From: Lytechinus pictus
Lineage: Eukaryota
DNA length: 64,000 nt
Reading direction: 5' to 3'
NCBI RefSeq assembly: GCF_037042905.1
Contig: NC_087251.1
Span: forward strand, 2,792,001 to 2,856,000
This document shows, in pieces, positions 1 through 64,000 of the stretch; positions within the stretch are counted from its first letter, which is position 1, and every line of letters starts with the position of its first letter. A program made the position numbers and the translations under genes. The notes beneath the pieces were generated by a model. It ran no database searches and had not been told where the DNA came from. It saw nothing but the letters and a program-made list of their open reading frames with translations.

Positions 1-150
1 GGTTGAAATCAATTACTCATGGGATAAGTATATGACAGGTCAAAATCTTGCATTAAACAAGAAAATAAATCATTGGAGTATTTTGGAATAATATTTGAGT
101 AAAACGAGAAAAACTATATCCGATTGAATCCGCATATTCCTTAACGATTT

Positions 151-3023
151 CAGGGGTGGCAGAACTGGGGAGGGACAGTCTGGGGCACTTGCCCCCTCCC
201 ATTCTCCGCAGGAAAAAAGTGTTTTTTTTTTTTTCAAAATGGAAAATGCCTTTTTTAAATGAAATGTGCCCTTTTTCAAAATGAAATACCCTTTTTTCAG
301 CAAAACATACATATCAGGTTACAAAATCACAAAATGTGGGTAAGTAAGGTGCTCATCCTGTTTTCAGGTTGGAATATCAAAAATTTGGGGCTCGCGTTCT
401 CAATTATTGTTTAATAAGGAAATCATTCTATTTCTGGTTACAACAAATGCTAAGAATGGAAAATATATTTTCTTAAAAAATTAATAAAATTGTGCCCTTT
501 TCCATAATAAAATGTCCTTCTTTAAGTAAAACATAATGCATTTTAGGTTAGATAATTACAAATTTGTTTAGATCACGCTTCGCGCTCGCATCAATTAATG
601 TTGTTTAATAAGGTACTCATACTGTTCCTGGTTAATGTCTAGTCTTCAAGTTTGAATATGATCGCAAATTTTCAGCTCGCACTTCGCACTCGCATTATTC
701 GATTTGTGATATGTATCCTATTCATGAGTCACTAAATGCAGTCCTCAAGAAGTTACTCTGGTCAGTATATTAAATTTTCTTAAGTTAGATACACATCTTT
801 TCGAGATTAGAAAAACTGCTCGGAATGTTCATGTCTTATTACAATGTCCAAAAGTTTAAGCTTGCCAATCGCGCTTGCAACATTTCGAAAGGATGCCATT
901 TCAACAGAAATTAGCGCTCGCTCGCTCGCGGATAAGCCTAAATAAATATATTTTCTATCAGAAATCACTTAAAAATAGCTAATTTGCTCAACTTATTTAC
1001 TACAAAACACACAACTACTTCACGCAGATGAATATTTCACAAAGGCGGCGGAAGCGGGGGGGGGGGGACGCGTCCCCCAAAATTTCAGGTGGGGGAAAGT
1101 CCCCCCTCCCAAAAAAAAAGAGTAAGGAAAAAAGGAAGGAAGGAAGGAAGAAAGAAAGAGCGAAACAATGAGAAAAAAAGAAAGAAAATGAGGAGAAAGA
1201 AAGGAATAAAGATAGAAGAAAGAGGAAAGGAAAGGGATAAACGATAACAAGTGTAGGCCTAATGAACAACTGAAACAAGAACATTTGAAACCTATATAAA
1301 ATAGCGAAAAATTTCAATTTTTACTATGGAAAATAGTACACAAAGTTTAAACTTGTTTCTTATACGATTTTGTTCAGAAAAAAATTGATAAGCATTTTTT
1401 TCCGCACCAAAATGAAAGAGGTTTACATCAAATCTTTCCATTATATAATTCGGGAATCTGCTTATTACCCTTCATAATGCAATATTATAAGAAATTAACA
1501 AATAGTTACTATTCGTAGTGAAAAGACATGCAGGAAACACAAAAATATTCAGAATTTGCGTCTGAAAATGCGCCCAACTTTCGAAGCTCACTCTCTGCGC
1601 TAGGCCAATCTCGCATTTCATCACTTTTCCTAAAAACCCCTCATTTGCCACTGTCAAATTCAATTCGGTTGATTGCATACAAATTTCAAAGAAAATAGAA
1701 AAACTACATGAAATGGCCTACTTGGGAATTAATAAAATAAAATCGAATAAGAACTATCAAAATTATTATACAGCACGATTAATTATTGCACTTTAGGTTT
1801 ATATGGTACATCATCAGTGATATATATTTTTTTAATTTTATATATATCTAAAAGAAAAAAAAACATGGTTATTGGTTGTTGCCCGGTCTTATATCTTTAA
1901 ACAAAAAAATGTAATGACATTAACTTGACAATTTTAGAATGTTGATTTCAGATAAATAATATTTTCTTATACAAAATACCCTCTGGAAATATCAGAATTC
2001 TGAAGCTGCCAGTGGCTTTGCTCCCTGGACCCCACCCGCCGCGGTCTTTGCGCTACGCGAAGAATAAAAAACAGTGAGAAAAAAGGAAGAAGAGAAACAT
2101 TAGAGCAAGTTAAAAGAAAAAGAAATGTGAATAAAATAAGGGAAGGGGAATAATAGGAAAATTAAAAAAATCGGGTCTATAAAAAAATGAAAATGTTTAG
2201 CTCGCGCTTCGTGCTCGCATAAAATGTTTAGTTAGATACCCATCCTTTCCATGATTATCAAAAGTGCTTAGAATGTCCAAGTTTTGGTGGTGCAAAATCT
2301 GAACCGCGAGCCGATGCAAGTTACTCGCGTTTACACGCTATGAAAAAGCCGATGCTGCATCGGCTCGCGGTTCAGAACCGCGAGCCGATTCAAATGCCGA
2401 TTAAGTGTAAACACGGTATAAGTGTAAACACGGTATATCAGAGTTTTTCAGCTCGCGCTACGCGCTCGCATAAATCATTTATATAGATACCCATCCTAGC
2501 TGTTCAGGGTCACAAAAAGTGCTTAGAATCACAAGTTTTGGGTCGGAATATCAAAGATTTTCGGCACGCGCTTTGCGCGAGCCTATAATTAGATATTCAT
2601 CTTGTGCATGATTACTTAAAGTACATAGAATGTCCAAAGCTAACGTCAAAATATCAAAAATTTTCGCGCTCGTTTGAATAATTTATACACATGTAGATAC
2701 CCATCCTGTTCATGGTTACAAAATGTGCTTAGATTGTCCAGTTTGGGGTTTGGAATATCAAAAATTTTCAGCTTGGGCTTCGCACTCGCCTATAATTAGA
2801 TACCCATCTTGTTCATAATACTAAAAGTACTTAGAATGTCCAAATTTTAAGTCAAAACATCAATTTTTTTCAGCTCGCACTACACGCTCGCATAAAATGT
2901 TTATTTAGATACCCATCGTGTTCATGGTTCATGTTCATGGGGGGGGCATCATTTTTCGAAAAGTACACAAGGGCACCAAAATCAGGTCGGGCCCCCGGGT
3001 GCAGAATCCTGGACACACGCCTG
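151..3023. repeat. Cluster of hAT-like fragments with roughly 80-120 bp units containing GCTCGCGCTTCGCGCTCGC
   Basis: Motif recurs at 390-930 and 2200-2900 and is the reverse complement of the motif in 14592-15681; CAGGGG...CCTG-type ends. Confidence 0.55.
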
Positions 3024-3791
3024 CCATATCAGATATCTAATCTTGTTTGTAAAAACAAAAAACTAAGATGTACTTAAAACTTCAGAATTAAGTGGGGGCT
3101 ACCCCTTGAACAAAAAATAAAAAAAGTTAGGTTCATTGCCAAATTAAGATTGAGCGCGGGAGTAATGTACAAAGCTCGCAGTGGTTGCATGGGTTAGGCC
3201 TTTATGAGGCTATAATACGTTTGTACCAAATTATATTGTTCGGGTATGCACCATTGATTTTATATGAATATTTTTCTAACCATTACGTCATTGTAGGTAC
3301 GGGTCTAAAGGGGAATCCCGAAATTACCGGATCACATTAGTGGTGTGCGACCAAAGAGAATGTTCATCAACTTAGATTATTTCTGGGTCAAGAAATTTAG
3401 CATTTAAATGTATTTGCGGTGTTGAAAATATCAACCAAAATCATAGATTTAAAAAAAAATCGATGTCCAAATAATTTTTTTATGTTTATGTGATTTTATA
3501 AGTGAAAAGGGTTTCAAACCCATCCTGATTTCTCATAATATTTTGATTGAATGTGTTTGATAAACAAAAAACCTTATATTTGTCTATTAACTATAAATAC
3601 TGTAAATTCTCTTTTTTCTTTTCATTCAAACCCATAGGTGGATCCAGGGGGCGAGGGGCTATGGCGGAGCAAAACAAAATAAAAAATAGCAGGAAAGAAA
3701 GACAAAAAGGGGGATAGGAAGAAAAAAGGAAGAGGAAACTTGTTTGTTTGTTTGTACTTATTTCCATAAGTTATACAATGTTCAAATTTAA

Positions 3792-4388
3792 AGGACAAGT
3801 CCACCCCAACCGAAAGTTGATTTGAATAAAAAGAGAAAAATCAAACAAGCATAACACTGAAAATTTCATCAAAATCGGATGTAATAAGAAAGTTATATGA
3901 CATTTTAAAGTTTCTCTTAATTTCACAAAACAGTTATATGCACATCCTGGTCAGTATGCAAATGAGGAGACTTATGACATAATCCACTCACTATTTCTTT
4001 TGTATTTTATTATATGAAATATGAAATATTCTAATTTTTTCCTCATTGTCAAGTAAAATTATTATTAATTCTACCCTGAACATGTGGAATGAGCATTGTT
4101 AAATACTTCATGGTTTAGTCAAGTTACACCTTCTTGTCAAATTCTTGTAAAAAAAAATGAAATATTGTATAATTCAAACAATTAAAACCAAAAGAAATAG
4201 TGAGTGAAGGACATCATCGACTCTCTCATTTGCATGCCACTGAGTTGGGCATATACCTGTTTTGTGAAACTTCAAATTGTCGTAGCTTTCTTATTTTCCA
4301 TCCGATTTTGATGACATTTTCAGCGTTATGCTTGTTTAATTTTTCTCTGTTGATTAAAATCAACATTTTTCTGGGGTGGACTTGACCT
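3792..4388. mobile_element. TTAA-target MITE, family A (Kolobok/T2-like)
   Basis: TTAA-AGGACAAGTCCACCCC ... GGGGTGGACTTGACCT with long imperfect inverted arms. Confidence 0.85.
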
Positions 4389-4392
4389 TTTA

Positions 4393-6426
4393 GGGTGATT
4401 CCATACGTGTCGTACGGGACATTTAGAGAACATTTTACAGTTTTTCGACAAGAAAAACAAAAAAATATTCCTGTAACTTAAGGTGATCATCAAGTACTAT
4501 ACCAGAGTGTTAGGAAAACTAAGACTTAACATGACTTGAATTATCATCATGTATAATACAGATTTGAAATAGTAATGTGTCGTACGGGACACAGAATAAG
4601 TGGCTTAGTAACCTAAAGTTTGTACTCTAAAGTCTGTGAGTTGGCCAGATAATTTTTATAAAAACTAAAATTGATATTCAATTATCCAAGAACAAACACA
4701 TATGAAAGAAAGCAAAATAAACATTCATGAATACAGCAAATTTAAATTTTCGAGATCATTGTGGAGTACGGGACACTCAAAATGTGTCGTATATACGGAC
4801 ATCTCTAAATTGAAGCCAAACTTTCTTACTTTATGTCTCTTTGACTTCTTCAATCACTTTATTTGGCTGATGATAATGATAATCCTATCAAACTAAAGAC
4901 ATTTATTATGTTAGAAACCGCTATTGGCTGAATATTTCTGTCAATATATCATAAACAAAATACTGTGTCGTACGGGACACTTGTGTGTTGTACAGGCACT
5001 TGCATGTTTTACTGGACAGCCCGTACAATACAACGAACTATTTATCAATCAGAAAGGGAGCATTGCCCCTAAATTCTTCCTTTTTAATGAAAAGCCTCAT
5101 TAAGTAGTCATTCAGGACGATATAATTAAGTAACCTCATTCTATCCGTTATATATACGATTGGGAGCAATATATCATCATTTTGTCATGATGGGAAATGT
5201 AAAATGCTTCACAGAATTTTTAAGAGCTAAAAAACTTGAGGTTTTGTGTGAAGTTCAATTTTAGTGAATTAAGTGATGATTTCTTATACACTATTTAAAC
5301 CATGAATGAATGAAACTGTGCTTGTATAAATTATGGGGCTAAAATGTTATGATTTTTCATATAAAATGTATATATATGTCACAACTGTCTCTTGTAATTC
5401 CACAAAATATTTTTTTTTCTAAAGAAATGCGATTTTACTTTTTAAAACTTTTCTGCATTTCATGAAACCATTGCAAATGGTTTGTCTTATTTCCAGATTT
5501 TTTTTACAACTTGAGAAAAGTAAGGAGTTTCAATACTGTATATAAACAAGTTATAGTGATCATCAAGGGAGGTCCAAATAGATGATTGATATGTAAATAT
5601 ATATATACATTGTTTTACATCTTATAATGATTTCACAATAGCATGCAAGAGGAAATAATCTTCCATGCTATAGGGTAAATTAATTATAAAGGTTTTCTTT
5701 ATATGCTCAATGACAAAGAAATTAACCAGCTCTGACCAGTGAAAATCACCAGTTTAGCTGAAGGGATTCACAAAAGAATAGGCCTACATGAAGTCAATTA
5801 AAATGGTTAGAATCGCGTATTTCATGTTCTATGGAGAAAAAAACACCTATTCAGTTCAATTAATGTCAAATCAATTACTTAAATTGAAATAGGACAACTT
5901 TTAATAGGACAATTATTGAAAAATGAAGGGCAGTAATTAAATCTAATATAGGATAAATCGATCACCCATGGGTCAAAGATAGAGAAACTGATATTGTAAG
6001 ATTGCATCATCAAATATAAAAGTGCAGGAAAAACTTTTGCATTTTCATGTGTCGTACGGGACATTGCCAAAAAAAGGTTCGGAAAAATCAGGCTGCCCTT
6101 ATTATGGATCATGAAATGTTGTAGATATTATTTGGAACCATCAATGATACATTATTCCATTGACCTGCAATATTTTCAATCTTCTCGTGCTTTTCCAATA
6201 ATGGTTTCAGGCAGTATTTGTACTTGATATTTAATCATAAAAATTATTGAAAATTGAAAATTCCATTGTTTCCCCCCCAAAAAAATAATATGACTTCACT
6301 TTTGGTTAAAACTCATAATTTTCATAAGATTTAGGTATCATAGTAAAATATTACATTACTTAAGACTTATGAAAAAAAAAATTGAAAGCATGTTGAAATT
6401 TTTGAAGTTCTAGTGTGGAATCGCCC
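4393..6426. mobile_element. 2-kb non-autonomous DNA transposon with GGG(T/C)GATTCCA termini
   Basis: TIR GGGTGATTCCATAC / GTGTGGAATCGCCC; repeated GTGTCGTACGGGACA near 4407, 4577, 4965, 6049 plus degenerate copies. Confidence 0.7.
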
Positions 6427-6529
6427 TTTGACAAATCGTGTGCATCATAATAAATATGGAGGATTGCCCAATGAGAGGGATTACTACTGGATCTGTTCAT
6501 TCCCATGGGAGAGAAGTAATTTGTCAATT

Positions 6530-7081
6530 TTAAAAATCCAACAAACATAACACTGAAAATTTCATTAAAATCGGATGTAAAATTAGAAAGTTATGACATT
6601 TTAAAGTTTCGCTTAATTTCACAAAACAGTTATATATATGCACATCCTGGTAAGTATGCAAATGAGGAGACTGATGACGTCATCCACTCACTATTTCTTT
6701 TGTATATTATTATATGAAATATTCTAATTTTGTCCTCATTGTCAAGTGAGACAACGATTAATTCCTCCTGAACATGTGGAATTCGGATTGTTTAATTCTA
6801 TTTGGTTCAGTCAAGTTGAACCTCATTGTCAAATCTGTAAAAAATTAAATATTGTATAATTCAAACAATAAAAAACAAAAGAAATAGTGAGCGACATCAT
6901 CGACTCTCTCATTTGCATGTCACTGAGTTGTGCATATCACTGTTTTGTGAAAAAATAAGCGAAACTTTAAAATGCCATGCTTTCTTATTTTACATCCGAT
7001 TTTGATGAAATTTTCAGTGTTCTGCTAGGTTGATTTTTCTCTATTTATTCAAATAACATATTTCTGGGGTGGACTTGACCT
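6530..7081. mobile_element. Family A MITE, left end truncated
   Basis: Colinear with the 3792 copy; ends GGGGTGGACTTGACCT-TTAA. Confidence 0.85.
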
Positions 7082-7490
7082 TTAAGACTTATTTTTGGCG
7101 ATTTTTTTTTCAAATCCCATTGAACACATGAGTCTATGGGGAAAAAGTTAGTGGTGTGTGCCCGTCTGATTTTTTTTTTACAATAAAGACTGTGACGTAT
7201 ATTCAGTTAGAGGGAGCATTCATGCTCTGATCTCCGAGTACTGCATGATCTCTGATTTGGCTCTGATGATCCAGTCGCGAGTAACTAAACGGGGAACTAA
7301 ACCAATAAAATTGTATTTGTATCCGGGTTTGTATTTCTGTAACGTCTTACATCTGTTGCCTGGGCTCTGAAATTGCGGCCCGCGAGATAATAAAGAGAAG
7401 ATCCACAAAAAACTTCAAGTTAAACCAAAATAATGATAATAGTAATAAAATACTGTGCCAAATACTGCTTCTACAACAACAACAACTATA

Positions 7491-7654
7491 CACTGCAAAA
7501 ACACCGGTTTGGCGTTACGGGCTAACGGCAATAATTTGGCATTAATAGCAACACCAATTAGTGTTAAACCATTATTCTCTGATGTGGATCGATAAAGATC
7601 GAGCTGGTGTTAAATCAACACCTGTGTTTTTTGCCGGTTTTTTTTTTTGCAGTG
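7491..7654. mobile_element. Small CACT-ended MITE
   Basis: TA-CACTGCAAAAA ... TTTTTGCAGTG-TA. Confidence 0.7.
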
Positions 7655-8036
7655 TACTGCTACCACTATACCCAGTTGTTTGTCCGGACGATCTTTAGAA
7701 AGCCATTTGGAAAAAATTTACAAGCGAAGTTTCATCACTTTTTAGTACAAGGGTACAAATGTTAGGAAATATTATAGAGAACAAAATAGAAGATGATTAC
7801 AACTATTGAATTTATATTTTTAGTGTAATCCAATGAGGGACCAATCCACGGAGGATTAGTCTATTGTTACTGGGGGTGCTGAGCATTGTCACATGCAGCA
7901 CCCCGGCCCAGTAACACAAGATAATCCTCCGTGGCCAGGCCCATGTAATCCAAAGACAATGGACACTCGACCCCCCATCCTACTACTACTACTTGAGTTA
8001 ATAACCGTGAATTTTTTCCAAATTTATCTCCACAGT

Positions 8037-8050
8037 AAAAAAAAAAAAAA
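8037..8050 (-). terminator. Pol III oligo(T) terminator of tRNA-Ser
   Basis: A run on + (T run on -) beginning 2 nt after the tRNA 3' end. Confidence 0.85.
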
Positions 8051-8052
8051 CT

Positions 8053-8134
8053 CGACGAGGATGGGATTCGAACCCACGCGTGCAGAGCACAATGGATTAG
8101 CAGTCCATCGCCTTAACCACTCGGCCACCTCGTC
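8053..8134 (-). tRNA. tRNA-Ser (anticodon GCT), 82 nt, long variable arm
   Basis: Reverse complement reads GACGAGGTGGCCGAGTGGTTAAGGCGATGGACTGCTAATCCATTGTGCTCTGCACGCGTGGGTTCGAATCCCATCCTCGTCG. It has an acceptor stem, A box, GCT anticodon in a GATGGA/TCCATT stem, variable arm and GGTTCGAATCC B box. Confidence 0.97.
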
Positions 8135-9017
8135 TGAATGAAGACTAATCGTGACATATATTTCCTATATTCAAAATACTTATGGACATGTTGCCGAAAT
8201 CAACCTGGCTGTGCTCTTGTCCCGGCTCTTCACTTGTGCTGTACATTGACTTGATTATGCCGATTTAATTTGGTTACAGGTTTTAAATTATTTAATACTT
8301 AATAAGGTCATGGACCCTAGGCCTAGCCTAGGTCCATGATAAGGTTTATACTAGAATTACCAAGCTCGGCACGGCCTCGCTCCGTGACGTGAGCTGTGGC
8401 TGGACTCGAAAATAAAGTAAAAGCGAGATATATATATATCGAGAGGAGGCGGATTCCGACGTAGTCTCGGCTTTCAGACCTAATGATCGAATACACTGAC
8501 ATAAGGGGGGTACGGTATATAATATTATTCTATCATAAAATAGGGAGGAGGTCGGTCCCAGAGGTCGATCAGAAGACGATGGTCTCTACTTCCACGCTTC
8601 TAGGCCCAGGGAAAAAGTATGTTATTGGTGACATTTATCAAATGCTGTATAGGCCTACTAAGCCTAAGGTCTTTTTGGTACGCTTTCCTGGTAGTGGTAA
8701 CCACATCAGATTCTGGACCCATTATGGCATACATTCTATTTTTTCTGATGCTCCCGCGTTGAACTTGGAGTGGGGGACATCAGTTGACAGAAACCTAATA
8801 TGGAATTTCGACCTCAGTTCCAGATTTTTTTTAAAACAATTTTTATCAATTTCATAATATGCAAAAAAAAAAAATTCTCAGTTTGTGCTGAGATTCTTCG
8901 AAATTTGATTTCTATCTATAGTATTCTAAAAAATTTTTACCATGTTTTCCTTTCCTCTGCAGATGTCCCTTTCTAAAAATGTAATAAACGTTTTAATAGA
9001 CTTACTTTGGATTGACT

Positions 9018-9230
9018 CAGGGGCGGATCCAGGATTTTCCAAAGGGGTGGCGGGGCACATTTTCCCGATAAAATTTGACAAGCAAAAAAAAAGGAAAAAT
9101 AGGTCTTTGATTTCAGGGAGGGGGTACACTTGGGTCAAAATGCGTATGGCATATTTACATTAATTTTTTTTTATTATGGCTCTCAAGGGGGGGGGGGGCG
9201 AGCTGGATGTGCCCCCTGGATCTACCAGTG
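9018..9230. mobile_element. hAT-type MITE
   Basis: CAGGGGCGGATCCAGG ... CCTGGATCTACCAGTG with perfect 8-bp TSD GATTGACT. Confidence 0.85.
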
Positions 9231-9679
9231 GATTGACTATTATGTCGATCGCCCCGTAGGCCTATATATCTGTCCTCTCATCAAATTAATGAAAAACAGT
9301 ATTCTAATTTAGGGTTTCATTTGAGAAACAAATTATAAATTTAAGTCTAAATAACGATCACCTAGTCCCTCTGCAATACTGAGTGGGTCACTGACAAGGA
9401 ATTCTGTGTTATATTAAAGGGGGGGGGGGCGAGTGAGCTAGACAGAGCCTGTCCCAAATTGCTTTGAGATGTCTAAAGCTAACTGATTACGCGAGCAAAT
9501 AAAGCAAGCTAAAGCAAAGTCACGAAAATATGAAGAAGTCACTACTAGTAGTACCCTTTCAAATATAAAAGTCTTTTTTTTTTACTTGAGTAAAATATAT
9601 AGTCTAGGGTCTTGAGACAAATTTCCATTATTCCCTAAGTTTTCATTTTATTTGTTTGCGCCTTTTTTGGAGAATATGT

Positions 9680-9848
9680 TCCGGTTTCGGAGGCTAGCTA
9701 GCTATATATAACGTAGGCTGCGCAAACTGCAAGCGGTATAAAGTTAGAGAGCTGAGGTTACCAAACCGACTCTTTTTGGAAGTTTTATTTTCAGAACTAT
9801 TAGTCTCTAAAGATACCGGCGGATTTGCCTTATTCAATATTATAACAG
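9680..9848 (+). promoter_or_regulatory. Candidate promoter and non-coding first exon of MPP5
   Basis: Relatively CpG-rich, TE-free segment with TTCCGG and TATAAAG (9737) motifs and a strong donor CAG|GTTAGT at 9849. The next exon (17575) has an acceptor and a 5' UTR portion, so it needs an upstream exon. The start is approximate. Confidence 0.45.
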
Positions 9849-10982
9849 GTTAGTCGACCTTTTCTCTGAAGTATCACTAGTAAATAGATTATTAAGTTAC
9901 TTGAAGTTGATCGCGAAATGAGCGCTACGACTTTATTTTATTAATTCGATAAACGAATGATTGCTACCGTAGACTGTAACTGGGATTTAGCTTGCGTGCA
10001 ATTCGCACGAGTGTATCACAAAATTCTGATATATCCATTGGACTTGTGTGTAGGAAAATTGCATGCTTGTTTTATAGAAATGGCTTTGTGTGAAAACTGC
10101 TGTGACTGCAGTGTGAGTCGAGAGAATGAAGAAGATTCAGTGATTGATTAGATAAGATAAGATTGATTTTATTCATACACGGTTAAAAAGCCCAAACAGT
10201 TCACAGACTGATTTCCATTTGGGTCGTGTGGAACATAATTCCTAAATTATGCAAATGAAATGAAGTCTAAACTCTAATATAATAATAACGAAATACAAAG
10301 AACAAGTCGAAGAGATAGCACATTCCAGCCTCCAGGGGCGGTATTCTGAAAACGTTCTTATCTTTTTCTTATCTTTTGTTCTTATCTTTTATCTTGCTTT
10401 CCATCCTATGCTGAGCGCGTAAATTTATTACAGTATTTACACGCGCATAATACAAAAAATATTGTTAGTACACATATTTAATTGTACCCTATGGCTTGAT
10501 TGTTAATTGATTATTTTTCATTTTGGTGTCGAAGGGAGGGTGTTACCTAAGGAGGAAATCTACCAAGTTTCATATAATATATCCTCTTTTCTGGGAAATG
10601 AGAAAAAAAGTTCATGTTTTTGGTAACTGACGTTACATACCATATCACATACTTCATCAATATTTTTTATCAGATAAATGAATACTGGTGTTTCTTTCTA
10701 TGGGATTTTATAAAGTGTTATAATAGCAAGCTAAATCACAAGGGAAAACATAATCAAACCTGTTCTTTAAAAATCTGTCAAAACAAAATATGTATCAATA
10801 TACCATTTTCAACACTAATTTTTATCCATACTTTGGCGGCCATTCTGAAATAAAAAATGGCTGGCAGAGTCAGAAAAAAAAATTGTCCCAGAAACTTCAG
10901 GTCTTGTTTTATTAAAGCATTTGACATGAATATCAATTTGATTTTTTTGCCTCTGTGTCCATCTGTGGTGAAAATGCCCATA

Positions 10983-11200
10983 GTAATAATTATTATTATT
11001 ATTATCAATCATTATCCTCATCATAATCATCATCAACGTTATCACTATGATTGTCCTTATCATAATCTTTATCATCGTGGTCATCGTTATTATCCTCATC
11101 ATCATCATCATCATCCTTCTCCTCTTCCTCTTCGTCATCATCATCCTTATAATCAACGTAGACATTATCACCAAGACTATCCATATCTCAATGGCTATTA
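10983..11200. repeat. Degenerate (CAT/TAT)n microsatellite
   Basis: Directly visible. Confidence 0.9.
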
Positions 11201-11992
11201 GTGTCATGGTCAAAATTCATTTGTAATAAGTCATTTCATATACATGTACATGTACGTTGCTTAAGAAAACTGAGACGACAGACGACCTAATTCATCATGA
11301 CGAATTAAAATATGGACAGTATTTATTTTGTATTTCTTTGAGGAAATGAAAAAAAATAAGACAGGAATCCACATATGGCAGTATGATGTACATAAACTGG
11401 TGAAAATGACTGACATTCAAGCGCATAATTTGTTATCCATTTTGTTCTGTTTGCGACGTGATTGATTTATACATGGCAATTCTGCAGTAGAGTACTTGTA
11501 ACTATAAGTGTAAATGGTGCAAACAGAACAAAATGGATGCGCTCTTGCAACCTGGACTATAACGTTTTTAACTGATGAATTCAAACAAGAAAATTGTGAA
11601 ATCCTGCTTGGTACATATACTATTATTTTCATGCTTCTTTGTGAATTTAAGGTTTGGAAATATATTATCATATAAAATTTTTGATATATAAGGCCTGAAA
11701 AATGGTTGATATTCATAGTCTTTGGTGACACTATTTCTTTATTTTGGCGGGACACTAGTTACCACCAAAAAACTCTGGCCTTGTTAAAATCTGTCACAAA
11801 ATTAAATTTTCAGTTTAAAAGGTAATTTTGTTGTCTCTCCTGCATAGCAGAGTGAGACTAATAGGCGCCGCTTTTCTGGCGTCGTCAACATCAAATCTTA
11901 ACCGAAGGTTAAGTTTTGAAACAACATCATAACTTAGAAAGTATTTGGACCTGCATGTACATGTAGTTACGTAGTTAATGAAACTTGGACAT

Positions 11993-13612
11993 GATAGGGT
12001 ACGGCCCTGTAACGCATGCAATCCTCCCTACATTAGCAGAACGTACCACACTTATGCCTGAACAAATAGCCGAACTCCTGGAGTTCGTCCTCAGATCCAC
12101 ATATTTTCTGTACAGAGGCTCTTTCTATGAACAAACAGAAGGAGCAGCTATGGGTAGCCCAGTCTTAGCGGTTTTGGCTAACCTATATATGGAAGGTTTT
12201 GAACAGAACGCCTTGCCCAAGTGTCCTCCCACATGCCGCCACGGGTGTGGAAGAGATATGTCGATGACACTTTCATAATTGTGAATAGTTCCGAAACGGA
12301 CAGCCTACTCGCATACATGAATAGCCAGCAACCGTCCATCCAGTTCACTCTGGAGACTGAGCAAGGAGGGAAATTAGCATCCCTTGACACGCTAGTCCAA
12401 AGACATGAGGGCAGGAAACTCTCCACCTCTGTCTACCGCAAGCCCACTCATACAGACCAATACATTCCATATGATTCTCATCATGACAAATCAGTCAAGT
12501 AGGGTCTTGTTAAATGCCTGTTCGACAGAGAAGCACGTATTATAACTCACCCACCTGAACTCCCGAAAGAAAGATCACACATACGTGGCGCCTTATACAG
12601 CAACGGCTACCCACGCCGTTTTATTGAGAACACTTTCAAGAAAAAACAACCGCCAAGGGATCAGAAGGTTTTCAAGACTTGCACAGTCTTGCCATACATA
12701 GATGGTCTTTCACCACAACTCAAACGCCGATTAGAAGGTCACGGTATCCGAACGGTTTTCCGCGCGGACACCACCCTACACAAACAACTTGTGCACCCCA
12801 AAGACCCCATCCCTGATCACAGACGTGATGGCGTAGTATACAACATTCCTTGCCAGGGATGTGACGGGTCTTACATCGGTGAAAAAGCCCAACCGATAAT
12901 TGAATGCATTTCTGAACACAAGCGCGATGTTCGGTTACAGCGAACCGACACATCCGCGGTGGCAGAACATGCTTGGGAGAAGCAACACCACCCAGATTGG
13001 AAGGGTGTACATTGCGTTGCCAAAGAAAGACATTGGTATACACTCAGGATTAAGGAGGCTATTAGTATACGTCTTTGTCCTAACATCTTCAACAGAGACA
13101 GCGGGATCGACATCCCCAATTTCTGGATGCGAACCATCCGACAGCACAATACCCCCTTACCTGGCAGTGCACGCCGACCCGACCGAGCGAGGGACCGCTC
13201 AGCTAGTCAACCCCCACCTACGGGAAACTAGTGAGCCCGCCAATTTTGTCTTATTTACATACATGTATTGCTGACTCGTGGCGTATTTGCATATACCTCC
13301 GGCTTATTTGCATATATACGCCCGACCAATCACATAACAGATCAGTGCCCACCTATTGTTCCCGCATTCGTGCATACGGTCCTGGGGATTGGTATAAATA
13401 GACTACCGTATCAGATAATTTTCGTCACTTGATAAAGAGTTGCAGCAGCACTCGAAAGCTCGTGAACTTGTAAGCTAGTGAACACTTTTTGTGAGAGTGA
13501 TCACGAATTTCCTAGAAAGCTTGTGAACACTTTTTGGGAGATGGATCACGAATTTCCTTGTTGACCATAGTAGATTGCGAGACAAATGAATACCCTCTAG
13601 CGATTATGATAG
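11993..13612 (+). mobile_element. Penelope-like retroelement, 5'-truncated and decayed: RT plus GIY-YIG endonuclease plus pLTR
   Basis: Translates to YEQTEGAAMGSP, WKRYVDDTF, VYRKPTHTDQY, then GVVYNIPC..C..SYIGE, SAVAEH, IKEAI, NRDSG. One frameshift near 12225 and an in-frame TAG at 12500. The 3' region has CCAAT, TATAAATA (13393) and a hammerhead. Confidence 0.93.
13425..13465 (+). ncRNA. Minimal type I hammerhead ribozyme motif (U3-A8 variant)
   Basis: TCAC-TTGATAA-A-GAGT(tgcagcagc)ACTC-GAAA-GC-TC-GTGA: stem I TCAC/GTGA, stem II GAGT/ACTC, palindromic AGCT stem III. Confidence 0.75.
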
Positions 13613-13882
13613 TGTTTATTAAGTATTACAAAACATCCTGCCTAAGTTTCAGGTCAAATGACCAAGGTCACTTAGGGTCAATGAACTTTGGCTAAGTTGG
13701 GGGTATTTGTTTAATAATACCATCATAACTTTGAAAGTTTATGGATTTAGTCCATAAAACTTGAAAAAGGTATCACTGAACATCCTGTGTGAGTTTCAGG
13801 TCACATGACCAAAGTCAAAGGTCATTTGAGTTCAATGAACTTTGCCATGTTGGGGGTAATTGTTGAATTACCATAATAACTT

Positions 13883-15958
13883 TATTATACGCCTGTCTCG
13901 ACGGGACGTATTATGGTATCACGCTCGGTGTCCGTCCGTCCGTTAACTTTTCCTTGTAAACGCGATAACTTTAGTTTAACCTAACCTCAGCTCATATAAT
14001 TTGGTGTGTATGATACTAGCATGGATCCCAGGAAGCCTAGTGATTTTGAGGTCAAAAGGTCAAAGGTCAAGGTCACAGTGACATATTTTCATCTTAACCT
14101 AGGCTCATATAATTTGGTGTGTATGATACTAGCATGGATCCCAGGAAGCCTATCGATTTTGAGGTCAAAGGTCAAGGTCACAGTGACATATTTTCATCTT
14201 ACCCTTCTGCAGTCCTTGTAAACACGATAACTTAAGTTTAACTTTAACCTAGGCTCATATCATTTGGTGTGTATGATACTAGCATGGATCCCAGGAAGCC
14301 TATAATATAAATTTAGAGGTCAAAAGGTCTAAGGTCAAGGTCACACTGACATGTTTACATCTTACCCTGTGGCAGTCCTTGTAAACGCAATAACTTCAGT
14401 TTAACTTAATCTAGGCTCATATAATTTGGTGTGTGTGTGATACTAGCATGAATCCCACAAAGCTTATTGATTTTAAGGTCCAAAGGTCAAGGTCACAGTG
14501 ACATATTTTCATCTTACCCTTCTGCAGTCCTTGTAAACATAATAACTTCAGTTTAACTTAACCTAGGCTCATATAATTTGGTGTGTATGATCAGTGGCGT
14601 ACCGTGGGTCACGGCATTGGGGGGCACCAGCAAAAATTTTGAGTCACTTAGTGAGCGTGCGAACGCGCTGTTGCCAGGTTTACTGACTTAATATAAAAAT
14701 TTTAAGGACAGCGCCATTAAATGAATATGTATCTCACTGATCAAATAATGTGAGCGCGAAGCGCGAGCTGAAAATTTTTGATATTCAGACCTAAAAGGGA
14801 CATTATAAGCAAATTTTTGTAATCATGATACGTACCTGTCTCGCTAAACGATGCGAAGCGCGAGCTGAAATTTTTTATATATTGACCACAAATAGGGACA
14901 TTTTAAGGACTATATTTTAGAAATCCATTTGAGAGTATTTCTCACCATAGTCATCTAATGCGAGTGCCAAGTGCTTGCTGATTTTGTTAGAATTACATGT
15001 TAACAGATGAAGCAATTGTAGTCATTGTAATCATGATTAACATACGCATCTCACTAATTAAACATTGCGAGCGTGAAGCGCGAGCCGAAAATTTAGAAAA
15101 TTCAAACGTGAAGAGGGCATTCTAAGGCTTGTTTGTGGGAATGCATTAAGACCATACGTATTTCACTAACCAAATGATACGAGCGCAAAGCGCGAGCTGA
15201 AATTTTTTTATATTCAGATCAGAAAAAGGGAAATTTTAAGGACTGATTTTAGGAATTCATGAAGAGCAGACATATCTCACCGATCCACTAATGCGAACGT
15301 AAGCACGGACAGGAAAGTTTTTTATATTAAGACGTTAAAATGGGGCAATCACTTTAAGTAGTCATGAAAAAGAAGCATATGTCACTACATAAAACAATAA
15401 CTCGAAGTGTGAGGAAATATTTTTAGTGTATATTGACTTGAAAACGCGAGGTTTTAGTACAACAGGATTATGTCTCTCGTTAAACAGACAATGCGAGCAC
15501 CAGGAACAATGAAGCCATATGCCCTGAGCAAATTACGTTTCATAAAGTTATGTAAAAATGTTTTTATGTAACATAATTATAATATAATATAACATTATAA
15601 TGAACAATAATTTCTTCTTTCCCACTACATTGTTTCTCTCCCTTTCTCCCTCTTTTCTCCTTTTTTTTTTAACCAGCGGATTGTATGATACTAGCATAGA
15701 TCCCAAGAAGCCTATCAATTTTGAGGTCAAAAAGTTAAAGTTCAAGGTCACACTGACATATTTTCATCTTGCCCTTTCGAAGTCCTTATAAACGCGCTAA
15801 CTTTAGTTTAATGTAACCTAGGCTCTTTTGGAAGATGGCAACTTCACCTTTTGTCCAAGGTGAAGTCACCATCTTCCACTTTTGTTGCTTGACCAATAGC
15901 TCCATTTTCCGTGATACAGACGGGCGTATTATGTGCTCGCCTTAGCGACACTCTTGTT
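13883..15958 (+). mobile_element. DINE-1/HINE-like element, family D, copy 1
   Basis: 5' ATACGCC.GTC with nearby inverted copy GACGGGACGTAT, (GTCC)n, about 150-bp tandem units, 3' GACGGGCGTAT plus a short hairpin; inserted in a T run with no TSD. Confidence 0.8.
14592..15681. mobile_element. hAT-like non-autonomous insertion with GCGCGAAGCGCGAGC repeats
   Basis: Starts CAGTGGCGTA and is flanked by an 8-bp duplication TGTATGAT (14584 and 15682); right TIR not evident. Confidence 0.65.
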
Positions 15959-16898
15959 GAAAGTTTATGGATATAGTTTGTGAAATGTGGACATAGGGGT
16001 AATCATCAATGACAAGTCTTAGGTCACATGATCAAACGTCAAATGTCATTTAGGGTAAATGAACATTGTATGAAAGTTGTTTTTTGTGAATAATTATTTT
16101 ATAGTAGTTTTCAAAGTCAGCACTGCTGCTGTATTGAATCACGTAATGCAGGCAAGACTGGCAGAGGCACTCCACTTGCTTTTGCTTGGGACCATTTAGA
16201 AATTTGTCTCCACTCACCATGTTATACCCATATCATCATTTTGCCAGTGCTGTCTATATAATCAATTGCCACCTTTCGCAATCCTCACGGACGCTAATAT
16301 TAGGGTCCTCTAACACAAAAGTTAACGTTTAATCATACACTTTGATTTTTAAGATTGATTGTACATGTACATTATAGTCAATAGAATCAAACGTAGAAAA
16401 CTGCTCTAACAATCAATGCTAAGCTTTGTGTTACAGGGGGGTTACAGGCCATACAGATCTGCTTTTCGTGTGCAAAATTCTTTCCCGCGACACCCGCACC
16501 ATACATGCATGTACATTACGACTGATGGCTGGAGATATTCGAAATGCAGGACCTAAAATAGATTATGACATGGATAAGAAAGTGGTTTTTCAAAAAAATC
16601 GAGTACATATTGAGTGAGGAAAAAGTTACTGAATTAAGGCTTAGATATAGATCATTACAGTCCATCGAATTGATATTGCATTTAATGTGGATTATTGGTG
16701 GATCTTTGGCAATTGATTCCATGGGTCAAATCACCCCTTTAGTCGAAACCATTTAGCATGCGTTGATTATGTACACAGCATGTATACGTGCGGGGTTTTT
16801 TCTTTTGTTTACTCTTACACAAACGATATGCCTCTAGCACACAATGTAATGGGCATTATGCTTTACTTTCCCCAGAAATGGGGGATTAGATTCGAATT

Positions 16899-17204
16899 CC
16901 CGGGGGACCACTTCCATTGATGAGTGGATACCTGGCACGACCATGCGGTTTCGAAAAGCACCCGAAACAAGGGAAGCAAGGCTTTTCAGATTATGAAAAT
17001 GCATCTCTTAACAAGTATTTAGCTTGTGAAACCCTACAGGTATTGAAAACATATCCTCCTTTTTCAGTATTTTAAACATCGTTTTTGACACCCTTATAAC
17101 GTTACATACATGTAGGCCTATACGTAACGTACTTGCCCACTCTTTCCCTTTTTACGCGTGGTCGCGCCTGGTATCCACTCTTCAATGGAAGTGGGCCCCC
17201 CGGG
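16899..17204. mobile_element. CCCGGG-ended MITE
   Basis: About 35-bp TIR CCCGGGGG.CCACTTCCATTGA.GAGTGGATACC. Confidence 0.8.
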
Positions 17205-17617
17205 CGGCCTCTCGAGCTCTGGGAGGAACCAAATGTGGCTTTGGAAAGTCGTCCTAAATCGTATATATCGCTGTTACCATAGTAGCAACCAGAATTTTGC
17301 ACACGAAACGCAGATTGAATGTTTCCGTTCCAGATGCGAACGAAAACAAATATCATGTCACACAATTTGCATTGCAGGACAGAGTTTTACGACCATGACG
17401 ACGGGCCCAAAAGTCTCTTCCAAAATCAACTACCGTTGCAAATAAGTGTTCGCGTTCTCCAACGAAAGGTCAAGAAATGTCACTGTCACGTACTCTATGT
17501 ATGTCTTATGTCATTGCAACATGTATTCTTCATGGTGACAAATTAAATGTAATAATTATCTTATATCTTTTTAGCCACTGACCAGCAAATTGATGCTGGA
17601 TTTGAGATCACTTTCTC

Positions 17618-17761
17618 ATGATGATGAATGGAGATGTTAAGCTGGGGCCAATCTCTGTCAATGGGGGTAGTCACTATGGCAACCAAGATAATGAAGGTTA
17701 TGAGAATGATGGATTTGAACTTCATGAAGAGAGTAGCTGGTCCTCAAACAAGCATGTAGAG
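17618..17761 (+). CDS. MPP5: MPP5 coding exon A1 ([10 protein letters not shown]...SNKHVE); exon begins at 17575
   Basis: Acceptor TTTTAG at 17574, in-frame TGA upstream of the ATG, 48 open codons, donor GAG|GTATGT, phase 0 matching the next exon. Confidence 0.75.
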
Positions 17762-20700
17762 GTATGTAAATTGACTTATACAATTTTGTAAGCAAATTAT
17801 TAGACCATCACATTACTAATTTTTCAGCTGACCATGAAGAATAAAATGTAAAATATGTTTACCATGTCCTTCTCTTTAACAGCAATGATCATCCTGTTTT
17901 TGGCAAATTTCCCATACTTAGGGTGTGTTCAATGTTGATATTCAAATTTTAACAGCAACATGAATCAAGATTGAAAACGCAATTATAAAACACAAACATG
18001 CTCAGTACACCGTTCAGTGTAAAAAATAAAGCTGTTGATACATTAATCATCTTTAATTTTCTTGCTCTCTTTGCTCAGCTTACTGCGCAGTTTGACCAGT
18101 CTCAAGAAAAGTCAATTCTGACGCATGCTTGTGTAGACTTCCACTGCGAGAGGAAATTTACAGACGTTTCAAAACTCAATTGTGTTCAGTGTTGCAATTT
18201 GTAGCATTCGCGATGCTCAACGTCGTTATATCTGAGCTGATCGCCTTCCAAACTTACTTTTTTTAGCGTTTCAATATTCCTCCAAATCGCGATCTGAAAG
18301 ATGTTTATTTTTACGACTGGGAATGGAGGACATTGAACACACCCTTTGTTTCTCATTATTTCTGCGCTTTGTAATTGCTTTTTTAATTCATGTTGTTGTT
18401 TAAAGATAAAGATCATTTGTGGTAACAATCTCAAAATGAGTTCGAACAGAATCCAATGAAATTACCACCAAAGTGTTTGTATGTATAATATGTGCCAAAA
18501 AGCTGTGGAAGAAAATGCGTACTTACTGAGAAATGAGCAAAATTTTCGAAGCAATATCAATACACTGTCTCACATATATGCTTTTCTGTGTTAGTGATCA
18601 TCAAATTTATCGATTTTGAGCTAAAGATTTCATGGTTTTACATTAATAAACCAGATCTACATGTAGATGTACACACGTATGATAATATTTTGAGAATTAA
18701 GCTTGATTTGAAAGACTTTCTCATGAAATTATTGTTTGCTGCAATGACTGTCTTTTACCTTTCAATTTGAATATTGATATTGAACACACCCTTAGTCTAC
18801 ATGTACAGTACATGTAAGTATAGATTTTTGACAATCTTCAAAATTCACTCAAATAATGATGAATACAAACTCATCAATAAGTTTGTTGTGACTGGGCCTT
18901 GGGCCATGACAGCCAATCAATTCTATACTTACATGACCTTCCAATTCAACACATTTTGTTTGGTGCAAGAAAATCAAAATCACTAGGCGGTGCTGCACCA
19001 GCCAGAGTTTGCTCAATCTTGAGATTCAAGAAACCCTGTCTCCACCATTGCTAAAAGAGCGATTCATGTTCGAGCAAGGCATCGATACATAATGGTGTGA
19101 TGCCCTTAATAAATAATCCCAAGTGCGTCTGCACCTGTGAATTAGCGGGATAATTCGTAAAATAGCGTGCTACTTTGCAAATAAATCCCAAGTTGTCTTG
19201 GGCTTGCAATCTTGCGATAAATCCAGCGAACTAGCGCGATGAATGCGTCTCCATTACAAATAATCTTGAGATTGTTCAGATTGGGATAATTTGCCAGATC
19301 AGAAATAGCGCGCTGATTTGAAAACTCTGGCTGGTGCAGACGGCCCTACTTAGCCCAAGACAATTTGGCTAGCTTGGTTAGCTTGGTTGGCATTTGGCCG
19401 ATGGGGATGACAATTAGCTTCAACACTGAAAAAAGGTATTGTAAACAGAGTGCAGTGATTTAGAAACAGACCAAAAATGAATATTCTACACACAAACAAT
19501 CAAATCACTCTCACATACACACAAGTCACAAGTATTCTAACATTTGCTAACTAAAATCCTAAGTTAATACATGTACCTATGTATGCATGGAATATTTTCT
19601 TATGAAAATAATTAAACAGACTTACAGAGCAGATAATAATGCAGAGCTTGTGTGCAAGTTTGGTTAAGTGTAATAGCACCATCTGGAGGCTAAAACAGCA
19701 CAAGATAAACAGACTCCATTGATCTCAAGGCTTTTATTTAGTATCCTGACTTTGTTCATAGAATCTTAATGATAATTTCAAAAGCAATAGTTTTATGCTA
19801 AAATTTGGGACAGTCCTTGTAAGGATGTTGGAGAAATGTGCAGTTAATAATTATAATAATAATTGGATTTAGATGGCGCTGTTTCTCTGAGGATACAAAT
19901 TATTGTTAAGACATAAGTCTCATGTTATTAAGCATAAGACAACAGTTACACATAGTAAACGTTAGTGCACTCATGTGTGACTGGGAAAATCATTCTGGGA
20001 GTCATTATTAAAAGTGTTCTTTCACATGTACATGCACACCCAAGAAAATGATGTTCAATTGTAATTCATAACGTTAAAGGCCAAAGATTTAGACTTTGAC
20101 AAGAATAATTTTGGTTATCTACATCTTTATATACTGCCTTCCTGGTAGATGGTATGCAATTTCTGTCTCAATCAAATTCAAACTTGCTCATGAACATACA
20201 TGTACAGGTATGTCAGTTAATCTGATCTGATTACAAACATTGGCTATCTGTCCTTTAATTTAGAAATCAAATCCATCTTTGAAAAATGTTGATTTGAATC
20301 AATAGAGAAATATCATACAAGCATAATGCTGAAAATTTCATCAAAATCGGGTGTAAAATAAGAAAGTTATGACATTTTAAAGTTTCACTATTTTTTTTTT
20401 TTACAAAATAGTTACCTGCACAATTTAGTCACATGCAAATGAGAGAATTTATGTCCCTCACTCACTATTTCTTTTGTTTTTTATTGTTTAAATTATACAA
20501 TATTTCAATTTTTTACAAATTTGACAATAAGGACCAACTTGACTAAACTGTAAGTCAGGGACAAATAAAACTTTGTTTCACAGGACAATGAGGAGAATAT
20601 TTCATACATTATAATGAAATAGAAAAGAAAAAGTGAGTGAGTGATGTCATCAGTTCCTTCATTTGCATACTGACCGGGATGTGCATATAACTGTTTTGTG

Positions 20701-23700
20701 AAATTAAGCAAAACTTGAAAAATGTCATAACTTTCTTATTTTACATCCAATTTTGATTAAATTTTCTTGCATAGCAGAGCGAGACTATATGCGCCACTTT
20801 TCTGATGGCGGCGGCGGCGTCAACATCATATCTTAACCTAAGGTTAAGTTTTATAATGACATCATAACTTAAAAAGTATATGGACCTAGTTCATAAAACT
20901 TAGACATAAGAGTAATCAAGTATCACTGAATATACTGTGCGAGTTTCAGGTCACATGACCAAGGTCGAAGGTCATTTAAGGTCGATGAACTTTGGCCATG
21001 TTGTAGGTAATCGTTGAATTGCCATCATTGCTAACTTTGAGTTAATGTTATAAGTTAATGAAATGTTGACATGGGTAATCCAGTCGTAGGTCACTTGATC
21101 AAGGTCAATTGTCATTTAGGGTCAATGAACGTACATGTACTAGCATACTATACAAATGTTGTTTTTTGTGAATAATTATTTCAGAGTCATTTTCAAAGTC
21201 AGCACTGCTGCTATATTGAATCGCGTTGTGCAGGCTTGTTTTCTTTGGCCACTGGCCGGCCATGAAATTGATCAAAGGAAAATACATCATGTTAATCCTT
21301 GCAGCTAGTTTTTTCAAGAAATTCTTGATGTAATTACATGTATCAATGAAACATTTCACTTTGTGAATCATGGGGATAATTTCCCTTTTTTCTATAGGAG
21401 GTAGAGATGACAACAATACTAGAGATTGGACCTAATGATCAACGATTTGGATTCTCTGTGATGGGAGGTCTTGAGGAAGGTTTCTTACCAAGTGTTGATG
21501 CCATCTTACAAGGTAAGAAGCATGACAATTAGTGATGATAAATTACAATAGCTTGTTCCGGCCCTAAAATACCTGGTGATTTATTTAGGGTATACAGTTG
21601 TCTATGCCATCACCTACTGTTACAGCACATCCTATCCCAATAGTCAAAGGGCGTGTTTATGCTTCCACTTTTCAGGCCAGAATCAGCGTTTTCATACGTG
21701 ATTAGTCCAAAACACAGTTGCGTCAATGCTTACTTTCATTTAGACGACGTTTCAGAACGCCGATCGTAAACTTACAAAAAGGTGTGTTTCTAAACTTTGT
21801 TTGACCAGAATCAGGGTTTCTGGGGAAGTATAAACAGGACCACGATCGTAAATGTGTTTAAATGAAGTCTTTTGGTACATGCTTCCTGTGAGATGCAACG
21901 AATATTGCAATTTTCTGTAAATCAATTAATAATACAGGATGATTTAAGCTCTTGATGTTTCAAATACATTTTTGGAGGAAGTATTAAGAGATGACTACAA
22001 TTTTCGGTACTGAATTTCCAACAGAAAAGTCCATATTTTCCCCAAAATTACTAAATCATGGAAATGGAATGCCCCCCAAAAAGAACATTAAAGTAAGTTG
22101 ACATTTTGTAATTTATTCCTCATACATGTATGTAGTCCGGGGTATTTTGAATCTTTTCATTCTAGGGGGGGGGGGAGAATTTGCACAATGGAAGAAAATG
22201 ACATAATCTATCAGGTTTCAAAGCTTAATTTCATTGAATCAATATGCTTTATTTCATTTGAATCAATTATGCCAATTTTAGTGCATGAATGAAATAAAAG
22301 TTTAGGTTTAAATCTATAAATAAAGCCCTTGAACTGCTTATTTTTTTAATTGAGGAACTCTGATCAAAGCATATTAGATTAAAAAACATCAGTATAAAAT
22401 GTTTTTTAATGTTTGTTTTAAATAACTTATTAAAAAAAAAATTATTATGTACATTTAAAAAAAATACTTTTTTATTGTTTTTTTAATGGAAATCTGCAAT
22501 AATTTTTCAATATTACCAAAAATACAAATAATGATACAGATACAAATTTGGGCGTGAATTTGCATTGGCTTTATACATGTAATCATGTTTTTGAGCAATT
22601 TGGGGTCTGACATACATGTTCACTTGTGTAATATCACATTAAACCGAATACCCATGCATGCATCCCAATAGTAGTCTTGAATGACATGGCCTGGCCCTGT
22701 CGGGTTAATGGATGTATCATAGAAAATTTTTTGGGGGCCATTAAGGTCCCCTCGGATTACAATGTTAAGATTAAAGGTCAAGGCCACCCCAGAAAAATGT
22801 TGATTTTAATCAATATAGAAAAATCAAACAAGCATAATGCTGAAAATTTCATCAAAATTGGATTTAAAGTTTCGCTTATTTTTCATGTTTCAGTTGTATG
22901 CATAACTCAGTGATAAATGCAAATGAGTTGATTATGTCCCTCACTCACTATTTTTTTTATTGTTTGAATAAAAAAATACAATATTTCAATTTTTTACATA
23001 TTTAACAATAATTACCAACTTAACTGAACCAAAATATGTTAAAATGTTATGTGGAGCGTTGTGGCCCAGTGGATTAGTCTTCGGACTTTGAAACAGAGGG
23101 TCGTGGGTTCGAATCCCAGCCATGGCGTAATTTCCTTCGGCAAGAAACTGATCCACAATGTGCCGCACTCAACCCAGGTGAGGTAAATGGGTACCGGTAG
23201 GAAGTAATTCCTTAAAAAGCTGTGTGCGCTATGAACGCCTAGCTTAGCCGGGTAATATAGGAGCGCCTTGAGCACCTAACAAGGTGGATATGTGCGCAAT
23301 ATAAATACCCTATATTATTATTATTATTATTATTAAAACAATAAATGGTAGGTCCACATGTTCAGGAAGGATAAAACTTTATTTCACATGACAATGAGGA
23401 GAAAATGATGAAATACAAAGAAATAGTGAGTGATGTCATCAGTCCCCTCATTTGCATACTGACCAGGATGTGCATATTAATTTGCGAAATTAAGCGAAAC
23501 TTTAAAATATCATAACTTTCTTAATTTACATCCGATTTTGATGAAATTTTAGCATTATGCGAGCTGGATTTTTCTCTTTTTACTCAATTTAACTTTTTCT
23601 TGGGGTGGACTTGTCCTTTAAGTTTTGCTCGCTGATTATCTTATGCTGTTTAGTACTTTTCTTCATCATTACAAAGTGCAAAGATTCACCTGCTTTTGTG

Positions 23701-26700
23701 TGTACCTCAAGAGTACCGTCTATTTATAAAATATTATGCTTGTGCAACACTTCCATTTCATTCAAGTACTACAATTACATGTATTTGAACTTATTTTAAA
23801 TAGTGTTTCTTTCCCTGTCCAAAAAATGAGCACAACACACAGATATGTTTGTTAAAATGAGAATATTCTTAATATGGATTGATGTGCACAATTTAACAGG
23901 GAGGAAAGGAACATGACAAAGCAATAGAGAAAGGGAGAATAAGGGAGGAAGAGAAAAAAAGAGCATTGAGAAAGAGTTTTAGTAAGTTAGAAGAAAATAA
24001 TACATTACTTAAGTGCATAGAGACATGATTTTATCATCGTTATATGCGCTATATAAGCAATGTTTTATTATTATTATTATTATTAAGAAATGAAAGTATA
24101 AAAAAAAACATTCATCTAAAATCACATCCATGGATGCAAATTTACAACACACAAGTCTATGAGGTGTTTAAAAAAAACATGTTTTTTTTGTATAAAAAAA
24201 AACTGGTGTTTCAAAATGCGTTTTAAAACATGTTTTAAAACACACCGTTTAAAACATGCCAACCCTGATTAACTCTTCCCATTGTGAGCCAGCAGCAAGA
24301 CTCACTTTCAGCTAAAGATGCACATTCTTCTTTCCTGAATCCTACAGTGCTTGAAATTTGCTTCAAAATCATAAAAATCTTGACCTTCAAAAAAAATCAC
24401 TACAAATTTTTTTTTTGCAAGTTTGAATCTTTAAGAACCTGCCTCAGACTAGAATTGCAGCCCAACCTGTTATATGCTTTTCACACTGCACTTTTTGTCC
24501 TAAATTGGTGGGGCTAAGGAGGGTCTTATCCCCACCAATTTCCCGGGGTTAAGCTTAGCCCACTTCGTTTTCACACTACGTTATAGCAAAGTGGGCTAGC
24601 ACGGTAAATAGTACGGTACTATCTGGCCCTGCAAAAAAGCAGGGTTAGCCGGCTTATTGTGGTGCTAGCACCACAATTGCGGTGCTAAGAGATGCAGTGT
24701 GAAACGAAACAGGGCTAAGCAAAAGTGGGGCTAAGCATTAGCCAATCACAGAAGTCGAAATTGCACGTTAATCGCGCTCTGTATGGTAAAATCATCAATA
24801 TCTATGAGCTGTGTGATTGCCTGTGTTAGGCGTTAACCCCGGTTAAGCAAATAGTACGGGGTTAAGAAAGACAGTGTGAATCGAAAAAAAGATAGTATGG
24901 GGTTAAGGATAGTCCGGGGTTCAGGATAGTATGGGGTTAAGGAAATGCAGTGTGAAAAGCATATTAGAGTCTGGTAACCTGGACCAGCTCAAATAGATGT
25001 TTGTTTTGAACTTCTACATACATGTATTATGTGACTGACACCACCTTTTGACCTTGTCCTCGAAAGAGGACACAAGCCTGATAATCTTTTTATTCTTGTT
25101 ACCATTCCAACACCTAAACATGTCACATGCCACTACCTCTTGAACACTGTTACTTGGTAGGTCCATGATATAATCTGGTAGAAGAGAGGATCATGCAAAC
25201 AGCTGCTTTCACTTTCAGAAGAAAAATTATCCCCTGGAGGCCAACTACATGCAAATCAAACAAAATAATAATAGTAATAATAATATTAATGATGATGATG
25301 ATGATAATGATGATGATGAGTAGTGGCTTAAGTTTGTTGTCCAGCTTCTTTGGTGGCATCTTCAGTTAACTGGTTGTCCATATTTGACAAAAACTTTTTT
25401 CCGCAGTAGGCGCAAGCAGGGACGTGAGAGCATGTCCCTGGCGCAAGTAATCTTTGTGTCGTGGATGAACTGATCTGTCTGGAGAAATTTCTCTTTATAA
25501 AGAGTGAGTCCATCAGGACATGAATTCGATAGAACAATACATCCTCTGTGGTGACAAATAGTGCGTGATATGGGCAATTCCATAGGTTGGTGGACATGAG
25601 CTCAATGTGTCTTTGTACTGTATAGCCCATCTGAACTGTACATTTTAATTGTGTTTGCCTTACTTATACTTATTGCTGGTTCTTTAATTGATGTTAAGGG
25701 CTTGAGGCAAGAAATGGAATGCATTTGTTTTACAATTTTTTATTTACACAGCCCAAGACAGATCTCGTACAGTTTAGTGAATACATTACCAATATACTGA
25801 CCAATAAGTAAAAGAGGAGGAAACTTATTCAGAATGTTACCTTTAAACATAAACTGGTGTCTGAAATCCTACTGATTATTACAGAAACAGAAACATGAAT
25901 CGTACACACATTATTGAATTTTTAGTGACATTTATGTTGTTGACCATACATGGACAAAATGTAACGTGAGTAACCACTTTATCTGCACCCCTAGTAAAAA
26001 CCATGTGTTCTTTATTTTTAGAATTACAGTATGTACAAAGTTTGTCTCCCTAATATACTTCTTTGAAATTGATATAATCAACTTTCATAAAAGCCTTGTA
26101 TGAGGATACTTTTCACTTATGTTGACTTTTCATTTTATGCATGTCCAAATTATGTAACATGAGTAACCGACACATTTCAAAGATTTGCCAGGAGCATAAT
26201 ACAATTTCCCAAGTTTTGTTTTTATACAAAGGATAGTCAGACTGCGTACTTTGTTGTGATAAAGAGATGTACATGTATAGTTCCTATCAATGATAATGGA
26301 GTTACAGCTCCAAGTATGAGTCAAGGTGTCTCCAAATGTAACGTGGGTAACCGTGGAATAGCCCATATGGTGACCTGTGTGAGAGACATTTTGGATAAAG
26401 GAAAGTGAGGAGGTGTAACATTTTCATTTCCGATTTCTTTGATCATGGTTTCGAAATCAGTTTAATTATTTCCTTACATGTATGTTGGGAACTTATATAA
26501 ATCCTTAATTTTGAAATGTTGTTTTCTGTATTGTTCAAATTTCCAACACCCATTGATTGGAATACCGGATTCTGACCAGTGCAACGTTGATAGAATCTGG
26601 CCTGATAAGGCCAAGTAAAAAAAGAAAGTAGTTGATCGTCCTCATGCGCATCTATTTTTGCCGCCGCATGTAATTTTTTACTATTTACTATTTTCAAATA

Positions 26701-29700
26701 TTGGCAAAAAAAATATCAAAAAGTGATATTTCTCGTCCACGCCCGCTTCCCTTTTTGATTGCCGCATCAAATTTCTTGATTTTTACTATTTTTATGGCTG
26801 CTGAAAAGCGAAAAAAATTCACAAGATTGGCGAGCGATTTGCTCTCATGTGCTCTGGGATTTCTCTCGCAACTTCATAAAATGATAATAATAATAATAGT
26901 TGGATTTATAAAGCGCTTTTTGCCAGAGGATACAAAGCGCTGCTATTATTACCCCGGCTTTAGCTCGAGCTACCATCACCGGCGCTCAGTGCATGCAAGG
27001 AATTACTCCTGCCGGGTACCCATTCACCTCACCTGGGTCGAGTGCAGCACAGTGTGGATAAATTTCTTGCTGAAGGAAAATACGCCATGGCTACGATTCG
27101 AACACACGACCCTCTGTTTCAAAGGCGAGAGTCAGAACCACTAGACCACGACGCACCCATAAAACAATTGCAAAGTCCGATATCGCCGTAACTGGGATGA
27201 AGAAAAAAATTCTGATTTGGTTTTTTATTGGTACTTTGGAAGATACAATCATAAATCAACAAGAAAATAAAGTTTGCAAACTCGGAAAAATCACAGATTT
27301 CTTCATTTTTAATGCAGTACTGGTATACATCAGTAATACATCAATAGTTTTTCATTGCATAATACATTTTCCTTAGATTTCCAATTAATTAATTAATTAG
27401 TTTTCTACTCATTTATTATTAATATTGAGCATGCATTGATCATATAAATCTGGCATGGCCTGACAATTATTTGATTAAAAAATAGCAACAAAAAAAGTAA
27501 ATAGTAAGGACCTCCCTCATCACTGATGTGAAAAAATGGGCCGAGAAAATGTCTCCTTGTTTTAAAAAAAAATAGTAAGATAGCAAATAGTAAGGAGGCC
27601 TCATCACTGCTCCCGAAAAACCCGGACGATCAACTACTATCTTTTTTTACCTGGCCTAATGATGGTAATGATAATATCAAAATATTTGGTCCAGTTTCCT
27701 GTATATACATGTCGTGCATCCATTATCAAGGAATGTCAATCGTGTTAGAAACATTCTTTCTATACAGTGTACAAGTTAAGAAAATAATTAATAGTGACAG
27801 AGGAGTATAAATGTGAAAAAAAATGCTAATGATACTGTTTAAAAAGGAAGTCCACCCCCCAAAAAAAGGGTTGGTTAGAATACAAAAGGTAAAATCAAAT
27901 AAGGTTAAACATTTCATCAAAATTTGTTATAAATCTGTATGAAATTTTTAAAATTGTTGTTGCTTATAAAGCTCTCTATGGTAATGCAGTGCATTTGCCC
28001 TGGCTTTACAGCTGTTACACTGGGTTTCAAGCACTGCATTTACCTAAATGTCATGGAAGTGCACATCCTCGTCCTTTTGCAAATAAGCGAACCTTTGACA
28101 TTAGCCATGACTCTTATGATTTCTTTTGTAAATTTATAATATGAAATAATCTCAATTTTATTCCTCTTTATGTGAGTTTGATTCCTTCCTGAACATGTGG
28201 AATTGCCATGTTTTGTGATTCAAGGAAGAGTTTTCTATTTGGCAAATCTGCCACATTTTATAATCTATAATTCCATATAATATATAAAATACAAAAAGAG
28301 AGTGAGTGTGTGACATCATTGGCTCTCTCGTTTGCATCATGGAGGTAGACCTCCATGTTTGCATTATATATCTCCATGTATGTGATGTGCACATGTAGAC
28401 CTACATGTTAGCCTAACTTTTGTGAAAAATATGTTAAACTTTTAAGTGTTACTTTTTGATGAAATTTCCAAAATTATACTTGTTGATTTTTCTCTATTCC
28501 AGGGCTCCACACTAACCCTTTTTTTTCTACTGGTCCAACTTGTTCATGTTGGACCAGTGAGTAGATACCCACTTTTTTCTATTTTTACTGGTCCAAACCT
28601 GAATTTTTCTTGTCCCGAAAAATAAAGAAAAGGATAAAAAAAGGACTTGAATTTAGTTTTTCTGTCTTTTATTGCTATTACCGGTATTGCCCCCTAAAAA
28701 ACATACAAACATACAGTACACGCACAACATAATTCATGAGAGAAATCTAAGAGAGAAATTTTGTTAAGACACCAGAGCCATTTTGATAATTTACAAATGA
28801 TGAGAAAATATCATTTGTATCAGTTTGATATATAAATAGATACTGAATTGAATTGAATATATATTTTACTGGTCATGTCGGACCAGCAAAGCTGGCTTTT
28901 TCTGAAAAAGTACTGACCCGGCAGCCATTTTTACTGGTCTGAGACCGTCAGACCAGTGCCAGTGTCGCGCACTGTCTATTCATTCAAATAAACTATTAGT
29001 AGGGTTGGACTTGACCTTTAATACACATTGCAAATCACATGAAGTAAGTTGTTAAAAATATGAAATGCTGTAACAATGACTATTATTAGTAAAGGGCTAA
29101 AGTGCGTATAAAAAAAAAGTTTACACTTAGAAAAAATCCTGTAAAATTATGCATTTGTAATATCCTGAAGATTTTTCCACATCTTAACATTGGTACAGAT
29201 CCATGTAAGCAAATGGCGATATAACTGTTGAAAAATATTTCCGCTTAAGTGAGCACCACTTACTTTTGAAAAGTTAGTGAAAAATGATTTGCGCAGAACT
29301 TTGAAATAGTTAAGCGAATTAAAGTAGACCTTAATCATGAAGAACACGTGGAATTTAGCTAGCGAAATTGATATGAAGATATCTTTTACCTTTTTCAACT
29401 TTGCCCAAAACACTTCGAAGAGTGCATTGCGCCCCACACACCGAGGCCGTTGTGACGATATTTGCTTTACACTGAGCTGTCAATTACATGAAATGGCTTA
29501 GGCTTGATTTTCATTTTGTTAATCATTGTCAAGCTTGGGAAAAGTGTGGAGAAACGAGCATTAAATGAAAAATGAAATGTAAACCCACTTTTAATGACAA
29601 AAACTTAGTGAAAAAATGCTGGAGATGTCTGATATAAACTTTTGTTCAGATTCAGTTATGTCCTCAGATTCAGCTGGCACAAAAAGGGTAAAGGTTGTGC

Positions 29701-32700
29701 TTACTAAGTGTTGAAATTTCAATTTGGGTGGCAAAGTTGTTACAAAATGCTTGAATGTATCCGTTTTATTTCAAATGACTAAAAGTACAAGGGAAATGTA
29801 TGAAAAATGTTTCGCAGGGTAAGTTTGATTTTGCCCTTTCCCCGTGACACAGCGTGAAAACAAGCATTTCTGCGCAAACAGATTTCTATAAAGAAAGCCA
29901 GTGAAAAATATTCAGCTCTTTATTGACTCTGAAAAAGATCGTTTTATGATGTAAAAAAAAATCAAAAGTGGATTGGTGCATCTTTAAATCCATGAAATGG
30001 TCATTTATTTTGCATATTTCCTGGAATTTTTTAAAAATTAGTTAAAAACTATCAAGAAAATTAAGAATATTCACCTCTCTCTTGTCTTTTCTTCATCATT
30101 TTATGATGTTACACTCGGTCAATATTTTTTTATCGTAGTCCCGCATGTAGACTTTCATGGGGTTTTTTCATGGTGTTGCAGCATTGATCGTTGATCGTAT
30201 CATTTGATTGTTTTACACTTGGTCAACATGAAAGTCTACATGTGGGACCACAATAATGAAAAGCATTTACTGAGTACATCATCATAAATCAGAGTAAAGA
30301 AAGAGAGTCAAGAAAGAGCTTAATATTCTTCATTTTTTCAGTAGTTTCCAACTATCAAAACATTTTCAAGGTAATATGGAAAATAGATGGCCATTTCATG
30401 GATTTTTGCAAAATGTGAAATTTTAGCCACTTTTGGTGGGGTTTTTTGCAAATTGCTCAAGTAGCGCATGGGCAGTCATTGCACACATAGAACGTAAGAT
30501 GCGATGGCACGGTTTTTCAAATGAGGTACCTGGCGATAAATTATTGGTAATTGGCGCTGTTTTTATATCAGTTTCCACTGTTTTTTTTACTGGTTTGACA
30601 TAATCTGAGAGATAGTTGTGATTATCCAAATGATATTGAAATTTGAGGGTCTACTGATATTTTATTTCCAAAACAACCACTTGCCCGATCGGGCAATTGA
30701 CTTTGAGAAATGCTTGCCCGCACGTCATTTTCACTTGCCCCGGGCAAGCGGTTTTGTCGCGCCCTGATTCTGTCAAAACTTTTACTTTTATTAAATAGAT
30801 GAGACCCAAACCCAAGATTATATGTGAAAAAATTACCCACATGTTGTATATTTTTTAATTCCCAGGGCATTGTCAAAGTGTAAACTTTTTTTATATGCAC
30901 TGTATAGGAAATTAAAGATAGATAAAGAAAGTGAATGAATTTGAACAAAGATACTGGGGAAAGTGTAATATAAACTACAAAATATTATTAACTTAAACTT
31001 TTTTTTTTATAATGATGGAGATACCAAGATTTATGATTTACACATGATGTGTACACATGTGAAACTATAGCAAGAATTTAAATGCCAAGATATTGAACTT
31101 ACTGTGTATACATGTAGTTCTAAATGATAAGCAGCCTCCATAGCTGACATAATCTCACCCAGAAAGTCTTCTGTCAAATTGAGATTAAAATCTAAAGTAG
31201 ACTCCACCCGAATTGTGATGAAAATTAACTGTCACTATCCAAACAAATCTGCAATAGAAGTGATTTTCTCTCTCTCTCTTTCTCTCATATTACTTGGGTA
31301 GATTTATTTGTTAGTTTGTTGCATCATGGTATTTATATTGAATACTTCCTTTCTAGGGGTAGAGATGATTTGCATGGAGGCTAAATGTCTCTTTTCATGA
31401 ATGGAATTCATGCAGGAAACATATATGCACTATAAACACAAAAGCCCCTCTTAAAGAAAAAAATGAAGTGAAAAAAAGTATTAAAGAAGCTGAAAGAAGA
31501 AAATACTTGGTAGTCATAGCGAAATGGAAATTGGCATGTAAATTATAATTATTTAATGTTCAATATTGATAGTTTCACACTGTCTGATTTCCAATGGAAG
31601 GAAAGAAAGACAGGCTTGATTAAGAAATAACCTATTTTGCCAGTATTAAAGGGGAATCCAACACAAATAAAAACTTGTTTTTAGAGGAAAAGCAAAACCA
31701 GACAAGTTGGTAGGTTTGAACAATATCTGATACACAGTAAGAAAGTTCTAAATTTTAAAAGTTGTGATAATTGGTAATCACTATTTCCATGAAGACTTCA
31801 AATTGGCTGCTTATGTGATGTCATCTACATGTAGCAGCGTTGAAAATAGACGGGAGTGACAAGCGATTTCGCTCTCGCTCTCGCAACTGCCTAAAACTGT
31901 TTAAGTACCGAGCGACTCCCAACATGAAAATCACTCCCGCCCATCCAGTCTCCCATCCACGCCTGCATAGTAGCCAGGCCAGTGCAGCTGCAGTTTTTAC
32001 TTCCATGCATCACCGCTTTCTGACGTGTTACTGAGAAAATTCCTATCCAGTTCATTGAAACTCCAATATCCCTGGGTACTATTTTTTAAAATGCTGCGAT
32101 GTAAACATTGATAGTGAAAAATTGGCTCTTTTCTTGCTTTTTGAAGATACCATCCTGAATTTGCTATAGAAAATAAGTTTGTGAACTCAGGACAAAATCA
32201 CAGATTTTTGTCTCACCTTCAAAGCAGAGTGAGACTACAGTGCGTATAAAAAAACGGGACAGTTTTGAAAAGTCTATAAAAAATTTGTTTCAAATCATTA
32301 TATCTATATTTTGATGTTAATAAATGCTCTGAGATCTTATCTTTGAAATGCCATTAAAAAAAATAAATTCTGTTCATGCTTGAGCAAACACGGGACGTTT
32401 TTGTCGGGGGTTCAAAAAGAGGCTTGTGCCAAAATGGCAGAAATGAGAAATTTGATGATTAGACCTTTTGCTAATCAGCAGACTTCCTTTTAATCTTTTC
32501 ATTACTTTTGCCATAATGTTCGAATTATGCTGTCAAATTTCATTTACAAATTTATTTATTTACCTGAATTTTTTTTTTCATTTTTACTTCTTTTACCTTG
32601 GAATTTCCTTAATAAGTAAGAAAAGAAGACTTTTCGTCAACCAAAGTACGAAGATTTGCATTTTTAATTGGGAGAATTTGTAATTATTCAAACCCTTTTA

Positions 32701-35700
32701 TTATGTGAAACAAATTATGTTATTGTACCTATAAAAGACATGAATCCTATATTCAAGGGGTTATTGAATCTTTCACCAAGTTTAATTATGTGCTTGACAG
32801 GACAAACCGGAAAGGATTCAGGTCTTTCAATGGCAATGGTGTATTGAGTCAATTTGAAGAAGCAAGATATGGCAGATCTGGTAAAATGTATTAAAAAGTT
32901 GTGAAGGGAGCAAGCAAAAATTTCCACTTTTTTATCAAAATCTCATTTTTTTAATGCAGTAAATGATATCATATTTCACTTTCTATTTTTTCTGTTATTT
33001 TCCTTTCCACTTTTTTTTTCTTGGTCATGATTTTTCTGGGTTTTTTTTGGTTTTTTTTTTTGGGGGGAGGGGGGGAGCACCCCGAGCCCCCAACCATCAG
33101 TATGCCACTGTTCAAAGGCACCATAACCCTTGTAGCACACAATGAAAGGATTTGAAGAAATAACACGCTCTCCCATACTTCGGTTAACAAAAAATTGTTC
33201 TTGTCTAAAGAAGGAATATTCAAAGCTAAAAGAGAACATATTAAAAAGGAACAACAACAGAACAATTCAAGCAAATAAGTAGATTTGGGAATGAATTTTA
33301 ACCGCATAATTCAAAAATTATGGCAAAGATAATGAAAAGGTTAAGAGGAAGTCTGCCGATTAGCAAGAAGTCCAACCATCATATTTATCATTTTATGCCA
33401 TTTTGGCGCAAGCCTCCTTTTTAACCCCAGACAAAAACATTCCGTGTTCGCTCAAGCATGAACAAAACTAAATTATTTTTTATAGCATTTGAAGGATAAG
33501 ACTTCAGAGCACCTATTGACACCAAAATAAAGAGATCATAATTCGAAACAAAAAATTTATAGACTTTTTATACGCACTGTATAGGCGCCGCTTTTCTGAC
33601 GGCGGCAGCGGCGTCAACACCAAATCTTAACCAAAGGTTAAGTTTTTGAAATGACAGCATAACTTAGAAAGTATATAGACCTAGTTCATGAAACTTGGCC
33701 ATAAGGTTAATGAAGTATTACTGAATATCCTGCCTGAGTTTTGGGTCGCATGACCAAGGTCAGAGGTCATTTAGGGTCAATGAACTAAGACCATGTTTGG
33801 GGAATCAACATCAAAATCTTAACCTAAGGTTAATTCTTGAAATGTCATCATAACTTAAAAAATATATGGACCTAGTTCATGAAACTTGGACATAAGTTTA
33901 TTCAAGTATTACTGAACATCCTGCCTGATTTTCAAGTCACATGACCAAGGTCAAAGGTCATTTAGGGTCAATGAACTTTGGCCAAGTTGGGGGTATCTGT
34001 CGAATTACCATCATAACTTTGAAAGTAAATTTATGGATCTGATTCATGAAACTTGGACATAAGAGTAATCAAGTATCTTTGAACATCCTGTGCGAGTTTC
34101 AGGTCACATGACCAAAGTCAAAGGTCATTGAATTTTTGCCATTTTGAAGGTAATTATTAGATTGCTGTCATAACTTTCAAAGTTTATGAAATGTGGATAT
34201 AGGGGTAATCAAGTATCAGTGACAAGTCTTAGGTCGCATGATCAAGGTCAAATGTCATTTATTGTCAATGAATGTAGTATTGTATCATTATATATGAATG
34301 TTTTTTTTTGTGAATAATTATTTTATAGTAGTAGTAGCACTGCTGCTATATTGAATCGCGCGATGCATGTGAGACTGCCAGAGGCGCTCCACTTGTTTAA
34401 TTTTAGCGTATATTTTGGCGACCCCACTTCCTAAATCTGAACAAAGCCACTGGGTGCTCTGGAAATATGGCGCAATTTGAAGGGCGAAATTAGGATTTTT
34501 AGCCGGGATTTTTGGTAACAGTCAGTGCCTGAGCATATGCATGTAATGGCGCTAATACGTTTGCATACCTTCCTGTGTTGCAGTGATGGTTGGCTGTGAC
34601 CTGTGCTGTGTTCAGTGGCTGCACAGGCATAGGCCTTGATTAGCTTGTGAAGTAAGTTGAGGTGAAACATGTTTTCTTCCTCCATGATTATCGACAATTG
34701 GAATTGTTTTAACATGTTATGGTTCAGTCAAGCAGGTTCATATTGTCAAATCTGTAAAAAAATAAATATTGGAGAATTCGAACAATAAAAAACAAAAGAA
34801 ATAGTGAGTGATGGACATCATCGACTCTCTGATTTGCATGTTGCCGAGTTGTGCATGTAACTGTTTTTGGAAAAATAAGCGAAACTTTGAAATGTCATAA
34901 CTTTCTTATTTTACATCCAATTTTGATGAAATTTTCAGCGTAATTCTTGTTTGATTTTTCTCTATTGATTCAAATCAACATTTTTCTGGGGTGGACTTGA
35001 CCTTTGATAATGAAATAAGTTGCAGAATTGCAGCAATGAATATCTAATGCATTAAATCACTTGTCAATCCAATTTTTCAGTTCTTTAGAATAAAATTGAA
35101 TAAACCTAATTTCATATTTCATAATAAAATACAAAAAAAACAAGTGAGGATATGACATCAGCAATTTGCTCATTGAATATTCATGAAGACATGCGGTGAT
35201 GGCTTGAACCGGAATAATTCAAATCATTAAAATGCCATAACTTTCTTATTTCTTGTCTGATTTGATCAAATTTTTAGTGTTTTGTTTGTCTGATTTTTCT
35301 TTATCTGTTTATATTATATTATTTTCAGCCTGGAGCATCCCTTTAAGGATCTAAATTTTAAAGCAGCCATAACCTTATTCCTTGTCCTATTTCTAAACAA
35401 ACTTTCACCACTCTGTTTTATTTATTTTTCTCCTTTCCAACACAACATGTTATGACCAAGGCTGGATTCCCCTGAAAATTCCCTGGTTTTGCTGAAAGGG
35501 TGTGTAGGATGCATTATTTGGGGGCGTCGTGGTCTAGTGGTTATGACTTGTTTTTCACTTTGAGGGACGTGGTTCGAAAGAGATTTACCCACATTGTGCT
35601 GCACTCAACCCAGGTGAGGTGAATGGGTACCCGGTAGGAAGATATTCCTGGAATGCTTGAGCGCCTATATGGTGGCTCGGCTACAGTCGAGGTGATAATT

Positions 35701-38700
35701 ATGATACCAAGTGTTAAACGCAGTAGAGTATTTATATAGTAATATAACTGGGCTATATAAATGGTCCATATTACTATAGTATTGTATTGTATTTATTTTC
35801 CGTCAATTAAAACAATAATGATATATATTTACAATCATAAAGAAAAGATCTATAAAAAGACAGAGGGATTGCCCTCCTCAGCGTTGATAATACATCAATG
35901 CTGTTCTACAGAGTACAGAGGGGTCCCTAACAAATATAAACATGTAAACATATAAGCAGGATAGGAAAAACTTAGTTGACTTACAATGAAGACATTAGTA
36001 TTATTAATATGTTGAATTAATCTATCTCATGGCTCCCTCACAGGCCCCTGAACATACCCCAAATGTTATGAAATTACTGGACTTCTGCCTTCTGGGCTTA
36101 ATATAAAATATTTATATTGCTCTTATAGGTTTCTCATGACAATATGAATCCCAATTACTCAATATGAATACTGTGTCTTGCTCTCATATTGTTATCACAT
36201 AATATACAAATAATAAATGTTTATGAGTGCAATGGACAGAATACTTCATGAGGTGAAAGATGAAATGATCATGCAATCATCATCTGAATGGATCATTATT
36301 TCATCTTTCACCGAATGAAGTATTCTGTCCGTTGCACGAATGAAAAAAAAAATCATTATTTGGTTTATATGACACCTAAATTTGTTTAGAATAATAGTAT
36401 TACGTGCAAATAATAATATTTGTAAATGTTAGACATGTATATTTTTGTAGAGAGAACAAATTGTCATTCATTTCTCATAAAAGGTCAAGACAAACTAATT
36501 CAACACCAGCTGAAACTGAACTTTACGTCAGTGGCTAATTTTGTCGAAGGCATCTTGGTAAAGGGTCACACTCTCACATTTTAGTCAAGATTAGAAAAGT
36601 GTAGTGGCCATATTTTATTTATTTTTTGTCATTGATTCTTTTTAAAAATGTGATTTTTGAGCATTTTTCTTACTAATTAAGTGCTTGGATTTTAGGAAGC
36701 CATATTAGACAAAGAATATTCTTAAGCTTTAGCCTATTCTATCCTTGCATCCTTGAGAACTGCTTTAATAATGAAAAAAATGCAAATAGTTTTTTTTTTG
36801 ACACCCAATCAAAGTACATTGTAAATGTCACATTTCCAAATTCCAACGAATGTATATTCCCCTCATCATACTTCATCGCTGTTTTCATGCATACACATTC
36901 TTATCATCTAGTATCGAATTGGAACAGTATATGCACTGACATGTACATGTAGGGGGGGGGATTTACCAGACATTATAAGAGGCTTTAATATGTGATAAAG
37001 TTGCATGTAAGTTAATCCCACTGAAAATCATCTGGAAAGTAAACAGGAACAAAGCTGTTTCTGTTTCCTTGCTACCTGTAGCCTGGCCTATATACACATC
37101 CAAGCCAGATTGATGCAACACTCAACAGGCCAGGGGGAGGGGCTTGCGAACTAATATCAAGAGTCCTTATGAGTGTATGCATATCGTATCTCGCGGGTGT
37201 ATGGAGGGAGATTGTGGTTCCATACTGTGAGTGTATCTTTACGTTCCCAAGTCAGACTCATAAAAGCTGGCAGTGTCACTGAAGAGGTCATTCTGCCCAT
37301 TCTACAGAAATATTTTCTATACTGATGGATAAACTTTGTTTGTTGATGAGTTTCTGTTGGTTGAAAAAGGATCCTGCGCATTCCTTGGAGTTTTTGCAAA
37401 CAATAGTGGTGGTGGTACTGGACCATAGCTAAACTCTGATTATTCTTTTCTTATCATATTGTTTGCCATCCCATTCCTTATTTTGGGGAGTATCATAAAG
37501 TCTTCAATCATAGTAGAGAGTGTCACTGTAAATGATCTTTCTGTAAATACATCTACCAACATTCCAGCTCTACATATTAGAGGAGTGATGTTCCATTGAT
37601 TAGATAGACCTGCATCCGATGTGAAAGATGTACAGGAGTTTTGAACCTGAGATAGCCTAATAATGCTTTCTTCTTCTTAGTGTGCTCAATTGCTGCTTGA
37701 CCTTGTTATTTGCTCAAACAGCGCTGATCATTTGGGAAGACATATCTTGAGACTGAGGGTAGGAATCAATATCCTGTCAGCCGGTGCAAGTTCATGGTTG
37801 AATGATGGACAAAATAAGTATATCCTCAAATTACGTGCTTAATTTCTGCTCAGACCTTGGTGCTTGTGCAGCTGGCGATGTATAGTTCAATGAGAATCTT
37901 CCTGACAGGACACTTGATTAATTTCTGTTCTAGCTTTATTAATCATGTTAATTAGGTTACATATTGGCTGTGCTCTATCTACATGGTAGGAATACATCTT
38001 TATCAGGATATACATGGAGCTTCATCTTATTTGACCAATGATAATACTCTAGTCTTCAGTGGATTGCCATTTGTCAAGTGTGCTCCTATCTATAAAACTG
38101 CTCTGTGTTGCATAAGTTTTTTTTAATTGTCTATTGAGGGATTTAATTTAACGCAAAGACGACCATGGATTTACATGTATTTTGATTTTGTAATCATTTT
38201 GGATTTTGTTCAGTGTACTCTTTCATTGTGTGGGTGCTGTAATTGTTGGCAATAACAAGAATAGATTCAAGCCTACTCTGCAGTACTTACTACAATTCTC
38301 TTGGAGATATTTTTGCAGTGTTGATGAAATAGACTCTGATAATCAGAGGAATATTAATTTTGAAGTTTCTGAGGAGTATAATTGAATGATGGGTGTGCCC
38401 ATAGAATCCAGTTCCCCACCCACCAATCAAAACCACAGGAAGAAAATGATGGACATAGGAGGATACATGATCATGCTGGCTGAAATGAAGAACAAAAAGA
38501 TCAAACTTTATGGTAAGCCCATTATAGTGGTCTAGACTTAAGTGGTTTATGTTTATCTCTTGGAGTTTACTTCTTTACTTTTTTTTTTTTTGGGGGGGGG
38601 TCTCATTAGCACAGGAGAAGAAGCAAGCAATAGATGGACACTGCATTTGAACAATAATTAAAAAAAATATTTGATCACCATCAAATGGTAATTAGATTAT

Positions 38701-41700
38701 CATTTAAAAGTTACTAATGTCAAAATTGACTCCAATTGAGATTAAAAGTTATTCCAGGTCAAGTGTTAGGATACATGGATGAGAATAGTGTTGATGTCCA
38801 CTGATCAATAATGCATGTCAAAATCATTGATTTTTCACTTGAACATGAAACATACACTGCATGAATTATGTCAATGCAAATAAGTTTCACTTCATTTTAC
38901 AAAGTCTTGGCCTGTATGGAATTAATGATGCTGACGTCACACACTATTTGTCTTATAACTTTTGTATTTTATTACAGTTCATTCCTCTTTTTCCTTTTCA
39001 CATGTTTCCCCTTTTCTGTATCCAAATTAAAATCAAACTTTGATCTTTTATTTATGAAATTAGATCCATCTTCCACCCTTAATAATTTCATTAGGGCCTA
39101 CAGTTTTACAAGTTTGCTTATGGATGTCCCATCATATTTCTCTGACTTCAGTTAAGCTATATAATTAGTTTACTTGACCGAATGTATAGCTACAGGTGTA
39201 TGGTGCTTGTTTACTTTTTATTCGTTTGTGATTTCATTATTATGCATTTATTCTAGTGGGGTTTTTGTATGTGAAAGAAATAAATGTCAAATGAGAAATA
39301 TGAAAATAAATGAAATGAAATGATCATGTAGTCAGGTATTTCATTTTTTTTTACAAACCAAGTTAATTATTGGATGCACATGCAAAATAGAATCATTTCA
39401 AATTATAAAATACAAATGATACAGTGACTGTTTGACACCATTGGTGAGACAAACAGTCATTATTTACCTCCAAGTGAACTCTACATACCCAGACAATTGA
39501 TTTATTTTGTTTTGCGCAAACAGTCAAAAAGTCAGGGAAGTTCATGCAAACTCACTTGAGCATGTCAACTGAACTTTCAAAACTATTTTTTGTATTTTTT
39601 TCTATTCACTCATATCTGAATATTTTACTTACAAAAGGGATTTGTGTATTTTCGTAAAGGCTTCTGTATGTAAGACGTTTATAATTATTTATTATCATAA
39701 ATGAGTATTTGACAGGGAATGGGGGCATTTGTTCAATAGTCTCACTCAAAGGTCAGTCAAATCTTTGATGATATGGTAGTACTGTAACTCTTTCATGAAT
39801 TCAAATAGTCCGGATTGAATACAGATCAGAATAATGCGGCTCAGCGATATGTCTGTCTTGCATTTATGAAGTCAGAAATAGTGTGCATTATTTTTTTAGT
39901 GCAGCAAGGGAAAGAAGTGTGGCTTACAATAATACCCCTTTCAAACTGGCCTCTTCATTTTTCCCCGGCGAACTTCTCCGGCACGCATTCCTCACTTCCC
40001 CGGCGAAGAAAAAAATGTACCCTTTCGCACTGACATCTCTTCCCCGGCGAAAGTGGATGGGTGATTTCCTCGGGCGGAAGTAAGTGCTAATGAAAGCGCG
40101 CGCTTTTTTTAATTTGAATTTTAATCGTACTCTTTCTTTATCAATTGCAGATACCTAATTCATTTTAACACTGAAGTTTTGAAGATGACGGCTGGTTAAC
40201 ACTTCTCAGCAGCTGCTGCTGATCAGCTCACTCAGCATGTCCATGCAGAATTAGAACGAACGAAAAGAAAATTGTAAACATTGCTTCTTACTGATTACAA
40301 ATGGTGTTTTAAAAATTACAACATATTCTAGAAATATTAGAAGCAAAAAAAAAAAAGAATCAAAGTATTTTGATATTTTAAGCGCATTTTCAGCATATAA
40401 TATAATGCTCTTATGATAAATATCGTTAGTGAAAAAAAACAGACTGTATGTTCGAGGGTATTTAACTCTATGGAATGATCGAAACACTCATAAAGCGTGG
40501 CCTTCTACATTTAGCCACGGAAATAATAGCTAGCGCGCGGAATCTCAGTTCAGGGCATTTCGGGGAGGGAAAAAATGACCCCTGACGTCATTAAAGAGGA
40601 GAAGTTCTCTGGTTTGCTTTCATACTGGCTGTTTCACCGGCGAACTTCGCCGGGGAAACAGTTTCACCGGCGAAGTTCTCCACCTGTAGAGGTGGAGAAG
40701 TTCGCGAAGTTCTCCTGTGTACCTTTCATACTGGACACTTTCCCCTTCGCTGACGAACTTCGCCGGCGAAAAGCACAATATGAAAGGGGTATAAGTCTTT
40801 GATGCATAATAACCAACCCCCAAGAACCTTACGATCCTCATCATCTAATCTCTAACAAATTCCAGTTGCTAAGAAATCATGGGGGGGGGGGGGAACGGGC
40901 CTTTGCTCACGCAGGGCCTAACCTGTGGAATTCTCTTCCACAGAGTTTGAAAACACAGACTTCAGTGACCACCTTCAAGGGCAACCTGAAAACATACCTG
41001 TTTAAGAGTGCTTTTTGATTGACATTGACTTATTGTTCAGACATGTATGTAAATAGCTTTTGTTGTTTTTCTGTTCTGAAGTGCCGTGAGCATCTAAATC
41101 AAGATGGAAAGTGAGCTATACAAATCTCATGTATTATTATTATCATCATGGTAAATCAGTGCAGTGCCTGCATATTGGAAACAAGACACAGAATAAGTGA
41201 CATAATTTGAGAATCCCATTCATGAATTATTAAAGAAATCAGGTGAAATGCATATTTTTTTCATTTTTTGATTTGATTTGATTTGATTTCTGCATTCATG
41301 ATGAATATGCAACATAATACCCCCATCTCACTCGGAAGGCGATCGTGGCGACCATGGCGATCTGTGTAAATCCCGCAAATCGTAGCAGAATCTTCCTCGA
41401 ATTCTATTTTTAGCCTGCGAGACGATTGCACTGCAACTTCTATGCGACCGACCTGCGCTGAAGGCGATGGTAATACGCTGAAAGTACGACGATGCCACTT
41501 TCTTGCGACGATTCGAGGCAGATCGTACAACGAGGCTCATACGCTAATTAGGACCTCGGTACGGTGGTGCTACGAATGAAGCGATTATATTACGTTCATG
41601 ATGGGCTCTTGAAACGATTTCAAGCAGTCGGCATAGTAATCGCGGCACATGACACATTTTTCAGTCAATTGCCAACCTCCGACCAACATGGATGTCCAGA

Positions 41701-44700
41701 ATTTGGTTGGACTTATACATCTTGGCATTCTAAAAGAACATCAGTTAAAAGTTGAATGCGAGGACGGGAGAAGGAGGAGGCCAAAAAGATACAGGGTCCG
41801 ATCCTGGCTGTCACCTAAGTCATAATATACAATATTTCTAAAATTTCATTCAAAAGATGTCGATGAGCCTAATAGTTAATATGAGGGATGCATCAAGAAT
41901 TTCATAAAAGAGCATAAAAATCTTTGATATTCTGTTTATTTTTTTCCACAAAGTTTGTCACTCAAAAATATTTGGTAAATTCCTTTCAAATTTGCTGACA
42001 AGAAGTAGTCTACTGATGTGAGAGCACTCATAAAAAGGGAGGGGGAGGGGGGCACAATGCCAGAATCTCCCTAAAGATTGCCTTTCCCAATCAATACATT
42101 AGTGATCAAATCATTAACAAAATTTGATGTTGTCTACTGTCACTGGTTAGAATTCAATTTATTTTCAAAACATAATCAATTTATTTATTTCTGCAGAGGT
42201 AACCCATTTCGTCATCAAGACATGTGAGCGTCTTTTTTCTCTTTCCAGCTGGCTCAGCAGTAAGATTTTCATCCTCCTCCTGTACCCCCTCCTCTTCCTC
42301 CTCTACATCCTCCTCCTCTACCACTACCATAACCCCTTGATCTTCCTCTTCGACCGCCAGCCTAAGAGGGGTAGCTTGGGCAGCTTTCCCTTTTCTGGTC
42401 CTTTTTCTGGGAGGTATGTTTGAAAACGCCGTGGTATCGCCTCGTAATCTGTTGCAAATATGATAATCCGCCACAATCGGCACGGCGTTTTATAGCAGCG
42501 CGGACGGTTGTTGCGCAATCGCTGCCCAGTCATCAGCGGCGCAGCAAAAGCGCAACGCAAACGCCTGTAGCGGGCTGAGAACGTGTGCCACATGCCACCC
42601 AAAGAAGGAAGCGTCGTGGTGGAAGCTGTGAGAAGCGTATCGAGCGCAAGGCAGTCGCCTTGTAAACGGAAGCAGCGTAGCAGAATTGTCTTGGGAACGG
42701 GCCTGAAAACCACAAGCGATCGGTGCCGCTTTTAATGCGCTTATACTACGCTTTATGCGTTGGGGCTCCGTTACAGCTACGAATATGTCGTTTGTAATAC
42801 GCTCATGACTCGATTGTGATGCGCTTTAGCACCTCCGCGATCTCGCTACATAAGTTTTGAACATGTTCAAAATTTTGTGGCGACCATAAAGATGGTGGCG
42901 ATCCTTGCCGCTTCAGAAAAGATCAAGGTACGACGGAGAAGATTGAAAAGATCAAGGCACGATCAAGCTACGTTATACCACGCTTTGTCGATTTTTGACG
43001 ATCGCAGTGGAATCGCCATCTAGTGAGATGGGGGTATAACAAAGGTAATGCATATTTAACAAAACAAAACAATAATACAAACAATATTGAGTCCTTTTAA
43101 AAGCAAAACCCAAGTAATGTGACATTTTCGGGTCCCTTAACCTTTCTTGAATTGAATTAAGCTGCATCTGATGCACATCTGCAAATTCATGAAATAGGCA
43201 TTATTGAGAAATACTTTTATGCAACAACTCAGTAGATTATTACATAATCCCCTGTTACAAATATCATAATGCACACACAATTCACACATCATTTTTTGTC
43301 TCGGTGAGACAGCAAAAGTAAGACATAGTGCTGATTTTCCAACCAGTGACAGTAGCATTATCAACATCAATATCATAACCAAGGTTAAGATTTTGAAATG
43401 TCTATCCATATTCCATTTAAACTTATTTTTTCTTTGGTAAGCTGGATACTATTGCTGATTGTTGTAGAAATTCAAGAAAAATACAAATTGAAATTTTATT
43501 ATCAATGCTTGACAGAGTCTTATCATAAATGCCTATAAAAATAATGGACTTTGGAGTCGCTGACATTTGGACATTTCAAGAATGATTAATTGATTGCATG
43601 ATACAGATGAGATTGTGGGGGATGTTCCACTTGTTTTTTTTTGTATTGTGTTGATCTTCTTCATCATCTTCTTTGTCTTCTTCACTTTGTCACTCAAAAA
43701 TATTTGGTAAATTCCTTTCAAATTTGCTGACAAGAAGTAGTCTACTGATGTGAGAGCACTCATAAAAAGGGAGGGGGAGGGGGGCACAATGCCAGAATCT
43801 CCCTAAAGATTGCCTTTCCCAATCAATACATTAGTGATCGAATCATTAACAAAATTTGATGTTGTCTTCTTCTTTTCCTTCTTGGTTGTCTTCCCCTTTC
43901 TCTTTTTTTCTCTTATGTTTTTCTCCCTCTCTGGTTTTCTTCTTGTATTTCACCTCATCAGCTGTTTGATGCTTCAATGATATTAATAGCAGCAGTTGCA
44001 GGAGTAGTAGTACATGTAGCATTCCGATATAGTTGCATTACAAAGTCTTCACAGAAATGATATATGTACTATTGTACTGTACATGTATATGATTACACAG
44101 ATCTAACCATACTTAACAAAAAAATAATGTCCTTGTCTCTTCCAATCCCTTCTGTTTGGTCTCCTAAATGGTTTGCTCATTAGTGTCACCAATTACAGCT
44201 TTAATTGCATACATGAGGGTTAATTATTGACTGGGGTAATATCCTGACCAAACATATGCTCATAAGTCCCTTTTAAATCAGTTCTTGATTTTTGGAAATA
44301 GTATTATTTAGATATATTTTGCATGGAATGTATCTTATCAAAACCTGGTTAAAGCTTTGATACATGTAAAAGGTCAGTTAGGTGAATTATGCCGAGTATC
44401 ATCTAACATGATAATCTTTAATAGCAATTTGTGATGCTCTTTTATCAACTATCAAGATATCTTTTTTCAACTTTTCATTCTCTGTAAAAATTCAAATATT
44501 CAGATCTTGGATATCTAGCACCCTCAGCATTTTTTTTATACGCCCGTCCTAGACGGGACGTATTACAGACCTGCCAACCAGTACGTTTTTGCCGTATTTA
44601 GTACGTTTTTGCAACCAAAATACGGCAGTATGTTTTTTCTTAGAAAAATAAGTTTTTTTAATTTTTATTTTTCACTAAATCGTAATTTATTGAGAAAAAT

Positions 44701-47700
44701 AATCTCTATATGTCTCTATTTTATAAAACGTACACAAATATGGTTATTAGATCAATGTAATTTCAGGTAACTTATTTTTTTTTCAATCATTTTGTTAAAA
44801 CCAGGGTGAAGATATACACATGTTTTAATGGTTTTTTTTTCCATCTGCAAGAGCAGTGCGCATTTTAGCTTGCATGCAGCTTGAGCGCCGTGATGAGCGA
44901 GTGCGCCAAGCATTTTATTATTAAATACACTTTTTTTGGGAAAAATACAGTTTTTCATTCCCAGAGGTTGGCAGGTCTGCATATTTATCTCACATGGTAA
45001 AAATACTGATTTTTTGTCAAAATACTGATTTTGGGGGATAAGAATACTGAAAATGCAAAATACAACTTGGCAGCTCTGGTATTATGGTATCACGCTCGGT
45101 GTCCGTCCGTCCGTTAACTTTTCCTTGTAAACGCGATAACTTCAGTTTGACTTAACCTAGGCTCATATAATTTGGTGTGTATAATACTAGCATGGATCCC
45201 AGAAAGCCTATTGATTTTGAGGTCAAAAGGTCAAGGTCACAGTGACATATTTTCATCTTACCCTTCTGCAGTCCTTGTAAACACGATAACTTCAGTTTAA
45301 TCTAACCTAGGATCATATAATTTAATTTGGTGTGTATGATACTAGCATGGATCCCAGAAAGCCTATTGATTTTGAGGTCAAAAGGTCAAGGTCACAGTGA
45401 CATATTTTCATCTTACCCTTCTGCAGTCCTTGTAAACATAATAACTTCAGTTTAACTTAACCTAGGCTTCTATAATTTGGTGTGTATGATACTAGCCTGG
45501 ATCCCAGGAAGCCTATTGTTTTTTAGGTCAGAAGGTCAAAGGTGAAGTCGCCACCTTCCACTTTTCTTGCTTGACCAATAACTCCATTTTCCGCATTGCA
45601 GGCGGGCGTATTATGTGCTCACCTTAGCGACACTCATGTTCTTTTATTAAAGAGGCTTTTATTGCACTTTCTTACAAATATAGTGACTGGAAATGAGAAA
45701 GCTTTACAATTTTATTATCAGCTTCGTCTATAACTTTGTAAGGCATCCCCATTCATAATCAAGTAATGAATGTGAATAGTGCACTGTAACATTGTTTAAG
45801 CCTGTCACTCAAACAACTACTGTTTGAACTTTTTAAACAACTGTTTAAACTTTATATAAACATCTGTTTAAACAAGTTGTTGAAAAAGTTTAACCAATTA
45901 CAAAAATGTTTAAACAACTTGTTAGAGTGACAGGCTTTCATTTGGGTGAATTTACCTAACTAAAGACAGGCTTTAAAAACTGCCTGTCAACCCCCATACA
46001 GAGCCCAGTTAGTTGGGGGTTTGAAGTTGGGGGGTTTCATATACCTATCCTCCAATTAGCCGCCTAATAGTAATGCGGATAATTCAATAAATATTGCGTT
46101 CACAAACTCCGAAAATTATCCGCATTATTTTTACGAGCGCCCGTCCTGAAAAAGGCGGATAATCGTCATGACAACTGGACACGCCCCCTCCGATGCGGTT
46201 GTGTTGGAAAAGGGTGACCTTGTGACCGCACCATGGCAATTATCCGCATTATTTGGAAATATGTTCATAAACTCAAAATCTTGTCCCGATGCTGCTATTA
46301 TGCGGATAATTGCAGCATCAAAATAATGCGGATAACTCTGGTCCTCCTCCGATTTTACGACCAAATTATGCTGCTATTAGCCGCATAATTGGGTTTATGA
46401 AAGGGGTATATGTCTGGCTTGCCATGTCAAGTGGCTGAACCTGGTAGCCTGGTATTTGGTGCTGTGTATTATTGGAAACAAAAGTTAGGGAATTAGGCAT
46501 GATGAATCATATTTTAGTAATAACTGCAGAATAGGAAGGACAGGCGGTATCTCCCTTGTTTCTAATGTAATTTTCTGTAAACTTTTCCTTGCTCAGCTCT
46601 GTCCTTTAATGCTCCTAAAACCCTGTGCACAAAATGTGATGTGATTGCACTAAGATCCGATTGGAACAATTTGCCAATTGCATCTCGGTGCATTTGCATT
46701 GCAGGCCAGCTCTGCAACGCCCTGCATCTCCATGGTGCCTCCTCCATGCACTGATGCAAGGCCAATTCGATGAACATTTTTTTTCTGTCTCGGATTTGCA
46801 ATTTCGCCCCAGATTTTGGGTTACAACATGCTTATTTCAGATTTTTAGACTTGAATATCAAATTAAATTCAAAATTTGAGATCTACGTGTATACTTGACC
46901 GATAAGCATTGTTCAACCTCAGCTCTGAAGCAGTTACACCAATCAGGCCAGTCGAATAAGACGTCATTTTCCAATTTACTATAGGTGGTTTCAAACCGCC
47001 TCGATCATAAGAATCCCCGTTAAATTACGAGAACTTTTTAAGGCCAAAAAATACCCATTAATTATTCCTGCATTCACACCGCCCCGAAACATACCCTTCG
47101 GGATAAGTTCCTGAAGTTACGAGCATTCGCAGTATGGTCTGATAAGCAAGCGAGGCGCGATATTCAAAATCACTAGCTCAGCAGCCACCCAAGGCGCCTG
47201 CGCCCAACTACACGCTGGGCTAAAAGTTCCCGTAAATTGCTATCACATTGCCAAAATACCTGCGACCTTGGATAAATCCCCGCGAAAGTTCTAGTAATTT
47301 TGACAAGTACCTACTATTTAGTGGGTATTTTCTTTCGGGGAGATTACGCGTAATTTGCTTTCACATTTCCAATATTACCTGGTATTTTAAATACCTGGAA
47401 CTGACAAGGTCAGGTCCGAGCTGGTAAGCGATATGTCTTAACTGCAGTTAAATTAGTTCAGTAAGAAATTGGTGGTGTAGTGCTGTTGTGAATTTGTTTT
47501 AAACCTGATTGTGGAGATTGAAAACTGGTGCTGATGTTTTATTTTTGCCCCAAAACTTTTGGATGGTTCACGGTCAGCTCCACTAGTACCATACAAGAAA
47601 ATCTTTGCTATATGTGCTATTACTCCTATGTATTTTGACTTTTAATTATTTTAGAGTATAATGCACATGAATATGATTATTTTTCCATCTCAAATCGATG

Positions 47701-50700
47701 CTACAACATGAATCTCATTTAAATCCAAAGAAACATACTAATTTTGGTGCTACCAGATTCTGACTATACTTTATGAACAGCATGTTTGAAGCAGAATTGT
47801 TTCATTTCTTTCAGTATTTAAAGAGAAATTCCAGTAGTTGCAGTAAACACTGATTTCATGAGAAAGTCTGCAAAACCAGGCTTAATTGTCAGTATATCAT
47901 CGAGGATCTAGATCCCAACACAGATAAGCGCGCGTGTATAATTGTAGCTTTGAGCGTCGGGCCCGACGCTCTACCCGAATCCTGTGCTTATTTGCTGATT
48001 TCTCAGCAATTACACAATTTCTTCCAGAATCCTTTGGCACATGCGTTTTATTTATACAAACAGACACTTTGGTGGTAATTTCATTGGATTCTGTACGAAC
48101 TCATTTTGATATCGTTACCAAAACTAGCATTTACCTTTAATGTGACCATTTCAGGATGCTTGATCTAGCAGAAAACATTGAAGATTGAGTTTATTTACAT
48201 ATATAGACAGACATCAAATTTTGATATTTTGTTGGTCCAGATTGATGGTGGGTGAGAATTTTATTAGCCCCTAGCCTAGGCTTGATATGAGTTTTCCTTT
48301 ATTTTACAGGTTCTCCAGCTGATCGAGCAGATCTTGAAATTGGAGATGAAATCTTAGAGGTTAATGGAAGATCATTAGAAAATGCAACCCATGAAGAAGT
48401 TATTGCACATATTCATCAGGTAAGTTTAGTCTTTTTTTCCACTTCTGATCAACACTGAAATAGTCCTCAAAGCTCCCCCCAGAAATTCCTAATATCAAGT
48501 ATGGTAGTTTGGAATTATACACCATATACCAGTAAGTTGCATGCATACAATACCATTTGTCACAATTTTTACTAGATCACCAATTAAAATGCTGATAGTC
48601 TATAGTGAATTCAATTTTAAAACAGCCATAACTCCTTTTCTTTCAAACATTTATCATGGTACTTTTCTTTTTCTTTTAATATTTTTCTCCTTTAGACGAA
48701 TCATGTTATTACCAAGGTTGGATTCTACTTTAAAATATTTTCTCTTGAAATTATTGATCATTGCAACTACTCAAATCTTGCTTTTAATAAAAGTTCATGA
48801 ATTCAGTGTGATGTTCCCATGTGTGTAAGATCACAAAAAGATTTGATGTTCATTTGGGGTTAATTTTAAGAATATAATTATGTTTGTATTATTCCTCTTA
48901 CTTGTATGTTTTACAGTGTGTAAAATCAAGAACAATAAATCTGCGAGTTAAAAGGAGGACCATAAGAGATGGAGGTAAGCTAAACATGATTTGTTTATTA
49001 ATTTGCAATGAATGTTTTTAACATGGATAAAATTGTTGTCAAATATTCCATTGCATTGCATGATATACAAGATGAACATTGTGGTTTGTTGAGCTGAATG
49101 AATTGAATAGTTGAATCTGATACCCACATACCAGTATCCTCAATATTTATGCCCTCTACCACTTTTTGAATCAGTACCTCACTTTGCACCTCATTGAAGC
49201 CCAAGGGTCCCATTTCATAAAGATTTACAACTATTGTAACTTTTTATGAAATGGGTTCCAGATTTGAATTTCTATTGAACTTGGGACATCAGGTCAAAGT
49301 CATGGTCAGTAAAACTTGGCACTTGTCCAAATATCCCCAAACAGCTAGATTTGGAACTTGTTCACATGGTTAGAGGCATTAAAGCACATAATAAATTTTG
49401 TAAAAACTTATTGACTCAGGATCCTCACTGAAGGAACCTGCAAACGGGAATATAAAATAGCTACAGAGGGGGTACTTTACAATCAGTAGAAGGACATAGT
49501 TATCATGAAATGTGTGGTTTCCTGTTTGATAACAGTGTAATGGCTTGTTGTACAAAGAGTTGTAATTAAATGCAACTAAAACATCAAACAAACTTCTATT
49601 GCAACCAATCAAGACCATGTACTGTATTTGTGACTTGCTTGTAATATTTTGAGTTTTTGTAAGTGCAACTTTCTACAGCCCCCCCCCCCCCTTCCTCCCT
49701 CCCCTCCTGGGGGGGGGGGTGTCACTCTCCACATGGCCTGCTACGCACCCGCATCCAGAAAAAGCGTCGAAAAGGGTCCCGTTTCAGGCACTCAGGCGTT
49801 GTCGACGTCTTTGGCAAAAAGGGTGGCATTTCAGCACCATTTGCTGGTAAATCGCCTTTTAGGGTAGCCTTTTCTCTCTCTCTTCACGCCATTTAGGGTT
49901 GCTAATTTGGTTATGAAGATGACGCCATTGAGGGGTGTAAATATGGATAGATCTACGCCATTTAAGGATGCAAATTTGAGAAGATTCGGGAGCAGACCTA
50001 AGCCATAAACACCATGAAGGGTGTGATTTCAAGGGATATAAAATAATTCTCGCACACGCCGGCCAGCGTATCACTTATGAGAGAATACCCCCATACAGTA
50101 TATAGTCTCTAGTCTTACACTCTGCTCTATACTATAGGCAGCACGCCTAGGGTTTAGGCCTTTAGTCTGTACCATTTTGTTTGATTCATACCGGGGATTC
50201 CTATGATTTTTTTTTAATTATCAATTTAAAAAAAAAGAAGACATATATAGAGGTTTACTTAATGTATGTATTTTCAAACACATTAACTGGTATGGATTCC
50301 ATTTTTTCAAGTTTTGATGAAACTGGTAAAACGAATGGTAATAAGTGATGCATCAGTCAGTCAAGGCAAACAACATTTTTCACTTGCATTCATGAATTTA
50401 GGCTAAAAGATGGCTATTCAAAGTGGCTAAGAGAGGTGTCATTGAGAGTAAATTATGCTGGCCTTACTTGCAATAATTTAAAAAAAATGCCTGGAATTTA
50501 TACCTGTTGTATGTAACATCAATTTAACATCAGTAATCAGTATGGTATCAAATTAATCAATTTCGATGTGTTTACGCCACTTAGGGTATCGAATTAGGGG
50601 CTTTTCCCTGTTAACGCCACTTAGGGTGGCTTTTCTCATGGGTTACGCCATTTAGGGTTGCAAATCTAGTTAATGTAGTTACGCCGTTTAGGGTGCATTC

Positions 50701-53700
50701 CTGAGCTTGTCGGACACGGGTGGGTAGCAGTTCATTCGGAGAGGGCCCCCCCCCCCCCCCCCCCCGGGCCTCCCTGCCCATGGACTCTTGCTTGTGCATA
50801 AAGAAAGATAATTGTCCTTGTCAAATCATGTCCAAAAAATATGAGGAATTTGATACATGTAAGTTTGCTTTAATAGATAAATAATAAATGGTATTCATGT
50901 AAATGCATTATGATATCACAAACTCTTGTTCCCTTTCTTTTCATACTTAAGAGGCAGTTTAGTACCCGTTTATGCAATTTACATAATGCATTTAAGTGGT
51001 AAAAAAGAGAAAGCTTAAAAAAAAAATCTTTTATGGTTATTTGATAATGAAAAAGAGTAACACTAACATTAATTAAATGAATTAGATGTTTTCACTTCAT
51101 TAATATTAAACAGGTTCAATTTTATATCATAACTTGAACATGGGATGCTGAGTGATATGCATTGGCACTCGCAAAACAATTAGATAAAATGTAAATGAAA
51201 TACAGCTGCTTGCAGTGCACATATAGATATGTATCTTTGGCATAATGCACTTGACATTATGATTACACATAGGACACTCCCTGCAGTAATCACATTTAAA
51301 ATAGCAACATAATGTTATATCAGCTGTACTAGCATTCTACTCTCACTAGTACGGTATAGTGTGTAGCAAGCAGTGGTAACAATGAAGACACAAATTTGGC
51401 AGTCTTCATTTGCTGAAACACTGCCTTGGAAAATTACATAAAAGCATTAATTTTTTTGTTTGAGATATGATGATCCCGGGGTTTGGAGATATTATAAAAT
51501 GAAATTCTGAGTATTATCGGGGGGGGGGGGGGGGGGGGGAATTGAGGGGTATAATTTACATGTATAAATATAGGATTAAATATAAGATCATATTTGGTCT
51601 TGAAAGTTGCGCGAGACTTGAGGGAATAAAGTCATGAAACGTCGCAGCGCGATCTTTTGGCATTACAGAGTTATCATGACAATGCAATGTGGAGGGGGGG
51701 GGGGGCTGGATAGGGTTAAACCTCATCACCTACGTTGCTTTAGATATGTTTGGAGTACTTTGGTTGCAGCCTGCCTCCCGAGAAAAAAATTAATGAAAAC
51801 ACCCCATCATATTTTCATGTTATGCTTGATATTTATTCATCTGCCAAAGGTTAGAAATGTGAATTATGTCTATTAATGCTCATTTCTGGTAACAAGCCTT
51901 TATTTAAAAGAATAATAAAGTACCGGTAATTGTATTGTAATGATATTATCAATTATAATGATAATGATGGCAAATTATGATAATTTAATGATAATAGTGA
52001 TGAAAATAATAATAATGATAATAATTATAATAATTAAAGTACCGGTACTTGTATCGTAATGATATTATCAATTATAATGATAATGATGGTAAATGATGAT
52101 AATAATAATAATGATAATAAGAATAATGATGATAATGATTATGTTGATGATATTAATAATAATAATGATTATAATAATAATTATATTAATGTAATAGTAA
52201 TAATGATAACAATAATAATAATATTAAAATAATTTTTATTAGGCCTACCATTTCCCATTCTAAATGCTCAGCAAGATAGTAGTTCCATTTTTTATACACG
52301 AGTCTATATACTAGTATAGGGATAATTAAAGGTGTGCACCCAAAAAGCAACCAATTCAAAATAAAGTTTTTTATTAAGTGATCGGACCATGGACCTATGC
52401 AGACTATGGTCCGTGAACAGACAAAAGTAAATATATTCTCCCCCTCATGATACAAATGGAGTAGTCCTTGTCACAAAGGAATGTAAAGAATGCAGGTCTA
52501 GAAGGAAGGTCAAATGAGTAAGGAGCTGAGATTTTCACAATGTAGTCTTTGTATTAGCCTTTTTTTATGAAATTATGTATAAATCAGCATGGATCAGATA
52601 TTTTAGCGTATCATGCAGCTCATACAAGCTGATTAGTTTGTGTTATATTTTACCACACCTGTATACTGAATCTTGATCATGGTCTACTGCTCAGCGACGT
52701 ACAGTTAGTGAAGTGTATGATTGTCACTAAAGTGTGAATTGTAGACTGTGATTGTGACTGCTCTGATCTCTGAATTACAAGTAATGTATGGGTATGGTGT
52801 AAATAGACACTGAGTAGCAGGGAGTGAAATCATGCATACGCTGCCACCTCCACTAAATTTTGTAGCGGAACAACTGGTGTGTTATTGTGTGCATGTTCAG
52901 TCATAATAGGACGCTGCACTGGAGCTATCATTTATTTTTATTTACTACATGCTACTTCTGTAGACAATACATGCATACTACTCTCTTTTTTGGATATATT
53001 TGAATGATCTTTGTTGTAATTGAGTAAAGTAGCACATATAAAGTCCGGCAGTATTGCAGTTCTTGTTATGGATTTATGGTCATGCACAAAGAGCTACTGG
53101 TGGTTGTGATACGTGCTTGTGTGTACTATGTCTAGTGTCAGAAAGGTTAGTATGCATGATGTATTGCTGTAAGTCTGCCCAGCTTGCCTGTGCATTTATC
53201 TTCACAATTCTATTCCATCAGGACATCATGGACATGTATGCAAACGAAGCAAAGGCTCAAACATGTCAAAGTCTTATAAAAATTTTGAGGTTTGACAACA
53301 ATTGTGCAGACAAGGGGCACCATTACGTAAAAGGGTACCCCTAGCCCATTTAATACCAGAATTAGATGTTCTCCCAAACATTTCAATTTTCTACAATTTC
53401 ATGTAAATGCTACCTTTTATCTCAATTCCCCAATTCCCAATTCCTAAAAAAAAACCTGGAAAAGGTCAAGTCCACCTCAGAAAATTGTTGATTTGAATTA
53501 ATATTTAGAGAAAAATTAGAGAAGCATAATGCTGAAAATTTCATCAAAATCGGATGTAAAATAAGGAAGTTGTGACATTTTAAAGTTTCGCTTATTTTTC
53601 AAAATAGTTGTATGCACAATTTAGTCACATGCAAATGAGAGAATCGATGACGTCCCTCACTATTTATTTTGTTTTTTATTGTTTGAATTATTCAATATTT

Positions 53701-56700
53701 CAATTTTTACAGATTTGACAATATAATAAGGAGCAACTTGACTGAACCATAAAATGTTAAACAATGGTAAATCCACATGTTCAGGGCGAAATAAAACTTT
53801 GTTTCACAGGACAATGAGGAGAAAATTAGAATATTTCATATTTCATATAATATAATACAAAAGAAATAGTGAGTGATGTCATCAGTTCTCTCATTTGCAT
53901 ACAGACTGAGATGTGCATATAACTATTTTGTGAAATTAAGCGAAACTTTAAAATGTCATAACTTTCTTATTTTACATCCGATTTTGATGAAATTTTCAGT
54001 GTTGTGCTCGTTGGATTTTTCTCTTTTTATCCAAATCAACTTTTTGTTGGAGTGGACTTGTCCTTTAAACATTAATTTAATGTAAAGTACAAGGATGTTT
54101 TATTTTCATTTATTCAGAATGAGTTTTCATGTAAAATCAAAAATTCATCTTCTAAATCACTATTGGAGCATACACATTCATTACCTATTAGTATTAGTGA
54201 TTGTAATGGTGAAGCACTGGGGGAAAAGTTACCTTTGCTTTTAAGAAAAGAAAAGTTTATTTCTTCATCTTTAACATTTGAAAAAAAAAACACACAATTA
54301 ACCAATTTTTGAAGCCTCCTGTGTCAAATTCTCCAGTCCTATAAGTATTTTCTTGAGAGATAAATGTTGTGGCTAGGGTTGTTCCTCAGGGCCAGGTTGC
54401 CCTACAGTGTATCTCTGTTTTATACAGGTCGTATAATTTTAGCATGGAGTAGTATAAGACACTGTTCTCGTTCTCACTGCCGTTCTAAAAGTAGTTTACT
54501 GGAAACTAGTTTTACGTGTAATGAGAACGGTCAAAGCGATCTTCCAAAGCGGTTCAGAAAACCACCTCGCGAATAGTTTTGAAGATCGCTTTGCCTCGTT
54601 AAACTGGTTTTAGTGTAAGTGAGGACACAACCGTTCTTCCACTCACTGTATGTGGAATGCCTACACTGTGGTTTCAAATTTCTTGTGAAACATGATACCC
54701 CTCTGAGAGTGTTCCCATCCCATAGCAACAAGACCGCTTTAGTGGTTTTGAAAACCACTTTCTTGTGATCAAATGGGTACACTAGCAAAGCGAAAAAAAG
54801 GAATTCTTAATCTGGAAATCAAGAAAATAATTATAGTATATATTCTTTTATCAATACAATTATTAAACAAATTATTTCATGATATATCCTGACATCAACC
54901 TGATGTTAATCATGACATTTGATCTGATTTTTTCTCTATACATAAAGGTATCGATGATCTAGAGAAAAAGCGATTACAGCAAGCTTATGTGATTGCAGTT
55001 GAGCAACAGACAAGGGATAAGATTGCCCAGATTGCTGCTGATAATAATGTGGAGCCTGTAGATCTTACAACTCTCAACAACTCAAATCATCCAGTAGACT
55101 TCAACAATACTCATGTAGAACTCCATACTCATAGCAATGGATACGATGAACCCGAGAACAGTGAATCTTATGTGGAACCTCCACTAACAGCAACCTCTGC
55201 CAAGGCATCCAACGATGGCAACAGCCATGACCAGTTGAATCAACTGTTTGGTGAAGACTTTCAGGCAGTGAACAAACCGGAAGGGCATGACAACCTAGCC
55301 TTCAGTTTAGAATTCCAATCAGATATTAGTGTCCCTGAGACAGAATCTCCACATCATGAAACATCTCCTCCTGTCCAGGAACCTTTAGTCCAACCAAAAG
55401 TGCTCAACGGCGAGGAAGCGCCCCCTTTGGACCTTGCTACACTTGATGTCCAATCTAATGTACAAAGTGCCTCATTGCCAACTAACAGAACTTGGCAAAA
55501 GAACACAATGCCAGAACCAAGTGCGGCTGTCCATGTCGGATCACGCCCCCAACGTGAGATGGGGGTGGACTGTCCAGCAGATTTTGTGGCAGCAAGTGGC
55601 ATGAAAGATCCACCTGTTCAATCAACAGCCAGTGTAAAAGTTAATGGACATACTTTGACCAATGGCACAGACTTGATCCCAAACTCCAAACAGAACAATA
55701 ACCTGAGTTATAAGCAAACAGGAACAAGCAAATATGGTGTTACAATACAACAGGTAAGAGCATATTTTGATAATAAAATTTCTGCCTTGCATGTACACAG
55801 TGTAGAACAATTTATATGAAAATTTATGGGGCTACTTCTTTTAAGCTCACCAGCCAAAATTTACTACATTGTATTTCAGTTGACATTCGATCCCAGGTGA
55901 ATACCAGGGGCTTTTAAAAGCTTTTCTCTGGCTCTTGGAGGCATTTTGGGGAAAATTAGCCATGATTGAGCCTCTGCTTAAGTTTTACCCTGGTGTGTCC
56001 ACTTTCTTTGCTCTGTATTAAATTTGCACTGGCAGTGAATTGACTACAGTCTAATTCATGACCTACATTCCACTTCTAAAGGGGAAACATCATTGTATCA
56101 TTAAATGAAATGCAAATGATTGACCGTGTATAAATGTTCATAAGTAGTGTCTTCATTTTGGCCATTCATGGTATAAGTGACACACACTGATCAGTCCTTC
56201 ACGTTTATAATTTTGTGGAGCTCAATAAATCGCTCTCCTTGAGGAGCTCAAATCAATTCAATACATGTCTGCATGTATGATAAATTGTAGACTTTTCTTA
56301 CCATCGTATATACAATAGCTGTGTAGCTATTAATGGTGAAAGTAGGCCTGGGTCAATACGTTTACAAAATATCGCGCTCCAGCTCAAATTTTTTTTTTCT
56401 TCACATTTTACATCTTTAAATCCATGAAATGGCCATCTATTTTCCATAATTTCTTGAAATTATTTTGATTTAGTTGAAAACTATCACAAAAATGAAGAAT
56501 ATTCACCTCTTTCCCGACTCTGATTTGAATTTAAACTCGGTAAATATTGTAGTCCCATATCTAGATTTTCATGGCAACACCATGGAAGTCTACATGTGGG
56601 ACTACAATATTTCAGTTCAAATCAGAGTCAGGAAAGAGGTGAATATTCTTCATTTTTGTGATAGTTTTCAACTAAATCAAAATAATTTCAAGGAATTATG

Positions 56701-59700
56701 GAAAACAGATGGCCATTTCATGGATTTAAAGATGTAAAATGTGAAATTTTAGCAATTTTTATTTTATTTTTAGGAGCGCGGTAGAAGCGCCGGCGCGATC
56801 GCGCTCCTCAAAAATGAAGGTCTGATTAAAGGTCATATAGAAGTCAAAACAACTATTGGAAAGCTGTAAAGATTCAGAATTCAAAATTTTTAAATTTTGC
56901 TTCAGTATACTCAAATTTATAATTCCTGATAACGGGCTTTTCTTGGCCTTACAATTACCTGAATTATAAGACATCATTCTATGTGGATGGAATTGAGTTT
57001 GAATGTGTTCTTTTGTAGACAAGACTTTATTTTATTGTTTTCCAAATTACAAATTCAAAATTTCAAAAACAGTTTGCACAACTGATGATGATTGCTTATG
57101 ATCTAATAACCCCCAAATATAAGGGTTCAACTTCAATCTTGGGTCTATGTATGCAGATAGAATGTATGATGATCTAAAAGGTTCATGAAGTCAAAGGCAG
57201 AAGGTCACAGTGGTCATATGAAAAATGAAATTATTTCTTATTGGCGTTAAATGAAGATTTGTGTGAAGGAACAAAGTTCATTTATGCATCTATGAGTGTG
57301 ATTGATCTGGATAGATTTGGAATCACAAGGTTAAAGGTCACAGAGGTCATTTGATACCTGAAATTATTTCTTATTGGTGATATCTGATGATTTATGTGAA
57401 GGAACAATGTTCATTTATGCATCTATGAGTGTGATTGATCTGGATAGATTTGGAATCACAAAGTTAAAGGTCACAGAGGTCATTTGATACCTGAAATTAT
57501 TTCTTATTGGTGATATCTGATGATTTATGTGAAGGAACAATGTTCATTTATGCATCTATGAGTGTGATTGATCTGGATAGATTTGGAATCACAAAGTTAA
57601 AGGTCACAGAGGTCATTTGAAAATTTAAGATGTTATTTGTGTAATATATTCTTGATCTCAAAATTGTGGAGGCATACATTTTTTCTGTTTGTGGTAGAAA
57701 ATCCACAGCACACAAGGAATCACCCTTTTGAAATGATTTTCTTTATTTTATCTTGCTTTTGATTTGCAGAACTCCAGTCAGAATAACAGCCAGGGCAGCA
57801 TTTCATTTGAGCCAGTCAGTGATAGTCCACTTTTTGAAGATGCAGGCACTTCCAGACAGTACTCTACACCAGGACAGCCTCCTACAAAAAAAATATTGAG
57901 TGAGTATGCAGGATCAGGTTTAGGGTTTCTATAGGTCAGGAGCAATGATTGAAATGCCAGTTCACTTCTACTTTTCAATTCACATGCAATGATCCGTCAC
58001 TCAATAAAAAATACTCGCAATTATGCTGATTTGTGAATGTCTGTGATATTTTATCATCCAAATGACCATTTTGATAATTGGTCAATTATCAATTGTCCTT
58101 ACCATGTATTTGTTTTCATTTGCTTTGTATTTGATGTATTGTTTAAATGAACTGAACTCAATTAAAATAATTTCTTGGGTGTTATCCTGATGAGTGTTAC
58201 TTTTTTTGTTCAGTGAAAGCATTTCCTGAAAGATGTTTAGCTTTCCTAATGACCTCTTTACAAGAGTCAGCAGGGTCACAAGAGCTCATTATAACCTACA
58301 CAAAAGAAAACAAGGCTAAGCAGTTGTTGCATCAAAAGGCAAAATATTCTTGACCAACTTGTCTAATTCTTATACCTTTCAATGCAATACCTGCCCTGGT
58401 GTAGTCTTATGAATCATTACATTACTCTTTTTTATTTTTTATTCTAGACCTCCAAGATCTCTTTGCTACTCTAGCCATTGCACAGAGTAAGCTTGGTAGT
58501 CCTCAGGATAGGGAGGATTTAAACTTTATTCAACAGTTCTTCCACAACTCAGATGTACAGCATGCAGTTGGTATCCAACATACAGTAGGAGAATTACAAT
58601 TATCAAAGTCACCCCCTCTGCCAGTTGCAGCCAACAGTGAAACACTAGCGGTAGAGGTAGTTACAGCATGTATTAACATTTTATCAAATCTTAAGTTTTA
58701 TTTTGTCTCATCTATTAGTGTGTTATGCTTGGATATAATGGTTAACTGTAACAGGTACCACAAATTAGATGAGCACTTGACACTGCTTCTGTATTGAATT
58801 GCATAATGCAGACAAGACTGCTAGAGGCTTTCCACTTGTGAAAGTTTTAATTCCCTGTCAAATGTAATGAAAGATCATAAATTTATAATGAAATATATCA
58901 TATAACAATAGATACATGTATCTCCCGGTTTTCCCTGAGTTCCTGACTTCTCAAGTCATACATAGTCTCAGATTTTCATCCCTAAACCGCGAGCCCTGAC
59001 TCCCCTATAAACCTGTGCAAATATTGATTTCTTCTGATGATTTATCTTTTACTTTGATGGTTTATCTATTTTGAATAAATATTTTAGATATGTTTTTTAA
59101 ATCTAATCAGTTTTCTTTTTGGTGTATCTATAAATAGATTGCATACAGTGCAAGGGGTTCTAAAGGAGAAGCTGATGAGCTCAGGAGATTGCTTTCCAAT
59201 CCTCTTCTAAGGGTAATATCACTCACTCCCTCTTATTTCTTTATTATACATGGACCCAATAAAAAATAATATGTAAATTTATAGCCAAATTTGAATACTT
59301 CCAGTTAAAATGATTTCAAGAGAAAGTCTAGATTAATTGCTTTCATATCACAGAGAAAGATGACATATTATAGGTTAAGTAGGCTAAACATTGTGAAATG
59401 ATCAAGTATGCTAACAAATCTACCAATGAAAATAAGAGCAAGTGTACACATGCATGATTCGTTGCTTGGGAAGACTCATCTACTTACTGAATGCCTTGCT
59501 TACTTTGCCCGTTACAGAGCAATTACTAATATCTCCAGGAATCATTTGTCATTTTAGGTGATGTGCTAATTCATATTTATTTTTATTATGGTTTATGATT
59601 TGGTAAATATTTACCACTATTCATCATAAATTGATGGTTACTTTGGTTTAGTTTAATTTATTTGGGAAATATGCTACCTTTTATTCCTACAAAGTATAAT

Positions 59701-62700
59701 TTGATTGTTCCCTGTGTGAAATATCAAGTATATAATTACCTTACGCTTGTGGTGTCATTGGATGAAACAAACTATCACTTTTCTCTGTGAAGTGATCCAT
59801 TTGTCCTATCCCTTTCACTGACTGCATATATTTATAAGGGTCTGAAATGAATGGTTTTCATATTTATATATTTTGTTTGTAGGGTCTTTTGCGAGCACAT
59901 GACAATGTAGCCAACCCTGACCCTGGTGAATTACCTAATGATGTATATCATGATATTGAGCTACCTGATGATGCTGAAGATTCAGTTAAGATAGTCAGGA
60001 TTGAGAAGACAGGTGAACCATTGGTAAGTACAGACATCAACTAATTATAAGATGACTTTGTATTGCTTCTTGTTACTGTGTTTAATTATTTTTCTCCTCC
60101 TGTAGCTTGATTGAAAGCTAGGGATATAGTATGAGGTGGTAGATTGAATCTTGATATGACACTCTTTGCTTTACAACTTCTGAATAATCTGTTGGAGCTT
60201 TTTTATTATTTTTATGTGATAATTAATAGAACAAGTTCTTGTGCACATATCCTTTGAAAAAATCAATGTAAATTGACTGATATTGATAGACTGTAGTGAA
60301 GAGATAAGTGGTTAAGGGCATGTCTCATAGTAGTTCTGTGCTGGTTCATAATTGCTGCATTACTTTCATCATTACCACACCGACCATTGTCACTCTTACT
60401 GTCACCACCACCATTATTACCTTCATTTTTGTTACCCTCATCTTCATCATCACCATCACAGCTACCATTATCATCAACATCATCACCATCAATATTACTA
60501 TCATCACCATGATCACCACCACCATCTGTATCATCATCATCGTTATCGCCATCATCACCATTATCCCTTGCCATTATTTAATTACTACACTGTACACATG
60601 AAATGAGTGTCAAATAAGGATAGTGATACACATTCATTTTCTTAGTTGGGAGGAGAGAAAAAGTGAATAAATATGTTGTGTCTTCTTGTAATTTGTTTAT
60701 ATTTAGGGTGCAACAATCCTGAATGAGAATGAATGTATCATTATTGGTCGTATCATCAAAGGTGGAATGGCAGAGAAGAGTGGTCTACTACATGAAGGAG
60801 ATGAGATCTTACAGATCAATAATGATATCGTCACTGGCAAATCAGTTAATGAACTATCAGACCTCATGGTATGTCATTCATAATTATATGATAATAATAT
60901 TCATAATAAATGAGATATCTATTCCATCATTGCTATTCTGATCAAATGCTTAAATTGCTTCATGACATGATAAAGATGTTTTTTTTCAATTGGCCAAATC
61001 AATAGTTGTGCACAGGGTAAGCCTGGCTACCACAAGTTTGTTCATGTACAAAAAGAATATTAATACTATTTCTATCGACCGTTGACTTGAAGAGTAAGAG
61101 GTGAATGGTTATCATTTGTTTTTAACAGGCGAATCAAACTGGTACCATGACATTCCTTATAGTGCCATCACAAGCCGATGTGGCCCATCCACCAACTGCT
61201 AATACTGTACTGGTAAGAAATATCATCATTCATTAATATGCATGGCTGCCATCTTACAAGCTTACAACATATATCTAATGTTTCCCAACTCTGAATTCTA
61301 GATTTTCATTTCATCATACTCTACACTGTCAAAAAAAAAAGACTTTCATAATTATGTACTTTTCAAAGTGTAGAGGTGATTTTGTTTTTTAATAGATAAT
61401 GTCTTTCAAGAAGTCTTTATAAAACGACTTGTGTTGTTTGCCAGAATTAGTTATGAAGTTCTCTTCATATATTGCCTGTCTTTTAATTCTAAGGATCTGC
61501 CACTACTTCAATCAATTGAGTATTTGGTATAATTATAATGGTTTCTTTATCATGGTTTAATTGGTTAATTATCTTTAGCTGTATTATGTGCCGTTTATCT
61601 GTAGATGCATATGATATAATTTGTTTATCTTGAGATGCATATGACACAATTTGTTGTTTATCTTTAGATGCATATGATGCAATTTGTTGTTTATCTTTAG
61701 ATGCATATGACACAATTTGTTGTTTATCTTTAGATGCATATGACACAATTTGTTGTTTATTTGTAGATGCATATGAGAGCCAACTTTGACTATGATCCTG
61801 AGGATGATATGTACATTCCATGTCGTGAGCTTGGTTTATCATTCATCAAAGGTGATATCTTACACATTATTAATGCTGATGATTCTAACTGGTGGCAAGC
61901 ATTTAGAGAAGGTGATGAAGACCAATCATTGGCTGGCCTTGTACCAAGCAAAGCTTTCCAAAACCAGTGAGTTTATCAACAATGTACCTTATTACTATGA
62001 TTGATTAGATTTGGTTTGTTTTTTACTGAGGTTAGGGGGGGCAAAGATTTTTACTCCACCACTGATTGATTAGCTAGCTGTATATTTTACCTGATCTGCT
62101 ACTTGCATTCTAATTGCACATTTGATATTTTTAAATGAAATCAATCATTTGAAAAAGGGTACAAAATCCTGTTTTAATGCCTCTACCCACTATGGGTAGT
62201 TGTCTACAGGAGGCATTGTGTTTTATGTTTGTCCCATTGCCATTCTTGCAGTAAGTGAATGTTTGACGGATCAAGTACAAGCTTGACCCAACTATGCATA
62301 GAGGAGTGACAAGGATTGGTATAGATTCTTGAGTATCAACTGCAAAAGTTAAAGGTCATTATATACTTTTCAATCATTTTGTTCTTTTGGTAACTAAAGA
62401 TTAATTTGAGGGATCAACATTAAATATGCAAAATGTATTAAAGGACAATTTTTCATTATCCTAACTAAGTTAATTATTTGTTTCACAGACGAGAAGCAAT
62501 GAAGGAACCATCAAATGATGATGAAGATCAAAAACCACAAAAAGCATCTCTCCTTTGTAGCTGTAGAGGGAAAAATAACAAGAAAAAGAAGAAGAAGAAA
62601 AATATGTACAACAACGACCGAAATGGTAAGTTTCAAAACATTACATGTACTATTTTCTTACCTAATAAATAATCTCTTCAGTGTGTTTGCAATTTGTAAA

Positions 62701-64000
62701 TGTTGGCTCTCTCTCTCTTTCTTTCAGCAAAATACTCTATCTGTAAATCAAACATTTTGTTCATTTCATTATCAGAGTTGTGAATAAATTTCATTTCTTT
62801 TCCCAATTGTATTTGTAATGATGTAGATATTGATGAGCCACTAACATATGAGGAGGTAGGCATGTATCAACCTGAACCTCATAGAAAGAGACCCATTGTA
62901 CTGATTGGACCTCCACATGTTGGAAGACAAGAACTCAAACAAAGATTATTGGAATCAGATAGAAGATTCAAAGCAGCTGTACCTCGTAAGTAAAAATCAA
63001 CGAAAATCAGATCATTGGGGGTAAAAAAGAACTTTAAACATTATGATTACATCACTTATATGATAGGTCCACTGAGGGTTATTAGTTGTATGAATGAGAC
63101 ATGTAACCTGCAAGGGACCATGCATAAGGCACATTGACAGAGTATATAAGACCTGCTTTTACAAACTTTGCTCATTCTCCTGAAGATGACAAGAACACAG
63201 TTGTCGAAACGTCGAATTTGGATTGTCCTTTTCAGGACCAACAATTTCTCAAGAAAGACACATGGTGTACCGTGAAACCTACTACAATGTTTGAATGAAT
63301 TTCTAGTATGTATATCATATCTAATTCATCTTATTTACTTTGTTGAAATCTCCCTGTCATGCTCAATTTCCTCAGATGTGGCTTTCACTAATAATAAGTC
63401 TACTCAAACTTTGCTCACATACTCATCACTCACCAGCAGTCCTCCAATTGCACTTAGCAGTCAGTACAAATGACCAATTCCTCTTTTATTTGGGAGTTTT
63501 TATAACAGCTACGTAGATGCTTTGTGGAACATAGAGAAACATATACTCTTCATGACAGTCAAGTGTCTTTGTCTAGGGTCAGTGAATTGAAATGACAGTT
63601 TTATCTGTGACTCTGGACTCATGACATATTTGCAATTTTTCTTCAGCTCTGATATGTCAGATTGTGCAATCATTTATTTCATGCTAGGGGATGGGTCACA
63701 AGCGCCCCTCCCCATCCATTTGATTTAGGGTCCAAACCTTGATATCAGATTACATTGTGTTTTTTTCAGTCAATAAATTCATGCATGTAATTGGTCTGCA
63801 TTTGTGTATGTGCTACATTTGTATTTCTCTGCATGAATCTCTCTTTCCAGATACTACAAGAGTGATGAAAGAGCATGAAATAAATGGTGTTGACTACCAC
63901 TTCATCAGTAAAACACGTTTTGAACAGGATGTTGCTGCTAATAAGTTTGTAGAGTATGGAGATTATGAAGGAAACCTCTATGGTACATCATTGGATTCTA
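17618..64000 (+). CDS. MPP5: MAGUK p55 subfamily member 5 (PALS1/Stardust ortholog); gene span, 3' end beyond window
   Basis: 15 exons join with GT-AG sites and consistent phases into about 893 codons. Domain order PDZ0-ECR1-L27-L27-PDZ-SH3-[16 protein letters not shown] and [28 protein letters not shown] match PALS1/Stardust motifs as recalled. Confidence 0.9.
17921..18791. mobile_element. PIF/Harbinger-type MITE with nested TTAA-type element (about 18400-18770)
   Basis: TTA-GGGTGTGTTCAAT ... ATTGAACACACCC-TTA; the nested element matches 47818-48140 in reverse. Confidence 0.7.
18984..19348. mobile_element. MITE
   Basis: TIR CTGCACCAGCCAGAGTTT / AAACTCTGGCTGGTGCAG. Confidence 0.75.
20270..20765. 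mobile_element. Family A MITE, right end cut by a family C element
   Basis: Shared AAATTTCATCAAAATCGG...GAAAGTTATGACATTT arms. Confidence 0.8.
20766..21235 (+). mobile_element. Family C element copy
   Basis: Colinear similarity to the 11831 and 32205 copies, including the GGCGGC tract. Confidence 0.65.
21398..21512 (+). CDS. MPP5: MPP5 exon A2: N-half of extra PDZ ([39 protein letters not shown])
   Basis: Polypyrimidine tract plus TATAG acceptor; RFGFSVMGG carboxylate loop and betaB; donor G|GTAAGA, phase 1. Confidence 0.85.
22775..23617. mobile_element. Family A MITE containing a SINE
   Basis: TTAA-AGGTCAAG.CCACCCC ... GGGGTGGACTTGTCCT-TTAA. Confidence 0.85.
23053..23335 (+). mobile_element. 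tRNA-derived SINE inserted in a MITE
   Basis: A box TGGCCCAGTGG, B box GGTTCGAATCC, core CTCAACCCAGGTGAGGTAAATGGGTACC, L2-like tail and (TAT)n end. Confidence 0.9.
24473..24963. mobile_element. PIF/Harbinger-type MITE
   Basis: Perfect 18-bp TIR TATGCTTTTCACACTGCA, TSD TTA, internal GGGGTTAAG repeats. Confidence 0.85.
26609..27656. mobile_element. TIR element with TAA TSD, hosting a SINE
   Basis: GGCCA.GTAAAAAAAGA.AGTAGTTGATCGTCC inverted at both ends, flanked by TAA. Confidence 0.8.
26881..27159 (-). mobile_element. tRNA-derived SINE, related family
   Basis: Reverse complement carries the same head boxes, the same core (GGTACCCATTCACCTCACCTGGG on +) and a (TAT)n tail. Confidence 0.88.
27841..29017. 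mobile_element. Diverged family A MITE containing a nested element
   Basis: AAGTCCACCCC ... GGACTTGACCT-TTAA termini. Confidence 0.7.
28500..28974. mobile_element. CAG-ended element with 7-bp TSD
   Basis: CAGGGCTCCACACT ... AGTGTCGCGCACTG, duplication TCTATTC, internal TACTGGTC repeats. Confidence 0.7.
29100..30902. mobile_element. Tc1/mariner-like non-autonomous element (composite)
   Basis: TA-.AGTGCGTATAAAAAAAAAGTTTACAC ... GTGTAAACTTTTTTTATATGCACTG-TA. Confidence 0.7.
32205..34397 (+). mobile_element. Family C element copy interrupted by a Tc1/mariner-like element
   Basis: GTCTCACC...GTGAGACTA 5' end resumes at 33582 (TAGGCGCCGC), internal tandem units, 3' end CTCCACTTGTT. Confidence 0.7.
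32238..33579. mobile_element. Tc1/mariner-like element with long TIRs
   Basis: TA TSD, CAGTGCGTATAAAAA termini, about 270-bp imperfect inverted arms; cleanly interrupts family C. Confidence 0.85.
34700..35005. mobile_element. Family A MITE, right half
   Basis: Ends TTTTCTGGGGTGGACTTGACCTTT. Confidence 0.75.
35520..35795 (+). mobile_element. tRNA-derived SINE, degenerate
   Basis: GTGGTCTAGTGG...GGTTCGAA head, shared core, (TATTG)n tail. Confidence 0.8.
38386..38512 (+). CDS. MPP5: MPP5 alternative first coding exon B (MMGVPIESS...[23 protein letters not shown])
   Basis: TGA immediately before ATG ATG, 42 open codons, strong donor G|GTAAGC in phase 1, compatible with the 48310 exon. Preceded by about 1.3 kb free of recognisable repeats. 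Confidence 0.7.
39933..40791. mobile_element. PIF/Harbinger-type MITE
   Basis: TAA-TACCCCTTTCA ... TGAAAGGGGTA-TAA; CCGGCGAA subterminal repeats. Confidence 0.85.
40795..41145 (+). mobile_element. L2/CR1-group LINE 3' fragment
   Basis: Encodes PRTLRSS...[14 protein letters not shown]...[14 protein letters not shown] ORF2 C-terminus, followed by a 3' tail ending in (TAT)n. Confidence 0.8.
41318..43036. mobile_element. Internally deleted PIF/Harbinger transposon
   Basis: TAA TSD, TIR TACCCCCATCTCACT..A.GGCGAT, GC-rich subtermini, remnants of two convergent reading frames ([13 protein letters not shown] on +; basic then acidic PPRKRTRK...EEEE on -). Confidence 0.8.
44536..45640 (+). mobile_element. 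DINE-1/HINE-like element, family D, copy 2
   Basis: Same termini, (GTCC)n and tandem units as copy 1. Confidence 0.8.
44566..45078. mobile_element. CAGACCTGCCAAC-ended element with 6-bp TSD
   Basis: GTATTA duplicated at 44560 and 45079; it interrupts family D copy 2 at a site that is intact in copy 1. Confidence 0.8.
47818..48140. mobile_element. TTAA-target element, family B
   Basis: TTAAAG...ACCTTTAA ends; reverse-complement similarity to 18400-18770. Confidence 0.7.
48310..48419 (+). CDS. MPP5: MPP5 exon: C-half of extra PDZ ([37 protein letters not shown])
   Basis: TTTTACAG acceptor, classic [19 protein letters not shown] motifs, donor CAG|GTAAGT. Confidence 0.92.
48917..48974 (+). CDS. 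MPP5: MPP5 exon: last strand of extra PDZ ([19 protein letters not shown])
   Basis: TTTTACAG acceptor, donor G|GTAAGC, phase 0 in and phase 1 out. Confidence 0.85.
49700..50768. mobile_element. CC..GGG-ended non-autonomous element with ACGCCA(T/C)TTAGGGT repeats
   Basis: G/C-run termini and the same motif repeated near both ends. Confidence 0.55.
51910..52225. repeat. Degenerate (AAT/GAT)n tract with an internal about 120-bp duplication
   Basis: TAAAGTACCGGTA.TTGTAT.GTAATGATATTATC occurs twice within the triplet tract. Confidence 0.85.
53463..54064. mobile_element. Family A MITE, full length
   Basis: AGGTCAAGTCCACC ... GGAGTGGACTTGTCCT-TTAA. Confidence 0.85.
54948..55753 (+). CDS. MPP5: MPP5 large exon: disordered linker with ECR1/Par6-binding motif QREMGVDCP (55550-55576)
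   Basis: 806-nt open exon overlapping ORF 54989-55819, AAG acceptor, donor CAG|GTAAGA; phases fit both neighbours. Confidence 0.9.
56400..56745. repeat. Long near-perfect inverted repeat (arms about 170 bp)
   Basis: TTCACATTTTACATCTTTAAATCCATGAAATGGCCATCT... mirrored at the right end; a diverged relative lies at 29979-30420. Confidence 0.92.
57226..57620. repeat. Tandem repeat, 133-bp unit, 3 copies
   Basis: TGAAATTATTTCTTATTGG recurs at 57226, 57359, 57492; units contain AAAGGTCA motifs like the HINE internal arrays. Confidence 0.9.
57770..57899 (+). CDS. MPP5: MPP5 exon (NSSQNNSQ...PPTKKIL)
   Basis: TTTGCAG acceptor, donor A|GTGAGT, phase 0 to 1. Confidence 0.85.
58448..58656 (+). CDS. 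MPP5: MPP5 exon: L27N domain (LQDLFATL...[19 protein letters not shown]...)
   Basis: TTCTAG acceptor, helical L27N-like pattern, donor GAG|GTAGTT. Confidence 0.88.
59138..59212 (+). CDS. MPP5: MPP5 exon: L27C part 1 (IAYS...[15 protein letters not shown])
   Basis: AATAG acceptor, L27 motif EL..LL..P, donor AGG|GTAATA. Confidence 0.85.
59883..60023 (+). CDS. MPP5: MPP5 exon: L27C end and PDZ start ([10 protein letters not shown]...[14 protein letters not shown])
   Basis: TTTGTAG acceptor, LL.AHD.VA L27 motif, donor TTG|GTAAGT. Confidence 0.93.
60360..60570. repeat. Degenerate (CAT/CAC)n microsatellite
   Basis: Directly visible. Confidence 0.9.
60707..60868 (+). CDS. MPP5: MPP5 exon: canonical PDZ core (GATILNE...[20 protein letters not shown]...DLM)
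   Basis: TTTAG acceptor, MPP-type PDZ motifs, donor ATG|GTATGT. Confidence 0.95.
61129..61212 (+). CDS. MPP5: MPP5 exon: PDZ end and linker ([14 protein letters not shown]...TVL)
   Basis: TAACAG acceptor, donor CTG|GTAAGA, phase 0. Confidence 0.9.
61585..61776. repeat. 33-bp minisatellite spanning the SH3 exon acceptor
   Basis: AG|ATGCATATGA at 61605, 61635, 61668, 61701, 61734, 61767. Confidence 0.95.
61767..61966 (+). CDS. MPP5: MPP5 exon: SH3 domain ([34 protein letters not shown])
   Basis: MPP-type SH3 motifs, TGTAG acceptor, donor CA|GTGAGT (phase 2). Confidence 0.96.
62489..62625 (+). CDS. MPP5: MPP5 exon: HOOK region with Lys-rich stretch
   Basis: TTCACAG acceptor, REAMK...LLC...KKKKKK, donor G|GTAAGT. 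Confidence 0.92.
62827..62985 (+). CDS. MPP5: MPP5 exon: GUK start (LTYEEV...[27 protein letters not shown])
   Basis: MAGUK TYEEV and RPIVLIGP motifs, donor C|GTAAGT. Confidence 0.95.
63174..63217 (+). ncRNA. Minimal hammerhead motif in a probable solo PLE pLTR remnant
   Basis: attctc-CTGAAGA-T-GACAA(gaacacag)TTGTC-GAAA-CG-TC-gaat: canonical core, 5-bp stem II, palindromic ACGT stem III, imperfect stem I. TATATAAG at 63143. Confidence 0.72.
63851..64000 (+). CDS. MPP5: MPP5 exon: GUK (HTTR...GVDYHFIS...FVEYG.Y.GNLYGTS), cut by window end
   Basis: TTCCAG acceptor and guanylate-kinase-like motifs. Confidence 0.96.

Follow-up and report, generated by a model that had tools for sequence, protein, structure and literature searches.

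Can one gene build the same PDZ domain with either of two N-terminal halves? The question is raised by a locus of the sea urchin Lytechinus pictus, analysed here in a window of 64,000 nucleotides (the whole stretch from position 2,792,001 to 2,856,000 of contig NC_087251.1), which contains the 5' two-thirds of a PALS1/MPP5/Stardust gene. The encoded polarity scaffold is a MAGUK that combines PDZ, SH3, and guanylate-kinase domains. In the Crumbs polarity complex, PALS1/Stardust is the central adaptor. The protein annotated in the window (P0001), whose exons map in it, has precomputed matches to PF00595, PF07653, and PF00625, i.e., to the PDZ, SH3, and guanylate-kinase families, while PF02828 (tandem L27) is listed on the orthologues P0003 and P0006 and is absent from its own listing. 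The best matches bear the names MAGUK p55 subfamily member 5 or protein PALS1-like; the closest named relatives are the MAGUK p55 subfamily member 5 of S. purpuratus, the PALS1-like proteins of Diadema and Antedon, and the "MAGUK p55 family member stardust" of Tachypleus.

The domain in question, PDZ0, is an extra N-terminal PDZ that is built by exons A2, 3, and 4 and is absent from vertebrate PALS1. The PALS1/Stardust proteins of flies and vertebrates have been described with a single PDZ (e.g., PMC5968619); most non-vertebrate bilaterians sampled have the extra N-terminal one. Inside the intron that interrupts PDZ0 lies a further exon, B. The explanation that we consider probable as a whole, including the internal promoter and the hairpin proposed below, is that exon B serves as an alternative 5' coding exon with an ATG of its own and takes the place of the first half of PDZ0.

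Exon anatomy of PDZ0

Exon reads and protein models bear out the original prediction of two alternative N-terminal PDZ halves that join a common exon 3 in equal phase, and the coordinates predicted for exon A2, exon B, exon 3, and the intron are correct to the base (Table 1). The mapping of stored protein models onto the window recovered the same exon set. The donors of exons A2 and B cut one and the same Gly codon (G/GT, phase 1), and both fit exon 3. Exon B starts 16,873 nt inside the A-form intron, and the gap between it and exon 3 is 9,797 nt.

Table 1. Features of the PDZ0-encoding region, numbered from the first nucleotide of the window (a slash marks a splice site)
Feature	Position	Strand	Description
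Exon A1, coding part	17618..17761	+	A-form start codon; ends in SSNKHVE; phase-0 donor gtatgt; N-terminus of stored isoform P0007
Exon A2, canonical first half of PDZ0	21398..21512	+	betaA, RFGF loop, betaB, betaC; acceptor ...ttctatag/ upstream; one leftover base, phase-1 end G/gtaaga (donor at 21513)
A-form phase-1 intron	21513..48309	+	26,797 nt; houses exon B
Exon B, coding part	38386..38512	+	in-frame TGA immediately 5' of ATG; 42 codons + 1 base (G); donor gtaagc at 38513; N-terminus of P0001
Exon B, conserved core	38446..38512	+	counterpart of MVDLGGYVIILVETKDKKIKLYG in other phyla; ends in extra G
Exon 3, common to A and B forms	48310..48419	+	PDZ alphaA to alphaB; acceptor ttttacag/; donor gtaagt at 48420
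Exon 4, common to A and B forms	48917..48977	+	last PDZ strand; phase-1 donor
Exon 5, common to A and B forms	54948..55753	+	conserved opening motif, then long, weakly conserved linker

As had been predicted, exon B has an ATG of its own (38386) directly after an in-frame stop. The peptide given for it earlier was right in its core and too short at its start, which had been taken at the second Met pair (MMDIGGY...); the frame from 38386 gives 20 more residues. These additional N-terminal residues occur in diverged versions in two further sea-urchin lineages, and a leader of 17-20 residues is found in sea urchins only. Most relatives have their initiator Met at the position of the first Met of the core.

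In the protein models, exon B combines its own start codon with a closed upstream frame and a same-phase join to exon 3, and the reading of exon A1 or A2 into the sequence immediately 5' of exon B runs into stop codons. From these stops, together with the TGA in frame and the ATG that follows it, we infer that B transcripts begin at an internal promoter, which would set the start of the B form.

The opening motif of exon 5 comprises the invariant columns A111, V113, I114, A115, V116, and E117; the comparison of this exon with Pfam and PDB gave no match.

Distribution and conservation of the A and B forms

Outside the window, exon B is also the N-terminus of P0008 (second assembly), and it opens the X2 isoforms of S. 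purpuratus (XP_011680078.2) and Diadema setosum (XP_072171712.1); in P0027, an S. purpuratus-like genomic ORF, the similarity breaks off directly past the donor. With the exon B peptide alone as a query, matches were limited to sea urchins, and the wide distribution became visible only with a query taken from PDZ0 of the A isoform. The latter search gave 66 PALS1/Stardust-type matches, comprising 29 A-type, 34 B-type, and 3 that are neither. N-termini of the form DxGGYxIxL..KIKLYGSPAD, which the original prediction tentatively attributed to arthropod Stardust predictions, are present in 34 of these 66 proteins; the attribution is correct. The start Met stands two residues ahead of D/E-L-x-G-Y in 28 of the 34 B-type proteins.

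For 12 species, RefSeq assigns A and B to a single gene as two isoforms. These species, which range from shrimps to lancelets, belong to four phyla (echinoderms, hemichordates, lancelets, and arthropods), which bears out the supposition that the pair is ancient, and in 10 of the 12 the two isoforms are identical at all positions downstream of the junction. B-type proteins were also seen in a nemertean and a mussel. All 20 PDZ0-bearing pterygote proteins seen are B-type, a count of database proteins and not of genomes, and these insect proteins conserve the shared half of the PDZ, including the His that opens alphaB. Among the isoforms listed for the crinoid Antedon, the B isoform is absent. 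A lack of conservation of the exon B peptide in related genomes had been set beforehand as part of a possible refutation; the peptide was found conserved from echinoderms to arthropods.

Contigs of 3789-5468 bp (P0059, P0060, P0076, P0080, and P0133) contain entire B-type coding sequences (1060-1193 aa); in the window, the same coding sequence is spread over more than 46 kb. Such short, intron-less contigs carrying the B form in relatives are transcript-derived. Two sea-urchin contigs of transcript size were seen (P0004 and P0017), and both are A-type. Isoforms of the same gene that are devoid of the PDZ are present as well (P0002, P0025, P0098, P0110, P0120, and P0132).

The B core comprises 23 residues conserved across Bilateria. 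Among the 12 two-isoform species, its mean pairwise identity (0.71) equals that of betaB-betaC of the A form (0.71), with 0.55 for the whole A2 exon and 0.73 for the shared half. In the alignment of 32 B-type proteins, G26, Y27, I29, L41, and G43 are invariant. Alternating hydrophobic residues are frequent in the core, as they typically are in buried strands but not in disordered motifs.

The bare combination of an ATG-started ORF with a phase-1 donor is not beyond chance in the A-form intron: two ORFs of at least 20 codons ending at a phase-1 GTAAG (exon B and the ORF at positions 32516 to 32615) were observed vs. 1.5 ± 1.2 in 200 shuffles. The case for exon B is made by its conservation in other species, which, as far as comparison of sequences goes, shows it to be genuine. 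In a search of its own genome exon B proved single-copy, and a second B-like exon was absent; exon 3 occurs once, in addition to three weak PDZ-like matches elsewhere. The Pfam scan of six long intronic or upstream ORFs returned nothing, and the ORF at 32516-32615, considered as a third first exon, was rejected, as its peptide is of low complexity and the proteins seen include no relative of it.

Fold of PDZ0 in the two forms

The A form matches PF00595 at profile positions 8-80 of 81 (E = 4.1e-13) and PDZ domains of the PDB from E = 2.3e-14. The RFGF of exon A2 is the GLGF-type loop before betaB and recurs as (R/K)FGF in all 29 A-type matches; in PDZ domains, a loop of this type binds the ligand carboxylate. 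In the B form, which has no betaA, the match to PF00595 begins at residue 43, just past the 42 residues of exon B, and ends at residue 90; it covers no more than profile positions 35-80 of 81. An invariant G-Y precedes a hydrophobic strand in the B-type proteins and may be a degenerate carboxylate loop, and the alignments to PDB PDZ domains extend N-terminally as far as IKLYG, which they place in the last part of betaC. The structure model of the B form, built from a four-sequence alignment only, was uninformative (mean pLDDT 48), and the ESM Atlas offered generic PDZ look-alikes only.

These features suggest that exon B would swap out betaA, the RFGF loop, betaB, and betaC for a different peptide, in which YMIMLAE, a turn, and KIKLY are predicted to form a hairpin after a degenerate x-x-G-aromatic loop. 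Placed where betaB-betaC would otherwise stand, such a hairpin could yield a changed yet working PDZ and not a dead stump, and the L27 region, PDZ, SH3, and GuK downstream would be alike in both forms. Against this strand assignment, a global profile alignment of the A and B halves, when forced, matched the opening strand of B to betaA, with zero confidence. That the B core is a compact beta-hairpin of this kind, giving a PDZ without betaA, with a re-shaped groove and other ligand specificity or affinity and with everything downstream unchanged, has in our estimate slightly less than an even chance. The wider proposal, that by this half-domain swap one gene makes two working PDZs with different ligand preferences, that the switch goes back to the bilaterian ancestor and was retained from then on, and that insects lost the canonical half, is put forward more tentatively still.

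The replacement of one coding half by another could be illusory if exon B were not a coding first exon in this sea urchin and owed its status to faulty annotation, or if it were a cassette exon or a poison exon that terminates the frame when included after A2. The chance-level frequency of the ORF-and-donor pattern in the intron would allow this, as would a candidate acceptor (tttttgcag) about 68 nt 5' of the ATG, with which exon B could be internal; yet 21-23 of the 23 residues of the exon B peptide are the same in three sea-urchin lineages, the peptide is still identifiable throughout Bilateria, the similarity stops at the donor, and the intron-less contigs of relatives encode the B form as a complete coding sequence, so that this explanation is very hard to credit. 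If exon B is accepted as a first coding exon, it might still have arisen with A2 by duplication of one exon, the two being diverged copies in a mutually exclusive pair, and not by recruitment of an unrelated exon. The common phase, junction, and split Gly codon, the short hydrophobic strand with which each exon finishes ahead of G/SPAD, and the same A2-then-B order in the spider gene model P0055 speak for such an origin. BLASTP of the A and B halves, however, gave no alignment and the profile-profile comparison (hhalign) a probability of about 0, the conserved lengths differ (38 vs. 23 residues), and B contains a start codon for which A2 has no need. We regard a common origin of the two exons as improbable.

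A different objection concerns function: the B form may be a disabled or unfolded half-PDZ with no groove, its peptide being kept as a docking motif, as a localisation or stability signal, or for strand pairing with another protein or a second copy. The Pfam match of the B form takes in 57% of the PDZ profile, all of it C-terminal, the B half has no similarity to the A half, and confidence is low along the whole of the shallow structure model; moreover, the existence of PDZ-less isoforms of the gene means that a loss of PDZ0 function is tolerated. A minor alteration of a PDZ can be enough to lower binding strongly, as with the 5-residue insertion of PTP-BL PDZ2as (PMC4365404). Plain loss of function, however, would not keep 23 residues at a mean identity of 0.71 over four phyla, the alternation of hydrophobic residues in the core fits buried strands and not a disordered motif, and the high conservation of the shared PDZ half in insects, where B alone was seen, is unexpected for a stump. 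Because the B peptide is strongly conserved and is the sole form seen in insects, a merely disabled domain is disfavoured, and we consider it unlikely.

Related systems and relevance of the proposed half-domain swap

The conservation of two PDZ0 first halves to an equal degree suggests that the polarity machinery has an old interaction specific to one isoform, which lies outside the descriptions of model systems covered here. A functional exchange of half-domains, if true, would be a clean natural case of a change of the binding groove by this means, with relevance to PDZ specificity and fold tolerance. Domain annotation is concerned too, because profile methods label the B form a fragment; if both PDZs indeed work, insects would run PALS1/Stardust on a non-canonical PDZ alone, one that is complete to no current profile.

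The same feature is found in RefSeq-predicted isoform pairs of MPP5/PALS1-like genes, in which A and B N-termini meet at G/SPAD ahead of identical downstream parts, although these pairs come from automatic annotation only. Examples are S. purpuratus X1 (XP_030855584.1) and X2 (XP_011680078.2), X1 and X3 of Acanthaster planci and of Ptychodera flava, and stardust X1 and X3 of Tachypleus tridentatus. The two isoforms are thus already annotated, and our literature search brought up no paper in which the pair is described or interpreted.

Variation at the N-terminus of this and other PDZ scaffolds has been reported in several forms. In C. elegans, the PALS1 orthologue MAGU-2 has a long and a short isoform (MAGU-2a and MAGU-2b), with and without an extra N-terminal PDZ that is absent from PALS1 and dispensable for Crumbs binding in the yeast two-hybrid system (PMC9006659). 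Like the sea-urchin gene, it is a PALS1 orthologue with an optional extra N-terminal PDZ; in the parts of that paper dealing with the isoforms, however, the whole PDZ is either present or absent and a half-domain swap is not described. Sdt-H and Sdt-D, two forms of Drosophila Stardust, belong to the same gene family and likewise differ solely at the N-terminus, owing to an alternative start of transcription and translation, and have opposite effects in photoreceptors (PMC2982133); their N-termini differ in the ECR1 motif, though, and the passages of that paper on the two isoforms do not describe an N-terminal PDZ. Some transcripts of Drosophila Zasp66, another PDZ scaffold gene, encode a partial PDZ (PMC3591300), which, in contrast to the sea-urchin B form, is a truncation for which the relevant section reports no conserved replacement peptide. 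In PTP-BL, alternative RNA processing (PDZ2 vs. PDZ2as) alters the betaB-betaC region and hence the binding of ligands, according to the relevant parts of PMC4365404. There, a mammalian domain receives a 5-residue insertion by internal splicing, whereas in the sea urchin the exchange goes through an alternative first coding exon and takes in three strands plus the carboxylate loop.

Gene identity and splice junctions

An animal gene of many exons lies on the forward strand of the window. With the large exon 54935-55819 as query, a search returned the window's own proteins P0001 (962 aa) and P0002 (778 aa), as well as MAGUK p55 subfamily member 5 of Strongylocentrotus purpuratus and protein PALS1-like of Diadema and Antedon. 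Precomputed annotation of P0001 lists PDZ, SH3, and guanylate-kinase families. The exon positions were obtained by mapping P0001, a protein of the B form (exon B joined to exon 3), and its sister isoform P0007, of the A form (exons A1 and A2 joined to exon 3), onto the window.

Exons of the gene and other features of the window
Feature	Position	Strand	Basis
Exon A1	17618-17761	+	protein mapping
Exon A2	21398-21512	+	protein mapping
Exon B	38386-38512	+	protein mapping
Exon 3	48310-48419	+	protein mapping
Exon 4	48917-48977	+	protein mapping
Exon 5	from 54948	+	protein mapping
Nine more exons	after exon 5, to end of window	+	protein mapping
Leader of sea-urchin B form	38386-38445		
Motif after PDZ0	54948-55060 (P0001 residues 101-129)		
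tRNA-Ser gene (anticodon GCT)	8053-8134	-	Rfam (66 bits) and ARAGORN
GC-richer block	11982-13231	+	
Satellite-like arrays, 152-155 bp units	14093-14591; 45122-45539		
133-bp-unit array	57201-57620		
33-bp minisatellite	61593-61776		
Identical 46-residue open frames	41958-42098; 43690-43830	-	

Inspection of the sequence of exons, acceptors, and donors bore out all coordinates of the original prediction. Exon A2 is preceded by the acceptor ...ctatag and ends with ...TTACAAG before gtaaga, while the frame of exon B opens with an ATG at 38386, directly after a TGA, and ends with ...CTTTATG before gtaagc. Each of these donors leaves one G, which exon 3, behind its acceptor ttttacag, completes to GGT (Gly); the intron between A2 and exon 3 is 26,797 nt long. 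The N-terminal PDZ domain of the A form (PDZ0) matches positions 8-80 of the 81 of Pfam PF00595, and the B form only positions 35-80, beginning exactly at the first exon 3 residue. The pattern of an ATG frame with a phase-1 donor alone proves nothing, since the intron contains two frames that open with ATG, span 20 codons or more, and end at a phase-1 GTAAG, against 1.5 +/- 1.2 in shuffled sequence.

The start codon of the B form must come from exon B, because the TGA closes the frame just upstream and because A2 (phase 1) or A1 (phase 0), read past a possible acceptor near 38318, runs into a stop within a few codons. This suggests that B transcripts begin without the ATG of A1, i.e., from another promoter. 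In sea urchins only, an in-frame leader of 17-20 residues precedes the position of the B-form initiator Met of other phyla, and it is recognisably conserved in three sea-urchin lineages as MGVPL[ED]S..SPP..KK. The frame opens there at 38386/38389, the second ATG having A at -3 and G at +4, while the Met aligned with the start of other phyla lies at 38446/38449; either a leader ATG or the conserved Met may be the initiator in sea urchins.

Distribution and age of the A and B forms

The exon B peptide opens P0001 and P0008 (from a second assembly), as well as isoform X2 of S. purpuratus and of Diadema setosum, isoform X1 of the same genes opening with A1 and A2. Its last 23 residues (B core) are identical at 21-23 of 23 positions between sea-urchin lineages; the identity of the adjoining large exon falls to 53% against the closely related Diadema antillarum protein. 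A 57-residue S. purpuratus-like genomic ORF contains the same peptide, all similarity being lost immediately behind the donor's GK. Used alone as a query, the exon B peptide gave no match outside sea urchins among the protein matches listed.

With the A-isoform PDZ0 region as query, 66 proteins were obtained: 29 of A-type, 34 of B-type, and three of neither (a partial mite protein, a sponge GRIP-like protein, and the PDZ-less P0002). The B-type proteins read MVDLGGYVIILVETKDKKIKLYG followed by SPAD, with small variations, and 28 of the 34 open with a Met two residues before D/E-L-x-G-Y. They come from arachnids (spiders, scorpion, ticks), other arthropods (springtail, centipede, ostracod, Daphnia), insects (damselfly, mayflies, sawflies, parasitoid wasps, weevil), and from acorn worm, nemertean, and mussel. 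The original statement that such N-termini occur in arthropod Stardust predictions is therefore correct, and the predicted conservation of the peptide in relatives was found in sea urchins and beyond. This conservation shows that exon B is genuine and ancient.

Protein cluster listings pair an A with a B isoform of one gene in 12 species: the sea urchins L. pictus, S. purpuratus, and D. setosum; the echinoderms Acanthaster planci, Asterias amurensis, and Amphiura filiformis; the hemichordates Ptychodera flava and Glandiceps talaboti; a Branchiostoma hybrid; and the arthropods Penaeus monodon, Tachypleus tridentatus, and Folsomia candida. In 10 of them, the A and B isoforms do not differ anywhere beyond the junction; in the remaining two, further downstream splicing sets them apart. 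Mean pairwise identity over these species is the same, 0.71, in the B core and in the part of A that runs from RFGF up to the junction; the entire A2 exon reaches 0.55 and the following 56 shared residues 0.73. Since their lineages, which were checked, include both protostomes and deuterostomes, the pair is older than the split of these clades. That split dates back over half a billion years. No B isoform of a crinoid, and neither form of vertebrates or non-bilaterians, was present among the protein matches listed.

Five B-type proteins of 1060-1193 aa (P0059, P0060, P0076, P0080, and P0133) lie on contigs of only 3789-5468 bp, which must be without introns, as the gene exceeds 46 kb in the window; these contigs are taken as evidence of spliced B mRNA in their source organisms. 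Two sea-urchin contigs of transcript size (P0004 and P0017) are both A-type.

Some models are odd: P0055 of the spider Argiope reads A2 and B in tandem, in the exon order of the window; in P0128 (Penaeus chinensis X2) and P0106 (Asterias rubens), N-termini of still other kinds lead into the same SPAD junction; P0088 of Mytilus has an extra hydrophobic insert within the shared PDZ half. All four may be prediction errors.

Possible fold of the B form

We tentatively regard the B form as a re-grooved, functional PDZ domain. The strand just before the Gly-SPAD junction would be equivalent to betaC, because alignments to solved PDZ domains extend back into IKLYG. The hydrophobic run ahead of it, from which a polar turn of five residues divides it, would form betaB, the other strand of a hairpin, and the G-Y before that run, invariant in the alignment of 32 B-type proteins, may occupy the place of the G-aromatic of the GLGF loop. 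The B form would lack betaA and, between the glycine and the junction, have four residues fewer than the A form. The ends of PDZ folds are reported to be reconnectable, which the fold tolerates (PMC3503759), and small changes near betaB-betaC can strongly affect binding (PMC4365404). Against the re-grooved reading count the lack of B-to-A similarity by profile or pairwise methods and a single, unusable structure model of the B form; a forced global alignment, which with zero confidence placed the first B strand opposite betaA, counts against the betaB assignment.

That the B form is instead a non-binding remnant, whose peptide has another role, appears somewhat less likely. All 20 PDZ0-bearing pterygote insect proteins listed (nine cluster representatives and 11 members; database proteins, not genomes) are B-type, and no A-type insect protein was among the matches listed for the A-isoform PDZ0 query, in which it should have outranked B-type ones. 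Their shared PDZ half is highly conserved, including the His opening alphaB, which contacts the ligand in canonical PDZ domains. If insects indeed have the B form only, it is kept there without its A counterpart, which speaks against its PDZ being disabled.

In C. elegans, the long MAGU-2 isoform has an extra N-terminal PDZ, which is reported to be "not present in PALS1" and not needed for Crumbs binding (PMC9006659). A comparative paper gives Sdt/MPP5 a single PDZ (PMC5968619), in contrast to the extra PDZ0 here, and N-terminal variation of fly isoforms is described, in the available portions of the reports, without such a PDZ (PMC2982133, PMC5412571). No description of the A/B pair was found in the literature, subscription journals and supplements being outside the scope. 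Automatic public annotation already includes both isoforms, and the novelty lies in their interpretation rather than in the sequence.

PDZ-less isoforms and other features of the locus

Isoforms of several species that lack the PDZ (P0002, P0025, P0098, P0110, P0120, and P0132) start just before the motif that follows PDZ0, so that the gene has at least three N-terminal classes. This motif has invariant A, V, I, A, V, and E in 32 bilaterian proteins and gave no match in Pfam and PDB.

About 9.5 kb separate the tRNA-Ser gene from exon A1, which lies downstream of it in the window. The GC-richer block (0.45 vs. ~0.34) has several long open frames, one of 242 aa, and looks like a decayed mobile element; Pfam gave no family for its frames at E <= 0.01. 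The satellite-like arrays, located upstream of A1 and in the intron between B and exon 3, have a consensus that looks related. The 133-bp-unit array (3.2 copies, 95% matches) occupies a downstream intron, and the minisatellite (5.7 copies, 90% matches) reaches slightly into the start of the SH3-coding exon (61767). The two identical 46-residue open frames, 1.7 kb apart within the intron between A2 and exon 3, indicate a repeated element there.
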